IMG/VR virus record: IMGVR_UViG_3300028394_002328
Location: 248,001-312,000 of that record
DNA length: 64,000 nucleotides
Strand: one strand, 5' to 3'
Shown here: one piece after another, positions 1 through 64,000 of the stretch
Numbering within the stretch: position 1 is the stretch's first letter
How the letters are laid out: each line of letters starts with the position of its first letter
Program-made: the position numbers and the translations under genes
Notes under the pieces: generated by a model
Seen by the model: only the letters and a program-made list of their open reading frames with translations
Databases searched by the model: none
What the model was told of the DNA's origin: nothing

Positions 1-555
1 ATCGAAGATTTTAAAAAAAATGTGCAGCCATCTAGGCCTAATTCTTATCCAGGTAAGATGCCAGGCTATGATATATTTTTTAATGACATTAAATTTCAAA
101 AACCAAGTAGCGACGGTGGAAAGTTAACTCATGCAGTTAAATTAGCAGTGATGAATGCAGTAAACGAAGGCCAAGCTATTCCTGAATTCCAAGATGTGGT
201 ATTATCCATTTTAGATATGAACTTCATTCAGCAATACGCAGACTTTGATCCTAAGAGTAGAATAATGAGCTTTGCTACACAATGGCCTGCTAAACTTGAA
301 GGAAAAATTACATTAGAATCTAAATCAGGAGGAACTGATCCAACTAAAGGTGGATTCAGTTTTAAATTAGCCAATACAGCACCTAAAACTGATTTGGAAG
401 AGCCTGATGAACTAGGGGCAGGCGTCGAACCTGATGATGGTGTTATAGGTACGGTATCCGATTTGTCTACATCATCAATGGATATTGTTAATCCAAAAAG
501 AAGAGAGCCAAAAGAACCTAAACCATCAGGAGATGTTGGGCGTAAAAAACGTTGA
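1..555 (+). CDS. hypothetical protein, 5'-truncated by the window edge
   Basis: Frame is open from base 1. The TGA stop lies inside the -35 box of the next promoter. Confidence 0.7.
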   Translation: MEDFKKNVQPSRPNSYPGKMPGYDIFFNDIKFQKPSSDGGKLTHAVKLAVMNAVNEGQAIPEFQDVVLSILDMNFIQQYADFDPKSRIMSFATQWPAKLEGKITLESKSGGTDPTKGGFSFKLANTAPKTDLEEPDELGAGVEPDDGVIGTVSDLSTSSMDIVNPKRREPKEPKPSGDVGRKKR

Positions 556-579
556 CAAAGAATAAAATTCCTGTATAAT
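552..579 (+). promoter_or_regulatory. sigma70-type early promoter for clpP
   Basis: TTGACA-16 nt-TATAAT. Confidence 0.75.
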
Positions 580-604
580 AGTTATTATTTTACAAAGGAA
601 TTTT

Positions 605-1195
605 ATGAGTTTAGTCCCAATTGTACTTGAGCAAACATCCCGCGGCGAACGCAGTTATGATATCTATAGTCGGCTGTTGCGTGACCGTGTAATTCTCCTA
701 GAAGGGGAAGTTCATGACCAAATGGCAAATCTGATTGTTGCTCAATTACTTTACCTTGAAAGTGAAGATAGCAATAAGGATATTAATCTTTACATTAACT
801 CACCGGGTGGATCAGTTACCGCAGGTATGGCTATCTATGATACTATTCAATTTATTACACCTGATGTTTCAACCATTGTTATGGGACAGGCATGTAGTAT
901 GGGTAGTTTGTTAGCACAAGCAGGTGCTAAAAATAAACGGTTGATTTTACCTAATGCTCGCCATATGATTCATCAACCAAGCGGTGGTGCACGTGGTCAG
1001 GCTACTGATATGGAAATTCAAGTAAAAGAAATCCTTGAAATGAAGCGTAATCTTACCAACATCTATGTTAAACACAATTCAAAGGGAAAGACTTTTGAGG
1101 AGTTGACTAGGGATATGGAACGAGACCGATTCATGTCCGGTGAAGAAGCGGTTGAGTATGGACTAGCCGACCGTATCATTGACAAGCGGCCGTAA
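605..1195 (+). CDS. clpP: ATP-dependent Clp protease proteolytic subunit
   Basis: [25 protein letters not shown] (catalytic Ser), MIHQPSGG (His), MERDRFMS. Confidence 0.97.
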
Positions 1196-1197
1196 AT

Positions 1198-1226
1198 TTG
1201 ACAATAAATGGGCAGTGATGTATAAT
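1198..1226 (+). promoter_or_regulatory. sigma70-type early promoter
   Basis: TTGACAATAAAT...TATAAT, 17 nt spacer. Confidence 0.9.
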
Positions 1227-1257
1227 GAAATTATACGCTAAGAAAACGGAGAAACAA

Positions 1258-1467
1258 ATGGAATTTGAATCAATTGTTGTCAACACGATCAAACCATTGC
1301 TGGGCTCAGGAGAGCAAGTAGATTTCAGTTATGGCACACTGTTCGTAAATTGTGCCGAAGACACAGCCCGTTGTATTTTTCACACACTTTGTGACAACTT
1401 CGGCGGAGTCAACAAGGTCCGCATCAGCAAGTGTGGTGAAGAATTCGCCTTCGATTTTGTCGCTTGA
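1258..1467 (+). CDS. small hypothetical early protein
   Basis: Start moved to ATG 1258, which follows the promoter and a GGAG SD. Confidence 0.7.
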   Translation: MEFESIVVNTIKPLLGSGEQVDFSYGTLFVNCAEDTARCIFHTLCDNFGGVNKVRISKCGEEFAFDFVA

Positions 1468-1492
1468 CAATAAATGGTTTTGGATCTATAAT
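1464..1492 (+). promoter_or_regulatory. sigma70-type early promoter
   Basis: TTGACAATAAAT...TATAAT, 17 nt spacer. Confidence 0.9.
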
Positions 1493-1522
1493 ACTTGTAT
1501 TGAATCAACAAAAGGTCACAAA

Positions 1523-1723
1523 ATGACACAGTTTATTGCTAAAGGTTACATTGAAAACGGTGACTCAGCCATTCTTTGGAGAATGGCCGACTATCACTAT
1601 CAACTGGAAGTTGGGTTTGGAACACCTAGACAACGGTCCATTGATTTGACGGATACCGAGTACTACGATGCTTATTGTATGTTGCAGGCAATTTGTATGG
1701 ATAAAGTGGAAGTTGTTGCGTAA
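1523..1723 (+). CDS. small hypothetical early protein
   Basis: Start moved to ATG 1523, downstream of the promoter. Confidence 0.65.
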   Translation: MTQFIAKGYIENGDSAILWRMADYHYQLEVGFGTPRQRSIDLTDTEYYDAYCMLQAICMDKVEVVA

Positions 1724-1741
1724 AAACAACATTACCAAAGG

Positions 1742-1770
1742 TTGACAATAAATCAGGTTCCCTGTATAAT
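1742..1770 (+). promoter_or_regulatory. sigma70-type early promoter
   Basis: TTGACAATAAAT...TATAAT; TATAATAGAATCTTAGACAGTTAA is shared with the 2317 promoter. Confidence 0.9.
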
Positions 1771-1803
1771 AGAATCTTAGACAGTTAAACAACGGAGTTC
1801 AAA

Positions 1804-2061
1804 ATGCGTACACCAACTATCATCAACGGTCTGAAAAACTCTCAAAAATTCCGTGTGATTTTCAAGGGCGATGGCTCTGAAAATGACGTTGGACTTTACA
1901 TGACGGTAAAGCAAATGTCTGAAATGTTTGCTACGACCAACGCCCGCTCATTGTGTTATGAAGCCCTTGAGATGTTGGTTTCTGAGCGCAAATATATGAA
2001 AACCATTGTAGGGCTTGGTACTACAATCCGTGGTAAGCAAATTCAAATCGACCTTATTTAA
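1804..2061 (+). CDS. hypothetical early protein
   Basis: ORF with GGAG SD behind a promoter. Confidence 0.75.
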   Translation: MRTPTIINGLKNSQKFRVIFKGDGSENDVGLYMTVKQMSEMFATTNARSLCYEALEMLVSERKYMKTIVGLGTTIRGKQIQIDLI

Positions 2062-2086
2062 GGTCTTAACTTAAAAGGAAATTACT

Positions 2087-2320
2087 ATGTCACTTAAACT
2101 TAAAGCTTTTTTGCAATTGGTTGGAATTTTGGCGACAAGCCTTACCGTTGCCTTATTGCTGAACTTGGTTACAACATATATCTCTAAGGAAACCGTTATC
2201 ACCCTAATTGAATTTGGGTTAATTGGTGGACTGTTGTATATGGTATACACTATTATCCTTTCCCGTCTTGAATACGAAGAACGGATCAAATCCTTGGCCC
2301 AAAACTTGGAGAAAGTTTGA
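2087..2320 (+). CDS. small two-TM membrane protein
   Basis: Two hydrophobic segments, AAGGA SD. Confidence 0.7.
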   Translation: MSLKLKAFLQLVGILATSLTVALLLNLVTTYISKETVITLIEFGLIGGLLYMVYTIILSRLEYEERIKSLAQNLEKV

Positions 2321-2345
2321 CAATAAATGAGTTTGGGCGTATAAT
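2317..2345 (+). promoter_or_regulatory. sigma70-type early promoter
   Basis: TTGACAATAAAT...TATAAT, 17 nt spacer. Confidence 0.9.
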
Positions 2346-2378
2346 AGAATCTTAGACAGTTAATTAAAGGACTAGGAA

Positions 2379-2825
2379 ATGGCTACTCGCTCTACAATCG
2401 CTCTAGAATTTGCTGATGACACCGTTGGTCAGGTCTATTGTCACTGGGATGGTTACCTGAGTCACAACGGTACGATTCTGTTGGAGAATTACAGCGACCC
2501 GTTCAAGTTGCGTGACCTGATCGATCTCGGTGACTTGTCTACCTTGCGTACTCAAATTGGTATAAAGCACCCCTTCAGTATGTTTGAAGCAAAAATGACA
2601 CAGGATGAGTATGCTAACCTGTATCGTGACATGTGTACCTTCTATGGTCGTGACCGTGATGAGAACGATACTCAGGCCAAGTACTTTGATAATTTTGAAG
2701 ACTATGCCGCTAATCACCAAACAGAGGAATATGAATATATTCTTCGTAAAGACGGTCAATGGTATGTTGACCAAGGTAATGGGTTTGAATTGTTAAGCGA
2801 GGTCCTTGTCAAGGAAGCGGCATAA
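2379..2825 (+). CDS. conserved phage hypothetical protein
   Basis: MATRSTI...VYCHWDGY...YEYI pattern typical of a phage hypothetical family. Confidence 0.75.
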
Positions 2826-3142
2826 TGCTAGCAATGCAGGAATTGACAGTTTGGGATGGTAGTGTCCATCCCAATCATACTTATCTGTTTGACGGTGATA
2901 AGGCTGTTGCTTACATCAAGCAAGGTGAGACAACTCCTTTTTATTTTCAAAACCCGCTACGCATTGACAAGCGTGGGCGTAAATTTATTGCTCTTAAAAC
3001 AAACCCTTTTAAGGTTATTAAAAGTAGCCTAATTGAAGTTGTTGGTAGCAAGGGTGATAAGTACTATGTTGACCCTGATGCTAAAACTTGCACATGCCAA
3101 GGATTTAACTTCAGAGGCAATTGTAAACACATTAAACTATAA
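2825..3142 (+). CDS. SWIM zinc-finger protein
   Basis: C-terminal [15 protein letters not shown]. Confidence 0.75.
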
Positions 3143-3345
3143 TGAAAGCATTACTTAAACAGTTAGTTATTATAGGAGTGTCTTTAGCACTGGGATATTG
3201 TATTTCGCAATTCTTGGTATCATCAGTGCATGAAAAAGTATATATCTGTGACTTAGCTGAGATAAGCATTGATTTCACCCCTGAAATGAGGAATGAATGC
3301 AGAAAATTAAGGTTGAATAAAAATGAAAATAGAACTAGCAAGTGA
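3142..3345 (+). CDS. small membrane-anchored hypothetical protein
   Basis: N-terminal TM helix, coupled stop/start. Confidence 0.6.
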   Translation: MKALLKQLVIIGVSLALGYCISQFLVSSVHEKVYICDLAEISIDFTPEMRNECRKLRLNKNENRTSK

Positions 3346-4099
3346 CCTACATTTAGAATTTGGTCCATTAGAATTGCTTGGTGGTGATGTATTGATCCTT
3401 GCTGGTGATATTTGCGAATACCGTACCTTTAAAAAAAGAAAATCATTTGTTACTGATTTCTTTGAGAAAGAATGTGCCAAATATGCACAAGTGTTTATGG
3501 TTAGTGGTAACCATGAATCTTATCATCACAGACTAGATAAAACCCACGAAGACTTTAAAGCAATATTGCCCAGCAATGTAACACTATTAGAAAATGAAAC
3601 TGTAGACTATAACAATATAGTGTTCATGGGCGCTACTATGTGGACTGACCTTAATCAGAATGATCCTGTTACTGAGATGACAGTTAAGGACGGAATGAAT
3701 GATTATAGGGCGATACAAAACTATTATGCCGACAAAAATTTATACCATAAATTAACACCTGATTATACCTACAAATTACATAAAAACACTATAGACTATT
3801 TTAAAAATACATTGGCTGAATATCAGGATCGTGATGTAGTAGTTATTACTCATCATGCCCCATCATATCAAAGTATCCATGAAAGATATAGTCATAATCA
3901 TCATATGAGCGGTGCTTATGCAAGTGACCTAAGTGAATTTATATTGGATCATCCACAGATTAAGGTTTGGTGTCATGGTCATGTCCATGACTTTTTTGAA
4001 TACCGCATTGGTTCTACTAGAGTAGTTTGCAATCCTCGTGGTTATGTTGGCTATGAGGCTAGCACATACGATTTTCAATTATATGATTTGGATATTTAA
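3323..4099 (+). CDS. calcineurin-like metallophosphoesterase
   Basis: SDLH, LAGD, GNHE, THH, HGHVH motifs. Confidence 0.9.
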   Translation: MKIELASDLHLEFGPLELLGGDVLILAGDICEYRTFKKRKSFVTDFFEKECAKYAQVFMVSGNHESYHHRLDKTHEDFKAILPSNVTLLENETVDYNNIVFMGATMWTDLNQNDPVTEMTVKDGMNDYRAIQNYYADKNLYHKLTPDYTYKLHKNTIDYFKNTLAEYQDRDVVVITHHAPSYQSIHERYSHNHHMSGAYASDLSEFILDHPQIKVWCHGHVHDFFEYRIGSTRVVCNPRGYVGYEASTYDFQLYDLDI

Positions 4100-4109
4100 A
4101 GAATAAATT

Positions 4110-4388
4110 ATGGATACTAATGTTAACGAAATCCTCTTGATTATGCAAGAAGAATGTGCTGAAGTTACACAGGCTATCAGCAAATGTTTTAGGTTTGGTT
4201 TAGATAACCACAAACCAGGTAAGCCTAAAACTAACAAAGAACACTTAGAAGAAGAATTAGGTGATTTGGTAGCAATGATTACCCTATTAGAAATGAATGG
4301 TGTGGTTAGCCAACATAATATAGAAAAGGCCAAACTAGCCAAATTTGAAAAACTAAAAACTTGGTCTAATATCACACTTACTAAATAA
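4110..4388 (+). CDS. MazG-like nucleotide pyrophosphohydrolase
   Basis: EECAEVTQAISK...LEEELGDL acidic helix pairs. Confidence 0.75.
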   Translation: MDTNVNEILLIMQEECAEVTQAISKCFRFGLDNHKPGKPKTNKEHLEEELGDLVAMITLLEMNGVVSQHNIEKAKLAKFEKLKTWSNITLTK

Positions 4389-4392
4389 TATC

Positions 4393-4728
4393 ATGTCAGA
4401 CGATTATTTTTTTATAATATATATTTTTGCCTTAGGTTTTATTATCGGTTCATCATGGACGAAACACCGAATCAAAAAAGAATTAATTGAACACGGTATA
4501 CTCAAAGATAAAAACACAAAAACAGAAAATGTTCCTAAACTAATTACCGAAATTCATAATAACATGATTTATGTTTTTGAAAAAGGTACAGATACATTTG
4601 TCTGCCAAGGTAAATCAATTGAAGAATTAGCTAAAAAGATATTTAAACAAAATCAAATTCAACTTGCCATAGTAGAACATGATTCATCTGTGTTAATGTT
4701 TATCGAAGGAAAGGTTACAAAACCATAA
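4393..4728 (+). CDS. hypothetical protein with N-terminal TM
   Basis: ORF in operon context. Confidence 0.65.
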   Translation: MSDDYFFIIYIFALGFIIGSSWTKHRIKKELIEHGILKDKNTKTENVPKLITEIHNNMIYVFEKGTDTFVCQGKSIEELAKKIFKQNQIQLAIVEHDSSVLMFIEGKVTKP

Positions 4729-5264
4729 TGAAAATTAATATCGGCAAATATCCCAAAAAAGGCAATAACCGAAAAATAGACATAAAGATTGAGCAGTTTG
4801 ATACTTATAGCATGGATCATACCCTTGCTTTAATTATACTCCCAATGCTATTACAATTAAAAGCCACAAAACACGGAGTACCCCACGAATTTGCTGAAGT
4901 CGGTGGTGAAGATTATAATTCCCAAGAATGCTTTGACTTTTACAGGGAAGATTACGCTGAAATGTTTAACAAAAAAATTCTAGAATGGGATACCGTTCTT
5001 GATAAAATGATTTGGAGTTTTCAGCAACTTGCGATAGAAGATTATGAATCTAAATACCATCATGGTAAGGTAGAGTTTAAATGGGAAAAAAGTGGTACAA
5101 AAATGCTTAACCCAGTAACAGGAAAGATGGAAACTACTTTTCAGATGGTTGATAAAAATCCCGACGAGCATTGGTTTGATCATGAGGGTTTGGAATTACA
5201 TAATAAACGAATACAAGAAGGTATCGACTTATTTGCAAAATACTATAGAAACTTGTGGGATTAA
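4728..5264 (+). CDS. hypothetical phage protein
   Basis: ORF coupled to upstream gene. Confidence 0.7.
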   Translation: MKINIGKYPKKGNNRKIDIKIEQFDTYSMDHTLALIILPMLLQLKATKHGVPHEFAEVGGEDYNSQECFDFYREDYAEMFNKKILEWDTVLDKMIWSFQQLAIEDYESKYHHGKVEFKWEKSGTKMLNPVTGKMETTFQMVDKNPDEHWFDHEGLELHNKRIQEGIDLFAKYYRNLWD

Positions 5265-5265
5265 A

Positions 5266-5493
5266 ATGAATTTCATCGCCGCAGGTCTAGAACAATTAAC
5301 TAGCAACAATAGTAAACAGATAAGTAAAAAGCAATACGATCTATTTTGCAAAGAGTTTGTTTTTGAAAAACTTAAGGGTATTGGTTTCGCAGAATCCTTT
5401 TGTAAAAAGTTTAAGTTAAATGATACCTTTTTAAAAAATTTAAGTGACGAAACAGCCAAATATCATATTGAAATGTTGGGATATATTAAATGA
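5266..5493 (+). CDS. hypothetical protein
   Basis: Start moved to ATG 5266, just after the previous stop. Confidence 0.6.
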
Positions 5494-5816
5494 CTCACCT
5501 TGTAACTGAAAATTGTATCAAATGCAAACATACAGATTGTGTTACTGTTTGTCCTGTAGATTGTTTTTACGAAGGTCCTAATTTTCTTGTAATCAATCCT
5601 GATGAATGTATTGACTGTGGCGTATGCATACCCGAGTGCCCTGTTTCCGCAATTGTAGAGGATACTGATAAGAATTTAGAAAATGTAAAGTTTTGGTACG
5701 ACCTTAATACAAGACTTGCAGAAAAATGGCCTAGCATTACTAAACGAAAAGATCCTCCACCAGATGCAGAAGAATGGAAAGACAAGCCTAATAAAATTAA
5801 TTTACTTGAAGAATGA
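5490..5816 (+). CDS. fdxA: 7Fe/8Fe ferredoxin (FdxA/FdI type)
   Basis: [25 protein letters not shown] and [12 protein letters not shown], with the typical C-terminal extension. Confidence 0.93.
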
Positions 5817-6019
5817 TAACCGTTACTGAATATGCATTCAGAACCGATATTACTGTACCATATGGTTCTTTAAATCCACTATTAGAATGGTGTAAAACGA
5901 ATTGCAAAGACAAATGGGGCTGGCATATGGTATCACCATCAGGTGAAAAACCTGGCTTATATAAATTTCATTTTGTAGACCAATCTGATCAAATAAACTT
6001 TATTCTGTGGCAGAAATGA
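5813..6019 (+). CDS. hypothetical protein
   Basis: ATGA-coupled ORF. Confidence 0.6.
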
Positions 6020-6264
6020 TATACTATACCTTTTACGATATAAACAACGATTTTTCAGAATTGTCCAATGACCGTGTTATTAAAACCAAGTTTAAAATTA
6101 CTTGGGGGCATCATATGATGCTGGGATTTGAAGATGATGCTGATGAGAAAATGCTAGGATATATTGTAATTAAATACGGGGAAATGATCCGCGATCCTAT
6201 TGAATTTGACCGCACACCAATCCCCGATGTAGATTATTTTCCAAAACGAAAAACTAAGACATAA
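6016..6264 (+). CDS. hypothetical protein
   Basis: ATGA-coupled ORF. Confidence 0.6.
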   Translation: MIYYTFYDINNDFSELSNDRVIKTKFKITWGHHMMLGFEDDADEKMLGYIVIKYGEMIRDPIEFDRTPIPDVDYFPKRKTKT

Positions 6265-6799
6265 AAGGTATCCACATCCAAATACCCTGAGTCATTAATA
6301 CTCCTGCAATAGTTCCTACACCAATGCTGGCCCAAAACAATATCATATTAACTGCAAGTATACTAGCGGTTAATAATACTATTGCTATTTGGAATGCAGA
6401 ACCTGCAAAAGTTAGCCAAGGACTTCTTTTACGAATTTCATCACGCTCGGCTTCTAATGCCCGAGCTTTAGCCATTAACTCTTTTTTACCCTCTCCCTTT
6501 TCAGGGTCGCTTTCATAACGATCTATCTTAGCTTGAAGTTTGGTAGCCTTGTCAAATTGTTTTTTGTATTCTGCATCATCTCTAGCCATTTCAGCAAGTG
6601 TCTGTTTGATACTTTTTGCTTGATAAAAAGCCCAAGTGTCATTGGCTTTAATGGTATTGTTTAGGACCTTACTAGAATTATTACCTGCAATATAAGTATT
6701 GATAGCAAGTAATGCTGCTAATACGGTAATTACCCATCCTGCTTTATCTTTAATATGTGCTTCACGTTCTGATCTTGATTCTTTTTTAACTTCTGCCAT
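6254..6799 (-). CDS. DUF4337-like membrane protein
   Basis: TM, DTWAFYQAKSIK, coiled coil, two C-terminal TMs; GGAGG SD before ATG 6799. Confidence 0.75.
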   Translation of the reverse strand: MAEVKKESRSEREAHIKDKAGWVITVLAALLAINTYIAGNNSSKVLNNTIKANDTWAFYQAKSIKQTLAEMARDDAEYKKQFDKATKLQAKIDRYESDPEKGEGKKELMAKARALEAERDEIRKRSPWLTFAGSAFQIAIVLLTASILAVNMILFWASIGVGTIAGVLMTQGIWMWIPFMS

Positions 6800-6846
6800 A
6801 TAGCCTCCTTGTTGTATATTATTTATATTAATCAATAAATATATGT

Positions 6847-7125
6847 ATGCCCGATATCTTTCAACTTATTAGCGAATTAGGATTTCCTATTGCAGCTTCC
6901 TGCGCCTCGGGATATTTTGTTTTCCTCACTATTAAGTTTATTCTAGCAGGAGTTACTAGTAGTGTTAACAGTATGAATGCTATTGTTAAAGGATTGGACG
7001 ATAGAATTGATACTATGACTGACGAATTACAAAGACTAGATGTTAAGATTAGCCAATCACTGGGACTAGATCCTGATTACGAACGCATTGCTAGAGCAGA
7101 ACGAGTAGATCATAGGAGAGACTAA
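6847..7125 (+). CDS. small membrane protein (GFPI motif), paralog 1
   Basis: ELGFPIAA TM then coiled coil. Confidence 0.7.
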   Translation: MPDIFQLISELGFPIAASCASGYFVFLTIKFILAGVTSSVNSMNAIVKGLDDRIDTMTDELQRLDVKISQSLGLDPDYERIARAERVDHRRD

Positions 7126-7126
7126 T

Positions 7127-7480
7127 ATGGAAAATATTAGTGATTTGGTTAATAGATTTGGATTTCCTATTGTAGCAGCAGTAGGATTAGGTGGCATGAC
7201 TTACTATGTTTGGTCATGGGCGACTAAAGAAATTAAACCGGTTCTTAGTGAAGCAAGTGCTACACTAGTGGCTTTAATTGATAGAATTCGTGTATTAGAT
7301 AATGATTTAATCAGGTTAGATCAAAAAGTTCAAACAGTAACTCAACTACGAAAATCAGCATTGGATACTGAACATCATATTGCACATACACTAATTAATA
7401 AAAAACCAACAGAATTAATCTTAGGTAAACAGAAACTCAATAAACAAGATATAAATAATACATCTGAGACTGACCAATGA
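7127..7480 (+). CDS. small membrane protein (GFPI motif), paralog 2
   Basis: RFGFPIVAA TM; DRIRVLDNDLIRLD resembles DRIDTMTDELQRLD in paralog 1. Confidence 0.7.
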   Translation: MENISDLVNRFGFPIVAAVGLGGMTYYVWSWATKEIKPVLSEASATLVALIDRIRVLDNDLIRLDQKVQTVTQLRKSALDTEHHIAHTLINKKPTELILGKQKLNKQDINNTSETDQ

Positions 7481-8103
7481 AGATAATTGAAATATTAAAA
7501 GAATATGTAGATGATGTATCAAAATTAGTAATATTTGATATTGACGATACTCTTGTGCATACCCAAACTAAAGTCCATGTTATCAAAGATGGTAAAATAG
7601 TTCGTAGCCTAAACAGCCACGAGTTTACACATTATAAATTGAAACCCGGTGAAAAGTTTGATTTTGGAGATTTCACTGATGCTAAAGAATTCTTTGACAA
7701 TGCTAAGCCAATTATTCCTATGATGGATCAACTTAAACAAGATATTGCTACAGGTAATAAAGTTGTTATGGTAACTGCTAGGTCAGATTTTGATGATAAA
7801 GAATTGTTTTTAGATACATTTAGAAAATATGGGGTAGATATGAATAAAGTACATGTCTACCGTGCAGGAAATAATAAAGATAATATAAAGATTGACGAAA
7901 AGAAAAAGATTATTATTAGAAAGTTATTAGATAGCGGTAACTATAGCAAAGCGATTATGTATGATGATTCTATTCCAAATTTAGATAGTTTTGTCACACT
8001 TAAAAAAGAATACCCTGATACTAAGTTTTACGCTTGGAGTGTGAGTTTAGATGGTAAAGCAGGAGAGTATCAGAGAACCAACGAAAACATGCGGAGAATA
8101 TAA
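7477..8103 (+). CDS. HAD-superfamily phosphatase (PNKP 3'-phosphatase-like)
   Basis: FDIDDTL, VTAR, K, YDD motifs. Confidence 0.8.
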   Translation: MKIIEILKEYVDDVSKLVIFDIDDTLVHTQTKVHVIKDGKIVRSLNSHEFTHYKLKPGEKFDFGDFTDAKEFFDNAKPIIPMMDQLKQDIATGNKVVMVTARSDFDDKELFLDTFRKYGVDMNKVHVYRAGNNKDNIKIDEKKKIIIRKLLDSGNYSKAIMYDDSIPNLDSFVTLKKEYPDTKFYAWSVSLDGKAGEYQRTNENMRRI

Positions 8104-8795
8104 TGAGCGACTTTAGAAATTTATTAAACATTGTAGAAGAACTAAGTGAGCAGGACAATGTTGAGCTTCATGACAGTTTTGATATTGAATTATCCGAAGA
8201 CTTTGTAATAGAAACCGGAGTAATCGGATTTACAAAAGACGGGATAGTACTTGAAGCCGATGAAGAAACATTTAAATTACTTACTAGTAAAAAACTATTA
8301 AGTGAGGCTCCTAATCGTTTCAGACCATCTACAAATCCACATCGTTATGATAGTGATCAAGATTACTATGATGCAGTAGATGACGCAGAAGCATGGGACC
8401 GCGCACAAGACAGCGATGATGCAGAAGCATATTATGCGGATCAGGCAGATCAAAAAGCCTATGATGACGATATGTATCAAGAAGGTATGGTACTAGGTTC
8501 AGGGTCGGATGCTTCTAGTGCGGGATCATTTAAAATGGGTGAAGATGAAATGGATGAGGCCAAATATCAGGGCCGTGAAGTTCCATTAGGTAAACCAATG
8601 CAGGGTGATGTAGCCAAGTCTAAAGTCTATGTAAAGGGTCCAAAGGGTAATGTTGTCAAAGTTAACTTTGGTGACAAAAACATGCGTATTAAAAAGAATA
8701 TACCCGGACGCAGAAAATCATTTAGAGCCCGTCATCGTTGTGAAAACCCTGGACCACGTTGGAAAGCTAGATATTGGTCATGTAGAGCATGGTAA
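8103..8795 (+). CDS. probable virion-associated protein, acidic middle and basic C-terminal domain
   Basis: C-terminal KVNFGD...SFRARHRC...ARYWSCRAW domain seen in large phages. Confidence 0.65.
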   Translation: MSDFRNLLNIVEELSEQDNVELHDSFDIELSEDFVIETGVIGFTKDGIVLEADEETFKLLTSKKLLSEAPNRFRPSTNPHRYDSDQDYYDAVDDAEAWDRAQDSDDAEAYYADQADQKAYDDDMYQEGMVLGSGSDASSAGSFKMGEDEMDEAKYQGREVPLGKPMQGDVAKSKVYVKGPKGNVVKVNFGDKNMRIKKNIPGRRKSFRARHRCENPGPRWKARYWSCRAW

Positions 8796-8853
8796 ATTTT
8801 TTATACACCGTGCTAGATGCTAAATATTGTACAAACAATTTCTAAATTAATAC

Positions 8854-9033
8854 ATGGCCAAAAAACCCGATCTCGTTACCAGATACGAGGTGATTACACA
8901 AGAAGACCCGAGTACCGGGGATCTAATATTGCCTATTCCACAACCCGTACTAGACCGCTTAAATTGGAAAGAAGGGGACTCCCTTGATATTAGTCTTGAT
9001 AAAGACGGCAAAATTTATTTGAAAAAGATTTAA
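8854..9033 (+). CDS. AbrB/MazE/SpoVT-like DNA-binding protein (not in ORF track)
   Basis: Translates MAKKPDLVTRYEVITQEDPSTGDLILPIPQPVLDRLNWKEGDSLDISLDKDGKIYLKKI. Confidence 0.75.
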   Translation: MAKKPDLVTRYEVITQEDPSTGDLILPIPQPVLDRLNWKEGDSLDISLDKDGKIYLKKI

Positions 9034-9425
9034 TGTACATACAAAATAACACAATGATAACTAACACTACCACAACTCCAAATACCGTTACCATTACCAC
9101 TCCAAATACTGTTCCAAATTATGGGTATTATACAACCGCCCCAAATACTATAGGAGGCAATCCTATTTGGACTATTCAGCCAAACACTACTACTAATAAC
9201 CAGTTAACAGTGAAAGGTGATGCTGAGTTTGAGGGTGAAGTTACTATTAAAGGTAAAAGTCTATTAGACGCTATTGAAAGCTTAGAGAAACGATTAGGTT
9301 TATTACATCCAAACCCAAAACTAGAAGGTAGATGGGAAGAATTAAAAGAATTGGGCGAGCGCTATCGTGCTTTGGAAAAAGAAATCCTAGAAAAAGAAAA
9401 GATGTGGACAATTCTTCAAAAGTGA
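9033..9425 (+). CDS. hypothetical protein, Thr-rich N-terminus and coiled coil
   Basis: ORF. Confidence 0.65.
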   Translation: MYIQNNTMITNTTTTPNTVTITTPNTVPNYGYYTTAPNTIGGNPIWTIQPNTTTNNQLTVKGDAEFEGEVTIKGKSLLDAIESLEKRLGLLHPNPKLEGRWEELKELGERYRALEKEILEKEKMWTILQK

Positions 9426-9428
9426 CGG

Positions 9429-9457
9429 TTGACATTTATTCCACTTTATCATATACT
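9429..9457 (+). promoter_or_regulatory. sigma70-type promoter
   Basis: TTGACA-17-TATACT. Confidence 0.8.
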
Positions 9458-9486
9458 ACTAGTATCGTAACTTATATGATACCAGT

Positions 9487-9870
9487 ATGACTATGCATCT
9501 AGCACACCCTGCTCTTACCTCCCTAGGAAAACGCAAGGGTAAACAAAAATTCCGTAATGCCGATGAAGCCCGCAAGGCTAGAGAATTAGAACAAGAGTGG
9601 GCAAAAAATAAAGCTAAATGGGACGCAATGCTAAAGCCTGTTGCTAAAAAAATTAAAACACAGGCTCCTAAACTAAGTCCTACTATCGCTAGAGAAACTC
9701 CACACATCCCTAGCCTTAATTTGGGTATCACAGGTGCGGTAACCTGTGCAAAGACTCCAATGTATACAGGTGACAAAATTATTGGTATTGGTACAATGCA
9801 TAAATCTAACGCAGTACCAATCTTTAATACTGAGCAGGCAAAAGATATTAGCACTATGCGTAGAAATTAA
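9487..9870 (+). CDS. conserved basic phage hypothetical protein
   Basis: [21 protein letters not shown] motif. Confidence 0.7.
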
Positions 9871-9871
9871 T

Positions 9872-10087
9872 ATGGCTAAAGAAGATACTATTAAAATGGA
9901 GGGCGAAATTACAGATGTTTTGCCCAATGCGACATTTAGAATATCATTAGGCACTGGTAATAAAATACTAGGTTATATTTCAGGAAGAATGCGTCAAAAC
10001 GAAATTAAAATTTTGTTAGGCGATACAGTTGAAGTAGAACTAAGCCCATATGATCTTACTAAAGGCAGAATAATCAGACGAAAATAA
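9872..10087 (+). CDS. infA: translation initiation factor IF-1
   Basis: [11 protein letters not shown]...LPNATFR...ISGRMR...[18 protein letters not shown]. Confidence 0.95.
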
Positions 10088-10122
10088 TGTAACAACTATC
10101 TTCTGTATTGTATAAATACAAC

Positions 10123-10677
10123 ATGCGAGATATTATTACATTACTTGAGGAAAAAACTAAACCTCAAGACATAGAAATTATTCCGTTGAATTTTACAGAC
10201 AGCGAGGTTAGTCCTGTGCTGTCTAAAGCCACTATAGACCTTCATTATGGTAAGTTAGCGCAAGGTTACGCTGAACGCTATAACAAAAAAGAAGGTGATA
10301 GAGATTTCAACTATGCAGGTGCTTTCCTGCATAATACATTGTTCCCACAATTCCGTGAAGTAAGAAACAATAACAACCCCAACGGCCCTATGCTAGGATT
10401 CGTCAATAAACATTTTGGCGACTATGATAATATGAAATCTGAGTTTGAAACTGAAGCCATGAAGATACAGGGTTCAGGTTGGATATATCTATCTACTGAT
10501 GGAAAGATTAAAACGATTGCGAATCATCAGGTACGCAACGATATATTATTGTTAATTGACTGGTGGGAACATGCTTGGATTTTAGATTACGGCAGTGATA
10601 AGAAAAAATACTTAAAAGAACAATGGAAGATTATCAACTGGAATGTGATTAACACAAGATGGGGGAAATCATTATGA
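10123..10677 (+). CDS. sod: Fe/Mn superoxide dismutase (divergent)
   Basis: [24 protein letters not shown]; metal ligands H, H, D, H appear retained. Confidence 0.85.
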
Positions 10678-10997
10678 TTACAATTACAGAAAACGCAACA
10701 ACAAAAATTAACGAATTAATATTAGAAGAATCTGATCCAACAATCAAATTACGCATGTATGTACAAGGTGGTGGATGCAGTGGATTTAGTTATGGATTTA
10801 CATTTGATTCAGAGCAAAACGAAGATGACTTTACCTTTGAAGTAGGTAAAACCAATCTACTAGTTGACAGTATGAGTTTACAATACTTAGAAGGTGCAGT
10901 AGTAGATTACAAAGAAGATTTACAAGGATCACGATTTTCTATAACGAATCCTCAAGCTACAACTACTTGCGGATGCGGGAGTTCTTTTAGTGTATGA
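10674..10997 (+). CDS. erpA: iron-sulfur cluster insertion protein ErpA/IscA
   Basis: [34 protein letters not shown]. Confidence 0.92.
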
Positions 10998-11021
10998 TAA
11001 ATAGTACTATAAGGATTATAT

Positions 11022-12137
11022 ATGGCGATTTCGGGGATACAGGTAATCAATATTGGGCTACAAAACGAATCTGCAAATAGCGATTCGTTATATACCGCCT
11101 TTAATAAAACAAAAACTAACTTTGCTACATTATTTGGGAACGCTAGCCCATATAATACCTATACCGGCAATTTAGGAATTACCATAGATTCAAACTCTAC
11201 TACTGGTGTAGTAGATGTATTAAACACCGGCGTTCTGTCATTAACCGCAGGTAATGGAATAGTATTAAGTGGTAGTAATGGTAATGTCACTATAGAATCA
11301 ACTGGGGGAGGAAACGGTGGCGCAGGAACTGTTACTAGTGTTAGTGTAGTTGGTGCAGCATCTAATGCTAGAATTACTACTAGTGGTGGCCCTATTATTA
11401 GTAGTGGTACAATAACTCTAGACTTAGCAACCACCGGCGTAATTTCAGGTAGTTATACATATCCAACCGTAACAGTAGATACATACGGAAGAATAACAAG
11501 CATAGCCAATGCTTCATCAGTTGGCACAGTCACTAGTGTAGGACTTAGTCCAGGTTTTGGCATTCAAGTAACAGGAAGTCCTGTTACTACCAGTGGCACA
11601 ATGACTATTACTAATACTGGAGTTACTAGACTTAGCGCTGGTACAGGAATTAGTTTAAGTGGTAGCAATGGCAATGTAACAGTTTCTACTACAGTGGGCG
11701 CTGGCACAGTGACCAGTGTTGGAGTGTCCAGTTCTTCATTAACAGTATCAGGTAGTCCTGTTGTAGCCGCAGGTACAATTACAGTTGATTTACCATCTAC
11801 TGTTACAATGTCTAATGTAATTATAACAGGTCAATTCTTAGCAAATGGAAGTGAAGATTTAGCAAATGGCGCTGCTGCAAATCTATCCATAACCGCTAGT
11901 TATTTTAGTACCGCTGCTGCTGAAACAGCGACCGTAGCGGCCGGTACTGCAGGGCAAATAAAGACATTTATGATGGTTGCTGATACCGGCGACATGGTTA
12001 TCACTGTAACCAATGCAGGATGGAAATCTTCGGGTACAGGCACAATGACATTTGGAGATATAGGAGATGGGTGTACGCTACAATACATAAACAGTAAATG
12101 GTTCTGTATAGGTAACAACGGCGTAGTATTCGCATAA
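11022..12137 (+). CDS. tail-fibre-like virion protein with GTVTSV repeats
   Basis: Gly/Thr/Ser-rich repeats; TAAATA motif upstream near 10998. Confidence 0.75.
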   Translation: MAISGIQVINIGLQNESANSDSLYTAFNKTKTNFATLFGNASPYNTYTGNLGITIDSNSTTGVVDVLNTGVLSLTAGNGIVLSGSNGNVTIESTGGGNGGAGTVTSVSVVGAASNARITTSGGPIISSGTITLDLATTGVISGSYTYPTVTVDTYGRITSIANASSVGTVTSVGLSPGFGIQVTGSPVTTSGTMTITNTGVTRLSAGTGISLSGSNGNVTVSTTVGAGTVTSVGVSSSSLTVSGSPVVAAGTITVDLPSTVTMSNVIITGQFLANGSEDLANGAAANLSITASYFSTAAAETATVAAGTAGQIKTFMMVADTGDMVITVTNAGWKSSGTGTMTFGDIGDGCTLQYINSKWFCIGNNGVVFA

Positions 12138-12150
12138 CACGGAAAATAAC

Positions 12151-13461
12151 ATGACAACAATAACGATACCACAATTACCAACGATATCAAATGCTAATAT
12201 ATCAGCATCAAGTATTTTACCTATAGTTGACACTACTGGCGTACCTCAAACAGATAAAGTAACAGTAGGCAATCTTGCTAACTTTGTATTAACTCAAGCA
12301 GGCAATCTATTAGAGAATGCATTACTGTCAACTTATGCTGAGTCTGTTACAAATGCTGCTCAACCAAATATTACTAGTGTAGGTACATTAACAGGAGTAA
12401 CTAGTACAGGGACCGTTAATTTTACCAGTGCTAGCAATGTCTCATTGGGTCCTGTAGGTAATGTAAAGATTAGCGGTGGAATTAGTGGACAGATATTAAG
12501 AACAGACGGTGCAGGAAATTTAAGTTGGGTTTCTGGTGGAGGCGTAACTGGTACTATTACATTCGCTAATGCTAATATATCAACTAGTTCTCTTAATACA
12601 AATATTATTATCACAGGCAACGGCACTGGTGAGATTAATCTTAGTTCAAACAGCCATGTATGGAATTTTGGAAACGATGGTAATTTATTAACTCCTGGCA
12701 ATTTGATAGGTCCAGCAAATGCTAATTTTAATATATTTTCAAACGCAGGTGTTCATAGTTTCACTTTCGGCGATGATGGTACATTTTATGCCCCAGACAA
12801 TGTAGTATTAGGTGGAACAAGTATTGCAATTGGTCCAGGTGCTGATGCATTAGTTGAAGAATTAACTAATGCTGTACTAGTAGCAAGTAGTGACCTTGAC
12901 GCATATATTCAAGCAGTTATTAATAATGTATCAGATAATGGTAGTGCTGATTGGGTAGCCCTAGGTCATTTAGGCAATAATGAGTATGGTTGGGCAGACA
13001 TGGGCTTTAATAGTTCAGGATTCGGTGATGCTAATTATACTATAACTGGACAAGGTGATGGCTATTTCATAGTACAAACTTATGCTAGTGGACAAGCCCC
13101 GGGTGGACGTGGTGGTAATTTAGTATTAGCGACTGGCGCTCAGGGTACTGTTAAAGATATTATATTTGCTACTGGTGGGTTTTTAACCTCAAATGAATTT
13201 GCTAGAATTAGTCACAGTAATAATGCACTTGAATTTTATGATGGTGGCAATATTTTTGGTGCTAATGTTGTTGAAGCAAACACATTTTCAGGCACCGTGG
13301 TTGCGTTCTCTTCACTTCCTGCTGCAACAACAGCCGGGTTAAGAGCATTTATCAATGATGCTAATTTAGTGGCTGCAGGTAATTTTGGATCAACAGTGGG
13401 TAATACAGGGTCAAATACAGTACCAGTTTACAGTGACGGGACAAATTGGCGTATAGGATAA
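12151..13461 (+). CDS. tail-fibre-like virion protein
   Basis: AQPNITSVGTL, GQILRTDGAGNLSW, C-terminal PVYSDGTNWRIG. Confidence 0.8.
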   Translation: MTTITIPQLPTISNANISASSILPIVDTTGVPQTDKVTVGNLANFVLTQAGNLLENALLSTYAESVTNAAQPNITSVGTLTGVTSTGTVNFTSASNVSLGPVGNVKISGGISGQILRTDGAGNLSWVSGGGVTGTITFANANISTSSLNTNIIITGNGTGEINLSSNSHVWNFGNDGNLLTPGNLIGPANANFNIFSNAGVHSFTFGDDGTFYAPDNVVLGGTSIAIGPGADALVEELTNAVLVASSDLDAYIQAVINNVSDNGSADWVALGHLGNNEYGWADMGFNSSGFGDANYTITGQGDGYFIVQTYASGQAPGGRGGNLVLATGAQGTVKDIIFATGGFLTSNEFARISHSNNALEFYDGGNIFGANVVEANTFSGTVVAFSSLPAATTAGLRAFINDANLVAAGNFGSTVGNTGSNTVPVYSDGTNWRIG

Positions 13462-13480
13462 CTTAAAAATTAACTCCAAT

Positions 13481-13504
13481 AAAAAAGCCCGCAAGGGCTT
13501 TTTT
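13481..13504 (+). terminator. intrinsic terminator
   Basis: AAAAAAGCCC-GCAA-GGGCTTTTTT. Confidence 0.85.
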
Positions 13505-13545
13505 ACATTTTACCACTAAATAGTAATATCCGGAGACAACAAATA

Positions 13546-16500
13546 ATGACAATAAAAAGAACGCCATCCGTTATTGGACCAACAGACCCTGATGTAGCTA
13601 GAAAACTACAAGCCAATTTAAAACAAGCGGCCGTCATAGCAAATGGAAGACCCACTGTATCTCAGTCTGAACTTATATTACCATCAACGACTATAAGAAC
13701 GAGTCCAACCTCAATAACACTTAATACTAGCGCCAATAATCAGCCTAGTGACACTGTAACCGTTTATCCTTCTTCCGGTAATGTATATGTTAGCAGTATA
13801 GATCAAACTATACAACAAAATATAGTAAACCAAACAGGTGTCTATTCAATTATTGCAGGAAATGGAGTATCAATAACTAGTACAGGGGTCAGCGGTACAG
13901 GGAATGTCACTATAAATTCATTGACTAGTGGTAACACAGGCAATATCACATTTAGTGGTACTACTATGACAGGACCTGCAGGCTCTAGTGACAGTTACAG
14001 CATATATATTCAACCATCTGCTGATTTTACTAATGCTTTACAGATTTATCCAACAGCAGACAATGATATTCATTTGTTTGAAGCATCGGGTAATGCTATC
14101 ACATTAGGAAATTATGGTGATAGTCAAATATCAGTTTGGGGACCAAATTCACCTAATGCTAACATTACTCTACAGTCTAATGGCAATACATGGAATTTTG
14201 GAGAAGATGGTACCTTAACATTACCTGCTAATGCATTTAGTGTTAACTATGCCAACGGTACACAAGTACCATTAGGTACTCCGGCTGGAAGTTCTGGTGC
14301 AGCACAGTTCAACTGGCAAGGAAATTTCTCTAATCAAGGCGGCACACCCGGAGATACCTATAGTACACTACAGTTTGACAGCAATGGTATGCCAACATTG
14401 AATGGAACCAATGCATATCAACAAAGAGTTGACAATTCACCTTATATGCAAATACTTGCGCCTAGAGTAGAGAGCACCGATTTTGGAATTGTTGCTGGAC
14501 CTGGACTAACAGTAGTCGGATACGATGACACCTACAATACACCACGCAGTGCTTACTTGTCAGTGCAAGATCAATCCAATGCTACCCAACAATGGGATTT
14601 TGGTATTTTTGGAAACGGTGATAATAATTTTGTTGTCAGTGACAGAACTAACAGCAATCAATGGGCATTTGGCACAGATGGTAACTTAACAGTACCGGCC
14701 GGTATACTAGGTGCAGGCAATTTAAAACTTTCTCCGGATTCTACTAACGCTAATGCTTATTTGGATATCTATTTAACCGGAGGTCCAGACATTCATATTG
14801 CCGGCAACGGTGAATCTATTATTCTAGGAACTGATGCCTATGCTAATGTCATGGTCAATGTTAATGGTAATGTGTATATACAAGCAGGTAATGCCGGTGG
14901 CACAAAGACTTGGAACTTTGACACAAGTGGCAACTTGGCATTACCAAATGGTGGTATCATCTATGAAACTAACATTCCAGGTGGAGTATTAACTGGCAAT
15001 ACTATTGTTCTAAAACCACAGGGCGGCATTAATTCTGACCAACAGTTGCTTGTTTATCCAACAGCAATTGGTTCTGACTTTAATCACTTACATTTGACTT
15101 CAGGTAATTTATACAATACTGAACTATTCTTAGGTAGTGATGACTTATATGTAAAATTGGCTAACACTGGAAACGTTATTATCAATAGTAATGATGGTAC
15201 CGGAAACAGTGGGCAATGGAACTTTGATTACACAGGTAACTTAACACTACCTGCGAATGCGTTTGCTATCAATTACGCTAACGGTTCTCAGGTAGCGTTG
15301 TCATCTATTGCTAACGGTAATAGTAATGTCAATATCCCTGCAGCAAACGGCAATGTTAATATCTCTGCTGTCGGTAATACTACTATGGTTGTTACTGGAA
15401 CTGGTGCTAACATCACCGGTAATCTTACTGTAAGCGGAAACATACTGAGTAATTATACATTCTCTCAAAGTGGTAATACCAGTGCGTATGCAACCAAAAG
15501 AATTTTACAGTATGTTCCGGGCACAGGCGCTGTCACATACAGCAACGATATAGATGCATCAAGCATATACATTACAGGATATGCAATAGAAATTCATGTT
15601 AGCCCGAGTGCCCTTAATGATACTGGTAACGGTACTATTGGCACCCCAGTTAAAACTATTGCTAGAGCTAAAGCATTATTGGCGGAAGCCTTTGAAACAT
15701 CATCGGCGGGACAAAGAAAAACAATTGTATTGCATCCTGGTGATTATGTAGAAAACGTAACCATTGATACTCAATACACTGTTTTAACCACACATGAGTT
15801 AGTGGGTAAAAATACAACGCTTAGTGGTACATTGACTGTTACAACAGGATGTACTATTGATGGGCTGAAGATGAACAATCTTGTTATCTCGGCAACTTCC
15901 GCAACCGGGTCAGTTGATTTAATTGGTTGTACAGTGACAGGTGCAGTAACTAAAACATCTTCAGCATATACAAATTTTAGAGGATGTGATTTATCTTCTG
16001 CTACATTAAACATTACTGGTACAGGAACAACAGTTTTAGTTGGTGGTAATTATTTTACGCTTACTGTAAACAATGCCGCAGCCGGCGTTTTGGCCAAAGC
16101 AGTTGTTTCAATGGGCCCGGTAACTTTGACGGCAGGAACACTACAACTTTCTGACACGCTGGTCTATGCTGCTGCTAATACTGCTAATGCCATAACGCAA
16201 AGTGCTGGTTCAGTGTTAACATTAAACAATACCCAAACATTGATACCTGATCTCACAAACGTAGCAAGAAATAGTTTTGGTGGATTCTATTCTATTATAA
16301 ACGCTATTTATGATAAAGTAAATTCTACATTTGGTGGTACATCATTAAACTCAATCGTATACAGTCAGTATATCAATTCTGATACCTTAACGACTACTGG
16401 TAATGCTAACGTTGGTAATTTGGGCACAACAACTGCAATCATTACAACTGGTAATATTACAACTATTAACAGTGGTTTATTACAGAATGGTAATTCAAAT

Positions 16501-17406
16501 ATCACTATTACTAGTAACGGTAACATCTCGTTGTCGGCAGTAGGATCTCCTGATGAAGTTATAATTACTGCAACCGGCGTAAATGTAGCAGGTACATTAA
16601 ATGCTAATGGTAATGCTAACGTTGGCAACTTAGGTACAGCACAAGTTCTTGCTACTGCCAATATCACCGCGCCTCAACTAATCTCAAATATTGCAACTAG
16701 CACTGCTCCGTTGGTAGTAACAAGTACAACTCGTGTTGCAAACTTGAATGTTGATTATGCTAATGTTGCTGATTTTATCACTGTAGCTGCCGGTACAGGA
16801 AATAACTTCCTTATCTTTGCAAATGCGGCAACAGGAAACATATCGGAACTAACAAGCACAGGCCTCACTGCTAACCTTTCAGCTAACTCTATTACAGCAA
16901 CTACATTTATCGGTGCATTAGCAAATGGTAATAGTAATGTCAATATTGCAACAGCAAATGGCAATGTTACTATAGCAGCAGTTGGCAATACAACTATGAC
17001 AGTCACTGGTACTGGTGCTAACATCACTGGCACATTGAATGTTACCGGTAATATCACAGGTAATACAGCCGGCTTTGCTATCGGTTACTTGAATATTCCA
17101 CAAGTTGCTGCAAGCAATACTACAATCGCATTAACGGATGCAGGTAAGCACTACTACTCAACATCAGCTGGTAACTTCACATTAACTGTTCCAAATAACA
17201 CAACTACATCATTCGCAACAGGTACAGCAATCAGTATTGTTGTTCAATCTGCTGGCAATGTCTTAGTCAATGCCGCAAGTGGTGTAACATTGTATATGGC
17301 AGGTAACTCAACAGCGGCAAATCGTGTTGTAAGTAATTATGGTATGGCAACACTAATGAAGGTTGCAACTGATACTTGGATGATTAACGGTACTGGGGTA
17401 GCATAA
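13546..17406 (+). CDS. large tail-fibre/adhesin-like protein with internal repeats
   Basis: 1286 aa, Asn/Gly/Thr rich; WxFxxxGxLxxP repeats; beta-helix-like segment after PVKTIARA. Confidence 0.8.
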   Translation: MTIKRTPSVIGPTDPDVARKLQANLKQAAVIANGRPTVSQSELILPSTTIRTSPTSITLNTSANNQPSDTVTVYPSSGNVYVSSIDQTIQQNIVNQTGVYSIIAGNGVSITSTGVSGTGNVTINSLTSGNTGNITFSGTTMTGPAGSSDSYSIYIQPSADFTNALQIYPTADNDIHLFEASGNAITLGNYGDSQISVWGPNSPNANITLQSNGNTWNFGEDGTLTLPANAFSVNYANGTQVPLGTPAGSSGAAQFNWQGNFSNQGGTPGDTYSTLQFDSNGMPTLNGTNAYQQRVDNSPYMQILAPRVESTDFGIVAGPGLTVVGYDDTYNTPRSAYLSVQDQSNATQQWDFGIFGNGDNNFVVSDRTNSNQWAFGTDGNLTVPAGILGAGNLKLSPDSTNANAYLDIYLTGGPDIHIAGNGESIILGTDAYANVMVNVNGNVYIQAGNAGGTKTWNFDTSGNLALPNGGIIYETNIPGGVLTGNTIVLKPQGGINSDQQLLVYPTAIGSDFNHLHLTSGNLYNTELFLGSDDLYVKLANTGNVIINSNDGTGNSGQWNFDYTGNLTLPANAFAINYANGSQVALSSIANGNSNVNIPAANGNVNISAVGNTTMVVTGTGANITGNLTVSGNILSNYTFSQSGNTSAYATKRILQYVPGTGAVTYSNDIDASSIYITGYAIEIHVSPSALNDTGNGTIGTPVKTIARAKALLAEAFETSSAGQRKTIVLHPGDYVENVTIDTQYTVLTTHELVGKNTTLSGTLTVTTGCTIDGLKMNNLVISATSATGSVDLIGCTVTGAVTKTSSAYTNFRGCDLSSATLNITGTGTTVLVGGNYFTLTVNNAAAGVLAKAVVSMGPVTLTAGTLQLSDTLVYAAANTANAITQSAGSVLTLNNTQTLIPDLTNVARNSFGGFYSIINAIYDKVNSTFGGTSLNSIVYSQYINSDTLTTTGNANVGNLGTTTAIITTGNITTINSGLLQNGNSNITITSNGNISLSAVGSPDEVIITATGVNVAGTLNANGNANVGNLGTAQVLATANITAPQLISNIATSTAPLVVTSTTRVANLNVDYANVADFITVAAGTGNNFLIFANAATGNISELTSTGLTANLSANSITATTFIGALANGNSNVNIATANGNVTIAAVGNTTMTVTGTGANITGTLNVTGNITGNTAGFAIGYLNIPQVAASNTTIALTDAGKHYYSTSAGNFTLTVPNNTTTSFATGTAISIVVQSAGNVLVNAASGVTLYMAGNSTAANRVVSNYGMATLMKVATDTWMINGTGVA
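15309..17030 (+). repeat. internal repeat ANGNSNVNIxxANGNVxIxAVGNTTMxVTGTGANITG
   Basis: Near-identical copies at about 15309-15420 and 16921-17030. Confidence 0.7.
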
Positions 17407-18104
17407 TGAGTGGAATTATGCAAGCCACTATCGGTAGTTGGAAGTCTCTTTCTACTCCGCCGGTATTAGTCTATGATTTAGATGCGGCAGACTATTCGGC
17501 TGTTCCTGTAAATGGTTCTACGGTGGCTGGCACAGGTGCATATACTATTACTGTTGCTAATGCCGGTTCAAGTATTTCTTGGCAAGCCGACAGCGGTGGA
17601 TTATTTAGAAAAAGCACCTCGCTAGGAACAGATTTCATGTACGGCGGACCCAACTGGGTCACAGGACAAAGTTACTCAGTATTCATGGTTTACAGACGCA
17701 TAGCCACATCATCCGGACGACTGCTGAACACACAAAGTGAAGCCAGTAAAGACTGGTTGTTAGGGTTGTACAACGGTAATCCCAACGCATTCTATCCCAA
17801 TTTCTCAGTGAACTTGCCTTCATCAGGTGCTGATCTAGTATGGCGTTTCAATTGGGCTACATGGAATACCACAACAAGTTTGGGACAACTATACACTGCA
17901 ACAAGTACTCAACCAACTGGTACATCATTCACCGGAACAAATGCCGGTGGTGGCGGTTTTAATCAATTACGAATGTTCAGCAGATCTGCAGGTTCGGAAG
18001 TGCAATCTGCTGATATAGGATTAGTCAAAGCGTACAACGGAGTGTTGACTTTAGCTGATATACAATCTCAATACGCTACATACAAATCAAGATTTGGGTA
18101 CTAA
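17406..18104 (+). CDS. LamG/ConA-like virion accessory protein
   Basis: LVYDLDAA...YNGVLTLADIQSQY..KSRFG pattern. Confidence 0.65.
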   Translation: MSGIMQATIGSWKSLSTPPVLVYDLDAADYSAVPVNGSTVAGTGAYTITVANAGSSISWQADSGGLFRKSTSLGTDFMYGGPNWVTGQSYSVFMVYRRIATSSGRLLNTQSEASKDWLLGLYNGNPNAFYPNFSVNLPSSGADLVWRFNWATWNTTTSLGQLYTATSTQPTGTSFTGTNAGGGGFNQLRMFSRSAGSEVQSADIGLVKAYNGVLTLADIQSQYATYKSRFGY

Positions 18105-18105
18105 T

Positions 18106-18957
18106 ATGATTAAACAAGATCCTCGCACAATCATAGACAGCAACACAGACCATACCTTTAGTAAACCAATTCATAGTGTTTCTTCTATTAAATTAGGTCC
18201 TAGGACACTTGCTGGTAAATACAACCTGCAATGGGCTCGTGATACGATTGATACAAGAGACTATGTTTACAATGCGTCCAATGTAAGAGTTTCATCTACG
18301 GTAGATTTAAGGCGGTATTGTAGCCCAATAGAAGATCAGGGCAATTTAGGCAGTTGTACAGGAAATGCTGTAGCAGGTGCGATTGAATTTCTTAACAAGA
18401 AAAATAATAACATGCTTGATGTAAGCAGGTTGTTTATTTACTACTATGTACGATTGATAGAAGGAACTGTTAATTATGATAGTGGTGCTTACATAAGAGA
18501 TGCCATCAAAGCATGTTATAAATATGGTGCATCACTAGAAAGATTATGGCCATACAACATAATTAAGTTTAGGACAAAGCCATCGACTGCCGCAATCAAC
18601 GATGGGCTAAGAAGAAAAATATCTAGATACGAACGCATTACCGATCAGTACACTGGATCAATTAATGCACTATCTAATCAATATCCTATAATAATGGGAT
18701 TTGATGTATACAGCAGTTTTATCAGTACAGGTAGAACAGGAGTTATGCCTTACCCTAATACACGAACTGAAAGGTTGTTAGGTGGTCATGCTGTACTGTT
18801 AGTAGGGTATGATATGAATAGAGAGGCATTTATCGCTAGAAACAGTTGGGGCACTTCTTGGGGATTGAAGGGTTATTTTTATATGCCATTCCAAGTGGTT
18901 CAGGACACTACCATGAGCGATGACTTTTGGATAATAAAAACGGTTAACAACCCATAA
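18106..18957 (+). CDS. papain-like cysteine protease (C1A)
   Basis: DQGNLGSCTG, GGHAVLLVGY, RNSWG. Confidence 0.92.
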   Translation: MIKQDPRTIIDSNTDHTFSKPIHSVSSIKLGPRTLAGKYNLQWARDTIDTRDYVYNASNVRVSSTVDLRRYCSPIEDQGNLGSCTGNAVAGAIEFLNKKNNNMLDVSRLFIYYYVRLIEGTVNYDSGAYIRDAIKACYKYGASLERLWPYNIIKFRTKPSTAAINDGLRRKISRYERITDQYTGSINALSNQYPIIMGFDVYSSFISTGRTGVMPYPNTRTERLLGGHAVLLVGYDMNREAFIARNSWGTSWGLKGYFYMPFQVVQDTTMSDDFWIIKTVNNP

Positions 18958-18981
18958 AAAAAGCCCCTTATGGGGCTTTTT
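18957..18981. terminator. bidirectional intrinsic terminator
   Basis: A-tract-GCCCC-TTAT-GGGGC-T-tract between convergent genes. Confidence 0.85.
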
Positions 18982-18995
18982 GTTTTGTGAACAAG

Positions 18996-19379
18996 TTATG
19001 CGTCGGGTGAATTTACCTCCTCCAAAATTTGTTCAGGGGTTACGGTTGCTTTTTTAGCACGGGCTTTGATTGCTGCCAAACTAGGTTTAGCCTTTTCAGC
19101 CTTAACCTTTACTTCACCTTTCTTAGATTCCTTGCTCTTATCAGCAAGACAATCGGCGATAGTAGCCTGATCACTAGGGCTTTGAAACTCGGCATGCTGA
19201 GCCAAATAGTTCAGTGCCTCAATTTTAGTCATCTCACTGGGCAATTCAACGAAGTCACACCGACTTGCTCCGCCCTTAGTGAATTGTTTGATGCGACGAA
19301 CCATGTCATCCGTGAAACGGACCTTGATTGAATCGCCATGAACAGTAATACCCGCAACCTTAAAAGTCTGATTAGACAT
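18996..19379 (-). CDS. conserved hypothetical phage protein
   Basis: ORF with AAGGA SD. Confidence 0.75.
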   Translation of the reverse strand: MSNQTFKVAGITVHGDSIKVRFTDDMVRRIKQFTKGGASRCDFVELPSEMTKIEALNYLAQHAEFQSPSDQATIADCLADKSKESKKGEVKVKAEKAKPSLAAIKARAKKATVTPEQILEEVNSPDA

Positions 19380-19412
19380 TGTGATTCCTTTAAATAAAGT
19401 AGGATTTAAAAA

Positions 19413-19559
19413 TTAACACGGAGCAGCAGATTCGGAAATCAACTGATTACCATACATTGCCCGCAACATTTGATATGCGTTATAAGGATTATCTGCTTGA
19501 ACGGTAACACGCATAAAACCACCGACAACAGTACGAACAAAAGCCCAGTAAGTATACAT
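19413..19559 (-). CDS. small hypothetical protein
   Basis: Start moved to ATG 19559 with GGAG SD. Confidence 0.6.
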   Translation of the reverse strand: MYTYWAFVRTVVGGFMRVTVQADNPYNAYQMLRAMYGNQLISESAAPC

Positions 19560-19647
19560 ATCAGTTACTCCAAAGTAGAAAAACAAACAAAAAAACACTA
19601 GTCAAAATTAATGTTTCGATTGGGTAAAACATCAACATCAGAAGTCT

Positions 19648-19676
19648 AGTATACACCCAATCCGATATTTTGTCAA
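19648..19676 (-). promoter_or_regulatory. sigma70-type promoter
   Basis: TTGACA-17-TATACT. Confidence 0.8.
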
Positions 19677-19682
19677 GCATAA

Positions 19683-19835
19683 TCATTCCTCGTACCTGTT
19701 GTACTTTGGCTTACGCTTGTAGGAATCCTTACGCTTCACAGCCTTGGGCTTGAAGGGGGAATCCTCAGAGAAGAGGACAAAGTGTGCCCGAGTTTTGGCT
19801 CGGGGAACTTTGAACGAGATAGTTTCTTTACGCAT
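19683..19835 (-). CDS. small basic protein, ArfA-like
   Basis: LFSEDSPFKPKAVKRKDSYKRKPKY resembles ArfA LFRQRVEKNKKGKGSYxRKxKH. Confidence 0.5.
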   Translation of the reverse strand: MRKETISFKVPRAKTRAHFVLFSEDSPFKPKAVKRKDSYKRKPKYNRYEE

Positions 19836-19869
19836 GATCTGTGTTGCTAGTTGCTGACTCAATATAATA

Positions 19870-19898
19870 ATTATATCACCACGGGTATTTATTGTCAA
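19870..19898 (-). promoter_or_regulatory. sigma70-type early promoter
   Basis: TTGACAATAAAT...TATAAT, 17 nt spacer. Confidence 0.9.
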
Positions 19899-20200
19899 CT
19901 TTTGGGAACGGAGAAAGTGACTTTTTTCACGGATTTGATGGTAAAACTACGCCACGCTTGGGCTTCCAAATCATAGACGGCTAGGGTGTTTTCTGACTTT
20001 TTCCGTTCAGTTTTGCCCTCAGTCACAGGAGAAGGGGGAAGAATCTCAGGATCAAGAGTACATTTCATCACCCGTTCGGATCCGTCTTTTTTGGTAAAGG
20101 TTACGGTTACTTCATTGGAGTGCAATGCTCCCTTTAGCCAAGTGGTAAAGGTTGTCCAATCATTTTCAGCCCAATCTTCAGTTGGATTATACGGATTCAA
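19895..20200 (-). CDS. SH3-like beta-barrel protein (DUF2693/WYL-like)
   Basis: VTFTKKDGSERVMKCTL...VYDLEAQAWRSF. Confidence 0.75.
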   Translation of the reverse strand: MNPYNPTEDWAENDWTTFTTWLKGALHSNEVTVTFTKKDGSERVMKCTLDPEILPPSPVTEGKTERKKSENTLAVYDLEAQAWRSFTIKSVKKVTFSVPKS

Positions 20201-20504
20201 GGTGTTCCTCTTTCATAGTAAAAAATTGTCCAATTTTATGTTCTTCGGACCAACTCCTAGCATAGTCATTATCCTGATTGCATAATACTAATGCTTCTTC
20301 TTTGGTAATGACTCGGCTACTAACAATGTTCTCGCCAATATGGTGTTGGCTGAATTCTTTTGCCGCTTCCATAGATACAGTATCTAATGCCCATTCTTTT
20401 TTGTCATGTCCATAGTTATCGATTCCAACAGGAACTTCAACTAAGTACCGCATACGGAACATTGATACACATTCAACTAATACTAACTGCGTTTCTTCTG
20501 ACAT
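20187..20504 (-). CDS. hypothetical protein
   Basis: ORF with SD. Confidence 0.7.
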   Translation of the reverse strand: MSEETQLVLVECVSMFRMRYLVEVPVGIDNYGHDKKEWALDTVSMEAAKEFSQHHIGENIVSSRVITKEEALVLCNQDNDYARSWSEEHKIGQFFTMKEEHLESV

Positions 20505-20512
20505 ATTATTCC

Positions 20513-20800
20513 TTACAAAAATATTCTAATTAAACCAACAGAATCAATGGAGACAAGCAAGAGGTAGTTAGCGAGCATACCAAATGAGCGACGAGAATAA
20601 GCACACCAGGCATAGATAGAACAACCAGTAATCCAAGCAGGGTAAAGAGCCATAAGTGGAGGGTTTGGTACTGTTCCAGCCATCGCAATAGCGCACCCAA
20701 TACTAAGAGCCCAAGCAACCAACTCCATAATAAAGCGTATACGATCTGATCGGTAATCATCTATAATCCAGTGTACTGAATTATTTATAGCCTCGTTCAT
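20513..20800 (-). CDS. small multi-pass membrane protein
   Basis: Three hydrophobic segments. Confidence 0.7.
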   Translation of the reverse strand: MNEAINNSVHWIIDDYRSDRIRFIMELVAWALSIGCAIAMAGTVPNPPLMALYPAWITGCSIYAWCAYSRRSFGMLANYLLLVSIDSVGLIRIFL

Positions 20801-21294
20801 GATTCTTTGGCTATCGCCATCTCCAAAATTTGTTCAATCATTTTATTCAAAGTGATATCACGCTTATGCGCTTCCATACACAATTGTAGCATAGTATCAT
20901 CATCTAAGTCAAGAGGAACTGTCACTCGGTTATCAAAACTTAGCCCATTGAATATAGCATAAGCCTTTTCAAGCCAATCATCCGCAACTTCTAAATCACA
21001 CCAATTGGTATCATCCCAAGCATTATTAGGGTCAACTTTTTTATCGGCTGATTCAGCATAGTATGCGTCTTTATATTCAGGATTAAGCCAACGATATGGT
21101 GTTAGCTTTTCGTCCTTAGCATTGACTGATGCTTCATATACCACTTGCGTTTTTGAATCAAATAACACACTAGCATGAGCATGGTCTGATTCATAATCCA
21201 AATACCTTGCGTTAGATCCATAGCACTGCCAATGATACTCACTACCACCGGTAATGCGGTTGTCTAATGCTTCGTTTATTTCACCTAGGTGCAT
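20797..21294 (-). CDS. hypothetical protein
   Basis: ORF with SD. Confidence 0.7.
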   Translation of the reverse strand: MHLGEINEALDNRITGGSEYHWQCYGSNARYLDYESDHAHASVLFDSKTQVVYEASVNAKDEKLTPYRWLNPEYKDAYYAESADKKVDPNNAWDDTNWCDLEVADDWLEKAYAIFNGLSFDNRVTVPLDLDDDTMLQLCMEAHKRDITLNKMIEQILEMAIAKES

Positions 21295-21296
21295 AA

Positions 21297-21431
21297 TTAA
21301 TCCTTTCCTTTATGTTCGGGTTGTTCAACTTTAGTTTCAAATTTAGGTTCAATATATTTGTCCCATACCTTCTGTCCACTGTTCCATCCAAATACTGAGA
21401 AAAATCCAAATATTAGTGCGCTCCAAATCAT
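21297..21431 (-). CDS. small membrane peptide (not in ORF track)
   Basis: MIWSALIFGFFSVFGWNSGQKVWDKYIEPKFETKVEQPEHKGKD. Confidence 0.5.
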   Translation of the reverse strand: MIWSALIFGFFSVFGWNSGQKVWDKYIEPKFETKVEQPEHKGKD

Positions 21432-21510
21432 TTAATATCCCCAAGAAAGTATACCACCAGTACCAGCCCAATAGTAATTATCACAACCAATTAATTGGAC
21501 CGAATAAAAT

Positions 21511-21912
21511 TCATTCATGTTTTACCTCTTTAGCAATTTGTTTGTAACCTGCCCAACTAGGGTGAATTTTATCTGGTTGTAGGCGAGTGATTGGCACTAC
21601 AGTATCACCGTATAAGGCAGCTATCATTTTGACTATGCGTTGAATGTCTGGCTTGATTGCGGGCAATATCCAAAACACGCGGCCTGCTTGAACTTTTTCT
21701 CTTAAGCGTTCTAGTTCTTCTTGTGTTTTGATGCCTTTATGATCATTACTACCCAAACTGATAATCACCGTGTTGGCGGTGAGATCGTATTTTAAGTAGT
21801 CTCTATTCCATTGTGTAGTATTCCAACCGCCTTTACTCAATGACTCGCATGGCGCTACATGATGATATAGCCCTACTGCTATACTATCACCTAATACCAA
21901 ACAGTCAATCAT
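21511..21912 (-). CDS. SGNH/GDSL hydrolase-like protein
   Basis: LGDSIA, LGSND, DKIHP. Confidence 0.75.
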   Translation of the reverse strand: MIDCLVLGDSIAVGLYHHVAPCESLSKGGWNTTQWNRDYLKYDLTANTVIISLGSNDHKGIKTQEELERLREKVQAGRVFWILPAIKPDIQRIVKMIAALYGDTVVPITRLQPDKIHPSWAGYKQIAKEVKHE

Positions 21913-22246
21913 GCGTAGTTCCAAATGTATTCAACGCTGGATTCAACTGTTTAATCAATTCTGTTTCACGGGCATGGGCTGGGCCCTTACCACGAATCGT
22001 TTCTAAATGACCAAACACAAACGATTCAGGACCATATTCACGCAGTGCGCGGCACAGACCCCAAGTCTTGTTTTCTGCCATAGCCCGTTGTAGATGCTTC
22101 TGCATACGACGGGTAAGAGTGCGCCTGACGTTTCCGTTGTAGCACAGTGCAGTCAGACCAATGTACTGTTCTCCAGTACTAGTGTTCTGAATCATATAGA
22201 TCAGATGATTACGATCTGTTCGGCGCTTGCGTGTTGTTGTCATCAT
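21905..22246 (-). CDS. GIY-YIG nuclease-family protein
   Basis: IYMIQNTSTGEQYIGLT...R...E...LN. Confidence 0.8.
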   Translation of the reverse strand: MMTTTRKRRTDRNHLIYMIQNTSTGEQYIGLTALCYNGNVRRTLTRRMQKHLQRAMAENKTWGLCRALREYGPESFVFGHLETIRGKGPAHARETELIKQLNPALNTFGTTHD

Positions 22247-22252
22247 GTATAT

Positions 22253-22281
22253 ATTATAGCAAACCGCCCATTTATTGTCAA
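22253..22281 (-). promoter_or_regulatory. sigma70-type early promoter
   Basis: TTGACAATAAAT...TATAAT, 17 nt spacer. Confidence 0.9.
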
Positions 22282-22309
22282 GTGTTGTTTTATACAACAC
22301 TTTCCCACT

Positions 22310-22510
22310 CTATTTGACTTTTTTCAGGTACTCTCTGCCTATTAGGCCTTGTTCAATTTCTTGCAATGCGGTAATAGCAGTTAGATTAGTTGTTTCAACT
22401 TTAGGTTTATAACCACGCTTTAATTCTCTTTGTCTTACAGCCGCAATTAAAATTAAATCATAACAATTACCAATTGCTTTAATAGCTTTTTCAGAACTAA
22501 TTCTAGGCAT
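22310..22510 (-). CDS. rpoZ: RNA polymerase omega subunit
   Basis: MPRISSE...GNCYDLILIAAVRQRELKRG...ALQEIEQG. Confidence 0.85.
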   Translation of the reverse strand: MPRISSEKAIKAIGNCYDLILIAAVRQRELKRGYKPKVETTNLTAITALQEIEQGLIGREYLKKVK

Positions 22511-22526
22511 ATAATTTCCTTTTGCT

Positions 22527-22979
22527 TTATTTATTAAAAACTTTTTGTATTTTAATACCACATTTATTTAAAAAATATACCCCATCTTCAGATCGGTAAT
22601 CTTCTCCGTAATAGACTTCAGATATACCTGCTTGATATATTCCTTTCGCACATTCTAAACACGGAGCATGAGTTACAAATAAAGATGCTTTATTACCTGA
22701 TCCATTAGTTTTTGCTAATTTCATTAATGCATTCATTTCAGCATGTAATACTTCAGGTCTAGTTTTTAGTGTACAAGTATTATCTAATTCTTCACAAGGT
22801 GAAACAGGTATTTCATCTTCGCAATTGTTATCCCAGCCAGCAGGCGTACCGTTATAACCATAACTGATAACACAATCATCTTTTACGATAACTGCACCAA
22901 CTTGTAGCCTACGGGCATAACTTAATTGGGCAACTCGGGTAGCCCAATCCATATATAGATTAATAAATTTTTGTTTCAT
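22527..22979 (-). CDS. dCMP deaminase
   Basis: GYNGTP, HAEMNAL, PCLEC. Confidence 0.92.
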   Translation of the reverse strand: MKQKFINLYMDWATRVAQLSYARRLQVGAVIVKDDCVISYGYNGTPAGWDNNCEDEIPVSPCEELDNTCTLKTRPEVLHAEMNALMKLAKTNGSGNKASLFVTHAPCLECAKGIYQAGISEVYYGEDYRSEDGVYFLNKCGIKIQKVFNK

Positions 22980-22987
22980 TTGATGTT

Positions 22988-23061
22988 TGGAGCGGGTAGC
23001 GAGAATCGAACTCGCAAATAATCCTTGGCAAGGATTCAGGTTACCTTTACATCATACCCGC
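22988..23061 (-). tRNA. tRNA-Gly (GCC)
   Basis: Cloverleaf, anticodon loop TTGCCAA, encoded CCA. Confidence 0.93.
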
Positions 23062-24089
23062 GCTTTCAATGTAGCATTTACTCTACGAACACTGTGACTA
23101 ATACCACAATACTGTGTACACTTTGACATGACATTCCTTAAGTTATCGGTGCCATACCAAAATCTTTTCAAGTCACCGTATCTCTTTATTTTAAACCCAG
23201 GGAACTTATGTGAGAAGCATAAACGGGCAATCCCGTCCATATCTACCATAATATTTCTGTCGAAGGAATTACAAATCAATTTTTCAGTACCTCGACCATT
23301 CCACCCAATAACCGCATCGTTGTTTTTGTGAACACTACGATGGTACATCTCAACTGTTTCAATCCATTCAGGATCTAAACTTAGATTATACTTTTCATTA
23401 CAAGCATTTAGTATTTTAAACAACCCTTCATGATCCCTAATGACATTGTTATCATAAAACTTGTCATCTCGCTGTTTGCCTTCTTTATCTAATAGTGTAC
23501 CAAACATTGGTTGAAGCCAATTTAATTTTAACTTATCTGCTTTAAGGTCATTCAATACAAAGTCATAAAACTTATCTAAATCTCTGTAATTTTGCTCGCA
23601 CATTATAGACATTGCGTATACAGGATTAGATTTGTTTAATTCTTTTCTCGCTTGAAGTAATAGACGAATAGCATTAACAGCCATGTCAAATGATCCTACC
23701 ATGCCTCTAGTTGAATCATGTACTTCAGGTATGTAACTGTTTAGTGATATAGTAATCTCAGTTGGACCTTCAACGATTAACTTTTTAGCCATTGACAAAT
23801 CAGTAACCATTGTACCGTTCATCACTGATAAACATCTTAGTCCTAATTGGCGACAATATCTAGTAATTGGCCAATATCTTTCAGGATTCATTAATGCTTC
23901 ACCGCCACATATTACTACTGCACCATGTGGATTTAATTCATGAAATTCCTGAATAATATTCCCGCGTTCTTCTATAGTGATATGAGTAGGTAATACAACT
24001 TCTTCCCTAGTCCAATACATGCAGGTTTTACATTTTAGATTACATTGTAAGTTAGTATCTAAGAATAGAAATTTTGGCGGGTGATTCAT
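23052..24089 (-). CDS. radical SAM enzyme with C-terminal Cys (twitch/SPASM-like) domain
   Basis: CNLKCKTC, CGGE. Confidence 0.88.
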   Translation of the reverse strand: MNHPPKFLFLDTNLQCNLKCKTCMYWTREEVVLPTHITIEERGNIIQEFHELNPHGAVVICGGEALMNPERYWPITRYCRQLGLRCLSVMNGTMVTDLSMAKKLIVEGPTEITISLNSYIPEVHDSTRGMVGSFDMAVNAIRLLLQARKELNKSNPVYAMSIMCEQNYRDLDKFYDFVLNDLKADKLKLNWLQPMFGTLLDKEGKQRDDKFYDNNVIRDHEGLFKILNACNEKYNLSLDPEWIETVEMYHRSVHKNNDAVIGWNGRGTEKLICNSFDRNIMVDMDGIARLCFSHKFPGFKIKRYGDLKRFWYGTDNLRNVMSKCTQYCGISHSVRRVNATLKARV

Positions 24090-24097
24090 TAGTCTAT

Positions 24098-24766
24098 TTA
24101 TGCAGGTTTATGCCCACTACTGTCAGCACCTGTTAATATCCAAGATTTTTCATGTCCTATTTGTATTGTAGGATCTCCCCATATAGTATAACCTAATTTT
24201 TTTACCCTATGACAAAATCCTGTATCTTCTGATAAAAAGGTTTCTCTTTCACTATCAGAAAATACTAGAGGTTTGAACCACGGGAATGTCAATGATTCAA
24301 ATACACCCTTTTGAACACCCATGAATCCCATGCCAGTTGCTAATAATTCAATTCGCTCGCCATTAACATCGACCTCATTCCTAGGCATCCAATTCATTGT
24401 GTTTTTTTCTTTACCTTCAACTGCCTGTGCGTATATTTTATTATTATATTGAATATAAAATCCAGTTACAATTTTATGTTCGGGGTTACTAATTAATTTT
24501 TCTAAATCTTTAGGTGTCCAAACGCTATCACTATCAATCCAAACAATCCAATCGTATTTTACTTTTCCATTAAATGGCTTGAAATCTTTAGGAGGATATC
24601 CTGTTCCACCTAATAACCAATTACGGCAATTATAAATTACAGGTGTATAAGTAGTGCTAACATTAAATGCTATACCTTCTTTGTTTAACCAAGTAACGGT
24701 ATTAGTCCAACATGTCACCCACGTTCTACTAAATGACATTCCAGGAAAACAAAATACTATATTCAT
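24098..24766 (-). CDS. GT-A fold glycosyltransferase
   Basis: WIDSD, GMGFM, SEDTGFC, GHEK. Confidence 0.75.
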   Translation of the reverse strand: MNIVFCFPGMSFSRTWVTCWTNTVTWLNKEGIAFNVSTTYTPVIYNCRNWLLGGTGYPPKDFKPFNGKVKYDWIVWIDSDSVWTPKDLEKLISNPEHKIVTGFYIQYNNKIYAQAVEGKEKNTMNWMPRNEVDVNGERIELLATGMGFMGVQKGVFESLTFPWFKPLVFSDSERETFLSEDTGFCHRVKKLGYTIWGDPTIQIGHEKSWILTGADSSGHKPA

Positions 24767-24780
24767 AATTATTATTAATT

Positions 24781-24855
24781 TGGTGCCTCGTGACAGGGTC
24801 GAACTGCCGACATTCGCCGTGTAAAGGCGCTACTCTACCACTGAGTTAACGAGGC
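24781..24855 (-). tRNA. tRNA-Val (TAC)
   Basis: Cloverleaf, CCA. Confidence 0.93.
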
Positions 24856-24865
24856 TTTTTTACTT

Positions 24866-24994
24866 TTAACCTTGACCTCTATATTTTTTAAAACTTCTTT
24901 TTTCTGTTTTATTTAGAGTGCTAGTCTTAACCTTTCCACCTTGACTAGTTCGTTTAACAACCGATTTTGTAGTACCCTCAGATGCCTTAGCCAT
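24866..24994 (-). CDS. small basic peptide ending KKYRGQG (not in ORF track)
   Basis: MAKASEGTTKSVVKRTSQGGKVKTSTLNKTEKRSFKKYRGQG; AAGGA SD. Confidence 0.75.
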   Translation of the reverse strand: MAKASEGTTKSVVKRTSQGGKVKTSTLNKTEKRSFKKYRGQG

Positions 24995-25053
24995 ATAATA
25001 TCCTTTTTAAAAATGTACAGTATTTACTTAGAATACAGATACAGAAAAAAATA

Positions 25054-25491
25054 TTAAGCTAGGTATTCGTAATTGACAGTTTCAGTGTTATTTCTGAAAA
25101 CACTAGCTCCATTTTTTAAATGAAATCTGCGAGCCATTTCAGTTGGTGGACTTAGTGTTACAAAACGACTAATATGAGGTTTATTGGATTTAATATAACT
25201 AACAGCATTTAAAATTAAATCTCTACCAGCACCTGGCTTATAACTCCATATAGTATAGAATATAGCCATGTTAGGATTGCTATCATGATTGAACAATTCG
25301 CTTTCTGTTGTAGGTATTTGGTCTTGATAACTAACACAAGTAATTGCTTTTACTATGTTATTTTCATCTTTCAATACAAAGATATCTCTATTGTTACCTA
25401 TTCTTATAGAATGAGGTATATTGGGGCGAACAGGGTCCTCAGCCAATTTAGTAAACAATTCGTCTTGGTCTGATTTAATCAAGTATAACAT
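25054..25491 (-). CDS. hypothetical protein, possibly GNAT-like
   Basis: Start moved to 25491 because the track start lies inside tRNA-Leu; FYTIWSYKPGAG, TLSP, FHLKNGA. Confidence 0.65.
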   Translation of the reverse strand: MLYLIKSDQDELFTKLAEDPVRPNIPHSIRIGNNRDIFVLKDENNIVKAITCVSYQDQIPTTESELFNHDSNPNMAIFYTIWSYKPGAGRDLILNAVSYIKSNKPHISRFVTLSPPTEMARRFHLKNGASVFRNNTETVNYEYLA

Positions 25492-25529
25492 ATTGCTATT
25501 TATTATATGTAGATATAAAAGATATATTT

Positions 25530-25613
25530 TGGTGCCCCAGGTCGGACTCGAACCGACACGCATTTCTGCACTGGCTTCTAAGACCAGCATGGCTACCGTT
25601 ACATCACCGGGGC
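25530..25613 (-). tRNA. tRNA-Leu (TAG)
   Basis: Long variable arm, CCA. Confidence 0.92.
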
Positions 25614-25622
25614 TAATATAAT

Positions 25623-25696
25623 TGGAGCGGGTAGAGGGAATCGAACCCTCGTATGCAGCTTGGAAGGCTGCCGTTCTACCATTGAACTACACCCGC
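25623..25696 (-). tRNA. tRNA-Gly (TCC)
   Basis: Cloverleaf, CCA. Confidence 0.95.
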
Positions 25697-25701
25697 ACTG
25701 T

Positions 25702-25791
25702 TGGTGGAAGCGGTGAGATTCGAACTCACGGACCCCTTTCAGGGCCTTTAGTTTTCAAGACTAACGCAATCGGCCTCTCTGCCACGCTTCC
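25702..25791 (-). tRNA. tRNA-Ser (TGA)
   Basis: Long variable arm, CCA. Confidence 0.93.
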
Positions 25792-25798
25792 CTAATAA

Positions 25799-26050
25799 GG
25801 TGCTCTGCATCCCTCGGCGGTAATTATAGCGCATCAAGCATATGGACCTCAGAACAACAATTAGTTCTTACCACACACCATCACACACGCCCTCCACCCG
25901 CTCTCGACAGGGATCGTTATCGCATTGCCAGCGCCGGTTAGGTTAAACCGCATGTTACCATGTGAAGATATTACTCTTCAGAACCACCCGTACATATCAC
26001 TGTACTTCATATCCTCTGGGTCAGAGTATCCGTTGATTAGACGGAACGTC
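25799..26050 (-). ncRNA. unassigned structured RNA of about 250 nt between two tRNA-Ser genes
   Basis: GC-richer non-coding segment with many hairpins and a long-range helix. Confidence 0.65.
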
Positions 26051-26051
26051 T

Positions 26052-26139
26052 TGGCGGAGAGTATAGGATTCGAACCTATGCACCGATTTCTCAGCGACGG
26101 TTTAGCAAACCGTTGTATTAACCACTCTACCAACTCTCC
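26052..26139 (-). tRNA. tRNA-Ser (GCT)
   Basis: Long variable arm, CCA. Confidence 0.93.
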
Positions 26140-26144
26140 AATCT

Positions 26145-26222
26145 TGGTGCCTCCGGAGGGACTTGAACCCCCAACCAACGGCTTATGAGGCCGCTGCTAC
26201 TAACCGATTGAGCTACAGAGGC
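26145..26222 (-). tRNA. tRNA with CAT anticodon (elongator Met or Ile2)
   Basis: Paired 1-72, so not an initiator; CCA. Confidence 0.88.
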
Positions 26223-26229
26223 ATATACT

Positions 26230-26315
26230 TGGTGCCCGGGGCCGGACTCGAACCGGCACGCCTTGTGAGCGAGAGATTTTAAGTCTCTTGTGTCTACCTA
26301 TTTCACCACCCGGGC
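26230..26315 (-). tRNA. tRNA-Leu (TAA)
   Basis: Long variable arm, CCA. Confidence 0.95.
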
Positions 26316-26357
26316 GTTAATTTTTAAAGAACTTCTAATTTCTCAGTGTATGTATAC

Positions 26358-26386
26358 ATTGTACACGACACCTGCATATTTGTCAA
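26358..26386 (-). promoter_or_regulatory. sigma70-type promoter for a tRNA sub-cluster
   Basis: TTGACA-17-TACAAT. Confidence 0.8.
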
Positions 26387-26962
26387 TTATTTTAAGAGAC
26401 TTTCTACCCGATCTAGAACTAGATCCCAATGCTCAGTAAACCTGTGACCACCGTTCTCCAAGATGGTTGTTGTTGCGTAAGGAAAGCCTTCTAGCATAGA
26501 TTCATGGGGGATGACCTCATCATCTTTAGCGACAAACAAACTCACCAAACTAGGGGAATAGATTTCACGGACATGTTTCCGCATACTATCTAGTTTATCT
26601 AAATGTGCTATAGAAACAAGAAATTCTTCACCAGTATAATAGTTTTTGTTTGGTCCTAACTTCTCCTTAAGAGTCTCGCTGGGGGTAGAACTAGGATTAA
26701 CTAACACAGCACAACTGTCATACAAGTGACCGAAATAATTTGCGTAAAATGCTCCTAGACTAGTACCAACGAATACCAATTTTTCGTTTGGTTCTCGGGA
26801 TTTCATAAAGTCACAGACAATACCGTCGACCAACTCACCCACTAGATCGGGGTCAAAGGGCAGATCGGGTGCGATTACCTTATCGTCACCGAACCGTTTT
26901 CTGAGAGCGGTGACCTTATCACTAGTGCCTGAACTCGCAAAACCATGTAAGTAAACTATCAT
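26387..26962 (-). CDS. YqiA/YcfP-family alpha/beta esterase
   Basis: YLHGFASS, GTSLG, DEVI, GGHRF. Confidence 0.88.
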   Translation of the reverse strand: MIVYLHGFASSGTSDKVTALRKRFGDDKVIAPDLPFDPDLVGELVDGIVCDFMKSREPNEKLVFVGTSLGAFYANYFGHLYDSCAVLVNPSSTPSETLKEKLGPNKNYYTGEEFLVSIAHLDKLDSMRKHVREIYSPSLVSLFVAKDDEVIPHESMLEGFPYATTTILENGGHRFTEHWDLVLDRVESLLK

Positions 26963-26993
26963 ATTGACGCCCAAAAGTCACTGTCTGAACTAT

Positions 26994-27022
26994 AGTATAG
27001 CAAACTATAGAATATTTGTCAA
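26994..27022 (-). promoter_or_regulatory. sigma70-type promoter
   Basis: TTGACA-17-TATACT. Confidence 0.8.
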
Positions 27023-27648
27023 ATTTTGGATACGATATTGTCAGGAAGATGCTTTAAATCAAAGCCTAAATTAGATAATTTTTCTTTACCATTTGGACTT
27101 AATTTGACAAATCCAACTATTATCTTTTCATGCGGTTCGCCCTGAATTAATCTAGTATAATGATATCCATCAGGATTTAAATCTAATATCTTTTTACCAG
27201 TTAAAAACTCAGCATATTTATTGTCAATTGGTTTTGCGCCTGCTTTAAGCATTAATTTTTCAGCAGGTCCGCTTACTTCTGCCCATGCTCTTTTTGTTTT
27301 AATGTCATCTTTTTTGAGCATGTTATAATCTTTTAATCCTTGTGCAGTGGCTTTATATTCACCTTCAGGATTAAGTTCTGTTTCAGTAGCACTAGCAATC
27401 ATTTTAAAATTATCCGTATTAGATACTTGTTTATAAACACCTAATGCAGTTATATGATCACCACGGCGAACTACTTTCCAATAACCTAAATCATTTGCTA
27501 ATTCTTCAGCACTATTAGCGCTTTTAAAGCCGCCAATCTTTTTATAACTACGCTGAAGCATATCCCATATCTTATCCGCATACTTCATTTTTTGTTCAGG
27601 AGTATGTAGATTAAGAACCTTTTCAACTAATAATTGATGATAACGCAT
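27019..27648 (-). CDS. hypothetical protein, possible virion-internal protein
   Basis: TAAATA 4 nt upstream; N-terminus MRYHQLLVE. Confidence 0.7.
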   Translation of the reverse strand: MRYHQLLVEKVLNLHTPEQKMKYADKIWDMLQRSYKKIGGFKSANSAEELANDLGYWKVVRRGDHITALGVYKQVSNTDNFKMIASATETELNPEGEYKATAQGLKDYNMLKKDDIKTKRAWAEVSGPAEKLMLKAGAKPIDNKYAEFLTGKKILDLNPDGYHYTRLIQGEPHEKIIVGFVKLSPNGKEKLSNLGFDLKHLPDNIVSKI

Positions 27649-27708
27649 CTAGTATTTATGCAATGCGGCAATATCATATCTACAATGGCGTTGTATAAAT
27701 AACAATAT

Positions 27709-28590
27709 ATGAACAATATTTATTTAGTTACGTTTCCAGGTGGCGGTGGTGGTGATTTTTTATGCTCTCAAATTTCTAAAGACATTAATTTTTATCCATT
27801 AGAATCAAGCATGAATACTGCGACTAATACATGTGAGTTAGAGAATCCATTTTTAAAATGGAATATTGACCTAAAATCTCATCATAAATTTAAGGTTTTA
27901 GAAATTTCTGATGTTATGTTAAAAGAAATAGAATTATATTATAATGAAAAAGATTTAGTAGCACCTACTCATTTTTTCGGTAATCTTAGTGAAATTAAAT
28001 TGCCTAGGCTTAAAGGAGTTCACCTATACACTAAACAATTTTTTCCCCTTTTCTATTTGTTATATTGGATAAAAAGATTGTCTGGCCCGAAGCACTTTAT
28101 AGATAAAGAGACTTTTTTAAGAAAGGTAACAGGTGCTAGTAGCTTACCCAATGATGCATATGCTAAATTCTTTAGAGATAAAATAGCAGATAATATATTG
28201 GCAAATAGAAATTTTGTATATGATTTTGAACTAATAGCCGCAACTAGATTACTTGGTAATGCCATAGATTGCATTGAAAGGTTTTATAGATATTATTGTT
28301 TTATTTTTTCCTTTCCTAATCCTCACACCGTATCTAAAGATTGGATTCCATATAATATAGATAATCTCTATCTAGACCCAGTTAATAACTCAAAAGAATT
28401 TTGTCAACTGTTCAACATGGAAAAACCAATTAATCCCGAAATTATTGCATCATATTATTCCAAAAATTTACAGGTAATCGAAGAAACATTTGGCGAACCA
28501 TATGAAGTTTTTATTCTCGGTGATTGGTTATCAAAATTAAAAAAATGGATTGAACTTAAATGTCCAAATTCATATTCAATTAATTTTTAA
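27709..28590 (+). CDS. P-loop/sulfotransferase-like protein, paralog 1
   Basis: N-terminal FPGGGGGDFL; strong similarity to next gene. Confidence 0.55.
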   Translation: MNNIYLVTFPGGGGGDFLCSQISKDINFYPLESSMNTATNTCELENPFLKWNIDLKSHHKFKVLEISDVMLKEIELYYNEKDLVAPTHFFGNLSEIKLPRLKGVHLYTKQFFPLFYLLYWIKRLSGPKHFIDKETFLRKVTGASSLPNDAYAKFFRDKIADNILANRNFVYDFELIAATRLLGNAIDCIERFYRYYCFIFSFPNPHTVSKDWIPYNIDNLYLDPVNNSKEFCQLFNMEKPINPEIIASYYSKNLQVIEETFGEPYEVFILGDWLSKLKKWIELKCPNSYSINF

Positions 28591-28607
28591 TTTTTATAGG
28601 AAAATCA

Positions 28608-29504
28608 ATGAACAATATCTATTTACTTGCATTTAATGGCGGATCAGGAGGAGATTTTTTATGCTCTCAAATCTCTAAAGATAGTGATTTTTATCCATTA
28701 GAATATAAAATTAATCCTATTACCAATACCTATGATTTAGAAAATCCATTTGCAAAATGGAATTTAAATACAAAAAACCAATTCATGCAAGATTTACTAG
28801 TTACTACCGACAATACATTAGAAAATATAGATTTACATTATAATGAAAAAAATTTAGTAGCACCTATTCATTTTTTTAGTTATTTTAATCAAGCGCATTT
28901 AGATACAATATATAGATTACCTAGACTTAAGATAATTAGAGTATATAGTAATCAATTAACTCCCCTTTTTTATTTATTACTATGGATAAAAAGATGGGTT
29001 CTCATACAAGAGTGTGAAAATAAAGAGATTTTTATTAGAGAACAAATTTCAACGTATACCTCTAAATTCGATATAGCTGCTAGAAATAAAATACTTGATA
29101 GCATATTTGCTAATAGAAATTATTATTATTCATTTGAAATTTTAGCCATGTCAAATTTATTTAATAATTCCACGGATTTTGTTAAGAATTTTTTTTTAAA
29201 AAAATATAATTATTATAATACCTTCGTTCAAAATAACACTGGTAAATGGATTCCATATAATATAGATAATCTCTACTTAGACCCAGTTAATAACTCAGAA
29301 GAATTTTGTCAACTTTTAAATATGGAAAAACCAATCGATCCCGAAATTATTTCAAACTACTACTTTAGAAATTTACAGGTAATCGAAGAAACATTTGGCG
29401 AACCATATGAAGTTTTTATTCTAGGTGATTGGTTATCAAAATTAACAGAATGGGTACAAATTCAGTGCCCAAATGCATATTCAGTCGATTTTAAAATTTT
29501 GTAA
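28608..29504 (+). CDS. P-loop/sulfotransferase-like protein, paralog 2
   Basis: FNGGSGGDFL; near-identical C-terminus to paralog 1. Confidence 0.55.
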   Translation: MNNIYLLAFNGGSGGDFLCSQISKDSDFYPLEYKINPITNTYDLENPFAKWNLNTKNQFMQDLLVTTDNTLENIDLHYNEKNLVAPIHFFSYFNQAHLDTIYRLPRLKIIRVYSNQLTPLFYLLLWIKRWVLIQECENKEIFIREQISTYTSKFDIAARNKILDSIFANRNYYYSFEILAMSNLFNNSTDFVKNFFLKKYNYYNTFVQNNTGKWIPYNIDNLYLDPVNNSEEFCQLLNMEKPIDPEIISNYYFRNLQVIEETFGEPYEVFILGDWLSKLTEWVQIQCPNAYSVDFKIL

Positions 29505-30449
29505 TATAGGAACCCATTGTTCTCTTAGTTGAGTCATACTATTTTTAAAACCAGCAGGTGTTAATTCTCTTTCTTCTATAAACATATAATTTTGATCAAA
29601 AAACTTTTTGGCTTCAACAGATCGTATTGTACGAGAAAAGTTTCCCACATACCATTTAACTATGTCCTGATCAGTGCCTTTGGGCAATATGATACCCCAA
29701 GCTGCATATACATTCATTCCCGGCACCCATCGATTCATCAACGGAGCATCAATTCCTACTAAAGGTTTTTCTCCGCATATACTAATGAATTTAATTTTTC
29801 CACTAGATAACAATGTAGCGGCTACCGCAGTAGGGACAATACCAAACTCAACATGACCTCCGGCAACGTCTTGTGCGGCTTGAGCAGGGCCTTTATATCC
29901 CACAGTCTTTACTAATTCACTAACTTTGACCTTTGTGGACATATATTCAAATGCTAATTTATGAGCACCGCTACCAGCAGCAAAAGTAATAGGTTTGTCA
30001 GTATTTTTAATTCTTTCTAATAATTCAGGCACACTATTAACGGTGCTACCACTATAAGCAATAATAGCTAGCGGGCTTTTAGCAATAGTAACTACATATT
30101 CAAAATCATCTAATGTATATTTTACAGCTGGTTTATTGAAGAATTCACTAGTGACCCAAATTCCTTGATGACTAGGCACATAGATATTATAGCCATCTGC
30201 GGGTTTTTTGATGAATTCATTCATGGCCACTACACCATCTGCACCTGGCTTATTTTCAATAACAAAATTAATTTTAGGATTTAACTTTTCTAATATACTA
30301 CTAACACCCCTAAAACTAATTTCATTACCCGACCCAGGTGCAAACCCTACAAGAACATTTATTGGTTTTGTAGGCTCCCAAGCATATGCTGATACCGACA
30401 AACAAGTTAATACAATTATTTTAACAATGTTACTAAAACATCTGACCAT
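29481..30449 (-). CDS. Bug/TctC tripartite tricarboxylate transporter substrate-binding protein
   Basis: Signal peptide, VGFAPGSG, ENKPGADG, YKG..AAQDVAGGHV. Confidence 0.88.
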   Translation of the reverse strand: MVRCFSNIVKIIVLTCLSVSAYAWEPTKPINVLVGFAPGSGNEISFRGVSSILEKLNPKINFVIENKPGADGVVAMNEFIKKPADGYNIYVPSHQGIWVTSEFFNKPAVKYTLDDFEYVVTIAKSPLAIIAYSGSTVNSVPELLERIKNTDKPITFAAGSGAHKLAFEYMSTKVKVSELVKTVGYKGPAQAAQDVAGGHVEFGIVPTAVAATLLSSGKIKFISICGEKPLVGIDAPLMNRWVPGMNVYAAWGIILPKGTDQDIVKWYVGNFSRTIRSVEAKKFFDQNYMFIEERELTPAGFKNSMTQLREQWVPILQNFKID

Positions 30450-31006
30450 TTGTTTTTTATCTCTATAGTTTGATTAAAGTTATATTCAATCCAACTTGTT
30501 GTAAAATAATTCCAAGTTAGATTATGTTTATATGCAAATTCTAATATATGAGAATTCTGATTACTTATCTCCCCTAACATATTGGTACTATTTTTATACC
30601 AAGTGTAATCGGGATATTTAATATTAAATCCACCTGCTTCATGCCACCAAGCATAACTAGACATGTCTGGTCTATAAATTAACATTATCCAATCATTAGG
30701 AAAAAATGTTTTTACGTCATCTAAGATATATGCCCAATTATGACTTTTGATTAGCCTTGTACCATCTAAACTCGACCATGCTTGATCTATATACTCAGCA
30801 TCAAGTATTGCATCGAATTCCATGTGTCGCCCAAAGTATGCACCCTTATGTCCACTAAATCCATTATGACTATATTCTCTCTCAGAGGTGCGATCACTAA
30901 TATTAAATCCATCAAGACTTTCAATAGTCTGCGCTATTCCGCTCCACCGACTTCCAGGCACACCAGTAAAAAATATTCTTTTAGGAAGTTCTATGCCATT
31001 CTGCAT
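30416..31006 (-). CDS. P-loop/sulfotransferase-like hypothetical protein
   Basis: FTGVPGSRWSG, IKSH, LIYR. Confidence 0.55.
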   Translation of the reverse strand: MQNGIELPKRIFFTGVPGSRWSGIAQTIESLDGFNISDRTSEREYSHNGFSGHKGAYFGRHMEFDAILDAEYIDQAWSSLDGTRLIKSHNWAYILDDVKTFFPNDWIMLIYRPDMSSYAWWHEAGGFNIKYPDYTWYKNSTNMLGEISNQNSHILEFAYKHNLTWNYFTTSWIEYNFNQTIEIKNKWSDVLVTLLK

Positions 31007-31514
31007 ACAATCTAGGCCTTGTTAAATGTTCATCTATTTTTTCTACTGTTTGAACATAATTGTGCTTTTTGGCAAATACATTTAATTTATCAAATGTCCA
31101 TGGGAAAAAAGGAATATCTAAACACTGTTTATTATCGTGGTCACGACGACCTGGATTTAATCTCCAATATATTCTTGATGAAGGAGTTAAACAACTTACT
31201 ACTTTTTCAATTTGGCGTTCAATGATTTCACTAGTGCCGAAATTAATACTACCTAAGCAAGTAGCAACATCAAACAACCTATTTGGTTCATATTCTTCTA
31301 TGGTACATTTATAGTCAGCCTGAGCAAACGCAGGATCTATACCTATAACATTTTTTACTAAGGACTTAAAAGGATTAGCCCCACATCCTACATCTAACAA
31401 CCATTCATCATCATTGATGAAAGTTGATATTCTTGCAGGGCTAGTCAATCCTCTTGAGTCACCTGATACCCAATGTTTAGAAAAATATTCATTTAAAAAT
31501 TTTTGATTATGCAT
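30981..31514 (-). CDS. class I SAM-dependent methyltransferase
   Basis: LLDVGCG, IGID, FDVATCLGSINF. Confidence 0.8.
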   Translation of the reverse strand: MHNQKFLNEYFSKHWVSGDSRGLTSPARISTFINDDEWLLDVGCGANPFKSLVKNVIGIDPAFAQADYKCTIEEYEPNRLFDVATCLGSINFGTSEIIERQIEKVVSCLTPSSRIYWRLNPGRRDHDNKQCLDIPFFPWTFDKLNVFAKKHNYVQTVEKIDEHLTRPRLYAEWHRTS

Positions 31515-31576
31515 TTAATCATTTACCGCGATTAGAAAAATATTTATTATTTTATCTATACGCGGAAAATATTATT

Positions 31577-31641
31577 TGGAAGTGCGGGTGGGGTTCGCAC
31601 CCACTGCAATCCGTTCTATTGGACTACGTTGGCACCGCACT
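31577..31641 (-). ncRNA. 65-nt D-armless tRNA-like RNA with CCA end
   Basis: 7-bp acceptor stem, 5-bp T-stem with 7-nt loop, 7-bp central stem, U-CCA. Confidence 0.75.
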
Positions 31642-31646
31642 ATATT

Positions 31647-31672
31647 TGGCGCACCGTAGGGGACTTGAACCA
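31647..31672 (-). pseudogene. 3' fragment of a tRNA gene
   Basis: GGTTCAAGTCCCCTACGGTGCGCCA with no matching 5' half. Confidence 0.65.
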
Positions 31673-31684
31673 TCATGCATGATT

Positions 31685-31759
31685 TGGCGGTCCCAAGGGG
31701 TAACGATCCCCTTCTTTCAGCGTGACAGGCTGATGTGCGTCCATGAACACTTTGAGACC
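31685..31759 (-). tRNA. tRNA-Asp (GTC) with atypical T-loop
   Basis: Cloverleaf, CCA; T-loop ATCGTTA. Confidence 0.85.
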
Positions 31760-32187
31760 TAACTCAATCTACTGCCAATGGGCATTCTACCATTACGAAT
31801 GTCATTGCCCAACTTAGCAGCCTCTTTAATTCTTTGTTTGCCCTCGTCGCTAGCATTCTTGACACCCCAAGTTTCAGTTTGAGTATGACAATTAGGACAA
31901 AGATAACGATAATTTTCTAGTCTATCGTTTTTGTTGTTTCCGTCAATGTGGTCAATCTGAAGTCGTATCGGCTTGCCGTTATATTCAGATATACCACATT
32001 CAGTACATTTGTACTCGGTGAATCTTCTAAAATATGAAAGTGCGTTTGACTTAGTGTAAATACCACTTTCAATCTTTTCTTTTAATACATGTTGTATACC
32101 ACATTCATTACAGCAATATTTGCCCTTACTTTGAGAGGGGTGCCACATAAATTTGGTATCGCAGTTTAAGCAGTTCTTTTTCGGCAT
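31759..32187 (-). CDS. HNH endonuclease with Zn fingers (homing-endonuclease-like)
   Basis: CTECG...IDHIDGN...NYRYLCPNCHTQT. Confidence 0.88.
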   Translation of the reverse strand: MPKKNCLNCDTKFMWHPSQSKGKYCCNECGIQHVLKEKIESGIYTKSNALSYFRRFTEYKCTECGISEYNGKPIRLQIDHIDGNNKNDRLENYRYLCPNCHTQTETWGVKNASDEGKQRIKEAAKLGNDIRNGRMPIGSRLS

Positions 32188-32231
32188 AGGTTAGTCCTTT
32201 GATAAAGTATTTATCACTCTAACCTAGAAAT

Positions 32232-32310
32232 TGCGCTAACGGTGCATATACTGACAGGCTTTACACCTGATTGGACATTTGCTAGCGCACTCAGTCTAAT
32301 GTCTAAATCA
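32232..32310 (-). ncRNA. candidate pseudoknotted small RNA in the tRNA-Gln trailer
   Basis: Four helices, two of them crossing. Confidence 0.55.
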
Positions 32311-32316
32311 TCAACT

Positions 32317-32390
32317 TGGCAGGGGTATAGGGATTCGAACCCCAACGAACGGAATCAAAATCCGGTATGCTACCATTACATCATACCCCA
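32317..32390 (-). tRNA. tRNA-Gln (TTG)
   Basis: Cloverleaf, CCA. Confidence 0.92.
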
Positions 32391-32397
32391 ATTGTCT

Positions 32398-32474
32398 TGG
32401 TGGGTCCACCCGGACTCGAACCGGGAACTCTCAGATTAAAAGTCTGATACTCTGACCAATTGAGTTATGGACCC
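32398..32474 (-). tRNA. tRNA-Lys (TTT)
   Basis: Cloverleaf, CCA. Confidence 0.95.
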
Positions 32475-32481
32475 GAAAACT

Positions 32482-32557
32482 TGGCTCCCCGGGGTAGGAT
32501 CGAACTACCGACACCCTGATTAACAGTCAGGTGCAACTACCGCTGTGCTACCGAGGA
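32482..32557 (-). tRNA. tRNA-Asn (GTT), copy 1
   Basis: Cloverleaf, CCA. Confidence 0.92.
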
Positions 32558-32563
32558 ATAAAC

Positions 32564-32770
32564 TTACAACTCTACACGCTCACGAAAATAAGAGTCCCAA
32601 CCCTCTTCAGGGGGAGCTCCTATTACACGAGTTTCAACAAAAAATCGATAATCTCCAAAAGTTACAGTGTATTCACGGGCGGCGTCAACTGCCTGTGAAC
32701 GTGATTCATAGACACCAAGAACTTCTGTCCCTTCAGGACCTTCATCAGTGACTAGAACATATACTTGCAT
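32564..32770 (-). CDS. small hypothetical early protein
   Basis: AAGGA SD, own promoter. Confidence 0.7.
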   Translation of the reverse strand: MQVYVLVTDEGPEGTEVLGVYESRSQAVDAAREYTVTFGDYRFFVETRVIGAPPEEGWDSYFRERVEL

Positions 32771-32811
32771 GATAGTTCCTTTTCTGTTCGTTTTTTCTCA
32801 CTACAGAAACT

Positions 32812-32840
32812 ATTATACATACCTACCGATTAATTGTCAA
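32812..32840 (-). promoter_or_regulatory. sigma70-type early promoter
   Basis: TTGACA-17-TATAAT. Confidence 0.88.
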
Positions 32841-32878
32841 ACGCTTGTTGCTAGTTGTTTTTTAGCAACAGTGATATT

Positions 32879-32954
32879 TGGTGCCTCCACTTGGACTTGA
32901 ACCAAGGACTTCCACCTTATCAAGGTGATACTCTACCAACTGAGTTATAGAGGC
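32879..32954 (-). tRNA. tRNA-Ile (GAT)
   Basis: Cloverleaf, CCA. Confidence 0.93.
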
Positions 32955-32958
32955 AATT

Positions 32959-33036
32959 TGGTCGGGGATGCAGGATTCGAACCTGCGACCTTCTGCTCCC
33001 AAAGCAGACCGTCTAACCGGACTGACGTAATCCCCG
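32959..33036 (-). tRNA. tRNA-Pro (TGG)
   Basis: Cloverleaf, CCA. Confidence 0.93.
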
Positions 33037-33043
33037 AATTCTA

Positions 33044-33117
33044 TGGCTCCGGTGGATGGAATCGAACCACCACTAGCGGTTTTGGAGACCGCCGCACTGC
33101 CATTATACTACACCGGA
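33044..33117 (-). tRNA. tRNA-Trp (CCA)
   Basis: Cloverleaf, CCA end. Confidence 0.9.
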
Positions 33118-33123
33118 ATTGTT

Positions 33124-33209
33124 TGGTGGAGTGTACTGGGATCGAACCAGTCGTGCCATAAAGACGGCGGATTTACAGTCCACTGCATCACCATTGATGC
33201 TTCCACTCC
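33124..33209 (-). tRNA. tRNA-Tyr (GTA)
   Basis: Long variable arm, CCA. Confidence 0.92.
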
Positions 33210-33275
33210 ATATTGAAACACACTTTTTAGTTCTTTCGACCTCTCCGCGTTCGGTAAAGGTAATGTGTTTTAATA

Positions 33276-33351
33276 TGGCGCGACTGGAGAGATTCGAACT
33301 CCCGACAGACCGGGTAGAAGCCGGATACTCTATCCACTGAGTTACAGTCGC
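33276..33351 (-). tRNA. tRNA-Arg (TCT)
   Basis: Cloverleaf, CCA. Confidence 0.93.
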
Positions 33352-33355
33352 AATA

Positions 33356-33431
33356 TGGCTCCTCGACCTGGGCTCGAACCAGGGACCAACGGATTAACAG
33401 TCCGGCACTCTACCAACTGAGCTATCGAGGA
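33356..33431 (-). tRNA. tRNA-Asn (GTT), copy 2
   Basis: Cloverleaf, CCA. Confidence 0.95.
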
Positions 33432-34240
33432 AAAAATTTTGTAAATGTGTTATTTAATAACGTTGTATTTAAACCTCTAAAACTTAAATATTCTATCAAG
33501 AAAGATAAACTATTATTATTTTCTTTAATACGCAAATTTCTATGTATTCCTAAAACAAAACTGTTTTCATATATCTTTTCTAAGACTTTTTCTGTAGGCA
33601 ATGAAGTTCGGTAATTCATAAACAACTTATTCATGCCGCTACTACAATGTAGTAATTCTGAATTAGGTAAAAACATATTATATAATGCAAACTCACTTGG
33701 CAATTCATCCTCAAAAAATAATGACGTATAATCAGTACAAATTATAGAATTGACTATAGATGTATTCATCTTATAAGGAGTCATGTAGTCAATATGAAGT
33801 TTTGGAATTTCTTTCTTATATTTTTTAGAAGTTTTTTCTAAAAAAACATCTACATCCATTCGTTTTTTGTTACCTTTATAATAAATGAACAAAGATCCAT
33901 TACCGTGAGGTACATTCCAATCAGTAAGAGTGAATGGCTTTATAAAAAAATTCTTACTATCTAATATCAAATAATTTTCAGTATTAATTTTTTTAGCAAT
34001 TTCTAATTTTAGAATTTGCTGTTGCCGCCAGCCAGATTGTAATACCAAATCATTTTGTATTAGTACTAATTTATGTCTAGTATAATACGGCGACAATGCC
34101 GATTGCCATTCACTTAATTCAATTTTAGTATCCTGAATTATAACGAAATGAGTTACATTGTCTATTACAAATTCCAAACTTGATGCTTGCAATAACATTG
34201 CATCAAAATCGGTACTAAAGGTAACAGTAACAAAATTCAT
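33422..34240 (-). CDS. DUF6492-like putative glycosyltransferase
   Basis: GWRQQQILKL, YLILDSKNFF, SEF..Y. Confidence 0.6.
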   Translation of the reverse strand: MNFVTVTFSTDFDAMLLQASSLEFVIDNVTHFVIIQDTKIELSEWQSALSPYYTRHKLVLIQNDLVLQSGWRQQQILKLEIAKKINTENYLILDSKNFFIKPFTLTDWNVPHGNGSLFIYYKGNKKRMDVDVFLEKTSKKYKKEIPKLHIDYMTPYKMNTSIVNSIICTDYTSLFFEDELPSEFALYNMFLPNSELLHCSSGMNKLFMNYRTSLPTEKVLEKIYENSFVLGIHRNLRIKENNNSLSFLIEYLSFRGLNTTLLNNTFTKFFPR

Positions 34241-34271
34241 ATTTAAATTACTGTCAGTAACGAGGGGCTAT

Positions 34272-34475
34272 CTATTTCATCAAAACCATTACTTTTTCAA
34301 AAGTTTCCTCAACTTCCCATGTACCGTGGGGAGGAGCAAACACAAAAGTAACTTCTTCTGATGTTCCATCTTCACGCAAGATAGTGCTTCTATGTACCGT
34401 TGCAATCAAATCTTTTCTAATTGCGACTTTTTTCCCTTTATGTGCGGGGTTAGCGTTGGTGAGTTTAATAAACAT
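34272..34475 (-). CDS. small FlbD-like protein
   Basis: MFIKLT...DLIATV...WEVEETFEKV. Confidence 0.55.
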   Translation of the reverse strand: MFIKLTNANPAHKGKKVAIRKDLIATVHRSTILREDGTSEEVTFVFAPPHGTWEVEETFEKVMVLMK

Positions 34476-34497
34476 TGTATTTTCTTTTAAAGTAAAT

Positions 34498-34573
34498 TGG
34501 TGCCCCCTGACGGATTCGAACCGCCGACCTACTGATTACAAATCAGTTGCGCTACCAGCTGTGCCAAGAGGGC
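34498..34573 (-). tRNA. tRNA-Thr (TGT)
   Basis: Cloverleaf, CCA. Confidence 0.95.
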
Positions 34574-34597
34574 GTGTTAATATTTAATTAGTATACA

Positions 34598-35158
34598 CTA
34601 ACTCAATAAAATTCTACTATGTTTTGGTAATCCTGCTCTTAAATAATCCATCTGATCAGCCAAAATATTACGATTTTGTAATATCATATTTTCAAAATGG
34701 TTTGGCACATATGGAACATATAGTAGTTCCATTCTTGCCTCTTTAAGAGTTTTACACCCTTTCATAGCGTTACAATCTTTACATGCGGTAACTACATTCA
34801 TCCATACATTTTCCCCACCTTTGCTTTTGGGGATAATATGGTCTCTGCTTAGGCTGTTAACATTGGGAAAATAATCACCACAATATGCACAGATATGTCT
34901 ATCTCTACCAAACAATGTTCTATTGCCTAGTGCTACTTTACTATGCTTAGTTGGATTAAATCCATGTCCTTTGATAGCAATAATTGATTGAGTTTCAATG
35001 TAACTTAGTTCGCCATTGCGTTGAATTCCACCACGATATTTAGCCACAATTTCACCCATAGTCCATGCAACACTTTTGGTTGCATGGTAAAGAATTGCGT
35101 TATCATATGAAATCCACTGTCGGGGCGTTCCCGATATATCCAGTGCTAAAACTGACAT
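34598..35158 (-). CDS. HNH endonuclease (McrA-like, betaproteobacterial type)
   Basis: RDRHICAYCG, RDHIIPKSKGG, NVVTACKDCN. Confidence 0.9.
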   Translation of the reverse strand: MSVLALDISGTPRQWISYDNAILYHATKSVAWTMGEIVAKYRGGIQRNGELSYIETQSIIAIKGHGFNPTKHSKVALGNRTLFGRDRHICAYCGDYFPNVNSLSRDHIIPKSKGGENVWMNVVTACKDCNAMKGCKTLKEARMELLYVPYVPNHFENMILQNRNILADQMDYLRAGLPKHSRILLS

Positions 35159-35262
35159 TAAAAACTCCTTGTTACTAACTATTTACAGTATGATCAATTT
35201 GGTAGAAATATCTATATGATACGTACCGCATTATACTAAATATATCTACGCTATAGAATCCA

Positions 35263-35451
35263 TTAGCGCATACTATCAAGTTTACTTTCTGGTATTTTTT
35301 TAAGAGAATCTTTGCGAACCAAACAATCTCTTTGAGTACCATATTTAAACACACGCAAATATTCAATGCCATCAATCAACCTAATGTCGTTAGGGTTCTT
35401 GCATGAATATTTTTCTTTATTAACTAAATTTTCAAAATATGTTGTTTTCAT
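35263..35451 (-). CDS. small hypothetical protein
   Basis: AAGGAG SD. Confidence 0.7.
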   Translation of the reverse strand: MKTTYFENLVNKEKYSCKNPNDIRLIDGIEYLRVFKYGTQRDCLVRKDSLKKIPESKLDSMR

Positions 35452-35658
35452 GATTACTCCTTAATATGAACACTCTGGGGCCTCGCCTTACCAGGGCAAG
35501 CCTATGTCCGTCCCAAAGTGTGTAGTAAAACATACTACATGTAATATGCTTTACTACTCGGTATTTTTCAAGCCACATTAGGCTTTTCATCCACCGCGCC
35601 GCCCGTTTCTCCGATTTATAGTGCGGAGTAGGTCCTCGTTACCTTACACTGTCTTTCA

Positions 35659-35687
35659 ATTGTATCTCAATCTTCCTTTTCTGTCAA
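35659..35687 (-). promoter_or_regulatory. sigma70-type promoter at the head of the tRNA region
   Basis: TTGACA-17-TACAAT. Confidence 0.85.
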
Positions 35688-35691
35688 CCAT

Positions 35692-35718
35692 AAAAAAACC
35701 TCGGAATATTCCGAGGTT
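35692..35718 (-). terminator. intrinsic terminator (attenuator)
   Basis: AACCTCGGA-ATAT-TCCGAGGTT followed by a U-tract. Confidence 0.88.
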
Positions 35719-35741
35719 CTGATAATTCGTATGTTTACTTG

Positions 35742-35837
35742 TTATCCAAACCTCGGAGTAGCCCTTCTATCAGATGTGGGATAGGCTGTCTCCAATGACC
35801 ATGATTTAATATAGGTTGATAAGAAACAAGTTTTCAT
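35742..35837 (-). CDS. putative leader peptide, 31 aa (not in ORF track)
   Basis: MKTCFLSTYIKSWSLETAYPTSDRRATPRFG*; TAAATA 5 nt upstream; 3' end overlaps the antiterminator arm. Confidence 0.7.
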   Translation of the reverse strand: MKTCFLSTYIKSWSLETAYPTSDRRATPRFG

Positions 35838-35871
35838 AAAGCTATTTATCCCTAATTATTATTTTAAATAA

Positions 35872-36474
35872 TTACCAACTAGCTAATACACAATATCTAG
35901 TATATACTTCTAATGGTAATGTCCAATCATCTTCTATTTTAAATCCACGAGATACTAATTCTTTTATCAAAGGCTCGGTACTAGTAACAGTATTAATATG
36001 AGTATCTATTTGAAAATCTGTACTTTGTAAATAAACATATCCTGATTCATACTTTTTAAAGTTTAACCAATCATAATTCATATGCTCACATGAGGTATTA
36101 ACTATCAAGGTATTGTTCTTAATATTATCTTCCCAAGTATTACATTGCGTTGCATCGGCAATTATTGATTTAAAATCCCAATCATAGTTTAATTTTCTAC
36201 TGAAATTAGCCCAAAAATGATCTAGTTCAATTCCTATAGCACTTTTGATAATATCATGTTCATGTAACATATGGGGCAGCATACCATGCCACTGCCCCAT
36301 AAAGATACAATAATAATCAGTTAAATTAGATAGGTGTTTAACCGCGCCAATCTTACTATGCAATTGTGAGTAAGTTAACCCATGTCTTAGATGCCTATGT
36401 GTGGCTTCATCAACATTTAAACCCCATTCACTAACTTGCATGAGTCTCCCAATTGAATTGGCTAGTTTTTCCAT
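35872..36474 (-). CDS. methyltransferase-like protein
   Basis: IFMGQWHG, GIELD, NTSCEHM, LQS. Confidence 0.6.
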   Translation of the reverse strand: MEKLANSIGRLMQVSEWGLNVDEATHRHLRHGLTYSQLHSKIGAVKHLSNLTDYYCIFMGQWHGMLPHMLHEHDIIKSAIGIELDHFWANFSRKLNYDWDFKSIIADATQCNTWEDNIKNNTLIVNTSCEHMNYDWLNFKKYESGYVYLQSTDFQIDTHINTVTSTEPLIKELVSRGFKIEDDWTLPLEVYTRYCVLASW

Positions 36475-36520
36475 ATACTATATTTAATATATGAGCTAGG
36501 TTTAATAATATAAATATTGT

Positions 36521-37192
36521 ATGCCAAAAATAAATTATTTTTTAGATTCATACAAATATTTTTGCCAATTAAACCAAGATCCAATCACAGGTTCCGTATT
36601 AGACTATGGCTGTAACTATGGAATGTTTTTAGAAAGTAGCAGAAGTTTATTCTCTGAAAACATGTATACTGGTATAGATGTAGACTTAGAGGCATTGCAA
36701 GCTGGTAAGAAAATGTTTCCAAATGCAAAATTTATTCATTATGACAAACATAATTTTATGTACAACCCAACCGGGTCTAGAAGCCTTTGGCCTGACATTA
36801 ATGAACAATTTGATTGTATTATAAGTTATAGTGTCATAACACATACCACAAAAGAAGACATGTTAGATGCTATTGCCTGGCTCTATACTAAGTTGAAATC
36901 AGATAAAAAAATGTTTATTACTTGGTTAGATCAAGAAAATAAAATAGCATTAGCTTACTTTTATCAAAAACGTATGAAAGATTTTGGTAGTTGTGATAGG
37001 ATTCAAACAGAAGATTACGTTTATCTCATTGACAATAAAACATCCAAAGTACCCAATGATGGGATGTTTTTAGCTTTTTACAAAAAAGAATATTTGGCTA
37101 GCTTGTTGTCCGATTATGATTTTTCTTTAGAGCAATCACCTGATTTTACTAATAGATGTTTTCAAGACTGTATAATTATAAAGAAAATATAA
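36521..37192 (+). CDS. class I SAM-dependent methyltransferase
   Basis: VLDYGCNYG, GIDVD, YSVITH. Confidence 0.85.
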   Translation: MPKINYFLDSYKYFCQLNQDPITGSVLDYGCNYGMFLESSRSLFSENMYTGIDVDLEALQAGKKMFPNAKFIHYDKHNFMYNPTGSRSLWPDINEQFDCIISYSVITHTTKEDMLDAIAWLYTKLKSDKKMFITWLDQENKIALAYFYQKRMKDFGSCDRIQTEDYVYLIDNKTSKVPNDGMFLAFYKKEYLASLLSDYDFSLEQSPDFTNRCFQDCIIIKKI

Positions 37193-37725
37193 TGAAATAT
37201 TATTTTAAAGTTAATTTTTTAGAGACTAGGAAGTACACTGATTATTTTTTAAAATTAATTTCCTCGACAGTTTTTATTAATAACAGTGTTGCTTCGGTGT
37301 CATTTAATATTAATGATCCGATGATAAAAGAAATTTCTTCAACATTGAAAGAACTGCAATTACCTATGATTGGTCAATTTATATTTTTTAAACATCACCG
37401 TAATCAAGATATACACAAAGAAGATATCAGATGTAGTTTAAATTTGCCTTTAATAGGATATGAAAACTCATTGATGCATTTTTATCAAATTAATGCTTTA
37501 CCTATAAAGAAAAAAAGTGCTTATTATTATAAAGAAACTGATGAAAAAACAATAATAGAGACTTTACCAGGTACAAACGAATGGGTTTTGGTTGATTCTT
37601 CCGTACCACATTGCATTGTTAACAGCGATTTTAATAATCCTAGATGTACGATAGCCTTAAGATTTTTAGGAAACCCGACACTGGAAGAATTGAAATTTAA
37701 AATTGAACAATTACAGCAACATTAA
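37192..37725 (+). CDS. cupin/2OG-Fe(II) oxygenase-like protein
   Basis: HKE...SLNLP...VPHCIVN...R..IALRF. Confidence 0.5.
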   Translation: MKYYFKVNFLETRKYTDYFLKLISSTVFINNSVASVSFNINDPMIKEISSTLKELQLPMIGQFIFFKHHRNQDIHKEDIRCSLNLPLIGYENSLMHFYQINALPIKKKSAYYYKETDEKTIIETLPGTNEWVLVDSSVPHCIVNSDFNNPRCTIALRFLGNPTLEELKFKIEQLQQH

Positions 37726-39180
37726 TTTTTCATAATATTGATTTTTTAATATTACCGTTTTTTCATCTAATTTTTTACCAAATGATTCAAAAGTTAAAGT
37801 ATCATCTTGTAGAAATTTAAATAAATCTTCCATAGTATATCCTAAATTAAGAATTCTTCCTACCCAAGTAGCAGCGCCAAATTTATTTTTCTTTTGAACT
37901 CTTGGGTCGTTTCTAATATCTTTTACTAAAGCAACTGCTTCTTGAAAAGTCATATCATCATTTTCCCACGGACGATCCTTTTCTATTTTAAACCCGAATT
38001 TTTTAGGATCCCTATCTATTTTACTAGAATTTCTTCCATCTGGAGAGTCTCTAACAGTAAGAGGCAAAAATCCAAATACATCAAGAGGACAATCATCACT
38101 AACTAAGTAATCTACGCTAGCCAGTATACTTTCCCTACTTTCACCAGGAAGTCCGGCAATAAAAGTACTACTCGCAATAATATTATTTTTCCATAACTCA
38201 TTACAATAACTTAAAGTTTCTTTAATTCTATTTGGACCCAGTCCTTTACCTATTTTTTTACCTGCTTCTTCATTCAGTGTTTCTATTCCAAAGTGAAGAC
38301 TTTTTGCACCGCTTTCTAAAAGGAGTTCCCTCATCTCAGGAAACTTCCAAATTAAATCTAATCTCGCATAACTAGTATATGTTAATTTAAACGGTAATGT
38401 AGTTAACACACTATGTATGAATTCCATTTTAGGAACACTTTCATTGATTAGTTCATCAGTAAACATGTAATGAGTAGTGCCATATAGTTCATAATTTCTA
38501 AGTAATTCTGATTTTAAAGTTTCTCCATTTTTTTGCCAATCACCTGCTTTTTTACCTATCAGGTCAAATCTGCAAAATGCACAACTAAAAATACACCCTC
38601 TAGCTATTTCCACAGGTAGAGATTCACCATGGAAAATAATATCATGGGGTTCATATATAATTTGACTATGAGCAAATTGTTCTTGAGTATAAAAATAATC
38701 ATTTCCGTCAATGTAAATACATTGGTCCTTTTTCATTATTTTTATATCATCGCCGTCTTTAAGATGTCTAATCAATTTAATAATAACATTATCGGCTTTG
38801 TTTAATATAATGTAATCAGTTCCTGCCCAATAACAATAGTCAGTTAGTCTAGCACCACCTAAACAAATTTTAACTTTTGAGTTTTTAGATTTAGCATAAT
38901 TGGCTATATTAGTAAATTCTTCATTAGGTCTTCCAAAATTCAAAACTTTTCCGTTAATTCGTTTTTCCATTAGGGTAGCACCAAACCCCACTAATAAAGT
39001 GTCTTTAGTGACAAATTTATCTATGATTTTTTCTAATTGGTCATATTGATAAAAACTAAAAAGATCAACAACTTGACAAGTATAGCCATATTTTCGTATT
39101 TCAGTAGCTACTTTATAAGTACCTGCATATTTTCCATATCCATATGTGTCAGCAACGTCAGTAAATAATATTATCTGCAT
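37711..39180 (-). CDS. B12-binding-domain radical SAM enzyme
   Basis: EIARGCIFSCAFC, N-terminal cobalamin-binding-like domain, FGIETL, AGLPGE. Confidence 0.85.
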   Translation of the reverse strand: MQIILFTDVADTYGYGKYAGTYKVATEIRKYGYTCQVVDLFSFYQYDQLEKIIDKFVTKDTLLVGFGATLMEKRINGKVLNFGRPNEEFTNIANYAKSKNSKVKICLGGARLTDYCYWAGTDYIILNKADNVIIKLIRHLKDGDDIKIMKKDQCIYIDGNDYFYTQEQFAHSQIIYEPHDIIFHGESLPVEIARGCIFSCAFCRFDLIGKKAGDWQKNGETLKSELLRNYELYGTTHYMFTDELINESVPKMEFIHSVLTTLPFKLTYTSYARLDLIWKFPEMRELLLESGAKSLHFGIETLNEEAGKKIGKGLGPNRIKETLSYCNELWKNNIIASSTFIAGLPGESRESILASVDYLVSDDCPLDVFGFLPLTVRDSPDGRNSSKIDRDPKKFGFKIEKDRPWENDDMTFQEAVALVKDIRNDPRVQKKNKFGAATWVGRILNLGYTMEDLFKFLQDDTLTFESFGKKLDEKTVILKNQYYEKLMLL

Positions 39181-39249
39181 GTCATATTTCGATTGGTAAA
39201 AAGCCGTAGATAAATATACTTATCTACAGTAGCAGTTACAGATAATAAA

Positions 39250-39753
39250 ATGATAAAAATATTAGATCAAATTGAAGTAAGTAAAGTTTTAGAGGCATAT
39301 TATGCTCTAGAAAACGGGATAGTTTGGACTGGATATGGTCAGAATAGTAGACAGACAGGTCTTCAATATAAACTAAATGAGGATCCTTGGACAAGCGGTG
39401 TAGGTAAAAGTAAGGGACATGAGTTAGATTATGACATAATCAATCCCTTTTTTAAAGACACAATATTTGAAAATATTATTGAAAAGTATTCGTTAAAAAG
39501 AACTAGATTCATGTGGCTTGGGCCATATTCTTGTTATAGTATGCATAGGGATTATACGATAAGGATTCATGTTCCAATAATAACAAATCCAGACTGCTAT
39601 TTTGTTTTTAAATTAGGGGAAGTTATTCATTTGCCAGTTGATAGTGTTTACCAAGTTACTACTACTGAACTTCATACTTTTATTAATTGTTCCAATAGCT
39701 ATCGATTACATTTAATAGGAATACCAACATTTGCTAATATTAGGTCAAATTAA
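39250..39753 (+). CDS. aspartyl/asparaginyl beta-hydroxylase-like 2OG oxygenase
   Basis: CYSMHRD, RIHVPIITN, HTFIN, RLHL. Confidence 0.75.
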   Translation: MIKILDQIEVSKVLEAYYALENGIVWTGYGQNSRQTGLQYKLNEDPWTSGVGKSKGHELDYDIINPFFKDTIFENIIEKYSLKRTRFMWLGPYSCYSMHRDYTIRIHVPIITNPDCYFVFKLGEVIHLPVDSVYQVTTTELHTFINCSNSYRLHLIGIPTFANIRSN

Positions 39754-39758
39754 ATAAA

Positions 39759-40373
39759 ATGTTTACAACTAAAAGTGTTTTTGACCAAGACTATCACCTA
39801 AGTCATAAAGAACAATTATTGAATTATTTTATTGCGGCTTATCAGGAAAAAGATCATCCGGGACATATTAATATGTGGGATGAAAATTGGGAAGAAAAAA
39901 ATTTCACTTTACCTTATTTAATTTACAAAAGTGAAAGATTTAGAAATGGACACGGTGACATGCATATTATACTTGATGAGCAAGATAATATTATTGCCAA
40001 TGCAGGAGTCAACATATCTGATTTTGATCCTTTTGTAGCTTTATCCGGTGTTAGGTCTTGGATAAATAAAGAACATAGAACGCAACTATTAATTGGAAAA
40101 TATATCTTACCCATACAGTTGAGTTGGGCAAAAGAAAAAAATTTAAAGACTATTGCTATATCATTCAATGATTATAATAAAAATTTAATAAAACATATTA
40201 CAAGATCGGGTTTAGGAATTAAAAAAAGACGTGGTCCACATAGTATGTTTTACAATGGTCAATATGAAGTTGAGTTCCCAGTGACTATTAATTATACTAA
40301 ACAATGGGTAGTATACCACAAAATAGACGAAGATTATATCCCAAATTGGGAATTAATAAGGTATGTTGAATAA
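39759..40373 (+). CDS. GNAT-like hypothetical protein
   Basis: RSWINKEHR...ISFNDYN. Confidence 0.5.
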   Translation: MFTTKSVFDQDYHLSHKEQLLNYFIAAYQEKDHPGHINMWDENWEEKNFTLPYLIYKSERFRNGHGDMHIILDEQDNIIANAGVNISDFDPFVALSGVRSWINKEHRTQLLIGKYILPIQLSWAKEKNLKTIAISFNDYNKNLIKHITRSGLGIKKRRGPHSMFYNGQYEVEFPVTINYTKQWVVYHKIDEDYIPNWELIRYVE

Positions 40374-41131
40374 TGAAATATTTGGCCTCATCTGCACATA
40401 GTTTAAGTATAGTTCAATTATTATCTGTAATCCTAACTATAATAGGGTTCAACTATTTTGATTTTAATTTAGTAAATTGCTCCTTAATATTTTTAGGTTA
40501 TTTTATTTTTAGTGGTTTGGGTGTAAGCATGACATTGCATAGATACTACTCTCACAAATCATTCGAATTTAGATATACATGGTTGAAATGGTTATTTACT
40601 ATAGTAGCAGTATTAGCCGGACGAGGCAGCCCTGTTGGATGGGCTTATATACATCGATTACATCATAAATTTTCAGATACAGATAAGGATCCACATGGAG
40701 CTAAAACTGTAGGATGGAAAATAATATTCCCAAGTCTTGTAGAAAATTACAAAGATCCTATAGACAAAAAGGTTATCAAAGACTTCATGAATAAACCTCA
40801 TATACTAATAAGTAGGTATTACATGGGTTTTATAATATTATGGTCTGTTCTATTATTAATTCTGAGTCCTGCTATCTTTTATTTTTTGTATGTCATACCT
40901 GTGTTTTTGACTTTTGTAAGTCTAGATTTGTTTGTTTTATTAACACATAAATACGGGTACATTAGTCATAGTACCACCGACAACAGCAAAAATAATTGGT
41001 TTATATCATTGATTCTTTGGGGAGAGGGATGGCATAACAATCACCATAACAACCCAAGAAAATGGAATTTAAAAGAAAATTGGTGGGAAATAGATTTATT
41101 ATCATACTGCATAATGCTTGTAAAAAAATGA
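40373..41131 (+). CDS. delta-9-type fatty acid desaturase 1
   Basis: His boxes HRYYSH, HRLHH, GEGWHNNHH; WWEID. Confidence 0.92.
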   Translation: MKYLASSAHSLSIVQLLSVILTIIGFNYFDFNLVNCSLIFLGYFIFSGLGVSMTLHRYYSHKSFEFRYTWLKWLFTIVAVLAGRGSPVGWAYIHRLHHKFSDTDKDPHGAKTVGWKIIFPSLVENYKDPIDKKVIKDFMNKPHILISRYYMGFIILWSVLLLILSPAIFYFLYVIPVFLTFVSLDLFVLLTHKYGYISHSTTDNSKNNWFISLILWGEGWHNNHHNNPRKWNLKENWWEIDLLSYCIMLVKK

Positions 41132-41895
41132 GTAAACTTATCTCTAACAATACTCTAGTAACCCAACTATTTTTAATTATAGCAATTATAGGGGGAATCA
41201 TTGGGCTCTATAACTATGAACTGACTGTAGACCACATGATGTTAATTGTTACTGGGTATTTTTTATATAGTTGCTTAGGCATAGTAATAACATTTCATAG
41301 GCAATTGACTCACCAAAGTTATAATACGTATCCTATACTAACTAAAGTCTTTAGTTTTTTAGGTTGTATGGCCAATACAGGAAGTTCAATATCTTGGGTT
41401 GCTACGCATATTAAACATCATTTACATTCTGATAAACCAGGCGATCCTCATAGTCCATGGATTTCAAAATGGAAAATATTCCTTCTTAATTACCCCAGTG
41501 ACAGTGGAATAAAATGGAGAATGCGTAAACTTATCAGTGACCCTTTTCATTTATTTTTGCATAAATATTATAATCTCTTGATAGTATTATATAGTTCAGT
41601 GTTGTTTATATTAGGAGGTTGGAAATTAATGATATTTTTACATTGGATACCAACTGTAGTAGTAGCGGTAATGAGCAATGTTGTAAACTATGCGGGACAC
41701 AAAGATAACTGGTATGGATCATATAAAAACTTTAAGTTAAATGACCATAGTGCGAACAGTTGGGTATTCGCTATACCAAGCTGGGGTGAAACTTGGCACA
41801 ACAATCATCATAGATATCCAAGAAATTATACCACTAGATATAATTGGTACGAATTAGATATATCTGGGCTAATTATTAAACTTATTAAAAAATAA
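41128..41895 (+). CDS. delta-9-type fatty acid desaturase 2
   Basis: HRQLTH, HIKHH, GETWHNNHH. Confidence 0.92.
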   Translation: MSKLISNNTLVTQLFLIIAIIGGIIGLYNYELTVDHMMLIVTGYFLYSCLGIVITFHRQLTHQSYNTYPILTKVFSFLGCMANTGSSISWVATHIKHHLHSDKPGDPHSPWISKWKIFLLNYPSDSGIKWRMRKLISDPFHLFLHKYYNLLIVLYSSVLFILGGWKLMIFLHWIPTVVVAVMSNVVNYAGHKDNWYGSYKNFKLNDHSANSWVFAIPSWGETWHNNHHRYPRNYTTRYNWYELDISGLIIKLIKK

Positions 41896-41897
41896 AA

Positions 41898-42410
41898 ATG
41901 GATTATTCAGATTATTTTACAATATTAAACATAGATTTTCCAGTAAGGGAAAAACTGTATCATGAATTAAATTATGCTATTTCAAAAAATTTATTTTATA
42001 TCAGTCCTACTGAACAAGTGCGATATAATATAAACAAAGATTTAAGAAAAGAAATACAAGATATAATGCCGTTTAAAATTAGTGATTGTGGATTTTTTAA
42101 AAATGTTCCAAATTGGACCTATCCAGTTCATATTGATGGGCAAAGACTTTTTGCAGTTAATATGTTAATGGTAGATGATCATGATGATTTTGAGGTAGTA
42201 TTTTATGTAGATGATTCTAGTTTAGCAAATGATATTGATGGCACTGATAAAGAAAAATTTCGCATCCCTTATGCAAAAGACCAACTTGTATTACTAAACA
42301 CTAAGAAATATCATTCCGTGAGAAATATAAGTAACACTACAACAAGATATCTATTATCTATTGGTAATATAGATACTGGCTATCATGAAATTAAAAATAA
42401 ATTTATTTGA
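41898..42410 (+). CDS. cupin/2OG-Fe(II) oxygenase-like protein
   Basis: VHID...YHSVRN...RYLLSI. Confidence 0.6.
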   Translation: MDYSDYFTILNIDFPVREKLYHELNYAISKNLFYISPTEQVRYNINKDLRKEIQDIMPFKISDCGFFKNVPNWTYPVHIDGQRLFAVNMLMVDDHDDFEVVFYVDDSSLANDIDGTDKEKFRIPYAKDQLVLLNTKKYHSVRNISNTTTRYLLSIGNIDTGYHEIKNKFI

Positions 42411-43314
42411 TATTTAAATCGTTAAGAATTTTTTGATGCTGTTTTAAGAATTTTATACTTTCAATTTTAGCAGCCTCACCAAATATGCCAATTGGGATAG
42501 ACCCTTTACTTAGCATATCTCTTCTAGTCTCTGCTGAATTCATTTCAGTTTGAAAGTCATTGATAATTTTTTCTTTAACAGATAAAGGTAATGACTTATC
42601 AACAACTACCCCTAAAGTTAATTGCGTTGGAAATTTTTCTTTATACTCTTCGACCCAAGTATTAACCTTTACACCCGTAAAAGAAATATCGTGAGTAGAA
42701 ATTATTAAATTTATTTTGTCATTATTGATGAAAGAGAGTATTGTAGGTAAATTTGCAAAATAGCAATCTACATGTCCTCCCAACAAATCAAGTGTTGGTT
42801 TATTTCCACCCGTAATATAGTTAACTATTTGATGATCTTTGTTTATTTTATTAAAAAATATTTTAGAAGTTATTTCTTCTACCCCGTTAACAGCGGTACT
42901 TGCAAAATTCAAATCCTTTTTATAATTTGATATATCACGAACATTTTTAAATCCCAAATCTGTCCTACATGCTAATACAGCCGGACTTGATGCAATTAAT
43001 CCAATTATCTCAAGGTCATCTACATTGTAAATTAAATTTTCCTTATATATAATTTTATTAGTAACAAATGTATTTTCCATGACAACGAATGACATAGATT
43101 TTTTTTCTTGCATTTCTCGTATACCAAGCTGACCGTTTGCCCCTGGTTTATTAGTAACCATATAATTTAATGATAACTTATTTTTTATCAATGCTCTAGC
43201 TATAATATCAGTATTACCACCAACCGCATACCCAACAATTAGTTCTTGTTGACGATTAGCAAAGCTATTTGTTATTAACCCAAAAATTAAAACTAATTTA
43301 ATTAGAACTTTCAT
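42403..43314 (-). CDS. Bug/TctC substrate-binding protein (divergent)
   Basis: VGYAVGGNTDIIAR, NKPGANG, DLLGGHVD. Confidence 0.85.
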   Translation of the reverse strand: MKVLIKLVLIFGLITNSFANRQQELIVGYAVGGNTDIIARALIKNKLSLNYMVTNKPGANGQLGIREMQEKKSMSFVVMENTFVTNKIIYKENLIYNVDDLEIIGLIASSPAVLACRTDLGFKNVRDISNYKKDLNFASTAVNGVEEITSKIFFNKINKDHQIVNYITGGNKPTLDLLGGHVDCYFANLPTILSFINNDKINLIISTHDISFTGVKVNTWVEEYKEKFPTQLTLGVVVDKSLPLSVKEKIINDFQTEMNSAETRRDMLSKGSIPIGIFGEAAKIESIKFLKQHQKILNDLNIK

Positions 43315-44452
43315 TTTTCATTTTTCCTACTCTGTAAATTTTTTTAAATGATACGAGGCCCTCAGGACCGTTGTCATTTGTATACACATATTTACTAGCC
43401 ATTTTAACCATAGAGTTTATTCCCTCTTTCCAAATTTGGTAGGCTCTAGATTCTGTATGGTTGATTAAAAACCAATGGTCATACTCTCTATTCCAATCTA
43501 AGATTGGCTTATCAGCTTGAAACCAATTATTATTCCAAGTTGAATAAATTATATTTCTCAGCATTTTCTCATGAATAAGATTATAAACTTTAGTACCAAT
43601 TGGTACAGTCCAAATTTTTTGATGTACAGGATTTAACTCTAAGTATTTTTTAATAACATGTGCTTGTTTACATATTATTTCAAATGCATTTGGGTTCCAG
43701 TAAAAATACTCTACTGTTGCATTATCATATCCTTGAAGGTAATTTTCTACCCCCGAATTAGTAGCTCTATCGGTAAAACCAACAACAAAATCATTAAATT
43801 TATTAATAGCAGATCTAGGTTTACATACACCTAATATTACACCAATTTTTTGATTTTTATCTAAAACTTTTCTTACATCATCAATAGCAGCAATATCCCA
43901 CCTGACCCCACTGACCGGGCTTAGTAATTCTCTCCGATTTTCAATCCATCCATCGTCATTGCTTTTTAAATAAGAATCAAAGACATGGTCAGTTAAATCC
44001 GATACCGTAATTTTTATATCAGGATATAAATTGTGAATATCTTTCAGCCTCGGTATTGTTTGTAAAACATGCTCAGAATATAATGAATTGGATGAAGATT
44101 GATCGTTTTTATCTAAGTTTTTTACTGAAACTGTTCCTTTTTCAAAATGAATAACTAGCAGTTCATCAACCTTTAAATTTTGACGAAGGAAGCTAGTTAA
44201 CAAATTATGTGAGTCTGCTCCACCACTATATAGAATTATAATATAATCATATTTTTCCCGCAATTCCTTGGCTCTTTTGTCATATAACTCATCAAGAGTT
44301 TGGTTAGGTTCTACTGTCCAATCAAATTTATCAAAAGCATTGTCATAAAACGCCCATTCTACTTCTTGATTAGTTTCGGTAGCATGAATGCAAGCTAAAA
44401 TTTTATTAGTAAATGTTTTAGATCCTACACGGTAGTAGCTGTTATTTTTCAT
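43298..44452 (-). CDS. PP-loop adenine nucleotide alpha-hydrolase-like enzyme
   Basis: LYSGGADS. Confidence 0.7.
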   Translation of the reverse strand: MKNNSYYRVGSKTFTNKILACIHATETNQEVEWAFYDNAFDKFDWTVEPNQTLDELYDKRAKELREKYDYIIILYSGGADSHNLLTSFLRQNLKVDELLVIHFEKGTVSVKNLDKNDQSSSNSLYSEHVLQTIPRLKDIHNLYPDIKITVSDLTDHVFDSYLKSNDDGWIENRRELLSPVSGVRWDIAAIDDVRKVLDKNQKIGVILGVCKPRSAINKFNDFVVGFTDRATNSGVENYLQGYDNATVEYFYWNPNAFEIICKQAHVIKKYLELNPVHQKIWTVPIGTKVYNLIHEKMLRNIIYSTWNNNWFQADKPILDWNREYDHWFLINHTESRAYQIWKEGINSMVKMASKYVYTNDNGPEGLVSFKKIYRVGKMKNESSN

Positions 44453-44497
44453 ATTATGTATTTATTGAGTAAATAATAGTAGTTTATATTTCATCGA

Positions 44498-45679
44498 ATG
44501 AATCCAAAAACCTGTATGTTTCCTTTCACTTCATTGAGTGTGTCGCCCCGAGGCGCAATCAGACCATGCTGCATGTATAATAGTCCTGATATGCCCACTT
44601 GGGAAAATATCAAAGACTTAACATCGGAAGTACCATGGCCTAGCAAATCTATTAAGATACTTCAAGAAAAAATGTTGAGTGATCGCATAGAAGAATTAAC
44701 TCCATTGTGCAACTCTTGTTGGGAACCTGAAAATGCAGGACTTGATAGTCATAGATTAAGATACCAAAGATTATTAGCACTTCCAAATGAAGAGTTAATT
44801 AAAACCCCTAAACTAACATTTTTAGATTTACAGTTTGGATACTTATGTAATTTAAGTTGTATTATGTGCCATCCCGAAGAAAGTTCACAGGTTCAAAAAA
44901 CAATTTTCAAATTAATAGACAATACTTCAAATACTAAACAAAAAAAAATTTACCAATCTAAGGTAAATTTATATGACAACCATGATTGGACTGTAGATGA
45001 AAATTCGTATCAAAAAGTTTTGGAATTATGCCAGCCTGTCAAGAATATTAAAATATCAGGGGGAGAGCCATTTTTTAATCCAAAATTTAAACCTTTCTTA
45101 GAATTTTTATTATCAAAAAAAGTTCCAATTGAATACTTGCATGTGACCACAAATTTAACTATATACGATAAAGACATTGTTGAACTGTTAAATAGATTTA
45201 CTAATGTTAGATTTAGATTCAGTTTAGAATCAATAGGTAAAGAAGATGACTTTATAAGATGGCCTAGCAGATGGGAGGAAAAACAAGAAAATTTACATGC
45301 ATATTTAAGTCAGTTACACACAAAAAACATTGTTTCTAGTACATGCATCCAAAGTTTAAATCTATTTTCTTTTTCAAATACTATTAAATTCTTGAAAAAT
45401 TTACGTTATAATATCAATATTCAACAACAAATTGCTGAAAATTCATTAGCTGGGATTTATTACTCCGACAAACAATATATTGAACACTACTTAAAAAATA
45501 ATGAAGCTAATTTTATATCTAAGTATTTAGAAAATATTATAACCCATATCAATGATCCTTCATTTCAAGTTAATTATTTTCTAGATATGGCCAAACTACA
45601 AAATAAAAATATACAAAACGAATTTCCAATTTGGTATGAGTTTCATACCAAATATATTAGAGATTCAAATTCAACGTAA
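44498..45679 (+). CDS. radical SAM enzyme with N-terminal twitch/SPASM-like domain
   Basis: CMFP..RPCC..CNSCW; CNLSCIMC; SGGEP. Confidence 0.88.
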   Translation: MNPKTCMFPFTSLSVSPRGAIRPCCMYNSPDMPTWENIKDLTSEVPWPSKSIKILQEKMLSDRIEELTPLCNSCWEPENAGLDSHRLRYQRLLALPNEELIKTPKLTFLDLQFGYLCNLSCIMCHPEESSQVQKTIFKLIDNTSNTKQKKIYQSKVNLYDNHDWTVDENSYQKVLELCQPVKNIKISGGEPFFNPKFKPFLEFLLSKKVPIEYLHVTTNLTIYDKDIVELLNRFTNVRFRFSLESIGKEDDFIRWPSRWEEKQENLHAYLSQLHTKNIVSSTCIQSLNLFSFSNTIKFLKNLRYNINIQQQIAENSLAGIYYSDKQYIEHYLKNNEANFISKYLENIITHINDPSFQVNYFLDMAKLQNKNIQNEFPIWYEFHTKYIRDSNST

Positions 45680-46373
45680 AGTTTGGATTTAGTGCGTGAA
45701 GATATTCGTAAAATGCATCATTTAATTTTGAATCCCGTTTTCTAAATGTAATAACTAATGCAATTCTTTTACCTGTTAAAAAATTAGCTCCATGAATAAT
45801 ATCGGTTCTAAAATAATACCAGGTTTTAGGTTTTAAAATCGTACTAGTTATTTCTTTATAACCTCTTATATCCCGTATATTTTTCATTGTTTCATGTTTA
45901 TATAACGAGCTATTTGGATCATGATACCAACTTGTAATAATATTTTCACCGCCCAAATCTATAAAATATATAAGTTCACCGGCTCTTCCTTTATCAACAT
46001 GGGGGGTTTGCCAACCATTTTTTTCCGTGGATTTGGGCCATGTTGTTTGAAGATGAATCATCCAATCGTCTCCGACCGAATCTTTATCCCCATTATATTT
46101 AAATTCAGAAAGTAAAGGAAAAGTGTTTTTAGACCATTCAATCATAGGTTCTAATTCATTTGGATGTAGCTTATGATGTAAGAAATAAGCGACATTTGTA
46201 ATTCTTCCATCATCAGTATCAACATATGGTCTTCTATCAGGATCATTTATTTGATCTAATTCACTAGCTACTACTCGTTGCGGATCAGGTTCATAGTTTT
46301 TAGGAACAGGAGTCTCTAAATTTCGATTCCCTAAGTTCATATCCATATAGCAAAGAATTTTAGAATAGTCCAT
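45657..46373 (-). CDS. 2OG-Fe(II) oxygenase-like protein
   Basis: PHVD...IIHG...RIAL. Confidence 0.6.
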   Translation of the reverse strand: MDYSKILCYMDMNLGNRNLETPVPKNYEPDPQRVVASELDQINDPDRRPYVDTDDGRITNVAYFLHHKLHPNELEPMIEWSKNTFPLLSEFKYNGDKDSVGDDWMIHLQTTWPKSTEKNGWQTPHVDKGRAGELIYFIDLGGENIITSWYHDPNSSLYKHETMKNIRDIRGYKEITSTILKPKTWYYFRTDIIHGANFLTGKRIALVITFRKRDSKLNDAFYEYLHALNPNFTLNLNL

Positions 46374-46412
46374 TTTGTCTCATAAATATCTATTTATTAT
46401 AAGAGAAGTTGA

Positions 46413-47357
46413 ATGTTTTTTACTGGCCATAATAATTGGTATCAATGGGGATATGACAATTCAAATTGGTTAGGGCGACGGACATCAATAGATCAGACAT
46501 TTTGTAGTAGATATGTCATTGACAAAATAAAATCAATGACATTTGCAGAAGCTTTGGATTATAACTTAAAGACCTTTGTTAATGACTTTCCAAATGAAAA
46601 ATATGCTTTATTATTATCTGGAGGATCAGAAAGTGAAACGGTATTTCGAACATTTATAAAAAATAAAGTTGACTTTACTCCATATATTTTTCGTTATGAA
46701 AACGACATAAACATTTACGATGTATCATACGCTATTACACTGTGCGAATCACATGAGAAAAAATATAGGTTAATTGATCTAAATTTAAAAAAATTTTTTG
46801 AACATGGTGCCGAAAAAATAAGCGAATATGCTCAAATTGACAACCCCCGTTTGTTACCACAATTAAAGTTTTTAGATTATATTGATGAAATGCCAATTGG
46901 CTGTCACGGTGAACCGAGCTGGCATAGGCTTAATCATAGTTACGAAGAGCCTGGTATATGGGTTAATTCTGAATTTGAATTTGAAATGGGATGGGACAAA
47001 TATATTCAACGCACCAATCGAACATCTATAATGTTATGGTTTAAATATACCCCCGAACTTGCATTAGCATATAACCAAACACCGTGGATTAATACGTTAA
47101 TAAATGACGGATTTTATGGTAAGCTTGGGCCTAGAAGTACAAAAATTCAAGCATATAAACAAGTTTACCCTGAAATGCTTTTTAGAAAAAAACAAACCGG
47201 ATTTGAAAAAATTGAATTCGTTATTGACGAATTTGAAAAATTTTTATATCAAAAGTATAATGGATTTTTATACCGAGGAATAGTACAACGATCTAGAGAG
47301 GAAGTTTTTAAAATATTATTGAAAAATGTAAATACTTTTATGACGTTACTGCCGTAA
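46413..47357 (+). CDS. PP-loop-like enzyme
   Basis: LLSGGSESE; C-terminal RKKQTGFE reminiscent of the asparagine synthetase family. Confidence 0.6.
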   Translation: MFFTGHNNWYQWGYDNSNWLGRRTSIDQTFCSRYVIDKIKSMTFAEALDYNLKTFVNDFPNEKYALLLSGGSESETVFRTFIKNKVDFTPYIFRYENDINIYDVSYAITLCESHEKKYRLIDLNLKKFFEHGAEKISEYAQIDNPRLLPQLKFLDYIDEMPIGCHGEPSWHRLNHSYEEPGIWVNSEFEFEMGWDKYIQRTNRTSIMLWFKYTPELALAYNQTPWINTLINDGFYGKLGPRSTKIQAYKQVYPEMLFRKKQTGFEKIEFVIDEFEKFLYQKYNGFLYRGIVQRSREEVFKILLKNVNTFMTLLP

Positions 47358-47664
47358 CTAATTGATGCGTAATATTATTTTCCAAACAATAAGCGTCTAT
47401 TAAAGATTCAAATCTTGCCAAACCTAAAGGATCCGATTTAAAGTTTAGATATTGCTCTTCACTTTGCCAAATATTATGCATAGTAAGAGTTAGATTATCT
47501 TCTGAATATTCAAACTGTGAGGTTAACCAAAACATAGTCTGTACATAATTATTACTAAAGTTTATACAGTATTCAATTTCCTCCGGTGAAGAAAATGACC
47601 ATTGTGGTATATAAAAATTTACTGAAGTGCTAGGTCTTACTTGAGTTCTTGTCACAGTGTACAT
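47338..47664 (-). CDS. small hypothetical protein
   Basis: GGAG SD, TAAATA upstream. Confidence 0.7.
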   Translation of the reverse strand: MYTVTRTQVRPSTSVNFYIPQWSFSSPEEIEYCINFSNNYVQTMFWLTSQFEYSEDNLTLTMHNIWQSEEQYLNFKSDPLGLARFESLIDAYCLENNITHQLVTAVTS

Positions 47665-47736
47665 ACTATTCTCCCATTATAATGTATTTATTATAATTAG
47701 AATTAAACCTTTGGTAACCAAAGGTTTAATAGTCCA

Positions 47737-47874
47737 TCACAGAAGTTCGTAGTCCTGTTTACCTACTCCACATTCAGGACAAGCAAAATCATCAGGTAAA
47801 TCTTCCCAATGACCTTCTAGTTCTTCATTGTGGACATGACCACATACGATACAAACGTGTTCTTGATTAGCCAT
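47737..47874 (-). CDS. rubredoxin (not in ORF track)
   Basis: MANQEHVCIVCGHVH...WEDLPDDFACPECGVGKQDY. Confidence 0.9.
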   Translation of the reverse strand: MANQEHVCIVCGHVHNEELEGHWEDLPDDFACPECGVGKQDYELL

Positions 47875-48325
47875 GAGTTAACTCCTCCAATTTTTGTAGA
47901 TAGGCGGCCGCATGACGTTCTTCAACTCGCTTAAGAGCGGCAAAACGTTTTTCTGCCTTAGCTAAAATTTGTGCAAATTGTTCGGCATGCTCTCGGCTTT
48001 CTTCAATTTGTTCACCAAATTCTTTGACTGCATGACCATACATTTCATCGGATGCTTGTCCTTGGAACGTTGGATACATTTCCATGTATTCGTAAGTTTC
48101 CCCTTCAATGGCTTTAGTTAAACATTCTACAGTATTGGGCTTGCCAATAAGTAACTCAAGATGACCCCAAGCATGTTTGAGTTCTTGATCCGCTGTATGC
48201 TCAAAATGTTGGGCAATATCTTCATGCCCTTCTTCACGGGCGATCCGAGCAAAATAGCGATATTTAATATGAGCCATTGATTCGCCTGCCAATGCGCTCT
48301 CTAAGTTCTTAAGTGTGTTTGACAT
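47867..48325 (-). CDS. rubrerythrin
   Basis: AGESMAHIKY, QELKHA, EGETYEY..MYP, ESREH, EERHA. Confidence 0.9.
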   Translation of the reverse strand: MSNTLKNLESALAGESMAHIKYRYFARIAREEGHEDIAQHFEHTADQELKHAWGHLELLIGKPNTVECLTKAIEGETYEYMEMYPTFQGQASDEMYGHAVKEFGEQIEESREHAEQFAQILAKAEKRFAALKRVEERHAAAYLQKLEELTHG

Positions 48326-48356
48326 AATGTCTCCTTTGTGTGTGATGTTATTTAGT

Positions 48357-48382
48357 CAAAAAAGGCCGTGCGGCCCTTTTTA
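48357..48382. terminator. intrinsic terminator
   Basis: A-tract-GGCC-GTGC-GGCC-T-tract. Confidence 0.7.
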
Positions 48383-48397
48383 TCATTTTAAATTAGT

Positions 48398-48952
48398 TTA
48401 AAATGAGTGAGTGTACGCTAGGTTATAGCTGTGATTGAAACTGTCACCACGAACTAGGTCATAACGAAGACCAACACTATCATGTTTGGTAATAGCATAG
48501 CTAACACCGGCACGAGCAGTATGGGTAGTGTCAAGATCACCATTGTTACCAAAACCATTACGGAAACGATAACCAACCTTGGCAGTTAGCTTGTCAAACA
48601 TAGTGTATGTAACGCCCGGCTCGACACTGTAGTAACCAAAATTAGCGCCATTAGTGAACTTTTCACCTGTAGCAACACGGGTGTAAACACCAACTGGGCC
48701 AACTGGTAGTGAACCAGTTAAACCAACTTCAAGACGGTCGCTAAGTGCTTTAGTGCCAGCCTGTTGGTAAGCTGTAAAGCCAATATCACCGGCAAACATT
48801 TTGCCAAATGATTCTTTAACGCTGAGTTGATAGTTGCTGCTGTCGCGGGCACCACGATCACCCTTTTGGATTTGATCTTCAAGGGTAATGCTAGCTGCAT
48901 TGGCTAGACCAGTAACAGCCGCTAGTGCTGCGATTGCGAAAACTTTCTTCAT
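48398..48952 (-). CDS. small outer-membrane beta-barrel (KdgM/porin-like)
   Basis: Signal peptide, amphipathic strands, C-terminal YTHSF. Confidence 0.8.
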   Translation of the reverse strand: MKKVFAIAALAAVTGLANAASITLEDQIQKGDRGARDSSNYQLSVKESFGKMFAGDIGFTAYQQAGTKALSDRLEVGLTGSLPVGPVGVYTRVATGEKFTNGANFGYYSVEPGVTYTMFDKLTAKVGYRFRNGFGNNGDLDTTHTARAGVSYAITKHDSVGLRYDLVRGDSFNHSYNLAYTHSF

Positions 48953-48981
48953 ATAGATATCTCCTTTAAAAAGTTTCATAC

Positions 48982-49010
48982 AGTATATATTTATTCTAAA
49001 GTGGTGTCAA
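48982..49010 (-). promoter_or_regulatory. sigma70 promoter with embedded TAAATA
   Basis: TTGACA-17-TATACT; spacer ends in TAAATA. Confidence 0.75.
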
Positions 49011-49059
49011 TATAATTTTTACCCATAAAAAATGTATAAATATTAAAAAAGGACAATAT

Positions 49060-49686
49060 ATGAGTGAGATTGTAATACCTTCAATTCGTGAAACATTGCG
49101 TATACAACGTTGGGACGATCATAGATATTATCATCATAGCAGAATTAATCAATTCTTACATTTGATTTCGGCTACTAGTTTCTTAGTAGCATATGTATAT
49201 TTGTTTGTCAACCCCGTAATCTCATCTTACATTGCTTGGTTTGTAGCTATGACTACACGCCAAATTGGGCATTTCTTTTTTGAACCCGATGGTTACGATG
49301 AATATAACAAGGCCACTTTTGAATACAAAGAAAAGATAAAAGTTGGATTCAATCTCAAACGTAAACGAGTGTTACTAGCATGTTGGGCAGCAGTACCTAT
49401 ACTAGCTTACTTTGATGCCGAACTTTTTAACTTTATCATGCCCGATGCTAGCCCAGATACACTGTTTAATCGTATTGGGTGGGGTTGGTTATGGTTGGGT
49501 GTAGCAGGTGTAGTATTTAGAATGATTCAACTTACTGCTATTGAAAGTCGCCGTACTGCTATCACTTGGTGTATTAAGATCATTACAGATCCATTCCACG
49601 ATGTCGTTATCTATCGTAAAAGTCCACTATATTTAATGCAGGGACAACTCATTGACCCCGACTTAAGACAAGACTACGAAGATTAA
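49060..49686 (+). CDS. Mpo1/DUF962-like membrane protein
   Basis: HRYYHHSRINQFLH, RQIGHFFFE, several TMs. Confidence 0.7.
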   Translation: MSEIVIPSIRETLRIQRWDDHRYYHHSRINQFLHLISATSFLVAYVYLFVNPVISSYIAWFVAMTTRQIGHFFFEPDGYDEYNKATFEYKEKIKVGFNLKRKRVLLACWAAVPILAYFDAELFNFIMPDASPDTLFNRIGWGWLWLGVAGVVFRMIQLTAIESRRTAITWCIKIITDPFHDVVIYRKSPLYLMQGQLIDPDLRQDYED

Positions 49687-50321
49687 TTTTCAAGACTTAG
49701 ATATTAAATAACTGATGTACTATTTAGAATTGCCTAATTTTCCAACAGATGTGTTGACCGAGCAGTATCAACGTCCAGGCTCGTATGATATTAAAGTTAA
49801 TTATTGGAATGTTAAAATAGAATTTTTTAAAAAACAGATAATTGATTTTTTTGTAAGTCATAATCTAGAATTAAAAGATGGAGAAATATTTAAGAAAAGT
49901 CCCGGAATAATAGGTATTGTTCATACTGATGTTGTTTGGGATAGTTTTCAATCTGCATGGACCCGTTGGCATTGTGCTGTTAATATTAACCTTGACAACA
50001 CTAATTCATTGATGTATTGGTTTTCAACTACCGATACTGAAGTGTATCCCATGCCAGGAGCAACTGGATTAAGAGGAATTCATTATGGCACTAAAAATAA
50101 TAACAACTTTCATGACCGTGATGAATATACAGTCCTCGATAGTTTTTGCATTAATGGTCCAACGCTAGTAAGAACCAGTGTTCCTCACTTGGTTAAGAAT
50201 TTAGATAATAAAGATCGGTGGTGCCTTAGTCTAAGATTTAAGGGAAACCCAACTTTTGAAGAATGTGCTAAGAAATTGCTCCTTTAAAGTGATCTACGCC
50301 AAGACTACGAAGATTAATTTT
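49669..50321. repeat. 22-bp direct repeat flanking a single-gene cassette
   Basis: CAAGACTACGAAGATTAATTTT at 49669-49690 and 50300-50321. Confidence 0.9.
49715..50287 (+). CDS. cupin/2OG-Fe(II) oxygenase-like protein
   Basis: VHTD...AVNIN...VPHLVKN...RWCLSLRF. Confidence 0.6.
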   Translation: MYYLELPNFPTDVLTEQYQRPGSYDIKVNYWNVKIEFFKKQIIDFFVSHNLELKDGEIFKKSPGIIGIVHTDVVWDSFQSAWTRWHCAVNINLDNTNSLMYWFSTTDTEVYPMPGATGLRGIHYGTKNNNNFHDRDEYTVLDSFCINGPTLVRTSVPHLVKNLDNKDRWCLSLRFKGNPTFEECAKKLLL

Positions 50322-50667
50322 TAGACATTGACCCAATTTTATTGGGTACATTCATTCTGTCTTCAATAACAGCAATATGCTGACGATTCTCAGCAATCAT
50401 GTCACGGTTACGTTGAATCTCTTTTTCGAGGTCTTGACGTAACTTTTCACGGGCAAGTTCTGCTCCTGAATTGTTGGCCTGTTTGTTATCGCTAGTAACT
50501 ACTAGAGAAATCTTACCATTCAATATGGTAACGTCATGACTGAGGTTCTGTAGGGCACTCATTAGGTACACTACACATGAGAATAACAACGGTAATAGTG
50601 CAAAACTAATCTTTTCAATTAGTTGGCTTTTGGCGTGTGCTTGATCAACTTTTTCCTGCATATCCAT
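50314..50667 (-). CDS. membrane-anchored coiled-coil protein
   Basis: TM plus coiled coil. Confidence 0.7.
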   Translation of the reverse strand: MDMQEKVDQAHAKSQLIEKISFALLPLLFSCVVYLMSALQNLSHDVTILNGKISLVVTSDNKQANNSGAELAREKLRQDLEKEIQRNRDMIAENRQHIAVIEDRMNVPNKIGSMSKN

Positions 50668-50702
50668 AATCTCCTCTTTTAACTATTTATTAAAATAGTA
50701 TA

Positions 50703-51323
50703 TTATTTACCAGCCAGTGGGTTGTCCATGGCTTTTTGAATCTTTTGATCAACTTCACGCTTTAGTGTTTCCACTTCACGATTGATTTCTCTACGGGCAG
50801 TAGTAAACTCTGAATTAATCTCTTTACGAGTTTGTTCCATATCTTTGCGTATGGTAGCAGCCTCACTACGGGCTCTTTCTAAATCTTCACGCACTGCTTT
50901 ACGCATATCACGCATTTCTTGTTCAGTTTCACGCTGTGCTTGTTTAACGCTGCGTTCTACTTGTTCTGTAACACTTTCATTACGACGGATATCATTCTTT
51001 AAATCGTTTTTGATATCTCTAGTATAGTCACTGGTCTTGCCTGAATTTTCTTCCATCACGGCCAATCGTTTATCAAAGCCCGACAGATCAGGAGCAGTGT
51101 ATTCAGAAATCTTTTTCTTCATACTTTGATAGTCTTTATATACTTCAAAACAGCCATATAAGCCACCCAATGTACTACTAACAATAGTAAATGCTACCAT
51201 AAGTTTAGCAGGGGTAAATTCATAGCCACCAATACTAATTACAGTATCTTTGCTAGCATATTTTTTTACTGCGGCTTCGGCGTCATCAATCTTAGCGTCT
51301 ACGCTTTTAATTTCTTCAGTCAT
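50703..51323 (-). CDS. membrane-anchored coiled-coil protein
   Basis: Single TM, long helical repeats. Confidence 0.75.
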   Translation of the reverse strand: MTEEIKSVDAKIDDAEAAVKKYASKDTVISIGGYEFTPAKLMVAFTIVSSTLGGLYGCFEVYKDYQSMKKKISEYTAPDLSGFDKRLAVMEENSGKTSDYTRDIKNDLKNDIRRNESVTEQVERSVKQAQRETEQEMRDMRKAVREDLERARSEAATIRKDMEQTRKEINSEFTTARREINREVETLKREVDQKIQKAMDNPLAGK

Positions 51324-51324
51324 A

Positions 51325-53706
51325 TTATCTCCTATACTGTTGTTCTATCATCTGTTGATGTAAACGGTCTGTTGATAACTGTCTTAACGCTCTAGCATTA
51401 TCAACTGGGGTTTGGTTCTTATAGATTTCTTTTGGCTCATACATTTTGCCATCTTTAAGCATCAAATTAGTGTAGTTACTATAGCCAATTGGAGTAGTAG
51501 CCATCTTATTAATATCCACATTACCTGCTAGTTCATTTGCTGCGACATTAGTTTTTACTTTTTGATTTGACTCCGTAGTAGAATTTGTAGTTACAATTGG
51601 TTTTGTTTCAACTACTTCATTAAGTGGGTCTGTGCGATTAGTCATAAAGCCTGCCGTACTGCTAACCTGTTCTACTTCTGTTTGTCTAGTAAAACTCACT
51701 TGCTGTGATGTGGTCTGCTGCTGTTCAACAGGTGCTGCTGCCATAGCATAAAACAAGGTGTTCTGCGGTTGTACATAGGCAAACGTCATAAAAGATTGTT
51801 GATCGGTTGAAGATTGTGAAAATACAGGTGTATTTGATGTAGTAATGATTGGAGTTACTGCGGTCGCCACTGTTGTATTAGCAGATTTGTTAGGTTGCGG
51901 GGGTAGACTACTTGTTACTGTAATTTGAACAGGTTGAGTTGATTGTACCCTGTTAAAATAAGTTTGAGCAGCAGATATCATGCTATATTGTGAATCATTA
52001 GCCGTTGTTGTAGTAGATGACACAGTAGTAACTACGGGTGTAGATACTCTCAATGGGGCGGTTTGAACAGTTGTTGCCACAGTGGCAGATTTATTTTCGT
52101 TATTAAGGGGTGCTGCATTAACCATTGATAGACCTGATTGCGCTTGGCTAACAGGCGCACTCGCAGTGGCAGTGTTGGTTTGTCTTTGAGTCTGTACTGA
52201 TGCATTGGACAGTGTTTGGCTCATTGTAACTGCGGCTGTAGCAACTGACACAGCCTGTTGTTGAGCCTTGTCACCGGCCGCTGTTGCTTCTGTTGTAGCC
52301 ATTTGTACTGCGGAATTTTGTATTGCCTGTTCACGCTGTTGATTCTTAGCAATTATACTTAATGCTGCTGCTACAGTTTTGGATTGAGGACTGCCTTTGG
52401 CTGCTGTAGTATTGCTTGTTTGCTGTGGTGTTGATTGAGCAATATTGGCAGTGGTAACAGCAGAAGTACTAGCTGTGGGTGGTTCCGCTATTGGAGTGGA
52501 TGTTGTATTACTGGTACTAAGTTTGGCAGCCATTGCTTGAGCAAAGCCACTACAATCGGGACTATATAGTGGGTTCTTAACACAAGGATCTGGTGTATAA
52601 ATCAGACTCATTGAATAATTGCCAATTGAAGAACCTATACCAGATGCCCCACCTGAAAGTCTAATATTACCAAGTGCGGATTGATTCATGCTACTTGATA
52701 GTAGTAGTTGTGAATTTACTGTTCCACTAGTGCCTTCACTATTGAAACTATGATTTCTTGAAATTATGGTTTGATTACTGCTATTGGTCATTGAGGCACT
52801 AGCACTGACATATGCTGGAGTGTTCATCACCCAACTACACCCATCTTGATTCCAAGCAGTACATCCAAAGAACCCTTGCCCCACTGTATAATCAAATTTA
52901 TAATTAAAGCCATGTACTGTAGCACCAAACCCAGCACTTTTTAATGCTGTGTTAATAGCAACTACTTGAGTCATTGAAGTAGATACAGCATCAGGATTTG
53001 GGGCAAGATTACCGGTAGTTATTATGTTACCAAATCCCGAGCAAATAGAACTGTAAGCAGGATTTAATTTACAAGGATCTACAGTGTATAGTAAATTAAA
53101 GCTATCAACATGTACTCTAGGCCCATAATATCCTGCCCAGTTGTTTTGATCCTTACCAGTAAAACTAACGGTTATACTACTAGCTGAGGCGATATCGTAG
53201 CGATTATTAAAAAATTGTGTACCCGAAAAAGTAGTAAAGTTTGGCAAGTTTTGATTATAGTCATAATTGAAACTTTCTACAATGTTACCAGTACTACCTT
53301 TTAAGGAAACGTTGCCGGTTAAAGTTCCTCTATTACCCTGATAATTATTGAGGTCATTATTGATTTGCCACTGATAACGATATCCACTAAGTTGGACTCC
53401 TGCTCCAGAATTTGCCAATGCCTGATTAATCGCAATTGTTTGACTTACTGTACGAGGAGCATTGCTAAAAATAATATTACCCGTCGAGGGATTATATGCG
53501 GGTGTAGGTCCACCACTCGTTCCACCTGCCTCACCAGTAACGGTATTGTTCCAAGGTAGTCCACCGCCCAAATTCAGTATATTGTTAGTACTGTTTAGGT
53601 TTAGACCTGTAACAGGGTCTATATTTTGACTATTAGTGGAAGCCGAATAACTTGAAAGCAACAATGCCCAACAAGCTACCGAGACCAATTTTCTTAAGGG
53701 TGTCAT
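51325..53706 (-). CDS. large secreted protein with DPC-x2-NP-x-YS-x2-C-x-G repeats and S/T/Q/A-rich stalk
   Basis: Signal peptide; two beta-rich domains, each ending in a DPC..C motif. Confidence 0.75.
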   Translation of the reverse strand: MTPLRKLVSVACWALLLSSYSASTNSQNIDPVTGLNLNSTNNILNLGGGLPWNNTVTGEAGGTSGGPTPAYNPSTGNIIFSNAPRTVSQTIAINQALANSGAGVQLSGYRYQWQINNDLNNYQGNRGTLTGNVSLKGSTGNIVESFNYDYNQNLPNFTTFSGTQFFNNRYDIASASSITVSFTGKDQNNWAGYYGPRVHVDSFNLLYTVDPCKLNPAYSSICSGFGNIITTGNLAPNPDAVSTSMTQVVAINTALKSAGFGATVHGFNYKFDYTVGQGFFGCTAWNQDGCSWVMNTPAYVSASASMTNSSNQTIISRNHSFNSEGTSGTVNSQLLLSSSMNQSALGNIRLSGGASGIGSSIGNYSMSLIYTPDPCVKNPLYSPDCSGFAQAMAAKLSTSNTTSTPIAEPPTASTSAVTTANIAQSTPQQTSNTTAAKGSPQSKTVAAALSIIAKNQQREQAIQNSAVQMATTEATAAGDKAQQQAVSVATAAVTMSQTLSNASVQTQRQTNTATASAPVSQAQSGLSMVNAAPLNNENKSATVATTVQTAPLRVSTPVVTTVSSTTTTANDSQYSMISAAQTYFNRVQSTQPVQITVTSSLPPQPNKSANTTVATAVTPIITTSNTPVFSQSSTDQQSFMTFAYVQPQNTLFYAMAAAPVEQQQTTSQQVSFTRQTEVEQVSSTAGFMTNRTDPLNEVVETKPIVTTNSTTESNQKVKTNVAANELAGNVDINKMATTPIGYSNYTNLMLKDGKMYEPKEIYKNQTPVDNARALRQLSTDRLHQQMIEQQYRR

Positions 53707-55159
53707 CTTCTTTTACCTCTACTGCCACTGGCATTTTTTCTGGGTTGGCTTCCCATGCTGCTCGTGCCGCATCTCCAATTTTACCTTCATACGGGCAAGG
53801 TGTGCCTGCGCTCCACATAGCATCAAACACACGGCGATCCTGACACATTGTGGCAACTGCTGCTACCTTCATACCCATATCGTAAAGTGTTTTGGCTAAC
53901 TTTAGTCTTTCGCAATTAACATCTCTAATAGTAGAACCACTACTAACACCAAAGATTTGTGTTTGAACAGCACCACTTACACCAGTGGTACATAGGTCAG
54001 CATTACCACCACTCATCATAGTAGGAGCGATTGCTGTAGGAGGGGGTTGTATAACTCTTTGTGTAATCTCTGACGAATTAATATTTCGGTTAGTCATGTC
54101 ACCAGTTTGTACATTTTGGTTGACATTGTTACTATTATTAGTATTACTACTAGTACTTGAACTTAAACTAGTGTTTACATTGTTATTGTTGTTGGTCATT
54201 GTACCTGAGTTAATGTTATTATTGGTATTAACATTACTGTTTGTGCTGGTGCTGTTATTAATATTTCTATTAGTCATGCTGCCACTAGTGATATTATTGT
54301 TAGTATTAACAGCAGTGCTAGTGCTTGCATTGTTATTGTTATAAGTCATTGTGCCAGTATTAACATTCACGTTTCTGTTAGTACTTGTGCTGGTACTAAC
54401 ATTATTATTGTTATTGGTCATCGTACCATAATTGTAATTGGTACTGTTATTAGTATTGACATTTCTGCTTGTACTAGTATTAACATTTTTATTGACATTA
54501 TTGCTAGTACTAGCGTTATTGTTATTGTATGTCATTGTACCGCTGTTGATATTGTTGTTGGTATTGACATTGTTACTAGTACTAGTGCTGGTACTGGCAT
54601 TATTGTTATTGTATGTCATTGTACCTGAATTAATATTGTTATTGGTATTGACACTGGTACTTGTGTTGGTATTGATATTACGGTTAGTCATATCACCACT
54701 ATTGACATTATTGTTGTTATATGTCATTGTACCACTATTAACATTGTTATTGGTATTAACACTAGTACTAACGTTATTATTGTTGTTAGTCATTGTTCCA
54801 GTGTTCACATTGTTATTGTTATAAGTAACAGTTCCGCTGTTAACATTGTTATTGTTATTGTTATAAGTAACAGTTCCGCTGTTGACATTGTTGTTGGTAA
54901 CCGTACCGCTTTGGATATTATTATTTGTATTAACGCTGGTATTGACGTTATTGCTGTTGCTGTTTACTGTACTAGTGCTCGTACTATTGCTGCTACTAGT
55001 ACTGGTATTTGTTGTATTGACACTGCTGGTACTATTACTAGTGCTATTAGTATCCACCAAAGTTTTAGAATCATAACTACCTTGATTAATTAAAGTTTGA
55101 CTATAGGCCGTACCCGTAAAAAAGACGATACTGGTAGATACCAATATTTTTTTAAGCAT
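53633..55159 (-). CDS. secreted Asn/Thr-rich repeat protein with Cys-rich C-terminal domain and TM tail
   Basis: Signal peptide; repeats such as NNNNVNSGTMTY; domain with four Cys; hydrophobic C-terminus. Confidence 0.8.
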   Translation of the reverse strand: MLKKILVSTSIVFFTGTAYSQTLINQGSYDSKTLVDTNSTSNSTSSVNTTNTSTSSSNSTSTSTVNSNSNNVNTSVNTNNNIQSGTVTNNNVNSGTVTYNNNNNNVNSGTVTYNNNNVNTGTMTNNNNNVSTSVNTNNNVNSGTMTYNNNNVNSGDMTNRNINTNTSTSVNTNNNINSGTMTYNNNNASTSTSTSNNVNTNNNINSGTMTYNNNNASTSNNVNKNVNTSTSRNVNTNNSTNYNYGTMTNNNNNVSTSTSTNRNVNVNTGTMTYNNNNASTSTAVNTNNNITSGSMTNRNINNSTSTNSNVNTNNNINSGTMTNNNNNVNTSLSSSTSSNTNNSNNVNQNVQTGDMTNRNINSSEITQRVIQPPPTAIAPTMMSGGNADLCTTGVSGAVQTQIFGVSSGSTIRDVNCERLKLAKTLYDMGMKVAAVATMCQDRRVFDAMWSAGTPCPYEGKIGDAARAAWEANPEKMPVAVEVKEDDTLKKIGLGSLLGIVAFKLFGFH

Positions 55160-55210
55160 AAACTTTTCCCCTATTGTTAGAGAAGTTACTTAATATTTAC
55201 TCGGTTACCA

Positions 55211-56212
55211 TTAACATTTATCTACTAAGTTATCTCTAAATATACGCCAACACTCTTCCCAACTCCAACGTAGACTAGCTTCTTCTACACGAACACGATC
55301 TAATCGCAAACATTGGTCAATAGCAGTCTTTAAATCCTCATCCATATAACCTGTTAGTCCCTGATCTATAACATCTTTAGGTCCAGTTACTGGATATGCT
55401 GCTACTGGTGTGCCACAAGCCATAGCTTCAATCATTACTATACCAAACGTATCCCAATAACTAGGGAATACGAATACATCAGCATCGGCGTAATACTTAG
55501 CTAGTTCTGCCCCACGTTTTACTCCTACGAATTCAACATCAGGATATTCACGCTCCATACGACGGCGGCATGGACCATCACCTACGACTATTTTGGTAGC
55601 ACTTGGATAGTATAATCTACAAAAATCATCTAAGTTTTTTTCTTTGCTGACACGCCCTACATTTAACAATATGGGCTGTGATAGTTCTGTAGCAGTTCTA
55701 GTGCTGCTGCTAAATATGGTACGATCAACCCCGCGAGTCCAAGGCTTGATGTCGGTTCTAAATCCACGACTAGCCAAATCATCAACCATGCTTTGTGTAG
55801 TGGTCAGTACACGACCACTATGTTTATGAAACCAACGCAAGTAACGATAACTCCAGTCAGTGGGTATGCCTGCAATTTTGTTTATGGCTTCGGGGAAACG
55901 AGTATGGTAGCTAGTATTATAACGCCATCCCCAATAGTCCATCCAGCAACGGGCAGCAAAGCCCACTGGACCTTCTGTAGCAATGTGTATGTAGTCGGGA
56001 TTTACTTTTTCAATAATCCTGCCAATGCCCCAGGTCCAACTAAGTTTGATTTCACCATAGCCAGGACAGGGAATATTAACAAACTGCCGGGGATCAAGAT
56101 AAACAAAATCATAGCCATCCCGCTCAGCCAAAACTTCCAGGTTATGAAAGGTAGTAACAACACCATTAACCTGCGTTGGTTCATTGTCGGTTATGATTAA
56201 TACTGTCTTCAT
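55211..56212 (-). CDS. GT4 glycosyltransferase, Agt-like diacylglycerol glycosyltransferase
   Basis: TD...QVNGVV, HIATEGPVG, SYHTRFPE, VGRVSKEKN, DTFGIVMIEAMACGTPV. Confidence 0.85.
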   Translation of the reverse strand: MKTVLIITDNEPTQVNGVVTTFHNLEVLAERDGYDFVYLDPRQFVNIPCPGYGEIKLSWTWGIGRIIEKVNPDYIHIATEGPVGFAARCWMDYWGWRYNTSYHTRFPEAINKIAGIPTDWSYRYLRWFHKHSGRVLTTTQSMVDDLASRGFRTDIKPWTRGVDRTIFSSSTRTATELSQPILLNVGRVSKEKNLDDFCRLYYPSATKIVVGDGPCRRRMEREYPDVEFVGVKRGAELAKYYADADVFVFPSYWDTFGIVMIEAMACGTPVAAYPVTGPKDVIDQGLTGYMDEDLKTAIDQCLRLDRVRVEEASLRWSWEECWRIFRDNLVDKC

Positions 56213-56966
56213 TTTCACGCACCTCTGCCCATGTTACGATTTCCCAGCGACCATCCCAATGTTCAACTAGTGCTGTACAACTTTCACACCAGTCACCATC
56301 GTTCATGTAGATTACGCCGTTGATTTCTTTGATTTCAGCCTTATGTATATGCCCACAGATCACACCATCGTAGCCCTTCTTTTTGCAATAACCGGCTAGA
56401 TTTTGTTCAAATTGAAACATAAAGTCTACCGCTTTTTTGACCCGGTGCTTAAGGTACAAGCTAAGGCTCCAGTAGCCAAAACCCAAACGATGACGAATCC
56501 AATTGAATTTAGTATTGATATTGAGTACGCAGTCATATGCTTTGTCTCCTAATATGCTGAGCCAAGGGGCCAGCCTAGTAATACCATCAAATAAATCACC
56601 ATGAACTACAAGATACCTTTTTCCATCTATACCGGTGTGAATAGCCTGATTACAGATTTTAATACGACCAAAACTAACACCATATGGTATAAGTGGGCGT
56701 AAAAATTCATCATGATTGCCTGCCACATAAACTACTTGTGTTCCGCGTTTGGCATGACCTAATACACGGCGAATTACATTGGTATGACTTTGATGCCACT
56801 TTAGAGTGTTCTGTTTCATTTTCCACGCATCTATAATATCGCCTACTAGATACAACGTTTCGCAACTATTATGTTTTAAAAAGTTGTTTAGATAGTCTGC
56901 TTTACAGGCTTTAGTACCGAGGTGTACATCACTAATAGAGATTGTACGGTAAGTTGTTTGCGGCAT
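56181..56966 (-). CDS. PlcP-like Mn-dependent phospholipase C (LpxH/YbbF metallophosphoesterase family)
   Basis: SDVHLG, LVGDIID, GNHDEFLR, HGDLFD, GYWSLS, CGHIH, NDGDWCESCTAL. Confidence 0.85.
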   Translation of the reverse strand: MPQTTYRTISISDVHLGTKACKADYLNNFLKHNSCETLYLVGDIIDAWKMKQNTLKWHQSHTNVIRRVLGHAKRGTQVVYVAGNHDEFLRPLIPYGVSFGRIKICNQAIHTGIDGKRYLVVHGDLFDGITRLAPWLSILGDKAYDCVLNINTKFNWIRHRLGFGYWSLSLYLKHRVKKAVDFMFQFEQNLAGYCKKKGYDGVICGHIHKAEIKEINGVIYMNDGDWCESCTALVEHWDGRWEIVTWAEVRENEDSINHNRQ

Positions 56967-56971
56967 AATAC

Positions 56972-57006
56972 TATTTAATGTTTAATATATTACAAAGCTG
57001 TTACAA
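56972..57006 (-). promoter_or_regulatory. Pho-box-like repeat plus TAAATA promoter (plcP-agt)
   Basis: TGTAAC-N5-TGTAAT-N11-TAAATA. Confidence 0.75.
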
Positions 57007-57010
57007 TCAT

Positions 57011-57035
57011 AAAAAAAGAGCCATATGGCCCTTTA
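57011..57035 (-). terminator. intrinsic terminator
   Basis: AAAGGGCC-ATAT-GGCTCTTTTTTT. Confidence 0.75.
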
Positions 57036-57117
57036 GTGCTGGTTACGAGCGTCCAGCGATCCCTCTATCTTGGGCCCGTTTTAAACAAACTACTAAACCA
57101 GCGTTTTGCGCTGGTAA

Positions 57118-57759
57118 TTACTTTCCCAATAAACTATCAACCTTCGCTTCAGCAACATTCAACCGATGCTCAATATCATCTAGTGCAGGATCTGCTGGAG
57201 CGGAAACTGCTTCAAATATTTGTTGATGAACTTCAGAATTAACTGCTTCTCCTGTTGCTGTTGAAACAATATGAGCTACCGCAGCGGCAATTTCTTCTGT
57301 ACCTGCAGTTGGTGCAGGCATTTCAGCAACTGCTGCTGTAATAGCGGCTGTAATTGCTTCAGGGTCTGTGACAACTTCAGGCTCTGCTGTAACAACTGCT
57401 AGTACCGCTGCTTTTACAATATCAGCAACTTCAGGGTTAACAATTGCATCTGCTTCGTGTTGAGCAGCTACTACATCGCCAACAATGCCTGCGGCTTCTG
57501 CATGGTCAGCACTTGGTGAAAGTGCTAGTACATCTTCAACAGAAACTGGTGCTTCATCAGCTACGGAATAAACAATGGCGTCAATATGGCTCTCAGTTTT
57601 TTCAGCGATCAAATGATCAACTTGAACTTCAACAACTGACAATCTGGTGTCTAGTTCTTCAATGCTTGTGGCATAATCTGTGTTAACTTCTGTGCCAGTT
57701 AGTGTTGCTAACTTAGCTTCTACTGCTACTAATCTTGCGGCTAAATCTTGTAATCTCAT
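57118..57759 (-). CDS. acidic Ala/Val-rich coiled-coil protein
   Basis: Start moved to 57759 (AAGGAG SD); three LxxRLxxxExxx repeats. Confidence 0.75.
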   Translation of the reverse strand: MRLQDLAARLVAVEAKLATLTGTEVNTDYATSIEELDTRLSVVEVQVDHLIAEKTESHIDAIVYSVADEAPVSVEDVLALSPSADHAEAAGIVGDVVAAQHEADAIVNPEVADIVKAAVLAVVTAEPEVVTDPEAITAAITAAVAEMPAPTAGTEEIAAAVAHIVSTATGEAVNSEVHQQIFEAVSAPADPALDDIEHRLNVAEAKVDSLLGK

Positions 57760-57805
57760 GGGTTGCTCCTTTAGGTTAGGTGAGTGAATCATGTCCACTC
57801 ACCCT

Positions 57806-57840
57806 TATTTAACTGCTACTATATTAAAGTATTATTACAA
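57806..57840 (-). promoter_or_regulatory. Pho-box-like repeat plus TAAATA promoter
   Basis: TGTAAT-N5-TTTAAT-N11-TAAATA. Confidence 0.6.
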
Positions 57841-57844
57841 AATA

Positions 57845-59419
57845 TCAGAAACTCAATAATAGTAGCTGTCCACCTTCAATTAATTCAGCAGCATTAGCAC
57901 CAGTTGCTGCTTTGTGATTTTGATCAACCAATAAGAAGTAACGCTTGCCATCAGTACGACCTAAGATACTGGTGATTTCAATGATACCACTGGATTCTTC
58001 GTCATTGGTCTCAGTTCCAACAACACCTGTGTAATAATCACCAAACAGCTTCTCATCATGTTGAGCAAGTAGTGTTAGTGCCTTGGTAACAGGATTGTAT
58101 CTCCAAATCTTACCATTGTGATTGTTACCACCCACATCTTCTTGTAGAATGATTGTGCCATCGCTAGCAACAGTCATGTTGTCAAACATCTGTGTGCCAT
58201 GAACACGACCGGCAACAGTAACTGTTTCAGTACCATCGAGCACCATTTCAAGGATACCACCCGATTCAGGACGGGTTAAATCAGTAAATGTCATGCTCCA
58301 AAGGCGTGTGCGACCAACTTGAGCAGTATTAGTAATACTGGTATTGATCTTGCCCCCGGTGTTGTCTTTAGCAGCATCTACTGTGTTGGTTGTTACAAAG
58401 TAGTAGCGGTTCTTGTTAACTGTATCCCAAGCACCATCTTCTGGACGCAAGAAACTTGTACCAGCAACACCAGTTACAGGAACATTGGGAACAAAACTAA
58501 ATGTAGCAGTCTTGTTGACTAGTCCTAAACCAGCATCAGTAGCAGTGGTTTCATTAGCAGCAACACCACCAACATTGACCACAGCACGATACAGCGTACC
58601 ATTGGTTAGGCCTGCTTTATCAACTTCAGTAGCACCAGTCTTGTTCTTAGTGCCGACATACATATAAACACCATTGCTGCCACTGTCGCTATTGGCCATA
58701 ACAATGGTCTTATCGCCGCTGTTAGGATGTGCGATTAGATTTTCCCAGCCTACACCAAATGTGGTAAATCCACCAAAGTGTGGGAGAATGTATGCTTTGC
58801 CTTTGTCTGCTCCACTAGCCACAATAGCAACACCCCGACCCATTGTAACAGTACCGTTAGCGGTTTCTTCACCAGTCATAAACATTTTAACCGAAGAACC
58901 ATTGCCTGTTGCTGAGTTGAAGAAAGCGCCGGCTGCTGGTAGATCGGCTGAACAGAAACGCTGAAATGCTACAGCAGTTTGCTCGGCCCAAGCACCATTG
59001 ACCTGTGCATAAACTTTTTTCATTAGGTCACTACCGCTCTTGACCTGTAGAGTAGTTTTATCAATAACCCACTCACTAACAAAAGCACCAATACCACCAT
59101 GAGCACGGGCAATACCAACAGTGTTGGCCAGTTCATGAGCCATTAGCACGGTGAATGTGTTGTCACCATTGTCGTAAGCACCTAGCCCATCCGGGATACC
59201 TACCATGCGATAAGTGCCAACAGCGTCACCAACGGTTAAGATACTGGCAACTTTTACGCTGCTGTCAATTGGTGTGATATAAGGATCTGCTGAACTACTA
59301 GTTGCTTTGCCTGATGTAAAACCAGTAACTTCTTTGGGTGCTGCTACAGTGGTGTCATCGCTACCACATGCTGTTAATAGAGCCGTTGCTACGGCTACTG
59401 CTAGAACGGTATATTTCAT
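57845..59419 (-). CDS. PhoX-like alkaline phosphatase lipoprotein
   Basis: Lipobox LTAC; PDGLG, HE, RFCS, GEE, WEN, RPED, DN, QED, ESSG. Confidence 0.75.
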   Translation of the reverse strand: MKYTVLAVAVATALLTACGSDDTTVAAPKEVTGFTSGKATSSSADPYITPIDSSVKVASILTVGDAVGTYRMVGIPDGLGAYDNGDNTFTVLMAHELANTVGIARAHGGIGAFVSEWVIDKTTLQVKSGSDLMKKVYAQVNGAWAEQTAVAFQRFCSADLPAAGAFFNSATGNGSSVKMFMTGEETANGTVTMGRGVAIVASGADKGKAYILPHFGGFTTFGVGWENLIAHPNSGDKTIVMANSDSGSNGVYMYVGTKNKTGATEVDKAGLTNGTLYRAVVNVGGVAANETTATDAGLGLVNKTATFSFVPNVPVTGVAGTSFLRPEDGAWDTVNKNRYYFVTTNTVDAAKDNTGGKINTSITNTAQVGRTRLWSMTFTDLTRPESGGILEMVLDGTETVTVAGRVHGTQMFDNMTVASDGTIILQEDVGGNNHNGKIWRYNPVTKALTLLAQHDEKLFGDYYTGVVGTETNDEESSGIIEITSILGRTDGKRYFLLVDQNHKAATGANAAELIEGGQLLLLSF

Positions 59420-59444
59420 TTTAAAACTCCTTTTGTATGTTTGT

Positions 59445-60425
59445 TTATTTGACTAACTTTGCCCAATCGGCACGAACTTGATCCTTAACCTTTTGGGGTA
59501 ATGGAACATAATCTAGGTCTGTAGCGTCCTTGTCACCCTTTGTATAGACCCAATCAAAAAATTTGGTAACTTGTTTTGTTCGCTCTCCAGTAGGATATAT
59601 GAGAATAAATGTAGCGGCAGTAATAGGCCATCCATCTAAATCATTGAGATTAACTGCCATGTTGGGCACTGACCAGTCAGCAGTCTTGGCACTTTCAGCA
59701 AATGTTAAGTCATCTGGTTGAACTACAGCACCTTTGCGGTTCTTCATGGCCACATGAGTTAGTTTGCTCTGTTTAGCAAATGCGTACTCAACATAACCAA
59801 TTGATCCTGCCAGTTGTTGAACGTTGGCAGCAACACCAGCATTGCCCTTACCTGCTGACAAGTTTGTGGGCTTCCAAGTAACTGTTTTACCCGTACCGGT
59901 ACCTGCTTTAAAATCAGGATTTACTTTGCTTAAGTAATCAGTAAACACAGCAGTTGTACCTGATCCATCAGCACGAACCACTACGTTGATAGCAGCATCA
60001 GGTAATGCTAGACTTGGATTGAGTTTTGTAATAGCAGCATCGTTCCACTTGCTGATTTTACCTTGATAAATGTCGGCTAGTGTCTTGCCATCAAGAATCA
60101 TTTTACCTGGCTCAATACCTTTGATATTGATTACAGCAACAACTCCACCGATAACTGATGGGAATTGATATAGCCCAACTTCTTTTAATTTATTGTCTGG
60201 TGTAGGATCATCACTTGCACCAAAATCTACGGTTTTAGCAATGATTTGAGCAACACCACCGCCACTTCCGATTGGATTGTAGTTAACAGTAGTACCAGTT
60301 TCTTTGTTGTAGGCTGCTGCCCATTTTGAATAAATAGGAGCCGGGAAAGTTGCCCCGGCTCCAGTAATCTGTGCTTGTGCAGCAAATGCGGCTGCGGCTA
60401 ATAGAATTCCAACAATTTTCTTCAT
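59445..60425 (-). CDS. pstS: phosphate ABC transporter substrate-binding protein
   Basis: GAGATFPAP, GSGGG, DFGASD, RADGSGTT, IGYVE. Confidence 0.97.
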   Translation of the reverse strand: MKKIVGILLAAAAFAAQAQITGAGATFPAPIYSKWAAAYNKETGTTVNYNPIGSGGGVAQIIAKTVDFGASDDPTPDNKLKEVGLYQFPSVIGGVVAVINIKGIEPGKMILDGKTLADIYQGKISKWNDAAITKLNPSLALPDAAINVVVRADGSGTTAVFTDYLSKVNPDFKAGTGTGKTVTWKPTNLSAGKGNAGVAANVQQLAGSIGYVEYAFAKQSKLTHVAMKNRKGAVVQPDDLTFAESAKTADWSVPNMAVNLNDLDGWPITAATFILIYPTGERTKQVTKFFDWVYTKGDKDATDLDYVPLPQKVKDQVRADWAKLVK

Positions 60426-60463
60426 TTGATTTCCTTTAATAATATGTGCTCTTGCACAATTAT

Positions 60464-60498
60464 TATTTAATAATAATTATGTTACAGGAATATTACAA
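60464..60498 (-). promoter_or_regulatory. Pho-box-like repeat plus TAAATA promoter (pstS-phoX)
   Basis: TGTAAT-N5-TGTAAC-N11-TAAATA. Confidence 0.8.
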
Positions 60499-60529
60499 GG
60501 CGCCCAAAATGAATAATATTTTTAAAACT

Positions 60530-60913
60530 TTATTGAACAGTCCGTTTTGATTTGTAATCTTCTATTGCCGATTTAATCGCATCTTCTGCTAAGATTGAGC
60601 AGTGGATTTTGACTGGCGGGAGAGCGAGTTCTTCCGCAATCTGTGTGTTTCTAATTGTTGCTGCCTCGTCGAGGGTTTTGCCTTTAACCCACTCTGTGAC
60701 AAGACTTGAGCTAGCAATCGCTGACCCGCACCCATACGTTTTAAATCTAGCATCTTCTATTACTCCATTCTCATTTACTTTAATTTGAAGTTTCATCACA
60801 TCTCCGCATGCCGGGGCTCCGACTAGTCCGGTGCCTATTGTATCGTCAATTTCAAATTTTCCAACATTGCGTGGGTTTTCATAATGATCAACTACTTGAG
60901 GTGAATAAGCCAT
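60530..60913 (-). CDS. iscU: Fe-S cluster scaffold
   Basis: DHYENPRNVG, APACGD, YGCGSAIASSS, LPPVKIHCS. Confidence 0.97.
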   Translation of the reverse strand: MAYSPQVVDHYENPRNVGKFEIDDTIGTGLVGAPACGDVMKLQIKVNENGVIEDARFKTYGCGSAIASSSLVTEWVKGKTLDEAATIRNTQIAEELALPPVKIHCSILAEDAIKSAIEDYKSKRTVQ

Positions 60914-60933
60914 GTTGTTCTCCTTTTCTTTAT

Positions 60934-61461
60934 TTAATCGTTTTTATCAGATTCAAAAACTATCCAACCCAATTTAAATAGGTCAGATTTAATCTCTTCT
61001 GTGACTTCACCTTCTCCAACATAGCCTTTTGAACCGTCTTCGTCACCGTTACCAAGGCCACTGCCCATGCCAGAACAATACCAATCCATGTAATCACCCT
61101 GTTGTCTAATATCTGCTACAATTCCACCAGCATATCGCCAACTACAACTCCATTTTTTCTCATTAAGTATAGGCCATACTTCATTCTTTATAAATTCATT
61201 GTTGCACAAGGCAGCATAAAGACTCTGAGCATATCTATCATCTTTGCACTTTTCTGCTATCCAATCAGAAGTTAACAGATCGTACTCCATATTGTTTTCT
61301 TGCCACATAGGATCTAACTCATCCTCTTTTCTTTTTTTAATCATGTTTTCCCACATGTCAAGATATTCTTGATTAGGAGTTTGATTTTCTTCCTTGCATC
61401 GTTTTATATAACTTGTTCGTTGGAAAGAATACTTGTTAGGACTAGAACGAAGTTTAGACAT
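60934..61461 (-). CDS. conserved hypothetical phage protein
   Basis: LYAALCNN...WSCSWR...DYMDWYCSG. Confidence 0.7.
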   Translation of the reverse strand: MSKLRSSPNKYSFQRTSYIKRCKEENQTPNQEYLDMWENMIKKRKEDELDPMWQENNMEYDLLTSDWIAEKCKDDRYAQSLYAALCNNEFIKNEVWPILNEKKWSCSWRYAGGIVADIRQQGDYMDWYCSGMGSGLGNGDEDGSKGYVGEGEVTEEIKSDLFKLGWIVFESDKND

Positions 61462-61776
61462 TTACTTAAAATAGATAAGTACCAATGCCATTGCTTGTAG
61501 CATAAATCCTACACCAATAGTAGCGATATTAAGTAAATCTTTGAGCAAAATAGCACGAAAGAATAACAAACATAGAGCGGACCACAACATCAAAACAACA
61601 TCTACATTGGGTGCTTTGTCAGTTAACCCTGTCATCAAGGCTAAAAACGAAGGTAGTGTAGCCGCATGAAGCGCAATATTAGCTAACCACCCTAGCGTGT
61701 CCGCAGAAATTTTGTGTAACTTAGTGGTAAGAAATTCAATTAAAAATGTATAAAGGTCTACTAACTTGGTCATCAT
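61462..61776 (-). CDS. small multi-pass membrane protein
   Basis: Three TMs. Confidence 0.65.
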   Translation of the reverse strand: MMTKLVDLYTFLIEFLTTKLHKISADTLGWLANIALHAATLPSFLALMTGLTDKAPNVDVVLMLWSALCLLFFRAILLKDLLNIATIGVGFMLQAMALVLIYFK

Positions 61777-62321
61777 GCTTTATCCTTGTAAAAAATATGG
61801 TTACCGATTTTGTTGATTTTTTGATATGGCCATGCCGGGTGAACATATACAGCATGATAATACAATGCATCATGTAAACTGTCAAGTCTAAACCCTTCTA
61901 ACAACACTTTTTTGGCTACCGCATAACTTTCTTTATATGCTTCGTCCGTGGGTTTAGATTTAGTCTTACCTATGCAATACCAGCTAAATTGACATACTAC
62001 TTTTTCCATGATGACGTTCTTTTGGTAAACTACAGCACATACATCTTTAGGAAATCTAGGATCGTCTACACGGTTAAGGGTCACTTGAGCAACCGCAACC
62101 TTACCTTCAAATGATTCCTGAGCCGCTTCTTTGTAAATATTCATAGCCAAACAATCTAATGTTCTGTCTACATTTTTTGCTGACACATATGACCGTGGTT
62201 TGTCCAAAGCAACTTCTTGAACAGAACCAAACTTAAAAGCGGTTACTGCATTAATAAGTACAGCAAGTAATAGCACGCCGAAAATGCTATTAATCGTTCT
62301 GATTGAAAATTCCATTTTCAA
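61773..62321 (-). CDS. SleB/Hydrolase_2 cell wall hydrolase
   Basis: CLAMNIYKEA, VAQVTLNRV, CQFSW, YYHA, IGNHIFY. Confidence 0.9.
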   Translation of the reverse strand: MKMEFSIRTINSIFGVLLLAVLINAVTAFKFGSVQEVALDKPRSYVSAKNVDRTLDCLAMNIYKEAAQESFEGKVAVAQVTLNRVDDPRFPKDVCAVVYQKNVIMEKVVCQFSWYCIGKTKSKPTDEAYKESYAVAKKVLLEGFRLDSLHDALYYHAVYVHPAWPYQKINKIGNHIFYKDKA

Positions 62322-62395
62322 CTCCTTTTAGTAAAAGTAACTCGTTGGATGATTATATCATCCTTTCTATATCCACGCAATAGAAACGGGTTAGG

Positions 62396-64000
62396 TTAGT
62401 CTATCCAACAATCGCAGTTGCACTTGATAACTTCTTCAATTGCATCTGCTACATTGTAGACTGATGGTGACAAAACTGATGCGGTCAATGCCGCATTTAG
62501 ATTTGGTGGAATAATATTGCTGGCATTTGAACCAGCTAGACTTCCTGGTACAGCAGGGCCCCCAATATCAAGAGGCGTACCCTGCGAGCTTGGCCCATTA
62601 GTTATAACTGCAATGGGTTCTAATCCAGCTGGTCCGGCTTCTAAAATCGCAGATACTAACCCGGGTCTAGGGTTAACTGAGGGTTTAGCGATTCCATTGG
62701 CAGTAGAAGTTGTAGGTGATATGATTGGTTGAGCTGGTCCAGTTCCATTCTTAGCTGGCCCTAATAAATTTTTATTATTAGGATTACTTCGTGCTGTATT
62801 TAAAATCTGTTTAATAGGCGATATAGTCTGAGTTGTTGCTAATTTAAATTGAGTAGTATTAGGATCGTAATAGCCAATTGGCTGAGCAGATGAGTTGCTA
62901 GGCAGAGTAAAAGTAGTTGATGGATTATCCATGTCCCCGTTGATACCCGTAACTGTAATTCCCTCTATACCTGTAGGTAGTGTTCCATTAGAAATTAAAA
63001 TTTCTACCTCTTGTTGATCCAATTCACCTGGTATATTATTATCCAATTCTATACCAATCTCTTGTAATCTAGCACCATTTCTTTCCTGTCTCATCATTGC
63101 TACAATACTCTGACCACCAACTGTGGTTAGATCACTGATAGCTTCCAATGTTTGAGCATACATGTGGGGTAACGTACTTTTTGCAATAGTAGGGATCGAG
63201 TCAACAAATACATACTGACTAGTTGGATACAAATTTAACCAAGTATCACGAGTAGGACTAGGTACCGGGGGTATTCCTGTATATCTACTTCGTTGTTCTA
63301 TTGTAAGTTGTGTGCCAAATGCATCATATATAGTATTTAAATCTACGCTAAGTATAGGATTAATAGTTCGTATAACTGCTATCTCTGCATTAGCAGCATC
63401 AATATAATATTGTACTGCTGTATTCATTCCAGGCCATCCTGCACTACCATAAGTAGTTGGAGGATTGGCTATTGTTCCTGTAGGCACTACTACCGTAATA
63501 GGACCAGCTGAAGTTAATGCAACGGAAGTTATTCTGCCGTAAGTAGCTACATCATTGGGATCCGTACCAATAGTAGTACTACCTGTCCCGCCATTACTCA
63601 ATGTAATGCTAGGTGCGGCTGCACCTTCTCTACCATACCCTCCACCTGAATCAACTAGTGTGATTCCTGTAACTGTGTAATTCCCAAACCCATCATTAGT
63701 ATATTGAACAGAAACAGTACCAACTTCCCACGTAACCGCTAGATATAAATTTTTATAAGTGTTGACTAGAGTAGTAGTTTGTAATGATTGAATGCCTGAT
63801 TGAATATCATTCCATGCATATGGTAACCCACTCATACATCCTAAAAAGTCACTCATAGTATATGCGCCATATGGTCCACTTCCTAATGCAACTAAGTTGT
63901 ACGCTGTTGTAGATAAATCAGTATTAGTTGGTACATTTGTACCATTAACTTGATCTAACCCTTTTGTTGTTTCAATATTAAAAACTACTTGAGAAAATTT
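62396..64000 (-). CDS. large probable structural protein, 5'-truncated
   Basis: Frame stays open from 63856 to the window edge. Confidence 0.7.
   Translation of the reverse strand, partial: KFSQVVFNIETTKGLDQVNGTNVPTNTDLSTTAYNLVALGSGPYGAYTMSDFLGCMSGLPYAWNDIQSGIQSLQTTTLVNTYKNLYLAVTWEVGTVSVQYTNDGFGNYTVTGITLVDSGGGYGREGAAAPSITLSNGGTGSTTIGTDPNDVATYGRITSVALTSAGPITVVVPTGTIANPPTTYGSAGWPGMNTAVQYYIDAANAEIAVIRTINPILSVDLNTIYDAFGTQLTIEQRSRYTGIPPVPSPTRDTWLNLYPTSQYVFVDSIPTIAKSTLPHMYAQTLEAISDLTTVGGQSIVAMMRQERNGARLQEIGIELDNNIPGELDQQEVEILISNGTLPTGIEGITVTGINGDMDNPSTTFTLPSNSSAQPIGYYDPNTTQFKLATTQTISPIKQILNTARSNPNNKNLLGPAKNGTGPAQPIISPTTSTANGIAKPSVNPRPGLVSAILEAGPAGLEPIAVITNGPSSQGTPLDIGGPAVPGSLAGSNASNIIPPNLNAALTASVLSPSVYNVADAIEEVIKCNCDCWID

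What the first reader, a model, noticed from the sequence alone, without database searches (positions are those of the whole stretch)
6836..56977. Many late-type genes appear leaderless: TAAATA-N4-7-ATG
Seen: TAAATA lies 4-7 nt before the start codon at 6847(+), 10123(+), 24089(-), 25491(-), 27648(-), 27709(+), 35837(-), 36474(-), 36521(+), 44452(-), 49715(+) and 56966(-), with no SD in the gap. Established: T4-type late promoters (TATAAATA) start transcription a few nt downstream. Inference: these mRNAs begin at or next to the AUG. Leaderless translation could give late genes an initiation route independent of SD recognition, possibly linked to the phage IF-1.
Basis: partly seen in the sequence, partly recalled or inferred. 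Interest (0 to 1): 0.65.

Follow-up and report, generated by a model that had tools for sequence, protein, structure and literature searches.

The report
Late promoter boxes abutting start codons
In this 335-kb freshwater jumbo phage about one gene in ten (portal, terminase, tail fibres and many accessory genes) has a T4-style late-promoter box only 4-7 bases before its ATG, so the mRNA most likely starts at the start codon and is translated without a ribosome-binding site; the RNA 5' ends have not been mapped.

Summary
All 12 cited TAAATA-N4-7-ATG sites exist. Eleven open long ORFs; 35837(-) opens only a 31-aa ORF. Genome-wide, 35 genes carry the box 4-7 nt before the ATG, against 2.6 +/- 1.6 in dinucleotide shuffles. 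A second class of 41 genes has the box 16-24 nt upstream, usually with a Shine-Dalgarno (SD) sequence in the gap. Gaps of 8-15 nt are at chance level.

The phage is a distant relative of RaK2, CBB and GAP32, where ATAAATA is already a predicted late promoter. Six related environmental records encode a gp55-type late sigma; this record's contig breaks off just before that locus.

Orthologues switch between the two forms. For one small gene, 40 distinct upstream regions have gap 2-8, no SD and always ATG. Nine have gap 17-21, always an SD, and GTG twice. None lies between.

T4 geometry puts +1 on the sixth base after the box, which is the A of the ATG at gap 5. The arrangement is shared by the environmental relatives but absent from RaK2, CBB, Phosso and a Vibrio phage.

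Leaderless late mRNAs are the best reading (about 0.7), but no transcription start was mapped. The proposed IF-1 link remains speculative. I rate it a new variant of a known kind.

The parts
4382..4395 (+). Box TAAATA (4382-4387), 5-nt gap, ATG 4393 of a 111-aa gene (4393-4728).
6836..6849 (+). Box 6836-6841, gap 5, ATG 6847 of a 92-aa holin-like gene (6847-7125). Back-to-back with 6799(-), which has a box at 6820-6825, gap 20 and the SD AAGGAGG.
   Evidence: (phrog_18771 aligned over residues 2-92 of 93)
9873..10088 (+). Phage-encoded translation initiation factor IF-1 (71 aa). Its ATG lies 2 nt after the upstream stop; it has no box and no SD.
   Evidence: (PF01176, E=3e-22)
10113..10125 (+). 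Box 10113-10118, gap 4, ATG 10123 of a 184-aa gene (10123-10677), directly downstream of IF-1.
24087..24100 (-). Box 24095-24100, gap 5, ATG 24089 of a 345-aa radical-SAM protein (23052-24089).
25489..25502 (-). Box 25497-25502, gap 5, ATG 25491 of a 145-aa gene (25054-25491). It lies just downstream of tRNA-Leu (25530-25613), which rules out the longer ORF.
27646..27711 (.). Back-to-back pair in a 60-bp spacer. Box 27653-27658 (-), gap 4, ATG 27648 (209 aa). Box 27696-27701 (+), gap 7, ATG 27709 (293 aa). A near relative has a 6-nt deletion in the spacer but keeps both boxes and both gaps.
35742..35848 (-). Box 35843-35848, gap 5, ATG 35837, but the ORF is only 31 aa and is followed by a terminator-like hairpin. 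Doubtful as a protein gene; it may be a short late transcript.
36472..36523 (.). Back-to-back pair in a 46-bp spacer. Box 36481-36486 (-), gap 6, ATG 36474 (200 aa). Box 36511-36516 (+), gap 4, ATG 36521 (223 aa).
44450..44500 (.). Back-to-back pair. Box 44459-44464 (-), gap 6, ATG 44452 (384 aa). Box 44470-44475 (+), gap 22, ATG 44498 (393-aa radical-SAM protein).
48977..48993 (-). Box 48988-48993, gap 8, ATG 48979 (193 aa). Borderline member of the close class.
49705..49717 (+). Box 49705-49710, gap 4, ATG 49715 (190 aa).
56964..56977 (-). Box 56972-56977, gap 5, ATG 56966 of a 261-aa metallophosphoesterase (SbcD/gp47-like exonuclease; 56181-56966).
10998..11024 (+). Example of the second class: box 10998-11003, gap 18 containing the SD AAGGA, ATG 11022 (371 aa). 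Other examples in the window: 13546+, 32187-, 35158-, 47664-, 48325-, 49060+, 50667-, 60913-.

Best explanation
TAAATA, in the extended form (g/a)A-TAAATA-(c/a)(t/a), is the -10-like box of a T4-type late promoter. It is read by host RNA polymerase carrying a phage gp55-family sigma and needs no -35 element.

This lineage uses the box in two architectures.
(1) Close class: about 35 genes genome-wide, 12-13 of them in the window. The box ends 4-7 nt (mostly 4-5) before the ATG. Transcription should then start at the A of the ATG or 1-2 nt before it. The mRNA has no room for an SD and must be translated as a leaderless mRNA, by direct recognition of a 5'-terminal AUG.
(2) Short-leader class: about 40 genes. 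The box ends 16-24 nt before the start, giving a leader of 10-19 nt that begins almost directly with an SD.
Intermediate spacings are not used above chance. They would be too long for leaderless initiation and too short to hold an SD.

Inferred consequence: a close-class cistron is translatable only from its own late-promoter transcript, because on read-through RNA its AUG is internal and has no SD. Translation would therefore be gated by late-promoter use.

Shown here: the spacing statistics, the shared motif, the presence of the sigma in relatives, and the toggling among orthologues.
Inferred: the position of +1, leaderless translation, and the gating.
For: - Spacing: 35 genes at gap 4-7 against 2.6 +/- 1.6 in shuffles; 41 at gap 16-24 against 6.0; 4 at gap 8-15 against 5.2.
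- The flanking consensus is the same in both classes.
- Relatives: ATAAATA is already the predicted late promoter before structural genes in CBB and GAP32, and CBB and RaK2 carry an annotated gp55-like sigma.
- A gp55-like sigma (phrog_12791, E 1e-62 to 1e-74; phrog_234, E 4e-21) is present in L037 and in all five environmental relatives tested. In L037 it sits in the same synteny as in CBB and RaK2.
- Close-class genes include classic late genes: portal, a terminase large-subunit piece, a virion structural protein, tail-fibre proteins and a gp25-like baseplate protein.
- Geometry: in T4 promoter P23 the flipped adenines are at -12, -9 and -8, so the box spans -13 to -6 and +1 is the sixth base after it, which is the A of the ATG at gap 5 (PMC7892883).
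- In 32 of the 33 short-leader genes with a recognisable SD, the SD core starts at least 5 nt after the box, which bounds +1 from the other side.
- The base before the ATG is a pyrimidine in 28 of 35 close genes against 148 of 341 others (p=5e-5). This fits the pyrimidine(-1)/purine(+1) start-site preference of RNA polymerase (the rule is from my own knowledge).
- Orthologue toggling, small gene after portal: 40 distinct upstream regions have gap 2-8, no SD and always ATG; 9 have gap 17-21, always an SD, with GTG twice; one has no box but an SD; none falls in 9-16 (Fisher p=5e-10).
- Orthologue toggling, 149-aa baseplate gene: the gap is either 4-5 without an SD or 15-17 with AGGA. The flanks are otherwise unconserved, and the N-terminus and length are conserved.
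- 16 of 35 close genes head divergent units, including several back-to-back spacers of 44-60 bp with a box on each strand (three of them close-class on both strands), so ribosomes cannot arrive from an upstream cistron.
- All 35 close starts are ATG; TAAATA-N4-7-GTG and -TTG occur only 3 and 2 times. This matches the AUG dependence of leaderless initiation (PMC9031893).
Against: - No 5' end was mapped. The single RNA run found, a lake-water metatranscriptome, gives only 151-262-nt contigs at depth 2-5 with no end information.
- The sigma gene is not in this record. The contig starts inside a baseplate-module gene about 3.5 kb short of where relatives carry it.
- No gp45-type clamp N-terminal domain was detected, and gp33 was not tested, so the T4 geometry is borrowed from a distant system.
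- At gap 4 (13 genes) strict T4 spacing would put +1 on the U of the AUG, so some flexibility in start-site choice has to be assumed.
- Portal orthologues also show gaps of 8-14 nt and longer leaders without an SD. This lineage therefore tolerates non-SD short leaders, and the two-state picture is not absolute.
- The host is unknown. PstS points weakly to Burkholderiales. Leaderless translation is inefficient in E. coli, the one proteobacterium for which I have a source (PMC9031893).
Confidence: 0.7

Rival explanations
1. The box is a late promoter, but close-class proteins are made mainly from read-through polycistronic RNA by translational coupling or 70S scanning from the upstream cistron. 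The tight box-ATG spacing would then be a by-product of genome compaction, with the box sometimes doubling as the upstream stop codon.
For: 16 of 35 close genes lie no more than 30 nt downstream of a same-strand gene. In a few cases the TAA of the box is the upstream stop, for example the 149-aa baseplate gene and several portal-downstream orthologues. IF-1, which is reported to stimulate 70S scanning strongly (PMC9031893), is encoded by the phage.
Against: 16 of 35 close genes head divergent units or follow a tRNA, with no upstream cistron. Compaction does not explain a fixed 4-5-nt gap, the empty 8-15 range, or the perfect association between spacing class and presence or absence of an SD across orthologues.
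Confidence: 0.13
2. TAAATA is not a promoter here but an RNA-level signal. It could be an A/U-rich ribosome (S1) loading element that replaces the SD, or a processing site whose cleavage creates a 5'-proximal AUG.
For: The motif is A/U-rich and sits where an SD would sit. About half of the genes lack a simple SD match, and portal orthologues have SD-less short leaders, so non-SD initiation clearly exists in this lineage.
Against: The same motif at 16-24 nt is followed by a normal SD at normal SD-ATG spacing, so it is not a substitute for an SD there. It matches the T4, CBB and GAP32 late-promoter box, and a gp55-type sigma is conserved in the clade. It occurs on each strand of 44-60-bp divergent spacers, where promoters must lie.
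Confidence: 0.07
3. The pattern is a chance or compositional artefact of an AT-rich genome, or an artefact of start-codon calling.
For: The genome is 36-37% G+C, and TAAATA occurs 428 times on the two strands.
Against: The enrichment is 13-fold over dinucleotide shuffles, with a maximum of 9 in 1000 shuffles against 35 observed. No permuted hexamer shows the peak apart from ATAAAT, which is the same box shifted by one base. The analysis that starts from the motif does not depend on gene calls. The ATGs are the first possible starts, and N-termini are conserved from Met1.
Confidence: 0.01

Closest known systems
Bacteriophage T4 late promoters (TATAAATA) read by gp55, gp33 and gp45
   Same: An 8-bp A/T box at the -10 position with no -35 element. 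The sigma is gp55-family (found in relatives). The box precedes structural genes. T4 also couples late-promoter use to translatability for genes such as e (lysozyme), where only the late transcript exposes the ribosome-binding site (from my own knowledge, not checked here).
   Different: The first T is not conserved: the consensus is (g/a)ATAAATA rather than TATAAATA. No gp45-type clamp domain was detected. To my knowledge T4 late mRNAs have SD-bearing leaders, whereas here the box abuts the ATG in about 10% of genes.
Predicted ATAAATA late promoters of RaK2-like jumbo phages (CBB, GAP32; PMC5259590)
   Same: The same motif and the same phage supergroup (31-33% amino-acid identity in the baseplate wedge protein). 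A gp55-like sigma sits next to gp47/gp46 homologues and is divergent from the baseplate module.
   Different: In CBB, RaK2, Phosso and Vibrio phage 2.275.O the pattern TAAATA-N4-5-ATG is not enriched: 7, 5, 4 and 6 matches against controls of 22, 37, 2 and 5. In a 45-kb structural region of CBB the boxes lie at least 26 nt from the starts. The close spacing is specific to the freshwater lineage.
-10 element adjacent to ORFs giving leaderless mRNAs in Deinococcus-Thermus (PMC12340547), and Thermus phage phiYS40 (Sevostyanova et al. 2007; seen here only as an entry in that paper's reference list, and that its middle and late transcripts are leaderless is my recollection, not read here)
   Same: A -10 box 6-7 bp before the ORF, no SD, and two upstream motif classes (a -10-like box or GGAG) in one genome. 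In D. radiodurans the box was shown experimentally to act as a promoter for leaderless genes.
   Different: There the box is the host sigma-A -10 element (TANNNT) in a phylum where leaderless genes are about a third of all genes. Here it is a phage-sigma late box, in a phage whose cultured relatives all infect Proteobacteria.
Lambda cI mRNA from PRM and other single leaderless phage genes
   Same: A 5'-terminal AUG, no SD, and AUG dependence (PMC9031893).
   Different: Those are isolated regulatory genes, not a whole temporal class that includes portal, terminase and tail-fibre genes.

Membership tests
T4-type late promoter system | A/T-rich -10-like box of the TATAAATA type with no conserved -35 region | tested here: met
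   Consensus (g/a)A-TAAATA-(c/a)(t/a). Positions further upstream are unconserved in both classes and across orthologues. The first T of the T4 octamer is not conserved.
T4-type late promoter system | Phage-encoded gp55-family sigma (tested in the clade) | tested here: met
   L037:1360-2391(-) matches phrog_12791 (E=1.6e-71) and phrog_234 (E=4e-21). All five environmental relatives match with E from 1e-62 to 1e-74.
T4-type late promoter system | gp55-family sigma in this very record | tested here: inconclusive
   No match to phrog_234, phrog_12791 or PF04542 in G000. However, the contig starts inside the baseplate-module gene that lies about 3.5 kb from the sigma gene in relatives, and the record is rated 95% complete.
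T4-type late promoter system | Sliding-clamp activator gp45 and co-activator gp33 | tested here: not met
   PF02916 (gp45 N-terminal domain) was not found in G000 or in the two complete relatives. The CBB authors also found neither gp33 nor gp45. gp33 was not tested here.
T4-type late promoter system | Transcription starts about 6 nt downstream of the box | not testable with these tools
   The only RNA run is held as short contigs without end information.
T4-type late promoter system | The box precedes late (virion and lysis) genes | tested here: met
   Portal, a terminase large-subunit piece, baseplate wedge, sheath-region genes, tail-fibre proteins, a virion structural protein and a holin-like protein.
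Leaderless mRNA | mRNA 5' end at the start codon or within a few nucleotides of it | not testable with these tools
   Inferred only from the box-ATG gap of 4-7 nt and from T4 geometry.
Leaderless mRNA | No SD or other leader signal between the promoter and the start | tested here: met
   34 of 36 close-class genes (gap 3-8) have no SD match in the usual window; in the other two the match lies upstream of the box. None of 40 close-class orthologue contexts has an SD, against 9 of 9 in the long-gap class.
Leaderless mRNA | AUG strongly preferred over GUG or UUG | tested here: met
   35 of 35 close-class starts are ATG. The box followed at gap 4-7 by GTG or TTG opens a long ORF only 3 and 2 times. 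In orthologues GTG appears only in SD-led variants, 2 of 9 against 0 of 40.
Leaderless mRNA | Actual SD-independent translation from a 5'-terminal AUG | not testable with these tools
   Needs toeprinting, reporter assays or ribosome profiling.

The most novel reading that the evidence does not exclude
A widespread freshwater clade of RaK2-related jumbo phages has moved its gp55-type late promoter box right up to the start codon of about 10% of its genes, including portal, terminase and tail fibres. These proteins would then be made only from 5'-AUG mRNAs. That would make translation strictly dependent on late-promoter initiation, a promoter-gated translational switch. Single genes flip in evolution between this state and a minimal SD leader. 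The phage-encoded IF-1, conserved in the clade, would tune host ribosomes toward 70S or leaderless initiation late in infection.
Probability: 0.25. Interest if true: 0.75.

Novelty: new variant of a known kind. Interest (0 to 1): 0.6.

Why it matters
If the 5' ends are confirmed, this would be a whole temporal class of leaderless genes driven by a phage-specific sigma, in a phage group whose cultured members all infect Proteobacteria. I found no report of leaderless late genes for T4-like or RaK2-like phages in the paper searches.

It would also offer a natural experiment. Hundreds of environmental orthologues toggle between a 5'-terminal AUG and a minimal SD leader, which bears on what spacing leaderless initiation tolerates and how promoter choice can gate translation.

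There is a practical point too. Gene callers and start-site models tuned to SD motifs will mis-score these starts in jumbo-phage metagenomes, whereas the box plus its spacing is a usable start-site signal.

Tried and rejected
- RNA evidence. One lake-water metatranscriptome (X1) holds 15% of the sampled words of window 23000-29000. When laid on that stretch it gave only short low-depth contigs plus cross-matching tRNA signal, with no start or end information.
- Sigma in this record. The PHROG gp55 profiles and Pfam Sigma70_r2 found nothing in G000. phmmer and tblastn with CBB_244 found nothing.
- The 224-aa gene upstream of the window's SbcD-like gene (57118-57792-) was considered as a syntenic sigma candidate. 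I rejected it: it has no sigma match and only 3 relatives, so it is not a core gene.
- A nucleotide megablast of the 1286-aa gene against the phage collection gave no match.
- Orthologues of window genes 36521(+) and 27709(+) exist only in one or two near-identical contigs, so they say little beyond conservation.
- The IF-1 link was tested by co-occurrence only and does not discriminate.
- Host: a PstS search gave Burkholderiales at 55-58% identity, a weak hint only.
- Not used: another genetic code, the large protein searches, structure prediction and complex prediction. The question did not rest on them.

Full report
**What the window is.**
The window is bases 248001-312000 of a 335,035-bp IMG/VR virus record, rated 95% complete and linear, with 36-37% G+C. 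It is a contractile-tailed jumbo phage. I found a gp6-like baseplate wedge protein, tail sheath, portal, prohead protease, a terminase large-subunit piece, tail-fibre proteins, a ClpA-like protease and a 6344-aa virion-type ORF. By tblastn its wedge protein is 31-33% identical to those of RaK2, K64-1, CBB-like, 121Q-like, Atu_ph07, Phosso and XbC2. It is therefore a distant member of the RaK2-like supergroup. More than 590 IMG/VR contigs encode wedge or portal proteins related to it; the 80 best of each are 75-100% and 64-91% identical. One lake-water metatranscriptome holds pieces of it. This is a widespread clade known only from environmental sequence; the one run that names a habitat is lake water.

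**The observation.**
Eleven ATGs open ORFs of 92-384 aa and are the first possible start after the upstream stop. At 25491(-) the longer in-frame ORF overlaps a tRNA-Leu gene, so 25491 is the true start. The site at 35837(-) opens only a 31-aa ORF followed by a terminator-like hairpin. Two further sites were missed: 4393(+) at gap 5 and 48979(-) at gap 8.

**Statistics.**
- I started from the motif and made no gene calls. TAAATA followed by an ATG that opens an ORF of at least 60 aa occurs 13, 17, 4 and 4 times at gaps 4-7. It occurs about once per gap at 8-15, and 6-9 times per gap at most of 16-20.
- Thirteen of the 14 permuted hexamers of the same composition give a few counts per gap, 8 at most. 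The exception, ATAAAT, peaks at gaps 5-6 (12 and 14) because it is the same box shifted by one base.
- With a simple greedy gene call (377 genes, 95% coding), 35 genes have the box at gap 4-7. Dinucleotide-preserving shuffles give 2.64 +/- 1.62, with a maximum of 9 in 1000.
- At gap 16-24 there are 41 genes against 6.0 +/- 2.4. At gap 8-15 there are 4 against 5.15.
- The distribution is therefore two enriched peaks separated by a range at chance level.

**What the box is.**
- Both classes share the same extended consensus, (g/a)A-TAAATA-(c/a)(t/a), with nothing conserved further upstream.
- In the long-gap class the gap usually holds a normal SD (GGAG, AGGA or AAGGA) 4-11 nt before the ATG. 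In 32 of the 33 long-gap genes of G000 that have one, its core starts at least 5 nt after the box.
- ATAAATA has already been proposed as the late promoter before structural genes in the relatives CBB and GAP32. It resembles T4's TATAAATA, and CBB and RaK2 carry an annotated gp55-like late sigma next to gp47/gp46 homologues.
- I could not find that sigma in this record. However, the contig begins inside a baseplate-module gene. In the close relative L037 (84% wedge identity) a gene matching the gp55-like profiles lies about 3.5 kb further on. It is divergent from the baseplate module and next to an SbcD-like gene (phrog_12791 E=1.6e-71; phrog_234 E=4e-21).
- All five larger environmental relatives tested, two of them complete, have this sigma.
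- A gp45-type clamp N-terminal domain was not detected.
- Genes behind the box include portal, the terminase piece, a virion structural protein, a gp25-like baseplate protein, tail-fibre proteins and a holin-like protein. They also include accessory genes: two radical-SAM proteins, an SbcD-like phosphoesterase, an epimerase and a homing endonuclease.

**Why close spacing implies leaderless mRNA.**
- In the cryo-EM structure of the T4 P23 open complex, gp55 flips the adenines at -12, -9 and -8. TATAAATA therefore spans -13 to -6, and +1 is the sixth base after the box (PMC7892883). The box lies about one helical turn upstream of the start (PMC2988020).
- With a 5-nt gap the A of the ATG is +1. 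With 4, 6 or 7 nt the start falls within a base or two of it.
- The SD-led class bounds +1 from the other side, because SD cores begin as early as 5-6 nt after the box.
- The base before the ATG is a pyrimidine in 28 of 35 close-class genes against 148 of 341 others (p=5e-5). This fits the usual pyrimidine(-1)/purine(+1) preference of start-site choice (my own knowledge).
- All close-class starts are ATG. This is as expected for leaderless initiation, which depends on a 5'-terminal AUG and falls off with distance from the 5' end (PMC9031893).
- The same layout, a -10 box 6-7 bp before the ORF, has been shown experimentally to drive leaderless genes in Deinococcus radiodurans (PMC12340547).

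**Comparative evidence.**
- The 149-aa gp25-like gene upstream of the wedge gene keeps its length and its N-terminus across about 50 distinct relatives. Its upstream flank is otherwise unconserved. The box is nearly always there, either 4-5 nt from the ATG with no SD or 15-17 nt away with AGGA in between.
- For the 75-aa gene after portal I found 50 distinct upstream contexts. Forty have gap 2-8 (mostly 5), never an SD and always ATG. Nine have gap 17-21, always an SD, twice with GTG. One has no box but has an SD. None falls in 9-16 (Fisher p=5e-10).
- So evolution flips single genes between two working states and avoids the middle.
- Portal itself is less tidy. The box is always present. Besides gaps 4-7 (21 contexts) there are gaps 8-14 (11 contexts) and longer leaders, often without a clear SD. 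This lineage therefore also tolerates short non-SD leaders, which I leave unexplained.

**Against translational coupling.**
Sixteen of the 35 close-class genes head divergent units. They include back-to-back pairs in spacers of 44-60 bp with a box on each strand, such as window 27648(-)/27709(+) and 36474(-)/36521(+). No upstream cistron can deliver ribosomes there. A near relative with a 6-nt deletion in one of these spacers keeps both boxes and both gaps.

**Where the trait occurs.**
- The pattern TAAATA-N4-5-ATG, counted against its reversed control, gives 45 against 18 in this genome.
- In the environmental relatives the counts are 45/18, 35/9 (a complete genome with terminal repeats), 28/18, 25/18 and 10/0.
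- In the cultured relatives they are 7/22 in CBB, 5/37 in RaK2, 4/2 in Phosso and 6/5 in Vibrio phage 2.275.O.
- In 45 kb of CBB structural genes the boxes lie at least 26 nt from the starts.
- The promoter is therefore old in the supergroup, while the close spacing is a feature of the environmental lineage.

**IF-1.**
- The phage really encodes IF-1 at window 9873-10088 (PF01176, E=3e-22). It is translationally adjacent to the upstream gene and lies just before the close-class gene at 10123.
- It is kept in the two complete relatives and in a third that is 86% complete.
- Phosso also has it without the close spacing, and CBB, RaK2 and the Vibrio phage have neither.
- IF-1 is reported to stimulate leaderless translation in vitro and 70S scanning. 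A link is therefore plausible but unsupported here.

**Limits.**
- No transcript 5' end was seen. The one RNA run gives short contigs only.
- The T4 geometry is borrowed from a distant system that also has gp33 and gp45, which I did not find here.
- The host is unknown. PstS is closest to Burkholderiales at 55-58% identity.
- My gene calls are crude, although the analysis that starts from the motif does not depend on them.

**Verdict.**
The promoter-abuts-ATG architecture is real, selected, and specific to this lineage. Leaderless or near-leaderless late mRNAs are the best explanation (about 0.7). The main rivals are coupling from read-through RNA (about 0.13) and an RNA-level signal (about 0.07). 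It is a new variant of known things: T4-type late promoters, and leaderless genes next to a -10 box. It is not a new kind of system.

Noticed in passing
window 22988-34573 (- strand): A cluster of 18 tRNA genes (Gly x2, Val, Leu x2, Ser x2, Met, Asp, Gln, Lys, Asn x2, Ile, Pro, Trp, Arg, Thr) interleaved with small ORFs. The high RNA depth at 25600-25799 is cross-matching tRNA from other organisms.
   Followed up: partly
window 9873-10088 (+): A phage-encoded translation initiation factor IF-1 (71 aa; PF01176, E=3e-22). It is conserved in the two complete relatives and in a third that is 86% complete, and is also present in Sinorhizobium phage Phosso.
   Followed up: partly
window 35742-35848 (- strand): A late-type box followed at 5 nt by an ATG that opens only 31 codons, then a G+C-rich hairpin and a T run. 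It could be a short late transcript or a micro-protein rather than a normal gene.
   Followed up: partly
G000:75760-78697 (L012:15760-18697): The terminase large-subunit ORF (515 aa) matches only roughly the second half of its best profile (positions 435-883 of 890). A homing-endonuclease gene lies just upstream. The terminase gene may be split or interrupted by a mobile element. Both ORFs have close-class boxes.
   Followed up: no
G000:8717-27751 (L009/L010): A single 6344-aa ORF directly after the baseplate wedge gene, in the same position as the roughly 10-kb structural genes of RaK2 and CBB but almost twice as long.
   Followed up: no
G000:1-1082 and 330522-335035: Both contig ends fall inside genes: a truncated 753-aa-type baseplate-module gene at the start, and an ORF of more than 1500 aa running off the end. 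The missing ~5% probably holds the gp55-like sigma and its SbcD-like neighbour seen in relatives.
   Followed up: yes
window 55211-60913 (- strand) and 23052-24089, 44498-45679: Auxiliary-type genes: PstS phosphate-binding protein (closest bacterial hits Burkholderiales, 55-58%), a NifU-like Fe-S assembly protein, a glycosyltransferase and two radical-SAM proteins.
   Followed up: partly
L143, L147, L148, L155, L156 and other portal loci (about 50 nt upstream of the portal ATG): Some portal orthologues have the box 12-14 nt from the ATG, or 17-27 nt away, with no recognisable SD. These would be short A/U-rich non-SD leaders and do not fit the clean two-state picture.
   Followed up: no

What the first reader, a model, noticed from the sequence alone, without database searches (positions are those of the whole stretch)
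23052..50287. Large AT-rich island of tailoring enzymes with no scaffold synthase
Seen: three radical SAM enzymes (one B12-type), about five 2OG/cupin oxygenase-like proteins including an Asp/Asn beta-hydroxylase-like one, two PP-loop enzymes, three methyltransferase-like, three sulfotransferase-like, GNAT-like, two GT-like, two desaturases and two Bug proteins. Many are preceded by TAAATA and arranged as convergent pairs with overlapping 3' ends. There is no PKS, NRPS or nucleotide-sugar pathway in the window. Inference: a late-expressed system modifying protein substrates (virion fibres, the Asn-rich secreted protein, or a RiPP-like small protein such as 47338-47664) or envelope lipids.
Basis: inference. 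Interest (0 to 1): 0.68.

Follow-up and report, generated by a model that had tools for sequence, protein, structure and literature searches.

The report
Phage enzyme guild: PP-loop ligases, binding proteins, desaturases
The AT-rich right half of this island in a freshwater jumbo phage is one copy of a virus-only set of enzyme genes that recurs in hundreds of uncultivated phages and probably captures a carboxylic acid and remodels host lipids during infection, though its chemistry is untested.

Summary
A strand-specific TAAATA upstream motif and five convergent pairs with overlapping 3' ends are also real.

The 27-kb "island" is composite. The left part (23.0-36.5 kb) is a tRNA array with HNH endonucleases and assorted genes at normal GC. 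Only 37.2-47.7 kb (29.9% GC against 37%) is a distinct block.

That block is a recurrent, virus-restricted gene guild. The PP-loop family is found in 363 IMG/VR contigs and the desaturase in at least 591, with none in 50,697 GenBank phages. Membership and sub-operons (PPB→PPA→TctC with overlapping stops and starts; GNAT-DES-DES-PPB) persist although gene order is shuffled. The genes therefore do not assort independently.

PPA folds like the synthetase domain of asparagine synthetase and beta-lactam synthetase. PP-loop genes pair with two unrelated carboxylate-binding protein families, TctC and DctP.

The proposed RiPP precursor (47338-47664) is an ABM-fold protein.

Best reading: a late-type accessory module for carboxylate capture and amidation plus oxygen-dependent lipid tailoring. 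This function is inferred, not shown.

The parts
37156..37725 (+). Cupin-like protein (guild families f187/c31), with HxE...H
   Evidence: Guild HMMs give 6e-13. hhalign links these families to the AspH-like family. Candidate metal triad found. Paralogue of 49715.
37711..39180 (-). Class-B-like (B12-type) radical SAM enzyme, 489 aa
   Evidence: Pfam Radical_SAM 1e-12. NCBIfam hits are all B12-rSAM families, best PhpK at 9e-21 but below cut-off. 63-67% identical in three other viral contigs.
39250..39753 (+). Asp/Asn beta-hydroxylase (LpxO/OlsC-type) like cupin
   Evidence: Pfam Asp_Arg_Hydrox 2e-4, 21.5 bits against a cut-off of 22.6. Guild family c47 1e-9; that family's representative is above the cut-off. 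HRD...H present.
39759..40373 (+). GNAT-fold acyltransferase, tightly linked to the desaturases
   Evidence: AF2 pLDDT 88. Foldseek gives GNAT N-acetyltransferases at probability 1.0. Present in 37 of 52 desaturase-anchored loci.
40373..41131 (+). Membrane di-iron desaturase 1 (Delta9-type His boxes)
   Evidence: Pfam FA_desaturase 5e-17. Eight invariant His residues (A6).
41062..41895 (+). Membrane di-iron desaturase 2
   Evidence: Pfam 3e-16. At least 591 viral contigs carry relatives.
41898..42410 (+). Cupin-like protein (families f203/c31/c49), with HxD...H
42403..43314 (-). TctC/Bug periplasmic carboxylate-binding protein with a signal peptide; its start overlaps the end of PPA by 17 nt
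   Evidence: Pfam TctC 4e-16. PDB sequence hits to Bug27, BugD, TphC and AdpC at about 1e-11. 31 of 43 viral TctC genes lie next to a PPA gene.
43298..44452 (-). PPA: PP-loop ATP-pyrophosphatase resembling the synthetase domain of AsnB and beta-lactam synthetase; no glutaminase domain
44498..45679 (+). N-terminal-twitch radical SAM protein (NF033640)
   Evidence: NCBIfam 211 bits against a cut-off of 170. Five tandem paralogues at genome 33967-40365.
45657..46373 (-). Cupin-like protein, with HxD...H
46413..47357 (+). PPB: second PP-loop enzyme (SGGxxS), homologous to PPA
   Evidence: The A4 profile hits NadE, QueC and MnmA. hhalign to PPA: 96%, E 4e-9. Present in 37 of 52 desaturase-anchored loci.
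47338..47664 (-). ABM-fold (antibiotic-biosynthesis-monooxygenase-like) small protein; not a RiPP precursor
   Evidence: Atlas features 0.91 and structure TM 0.64-0.72. Conserved globular family (A3).
47867..48325 (-). Rubrerythrin-like protein
   Evidence: Pfam 4.5e-16. Related islands carry AhpC/AhpD-like genes (by N-terminal sequence only) at similar positions.
48398..48979 (-). Small outer-membrane beta-barrel-like secreted protein
   Evidence: Pfam Porin_4 9e-6, below cut-off. Guild family c45.
49060..49686 (+). Membrane protein, weakly Mpo1-like (2-hydroxy fatty acid dioxygenase family)
   Evidence: Pfam 8.8e-5, 23.0 bits against a cut-off of 24.
49715..50287 (+). Cupin-like protein (family c31), with HxD...H
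   Evidence: Guild HMM 9e-25.
22988..34573 (-). tRNA array (18 by ARAGORN, 19 by Rfam) interspersed with HNH genes (31759-32187, 34598-35158); not part of the guild
23052..24089 (-). Radical SAM protein that matches radical SAM/SPASM maturase families in NCBIfam over its N-terminal radical SAM core; peripheral
27709..29504 (+). Tandem paralogue pair (55% identical, 26.9% GC) of a virus-wide family; sulfotransferase-like only as a lead
29481..30449 (-). First TctC/Bug protein, with a signal peptide
   Evidence: Pfam 1e-23.
36521..37192 (+). SAM-dependent methyltransferase
   Evidence: Pfam Methyltransf_23 7e-10.

Best explanation
The interval is composite.

Shown:
- Window 37.2-50.3 kb is one instance of a recurrent, compositionally distinct (AT-rich) accessory gene guild that is essentially restricted to uncultivated tailed phages, many of them jumbo.
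- Its stable units are (a) the operon PPB→PPA→TctC, and (b) GNAT-fold protein + two membrane desaturases + PPB. These are accompanied by cupin/AspH-like oxygenases, a B12-class radical SAM, an N-twitch radical SAM and an ABM-fold protein.

Inferred mechanism:
1. The genes are transcribed from the same TAAATA-type promoters as the fibre genes.
2. The secreted TctC proteins bind a carboxylate in the periplasm and hand it to the host TctAB membrane unit. This would work as phage PstS does for phosphate; this phage also carries a PstS-like gene.
3. The cytoplasmic PP-loop enzymes adenylate the carboxylate and turn it into an amide or lactam, which traps or converts it.
4. The membrane desaturases, the AspH/LpxO-like and Mpo1-like proteins and the GNAT remodel acyl chains of host lipids, or of the same metabolite.

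No scaffold synthase is needed because the substrates come from the host.
For: Recurrence:
- PPA relatives occur in 363 IMG/VR contigs and the desaturase in at least 591.
- In 61 dereplicated PPA loci the commonest neighbours are PPB (41), TctC (35), DES (24), NMO (22) and B12 rSAM (17). Backbone genes of this genome hit at most 14 of the 86 loci searched.
- The reciprocal, desaturase-anchored set gives PPB 37, GNAT-like 37 and PPA 20 of 52 loci.

Operon structure:
- 17 distinct PPA→TctC pairs have a median gap of -13 nt. 13 PPB→PPA pairs have a median gap of -4 nt.

Virus restriction:
- Atlas clusters are 99-100% Uroviricota.
- Only 2 MAG contigs among 185,579 species genomes carry a relative, and the longer one (23 kb) is phage-like; the other is a 1.9-kb fragment that was not examined.
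- None of 300 further genomes of that phylum has a match.
- PPA, the B12 rSAM and TctC have no real match (TctC gave two chance-level matches to Salmonella sequence) in 50,697 GenBank phage records.

Chemistry:
- PPA gives Z 11.7, 10.6 and 9.6 to the AsnB, beta-lactam synthetase and carbapenam synthetase synthetase domains, against about 7-8 for other PP-loop enzymes.
- TctC keeps features of carboxylate-binding TTT proteins, and 36 of 46 viral TctC have signal peptides while 1 of 94 PPA do.
- Related islands add TctA. They also hold a DctP-family binding protein next to PP-loop genes. That is a second, unrelated carboxylate binder paired with the same enzyme class.

Lipid side:
- Invariant His boxes, AspH-like and Mpo1-like proteins.
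- FA_hydroxylase and NMO/FabK-family genes in relatives.

Precedents: phage PstS (doi 10.1101/2021.07.20.453049) and cyanophage Delta9 desaturases (PMC5776448).

Composition: the guild is lower in GC than its flanks in all five genomes checked.
Against: - No substrate is known for any protein, and no expression data exist (no RNA runs).
- This genome has no TctA. The one MAG that co-bins related phage contigs also lacks TctA, so a working partner transporter is unproven.
- The DctP-like partners lack signal peptides. That fits a cytoplasmic ligand-presenting role better than uptake.
- PPA and PPB fail the Pfam models for Asn_synthase, NAD_synthase and QueC.
- In smaller phages PPA sits among tail-fibre genes.
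- Co-localisation could partly reflect a shared hyperplastic region.
Confidence: 0.45

Rival explanations
1. The enzymes modify virion proteins after translation. Cupin and prolyl-hydroxylase-type oxygenases would hydroxylate fibre proteins. AsnB-like PP-loop enzymes would amidate or cross-link Asp/Glu side chains, as lasso-peptide cyclases do. Radical SAM enzymes would methylate or cross-link residues.
For: - In two groups of smaller contigs, PPA, a PF13640 2OG oxygenase and two unknown families lie on the same strand between baseplate-wedge, tail-fibre and fibre-assembly genes.
- The TAAATA motif is shared with large fibre-like ORFs.
- Five twitch rSAM paralogues lie beside the 6344-aa ORF and fibre genes.
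Against: - Integral-membrane desaturases, secreted TctC, TctA and DctP partners have no role in modifying cytoplasmic virion proteins.
- Tail-fibre regions are common insertion sites for accessory genes.
- No substrate motif or precursor was found.
Confidence: 0.2
2. There is no joint function. The block is a hyperplastic dumping ground where unrelated auxiliary genes accumulate, and the co-occurrence reflects common descent of the region.
For: - Gene order and orientation are heavily shuffled, copy numbers vary, and many loci lack several families.
- The near-identical relative differs mosaically, at 82-100% amino-acid identity, with one desaturase missing.
- The left part of the interval is clearly a mix of tRNAs, HNH genes and assorted genes.
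Against: - Specific adjacencies survive the shuffling with overlapping stop and start codons.
- PPA proteins are only 40-48% identical across loci, yet keep the same partners.
- The enrichment holds from two independent anchors.
Confidence: 0.2
3. The PP-loop enzymes act on nucleotides or RNA rather than on imported carboxylates. Examples would be tRNA modification next to the tRNA array, or NAD+ restoration against NAD-depleting defences, with TctC bringing in nicotinate.
For: - Most characterised PP-loop enzymes act on nucleotides or tRNA.
- The best PDB sequence hits of the PPB profile are NH3-dependent NAD/NMN synthetases (3e-5).
- Bug27 (from memory, a nicotinate binder) is among the TctC hits.
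- The tRNA array adjoins the block.
Against: - The hits cover only the generic PP-loop motif region.
- The genome has no match to NAD_synthase, NAPRTase or QueC models.
- PPA is structurally closest to AsnB-type enzymes.
- In other phages the guild is not next to tRNAs.
Confidence: 0.08
4. The block is a RiPP-type gene cluster with a small precursor peptide tailored by the radical SAM, hydroxylase and GNAT enzymes.
For: The enzyme classes recur in RiPP pathways, and NCBIfam gives weak hits to RiPP rSAM maturases.
Against: - The proposed precursor is an ABM-fold protein conserved along its whole length.
- No other conserved small ORF with a variable core was seen.
- Desaturases and binding proteins do not fit this model.
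Confidence: 0.03

Closest known systems
Phage-encoded periplasmic phosphate-binding protein PstS (cyanophage auxiliary metabolic gene)
   Same: It is a virus-encoded, secreted substrate-binding protein that plugs into the host's membrane transporter to raise uptake during infection (doi 10.1101/2021.07.20.453049). This phage also carries a PstS-like gene at 59445-60425.
   Different: Here the binder belongs to the TTT (TctC/Bug) family and binds carboxylates. It comes in several paralogues and is translationally coupled to a cytoplasmic PP-loop enzyme. Function with host TctAB is unproven.
Cyanophage Delta9 lipid desaturases (vFAD; PMC5776448)
   Same: They are virus-encoded membrane di-iron desaturases with the three His boxes, thought to change host membrane properties.
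   Different: tblastn found no match to any cyanophage record. The genes here are about 250 aa, usually occur in pairs, and are embedded in a larger enzyme set with a GNAT and PP-loop genes. Regiospecificity is untested.
Asparagine synthetase B, beta-lactam synthetase and carbapenam synthetase (AsnB-type PP-loop enzymes)
   Same: Same fold of the ATP-dependent synthetase domain (Z 9.6-11.7 over 240-283 residues) and the same SGGxDS motif. The implied chemistry is carboxylate adenylation followed by amide or lactam formation.
   Different: Only 8-10% identity. There is no N-terminal glutaminase domain. The proteins fail the Pfam Asn_synthase model. The family is virus-only, with no known substrate.
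Ornithine-lipid and lipid A tailoring enzymes (OlsB GNAT-type, OlsC/LpxO AspH-type, OlsE FA_hydroxylase-type); recalled from memory, a lead only
   Same: The same three enzyme superfamilies co-occur in the guild: the GNAT fold, AspH-like proteins, and FA_hydroxylase in relatives.
   Different: No specific similarity to OlsB, OlsC or OlsE was tested or found. The GNAT model's best Foldseek matches (those listed) are small-molecule and ribosomal-protein N-acetyltransferases.

Membership tests
PP-loop ATP pyrophosphatase superfamily | SGGxDS PP-loop motif | tested here: met
   PPA: S76, G78, D80 and S81 are invariant in 41 sequences. PPB: G71 and S74 are invariant, and S69 and D73 are at least 90% conserved.
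PP-loop ATP pyrophosphatase superfamily | Rossmann-like alpha/beta nucleotide-binding fold | tested here: met
   PPA: AF2 pLDDT 92, VIA Z 7-11.7 to many PP-loop structures. PPB: profile hits to NadE, QueC, MnmA and TtuA, and hhalign 96% to PPA.
Asparagine synthetase B (glutamine-hydrolysing) | N-terminal Ntn glutaminase domain plus a match to Pfam Asn_synthase | tested here: not met
   PPA is 384 aa, and its alignment to AsnB starts at about residue 119 of AsnB. No PF00733 match in the protein or the genome.
NAD synthetase / QueC | Match to PF02540 or PF06508 | tested here: not met
   No match in the genome at E <= 1. Only the motif region aligns to PDB members.
Tripartite tricarboxylate transporter binding protein (TctC/Bug) | PF03401 above cut-off, with an N-terminal signal peptide | tested here: met
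   84.6 and 59.6 bits against a cut-off of 27. Hydrophobic N-termini in both window proteins (read from the translations) and in 36 of 46 viral members.
Tripartite tricarboxylate transporter binding protein (TctC/Bug) | Cognate TctA/TctB membrane unit available | tested here: inconclusive
   No TctA in this genome. TctA is present in 8 related viral loci. The host is unknown, and the co-binned MAG lacks TctA.
Class B (cobalamin-dependent) radical SAM | CxxxCxxC cluster motif plus an N-terminal B12-binding domain | tested here: inconclusive
   The radical SAM domain and motif are present. Pfam B12-binding was not detected in 37711, but every NCBIfam hit is a B12-rSAM family and the PhpK alignment covers residues 22-360. 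The genome paralogue at 50799 does match PF02310.
N-terminal twitch radical SAM (NF033640) | Score above the curated cut-off | tested here: met
   210.9 bits against 170.
Membrane fatty-acid desaturase (Delta9-type) | Three His boxes (HxxxxH, HxxHH, HxxHH) and PF00487 above cut-off | tested here: met
   H79, H84, H116, H119, H120, H246, H249 and H250 are invariant in 24 sequences. Substrate and regiospecificity cannot be tested here.
Fe(II)/2-oxoglutarate AspH-type cupin oxygenase | Match to PF05118 and an HxD/E...H metal triad | tested here: inconclusive
   39250 scores 21.5 bits against a cut-off of 22.6, while a family representative scores 25.5 bits. The other four proteins link only by profile-profile steps. 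The triad pattern is present in all five.
RiPP biosynthetic cluster | Precursor peptide gene with leader and core | tested here: not met
   47338-47664 is an ABM-fold globular family.
Sulfotransferase | Match to a sulfotransferase family model, or the fold | tested here: inconclusive
   No Pfam or PHROG hit for 27709 or 30416. For 27709, the language-model neighbours include DUF2972 and Sulfotransfer_1 clusters at 0.92-0.94 with low feature counts.

The most novel reading that the evidence does not exclude
The guild is a virus-specific biosynthetic pathway and not a loose set of auxiliary genes. Phage-only PP-loop ligases (PPA, PPB and PPC) would work with dedicated carboxylate-binding proteins, TctC and signal-less DctP, that present the substrate. 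Together with desaturases, a GNAT, cupin oxygenases and radical SAM enzymes they would build an amide-bearing, lipid-like metabolite from host precursors during late infection. This would be a 'viral natural product' pathway spread across hundreds of aquatic jumbo phages.
Probability: 0.22. Interest if true: 0.85.

Novelty: new variant of a known kind. Interest (0 to 1): 0.64.

Why it matters
Phage accessory-gene islands are known, but this one has unusual properties:
- Several of its families have no Pfam model and are found almost only in viruses.
- It recurs in hundreds of uncultivated freshwater and other aquatic phage contigs.
- It is absent from all cultured phages searched.
- It repeatedly couples PP-loop ligases to carboxylate-binding proteins of two unrelated families, a pairing I could not find described.

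If the inferred function holds, phages would be extending host uptake to organic acids, beyond phosphate, and editing membrane lipids with a dedicated multi-enzyme set. That bears on how large phages reprogram cells and on carbon and nitrogen flow in lakes. The work also yields concrete, expressible targets: the PPB-PPA-TctC operon and the GNAT-DES-DES unit.

Tried and rejected
- **Searches of 50,697 GenBank phage records.** DNA of 37-47 kb and the PPA and B12-rSAM proteins gave no match. TctC gave only spurious bacterial hits. DES and the twitch rSAM gave only distant hits at 24-28% identity. A backbone fibre ORF shares only a C-terminal domain with other phages. The phage therefore has no cultured relative.
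- **Family scans of ten unassigned island proteins.** Pfam at E up to 5 gave nothing usable and PHROGs gave two weak hits.
- **PDB sequence searches.** The PPA profile and the GNAT-like protein found nothing. Folds were needed instead.
- **Complex prediction.** Complex prediction on PPA with mature TctC returned no verdict (score 0.02). This is not evidence either way.
- **TctC-anchored scan.** The TctC alignment was too divergent for the pattern scan, so the reciprocal test used the desaturase.
- **Host inference.** The one MAG that co-bins related phage contigs (Haliscomenobacter) lacks TctA, so no host is claimed.
- **Promoter and terminator scans.** Sigma-70-like promoters and intrinsic terminators are not enriched in the block (91 against 87 ± 8; 6 against 5.6).
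- **RNA families.** Rfam finds only tRNAs.
- **NAD, QueC and AsnB family membership.** Tested and not met.
- **Length limit.** The search for homologous proteins sees only proteins 0.55-1.75 times the query length, so longer fusions of PPA would have been missed.

Full report
**Setting**

The window is bases 248001-312000 of a single 335,035-bp contig (37.0% GC). It is an IMG/VR virus record that CheckV rates 95% complete. The contig has a 6344-aa ORF, many fibre-like ORFs and a large tRNA set. Near-identical DNA occurs in freshwater metagenomes from several studies, and no RNA run holds it. No GenBank phage is close. It is an uncultivated freshwater jumbo phage of unknown host.

**Checking the observation**

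Most family calls hold.

- *Radical SAM.* Pfam finds radical SAM domains in 23052-24089, 37711-39180 and 44498-45679.
  - NCBIfam places 44498 in NF033640, the N-terminal twitch radical SAM family, above the cut-off.
  - It matches 37711 only to B12-binding radical SAM families, all far below cut-off.
- *Desaturases.* Both pass Pfam and keep eight invariant histidines in three boxes.
- *TctC/Bug.* Both proteins pass Pfam and carry signal peptides.
- *PP-loop proteins.* Neither has a Pfam match, but both are real.
  - PPA (43298-44452) has an invariant SGGxDS. Its AF2 model has pLDDT 92. The best structural matches are the synthetase domains of asparagine synthetase B (Z 11.7), beta-lactam synthetase (10.6) and carbapenam synthetase (9.6); other PP-loop enzymes score about 7-8.
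  - The PPB (46413-47357) profile hits NadE, QueC and MnmA, and PPB is homologous to PPA (hhalign 96%).
- *GNAT.* 39759-40373 folds as a GNAT.
- *Cupins.* 39250 sits just under the Asp_Arg_Hydrox cut-off. The four other cupin candidates join related viral families. Those families link to the AspH-like family by profile-profile comparison. All five show an HxD/E...H pattern.
- *Gene arrangement.* Five convergent pairs overlap at their 3' ends by 8-24 nt (coordinates).
- *TAAATA motif.* It is strand-specific genome-wide, upstream of 90 of 351 ORFs against 23 for its reverse complement. It also precedes large fibre-like genes. Sigma-70-like promoters are not enriched.

Weaker points:

- 'Sulfotransferase-like' is only a language-model lead.
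- Two of the three methyltransferase calls are unverified.
- AT-richness applies only to 27.7-29.5 kb and 35.9-47.7 kb.
- The left 13 kb is a tRNA array with HNH genes.
- The genome has nucleotide-sugar genes, five more twitch rSAM genes, a second B12 rSAM and a carbamoyltransferase at 31-65 kb.

**What it is**

PPA has 557 homologues in metagenomes. None has a Pfam domain or an informative name. Atlas clusters of this fold are 99-100% viral.

A pattern scan found 363 IMG/VR contigs with a relative. It found only two contigs among 185,579 prokaryotic species genomes. Both are MAG contigs; I examined the longer one (23 kb) and it is phage-like. None of 300 further genomes of that phylum has a match.

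I clustered all ORFs in the loci fetched around PPA. After dereplication to 61 loci, the commonest neighbours were:

| Family | Loci (of 61) |
|---|---|
| PPB | 41 |
| TctC | 35 |
| Desaturase | 24 |
| NMO/FabK-family flavoprotein | 22 |
| B12 rSAM | 17 |
| ABM-fold small protein | 15 |
| Twitch rSAM | 14 |

FA_hydroxylase, Rieske oxygenase, cupins, GNATs and TctA were also recurrent. Backbone genes of this genome appear in at most 14 of the 86 loci searched.

The reciprocal test, anchored on the desaturase, drew on at least 591 contigs and gave 52 dereplicated loci:

| Family | Loci (of 52) |
|---|---|
| PPB | 37 |
| GNAT-like protein | 37 |
| f187 cupin | 27 |
| PPA | 20 |
| ABM-fold small protein | 18 |
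| B12 rSAM | 15 |

Gene order and orientation are shuffled, but sub-units persist:

- 31 of 43 TctC genes touch a PPA gene.
- 9 of 10 Rieske genes touch PPB.
- 17 distinct PPA→TctC pairs have a median gap of -13 nt.
- 13 PPB→PPA pairs have a median gap of -4 nt.

The guild is lower in GC than its flanks in all five genomes checked. However, the coherent unit is the block at 37.2-50.3 kb, not the whole interval.

**How it most likely works**

*Shown:*

- The fold of PPA implies carboxylate adenylation chemistry.
- TctC proteins are secreted members of a carboxylate-binding family.
- Some related islands encode TctA itself.
- A third PP-loop family, and in one locus PPA, lie next to a DctP-family binding protein. 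DctP is an unrelated family that also binds carboxylates, and here it lacks a signal peptide.

*Inferred:*

- The binding proteins capture a carboxylate, in the periplasm for TctC by way of host TctAB.
- The PP-loop enzymes then convert it to an amide or lactam.
- The analogy is phage PstS (doi 10.1101/2021.07.20.453049); this phage has a PstS-like gene at 59445-60425.
- The desaturases, the AspH/LpxO-like protein, the weak Mpo1-like protein and the GNAT point to oxygen-dependent tailoring of acyl chains. So do the FA_hydroxylase and NMO genes in relatives. Cyanophage Delta9 desaturases are a precedent (PMC5776448).
- Rubrerythrin here fits a load of iron and oxygen enzymes. So does IscU in relatives (Pfam NifU_N), and so do the AhpC/AhpD-like genes there, which I recognised from their N-terminal sequences only.

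Whether the two halves act on one metabolite or on separate targets is open. The ligand is unknown. Aspartate, nicotinate and fatty or dicarboxylic acids are all possible. None is supported over the others.

**Rivals**

1. *Modification of virion proteins.* In smaller phages, PPA and a prolyl-hydroxylase-type oxygenase sit inside tail-fibre modules. The promoter motif is shared with fibre genes. Membrane desaturases and secreted binders do not fit this reading.
2. *A hyperplastic region with no joint function.* The conserved, overlapping sub-operons argue against it.
3. *Nucleotide, tRNA or NAD chemistry.* Family tests were negative.
4. *A RiPP cluster.* The proposed precursor 47338-47664 is a conserved ABM-fold protein.

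**Comparison with known systems, and novelty**

The block works like a phage auxiliary-metabolic island. Its parts resemble phage PstS, cyanophage desaturases and AsnB-type synthetases. It is not a member of the AsnB, NadE or QueC families.

I found no description of PP-loop genes coupled to TctC or DctP in phages. The literature I could search mentions viral tctA only in passing (PMC4164917, PMC6359870) and multiple phage radical SAM genes without a function (PMC5332604).

I rate it a new variant of a known kind, with a real chance that it is a virus-specific pathway.

Noticed in passing
window 59445-60425 (-): A PstS-like periplasmic phosphate-binding protein (PBP_like_2, 1.8e-33). It is a classic phage auxiliary gene and a precedent for the TctC genes.
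   Followed up: partly
genome C1:31000-65000 (loci L091, L092): A second accessory island. It holds five tandem N-twitch radical SAM paralogues, an NDP-sugar C-methyltransferase, an epimerase/dehydratase, a UDP-glucose/GDP-mannose dehydrogenase fusion, a 719-aa B12-binding radical SAM, a carbamoyltransferase and a 2298-aa ORF. It lies beside a 6344-aa ORF and fibre genes.
   Followed up: partly
whole genome; examples upstream of window 23052, 27709, 36521, 43298 and 49060: The motif (A/G)ATAAATA(C/A)T lies 10-30 nt before start codons on the sense strand of about a quarter of ORFs, including fibre-like genes. It resembles the T4 late promoter TATAAATA (from memory). No sigma factor was sought.
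   Followed up: partly
L066:6828-7760, L079:5618-6550, L036:5533-6489, L024:14917-15864: DctP-family (TRAP) binding proteins without signal peptides sit directly beside PP-loop genes in related phages. This suggests a cytoplasmic ligand-presenting role.
   Followed up: partly
L073:9995-13708: A full-length TctA membrane subunit (PF01970, 4.7e-45) is encoded between two PPA paralogues in a phage contig.
   Followed up: partly
window 51325-53706, 53633-55159 and 57845-59419 (-): Three large proteins with signal or lipoprotein-type N-termini, rich in Asn, Thr and Ser, and with no Pfam match. Together with the small beta-barrel protein and the TctC proteins they suggest heavy investment in the host envelope.
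   Followed up: no
G001 contigs C90, C31 and C57 (L089, L093-L096): Several contigs carrying PPA relatives (the one examined, C90, is phage-like) are binned into a Haliscomenobacter MAG. This is either a weak host hint or a binning artefact. That MAG has no TctA.
   Followed up: partly
window 37156-47664; L006, L008, L009, L012: The guild is 4-9 points lower in GC than its flanks in every phage genome checked.
   Followed up: yes
window 33127-33209 (-): Rfam calls a nineteenth tRNA (34 bits) that ARAGORN did not report.
   Followed up: no
window 22527-22979 (-) and 55211-56218 (-): A dCMP deaminase and a GT4 glycosyltransferase flank the interval.
   Followed up: no
L069 (IMGVR_UViG_GVMAG-S-1045060-49_000001): A contig labelled as a giant-virus MAG carries three PPA copies and a TctC. 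It is probably a phage contig in a giant-virus bin.
   Followed up: no
L001/L005 against window 40373-42410: The near-identical relative (82-100% amino-acid identity) lacks desaturase 1 and has a different cupin at the 41898 position. The block is turning over at short evolutionary distance.
   Followed up: partly

What the first reader, a model, noticed from the sequence alone, without database searches (positions are those of the whole stretch)
35692..35848. Leader-peptide transcription attenuator at the head of a phage tRNA region
Seen on the minus strand, in order: a TAAATA late-type motif (35843-35848); ATG 5 nt later; a 31-codon ORF, MKTCFLSTYIKSWSLETAYPTSDRRATPRFG* (35837-35742); then a perfect intrinsic terminator (AACCTCGGA-ATAT-TCCGAGGTT plus U-tract). 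The last codons and stop of the ORF (UCCGAGGUUUGGAUAA) pair with UUAUCAGAACCUCGGA, which contains the terminator's 5' arm. This gives a 16-position antiterminator with one mismatch, mutually exclusive with the terminator. Established: this is the logic of ribosome-mediated attenuation (trp/his/pheST leaders); completed translation permits termination and stalling permits read-through. Unusual: the leader is not enriched for one amino acid. It samples many, using AT-rich codons (TTA, TCA x3, ACA x2, AGA-AGG, AGG, GGA) largely matched by downstream phage tRNAs. Inference: a general translation-stress sensor that turns on late tRNA supply when tRNAs are depleted or cleaved, on top of a sigma70 promoter just past the terminator. 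I know of no described phage equivalent.
Basis: partly seen in the sequence, partly recalled or inferred. Interest (0 to 1): 0.9.

Follow-up and report, generated by a model that had tools for sequence, protein, structure and literature searches.

The report
Short-ORF terminator switch heading phage tRNA genes
A tiny conserved open reading frame, whose last codons can pair with one arm of the terminator behind it, sits in front of the tRNA gene block of several uncultured giant aquatic phages, and it most likely lets a translating ribosome decide whether transcription stops there.

Summary

I found eight further copies in four lineages, 70% identical or less. All nine share these features:
- a TAAATA motif a few bases before the ATG;
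- an open frame of 31-47 codons, in which every indel is a multiple of three;
- a stop codon inside or next to arm A;
- a 21-26 nt gap to arm B;
- an intrinsic terminator.

The closing pair of the terminator covaries. In two lineages the terminator helix has a different sequence, and arm A has changed with it. Every copy lies at the 5' head of a tRNA array. One lineage has sigma70 promoters only upstream of the ORF.

- The leader codons match the phage tRNAs no better than average genes do (65% against 64%).
- There is no run of regulatory codons, only scattered invariant residues.
- In three close relatives the antiterminator is weak.
- The window has a consensus promoter just past the terminator.

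Best reading: a ribosome-gated terminator, a new variant of leader-peptide attenuation, confidence about 0.5. What it senses is unknown.

The parts
35842..35849 (-). ATAAATAG, a T4-late-type promoter motif (NATAAATA) that ends 5 nt before the ATG
   Evidence: The motif is invariant in the 7 close copies while the upstream flank cannot be aligned. L191 and L194 carry CTAAATA 7-8 nt before the ATG. ATAAATA lies within 40 nt upstream of 15 of 54 ORF starts, out of 33 copies in the window, and those upstream stretches make up 1.4% of the sequence space. The radical-SAM gene 24089-23052 has the same geometry of ATAAATAG, 4 nt, then ATG. NATAAATA is the late promoter reported for T4-like cyanophages (PMC2984593).
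35742..35837 (-). 31-codon ORF with no Shine-Dalgarno sequence, probably the start of a leaderless transcript
   Evidence: The frame is open in all 9 copies, and the other two frames carry 1-5 stops. After column shuffling, P(all 7 stop-free) = 0.005. Every indel inside the ORF is a multiple of 3, while those outside are 1 and 8 nt. A profile HMM of the peptides recovered a 58-aa called protein at E = 3e-4 among 1.8 billion proteins. dN/dS is 0.5-1.0 with no excess of third-position changes.
35742..35757 (-). Arm A, the 5' strand of the antiterminator: the last four sense codons plus TAA
   Evidence: Shown. In all 9 copies the core of A lies 6-16 nt before the end of the stop codon.
35726..35741 (-). 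Loop of the A:B hairpin
   Evidence: ATAACAAGTAAA, which overlaps the stop codon, is invariant in the 7 close copies and partly kept in L194.
35710..35725 (-). Arm B, shared by the antiterminator (3' strand) and the terminator (5' arm)
   Evidence: Shown.
35692..35720 (-). Intrinsic terminator: 11-bp hairpin, 4-nt loop and U7 tract (35698-35692)
   Evidence: Found by the scan and folds at -15.9 kcal/mol. 98.6% of cells are paired across 7 copies, and the pair next to the GC core is A-U in 3, C-G in 3 and U-A in 1. L191 and L194 carry a different helix (CCCTGGGA with TCTCAGGG) at the same place.
35659..35687 (-). Sigma70-type promoter TTGACA-17-TACAAT directly after the terminator (context)
   Evidence: It scores 11 of 12. 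The -35 hexamer is invariant and the -10 nearly so (TACAAT, or TATAAT in L018 and L028), while the spacer varies across relatives. L194 has one and L191 has none.
35452..35645 (-). Structured GC-rich RNA (RNA2) that leads into ORF62 (35451-35263) and the tRNA region (34573-22988): the unit that read-through would enter
   Evidence: It folds with z = -4.1, and the consensus fold buries ORF62's Shine-Dalgarno sequence. It is 92-94% identical in relatives. It has no Rfam match.

Best explanation
This is a ribosome-gated intrinsic terminator. It is a three-segment form of leader-peptide attenuation placed at the 5' head of the phage's tRNA region.

Proposed sequence of events:
1. A late-type promoter (NATAAATA) starts transcription at or within a few bases of the AUG, so the 31-codon ORF is translated as a leaderless or nearly leaderless message.
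2. As the RNA emerges, the ORF's last codons and stop codon (A) pair with B. This hairpin is the more stable one in the window, and it withholds B from the terminator.
3. A ribosome that reaches the end of the ORF in step with the polymerase occupies A. B then pairs with C, the terminator forms, and a transcript of about 145 nt is released.
4. If the ribosome is absent, late or stalled before about codon 21, A:B persists. The polymerase then reads on into the structured RNA, ORF62 and the tRNA genes.

Shown: the sequence anatomy, its conservation, the maintained frame, and the covariation in the terminator.
Inferred: the transcription start, translation itself, and the direction of the switch.
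Unknown: the signal. The conserved residues (K, C, Y, SW, L, YP, R) fit a sequence-specific nascent-peptide effect, or a second role for the peptide, at least as well as they fit general codon sampling.
For: Nine copies in four lineages (window, L002 and L005; L009, L018, L028 and L035; L191; L194) keep the same order and spacing. The stop-to-B gap is 21-26 nt and the core of A ends 6-9 nt before the end of the stop codon.

The frame is preserved:
- Column-shuffle P = 0.005 for the 7 close copies.
- About six indels inside the ORF are all multiples of 3.
- A serine position switches between TCT and AGT, in the window and L191.
- The peptide HMM hits at E = 3e-4.

The terminator covaries: one pair takes three forms, A-U, C-G and U-A, in 7 of 7 copies.

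The antiterminator is maintained:
- L009 has compensatory changes that give a perfect 16-bp A:B helix.
- L191 and L194 have replaced the terminator helix (CCCUGGG-type), and arm A has become CCCGGGG, which pairs with it.
- In folds of the nascent RNA, B pairs with the ORF's end in 9 of 9 copies. Shuffle P is <0.0025 to 0.07 per copy.

Masking A as a ribosome at the stop codon would gives the terminator as the minimum-energy fold.

The element has its own promoter. The upstream neighbour is divergent in L028 and L191.

The promoter motif is 32-fold enriched before gene starts. Seven genes, this ORF among them, have the geometry with 4-8 nt and no Shine-Dalgarno sequence.

The element is always upstream of all tRNA genes in its locus.

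In L191 three near-consensus sigma70 promoters precede the ORF and none lies between the terminator and the tRNA genes. There the terminator must be passed for tRNA expression.
Against: - There are no transcription or translation data, and the host is unknown.
- No Shine-Dalgarno sequence is present. Leaderless initiation is inferred only from T4 promoter geometry, which I take from memory.
- dN/dS is 0.5-1.0 and there is no third-position excess. The coding signal therefore rests on frame maintenance and on islands of identity.
- In L018, L035 and L028 the A:B hairpin is only -7 to -11 kcal/mol, against -18 to -19 for the terminator. When B changed, C followed but A did not. In L191 and L194 the terminator also wins at equilibrium.
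- In the window-type phages and L194 a consensus sigma70 promoter follows the terminator, so regulation would matter only when that promoter is off.
- There is no run of regulatory codons, and the codon match to phage tRNAs is average.
- Only about four independent lineages exist, and 2-3 of 14 other hairpins in the window also find upstream partners in nascent-RNA folds.
Confidence: 0.5

Rival explanations
1. It is a stand-alone late micro-gene. The 31-47-aa peptide is the product, for example a small host-takeover or anti-defence protein, and the terminator simply ends this tiny transcription unit and insulates the early tRNA unit behind it. The A:B pairing would be secondary: mRNA stability, or control of the gene's own termination or translation.
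For: - The unit has its own promoter motif and its own terminator, and a separate sigma70 promoter for the downstream unit in 8 of 9 copies.
- Islands of the peptide are conserved across deep divergence (M.N.TC, W, YPT[ST], [RK]G).
- One serine position uses both codon families.
- The antiterminator is weak in three copies.
Against: - dN/dS of 0.5-1.0 is high for a functional protein.
- In the window clade and L009 the untranslated RNA would mask its own terminator.
- Arm A tracked a complete replacement of the terminator helix.
- L191 has no promoter after the terminator.
- The element keeps its position at the head of tRNA arrays although upstream genes differ.
Confidence: 0.22
2. The antiterminator is operated by a trans-acting factor rather than by the ribosome. 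A phage or host RNA-binding protein, or an RNA, would bind the conserved loop and stem of the A:B hairpin and stabilise it, as the BglG/LicT-RAT and PyrR systems do. The ORF would be incidental or auxiliary.
For: - The loop sequence ATAACAAGTAAA is invariant in seven copies while the stem positions next to it vary.
- In copies with a weak A:B hairpin, some stabiliser would be needed for any read-through.
Against: - It does not explain the maintained frame, the in-frame indels or the fixed position of the stop codon.
- The loop is not conserved in L191.
- There is no match to any Rfam cis-regulatory family.
- No candidate binding protein was identified.
Confidence: 0.12
3. It is a non-coding small RNA of about 145 nt, or merely a strong constitutive terminator whose upstream complement is a relic. 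The open frame would then be tolerated by chance.
For: - No Shine-Dalgarno sequence is present.
- Substitutions are spread evenly over codon positions.
- The region is strongly structured (z = -3.96 in the window and -7.08 in L191).
- Frame +1 is also nearly open in five copies.
Against: - Frame 0 is open in 9 of 9 copies, and all indels inside it are in frame.
- The start and stop positions are conserved.
- The peptide-level HMM finds a hit.
- A relic would not have followed the replacement of the terminator helix.
Confidence: 0.1

Closest known systems
Ribosome-mediated transcription attenuators of amino-acid operons (trpL, hisL, pheL, thrL, leuL, ilvL; pheM of pheST)
   Same: A short translated leader ORF is followed by an intrinsic terminator, and a mutually exclusive antiterminator shares the terminator's 5' arm. 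A ribosome at the end of the ORF favours termination, and a lagging ribosome favours read-through.
   Different: - It has three segments rather than four, so no 1:2 pairing enforces termination when translation is absent.
- It has no run of regulatory codons.
- The peptide has conserved residues.
- It probably starts leaderless from a phage late-type promoter.
- The downstream cargo is an RNA and a tRNA array, not biosynthetic enzymes.
- The host is a phage genome.
- The Rfam His_leader model scores 21.5 bits against a threshold of 49, and only on the terminator.
rnTrpL / peTrpL of Sinorhizobium meliloti (PMC6614838)
   Same: The RNA released at the attenuator and its small leader peptide can have functions of their own. 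This would reconcile conserved peptide residues with an attenuator role.
   Different: That system controls a trp operon through Trp codons. No trans function has been tested here.
Leader ORFs with sequence-specific nascent-peptide or proline-codon sensing (tnaC, ermCL, mgtL/mgtP; PMC3641672 for mgtCBR)
   Same: The conserved residues of the leader peptide, not a codon run, determine where the ribosome pauses, and that selects between RNA structures.
   Different: - tnaC acts through Rho.
- erm leaders act on translation.
- No arrest motif has been recognised here, and no ligand is known.
T-box leaders
   Same: A terminator/antiterminator switch that couples tRNA status to transcription. This is an analogy of function only.
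   Different: T-box leaders bind tRNA directly, contain no ORF and have conserved T-box sequence. Rfam finds no match here.
T4-type late promoters (TATAAATA; NATAAATA in T4-like cyanophages, PMC2984593)
   Same: The same 8-mer consensus lies immediately upstream of genes, and early and late promoters are combined around one unit.
   Different: Late-transcription proteins (gp55, gp33, gp45) were not looked for in this contig. Many motifs lie only 4-8 nt from the ATG.

Membership tests
Leader-peptide (ribosome-mediated) transcription attenuator | Short ORF in the leader that is translated | tested here: inconclusive
   The frame is open in 9 of 9 copies, column-shuffle P = 0.005, all indels are in frame, and the peptide HMM hits. 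Against this, there is no Shine-Dalgarno sequence and dN/dS is 0.5-1.0. Translation itself cannot be tested here.
Leader-peptide (ribosome-mediated) transcription attenuator | Intrinsic terminator between the leader ORF and the regulated genes | tested here: met
   Searches show it. A covarying pair is present in 7 of 7 copies. It is present in all 9 copies.
Leader-peptide (ribosome-mediated) transcription attenuator | Antiterminator that shares a strand with the terminator | tested here: met
   The pairing covers 16 positions with 1 mismatch. It is stronger than the terminator in 4 of 9 copies and weaker in 5 of 9. It forms in the nascent-RNA fold in 9 of 9 copies. A tracks B after the helix was replaced.
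Leader-peptide (ribosome-mediated) transcription attenuator | Ribosome position on the ORF overlaps the antiterminator's 5' strand | tested here: met
   The core of A lies 6-16 nt before the end of the stop codon, and the stop-to-B gap is 21-26 nt, in 9 of 9 copies. Masking A yields the terminator.
Leader-peptide (ribosome-mediated) transcription attenuator | Run of regulatory codons for the sensed amino acid | tested here: not met
   No amino acid is enriched. The invariant residues are M, K, C, Y, S, W, L, Y, P and R. The match to phage tRNAs is 65% against a genome average of 64%.
Leader-peptide (ribosome-mediated) transcription attenuator | The promoter lies only upstream, so the regulated genes depend on read-through | tested here: inconclusive
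   This is met in L191, which has three sigma70 promoters upstream and none downstream. It is not met in the window-type copies or in L194, where a consensus sigma70 promoter follows the terminator.
Leader-peptide (ribosome-mediated) transcription attenuator | Read-through responds to translation of the leader | not testable with these tools
   This needs reporter assays or coupled in-vitro assays.
Rfam leader families (His_leader, Trp_leader and similar) | Score above the family's gathering threshold | tested here: not met
   His_leader scores 21.5 bits against 49, and MicX 25.5 against 75. Both hits rest on the terminator stem only.
T4-type late promoter | NATAAATA motif positioned before genes and enriched there | tested here: met
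   15 of the 33 copies lie within 40 nt upstream of 54 starts. The motif is invariant in the 7 close copies.
T4-type late promoter | Late sigma and co-activator (gp55/gp33/gp45-like) encoded by the phage, and a mapped start site | not tested
   Only a 64-kb window of a 335-kb contig was examined, and no transcript data are available.

The most novel reading that the evidence does not exclude
The element is a feedback sensor of translational capacity. Late in infection the host sigma70 promoters fall silent. Transcription of the phage's structured RNA and of its array of about 19-22 tRNA genes then depends on read-through from the late promoter, and read-through rises whenever ribosomes lag on the leaderless micro-ORF. 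Ribosomes could lag because charged tRNA is depleted, because an anticodon nuclease has attacked, or because of a peptide-specific arrest. tRNA supply would thus be matched to demand.
Probability: 0.22. Interest if true: 0.8.

Novelty: new variant of a known kind. Interest (0 to 1): 0.62.

Why it matters
Phage tRNA arrays are common, and they are increasingly seen as counter-measures to host codon bias and to tRNA-targeting defences. How their expression is controlled is largely unknown. A conserved, ribosome-operated terminator at the head of such arrays would be a first example of leader-peptide attenuation in a phage, and of attenuation that governs tRNA genes. It would also use an unusual leaderless, three-segment design. 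In four full-text searches I found no description of such an element. The L191 version carries ordinary sigma70 promoters, so it can be tested directly in laboratory E. coli.

Tried and rejected
- Rfam, on a 20-kb stretch and on the 521-nt region with permissive thresholds, gave only sub-threshold hits on the terminator stem.
- INPHARED phage genomes gave no match by blastn or tblastn.
- PHROGs and Pfam found no family for the micro-ORF (PHROGs only), ORF200 or ORF62.
- Relatives found through the upstream gene ORF200: 8 proteins and 80 metagenome loci. The close ones end at contig edges, and the distant ones (25-48% identity) lack the element.
- Relatives found through ORF62: 72 proteins, which sit in tRNA arrays next to an HNH gene but lack the element.
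- A 3'-UTR of the upstream gene: rejected, because the upstream neighbour is divergent in L028 and L191.
- A chance ORF: rejected.
- A type I toxin: rejected, because the peptide is hydrophilic and has no membrane segment (reading).
- A degenerate tRNA: rejected, because there is no T-arm and ARAGORN calls nothing there.
- Codon matching to phage tRNAs: no better than average.
- A pattern scan on the conserved loop returned mostly chance loci and no new copy.
- The scan of representative bacterial and archaeal genomes gave two chance hits, so there is no clue to the host.
- The word-index protein search refuses queries under 40 aa. The peptide alignment was too variable for a back-translated scan. 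A search with P0083 found only itself.

Full report
**What is there.** Reading the minus strand, the window holds these features in order:
- the end of a 200-aa ORF (36474-35872);
- ATAAATAG (35849-35842);
- an ATG 5 nt after TAAATA;
- a 31-codon ORF (35837-35742);
- a 16-nt loop;
- arm B (35725-35710);
- a terminator hairpin with a U7 tract (35720-35692);
- a TTGACA-17-TACAAT promoter (35687-35659).

The ORF's last 16 nt, including the TAA, pair with arm B over 16 positions with one mismatch. Arm B contains the terminator's 5' arm. The A:B hairpin folds at -21.8 kcal/mol and the terminator at -15.9. Masking A plus 10 nt, as a terminating ribosome would, makes the terminator the minimum-energy fold. 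The region folds better than shuffles (z = -3.96).

**Surroundings.** GC content rises from about 0.28 to 0.41-0.48 across 35450-35800. After the sigma70 promoter comes a structured RNA of about 190 nt. It has z = -4.1 and no Rfam match, and its closing helix buries the Shine-Dalgarno sequence of a 62-aa ORF. An HNH gene follows, then the tRNA region: 18 genes called by ARAGORN, plus a tRNA-Tyr that it missed. All tRNA genes lie downstream of the element. The window comes from a 335-kb IMG/VR contig. It has no relative among deposited phage genomes. A PstS-like gene suggests an aquatic phage of cyanophage style.

**Relatives.** Two near-identical copies (L002, L005) told little, because the arms were identical. 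A 17-mer taken from the downstream RNA happened to fetch four contigs: L009, L018, L028 and L035. In these the downstream RNA is 92-94% identical but the element only 69-72%. A profile HMM of the seven peptides, run against 1.8 billion proteins, found a 58-aa called protein at E = 3e-4. Its loci (L189-L193) carry a much more diverged copy. A degenerate pattern built on the N-terminal codons then found L194, in a 352-kb contig. That makes nine copies in four lineages.

**The ORF.**
- Frame 0 is open in all nine copies, and the other frames carry 1-5 stops.
- Shuffling alignment columns leaves all seven close copies free of stops in 0.5% of trials.
- Indels inside the ORF are 6, 3, about 21, about 18, 3 and 3 nt long. 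The indels just outside it are 1 and 8 nt.
- M, C, W, L, Y and P are invariant in all eight aligned peptides (L194 was not in that alignment). Islands such as TCN, WSLET and YPT[ST][DN] recur across the deepest split, and one serine uses TCT in the window but AGT in L191.
- Against this, dN/dS is 0.5-1.0 and changes are spread evenly over codon positions.

I conclude that the frame is selected, which means translation, and that most of the peptide sequence is not. That is what one expects of a regulatory leader, with a few residues that matter for a reason still unknown.

**Start signal.** ATAAATAG is invariant in the seven close copies although the DNA upstream cannot be aligned. L191 and L194 have CTAAATA 7-8 nt from the ATG. 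In the window, 15 of the 33 ATAAATA copies lie within 40 nt upstream of 54 ORF starts, which is 1.4% of the sequence space. The spacing is bimodal:
- at 17-33 nt there is room for a Shine-Dalgarno sequence;
- at 4-8 nt there is none; seven genes are of this kind, including a radical-SAM gene with the same geometry as the micro-ORF.

NATAAATA is the late promoter reported for T4-like cyanophages (PMC2984593). With T4 geometry, which I take from memory, transcription would begin on the A of the ATG. That would give a leaderless message and would explain the missing Shine-Dalgarno sequence. This step is inference.

**The two helices.**
- *Terminator.* 98.6% of cells are paired, and the pair next to the GC core is A-U, C-G or U-A, matched in 7 of 7 copies.
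- *Antiterminator.* 86.7% of cells are paired. L009 carries compensatory changes that make a perfect 16-bp helix. L018, L035 and L028 have 3-4 central mismatches. At the shared B position, C followed the change but A did not.
- *Energies.* A:B is -21 to -23 kcal/mol against -15 to -16 for the terminator in the window clade and L009. A:B is -7 to -11 against -18 to -19 in the L018 group.
- *L191 and L194.* The terminator helix has a different sequence (CCCUGGGA with UCUCAGGG). The ORF's end now reads CCCGGGG, which pairs with the new 5' arm.
- *Nascent RNA.* In folds of the RNA as it exists before the 3' arm is made, B pairs with the ORF's last 30 nt in 9 of 9 copies. Per-copy shuffle P values run from below 0.0025 to 0.07.
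- *Geometry.* The core of A ends 6-9 nt before the end of the stop codon, and the stop-to-B gap is 21-26 nt, in all nine copies.
- *Control.* Among 15 terminator-like hairpins in the window this one ranks first. However, 2-3 of the others also find upstream partners, so the nascent-fold criterion alone is not strong.

**Position and promoters.** The element is not a 3' UTR, because its upstream neighbour is divergent in L028 and in L191. Upstream genes differ between lineages, whereas the downstream side is always the structured RNA followed by a tRNA array. In L194 that array has 22 genes, all downstream. Eight copies have a sigma70 promoter right after the terminator; its hexamers are kept (the -35 exactly, the -10 with one change in two copies) while the spacer varies. 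L191 instead has three near-consensus sigma70 promoters in front of the ORF and none after the terminator. In L191, therefore, tRNA transcription must pass the terminator.

**Interpretation.** The simplest mechanism that uses every conserved part is a ribosome-gated terminator. Translation to the stop codon frees B and terminates transcription. A missing or lagging ribosome leaves A:B in place and allows read-through. This is the logic of trp and his attenuation, reduced to three segments.

It differs from the known family in five ways:
- it has no codon run;
- it has conserved peptide residues;
- it probably starts leaderless from a late promoter;
- its cargo is a tRNA array;
- it sits in a phage.

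65% of the leader codons are decodable, against 64% genome-wide.

The weak antiterminators of the L018 group and the promoter placed after the terminator are real difficulties. They keep my confidence near 0.5. The rivals are a stand-alone micro-gene, factor-mediated antitermination through the conserved loop, and a non-coding RNA or plain terminator. I weigh each in its own section.

**Novelty.** Four full-text searches found no description of leader-peptide attenuation in a phage or in front of tRNA genes. That library is incomplete, so this is absence of evidence only. I rate the element a new variant of a known kind.

Noticed in passing
window 35452-35645 (-); L009:3083-3277; L018:4806-5001; L035:1507-1703 (-); L191 about 1800-2050; L194 about 9310-9060 (-): An unannotated structured RNA of about 190 nt lies between the terminator/promoter and the tRNA array. 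It has z = -4.1, and it forms a multi-stem junction whose closing helix ACUCC:GGAGU hides the Shine-Dalgarno sequence of the next ORF. It is 92-94% identical among relatives whose neighbouring element is only about 70% identical. A diverged core with a covarying hairpin is present in L191 and L194. Rfam has no match.
   Followed up: partly
window, 15 sites, e.g. 24101-24094 (-), 27694-27701 (+), 36509-36516 (+), 43xxx, 48xxx: ATAAATA is 32-fold enriched within 40 nt upstream of ORF starts. In seven genes it lies only 4-8 nt from the ATG with no Shine-Dalgarno sequence, which suggests that leaderless late mRNAs are common in this phage.
   Followed up: partly
window 33127-33210 (-): A tRNA-Tyr (anticodon GTA, long variable arm, CCA end) was missed by ARAGORN and flagged only as a weak tRNA-Sec-like Rfam hit.
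   Followed up: yes
window 35263-35451 and 34598-35158 (-); L043-L051: The 62-aa ORF has at least 72 homologues at 60-97% identity in aquatic metagenomes. It usually sits directly next to a 186-aa HNH endonuclease and inside tRNA arrays, which looks like a mobile cassette.
   Followed up: partly
between window 35263 and 35158; L002:5209-5285: A tRNA-Arg(TCG) gene lies between ORF62 and the HNH gene in L002, L009, L018, L028 and L035. It is absent from the window, and in L005 a nucleoside-phosphorylase-family gene stands in its place.
   Followed up: no
L191:1341-1520: Three tandem near-consensus sigma70 promoters (10-11 of 12 matches), spaced about 70-85 nt apart, lie in front of this lineage's copy of the micro-ORF.
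   Followed up: no
window 2900-2939 (+): A second terminator-like hairpin has a 5' arm that finds an upstream partner (12 of 13 residues) in a nascent-RNA fold.
   Followed up: no
window 35688-35852 against 35452-35652, compared with L009, L018, L028 and L035: Identity jumps from about 70% to about 93% at the terminator/promoter boundary. This suggests a recombination junction or very different constraints on the two sides.
   Followed up: no
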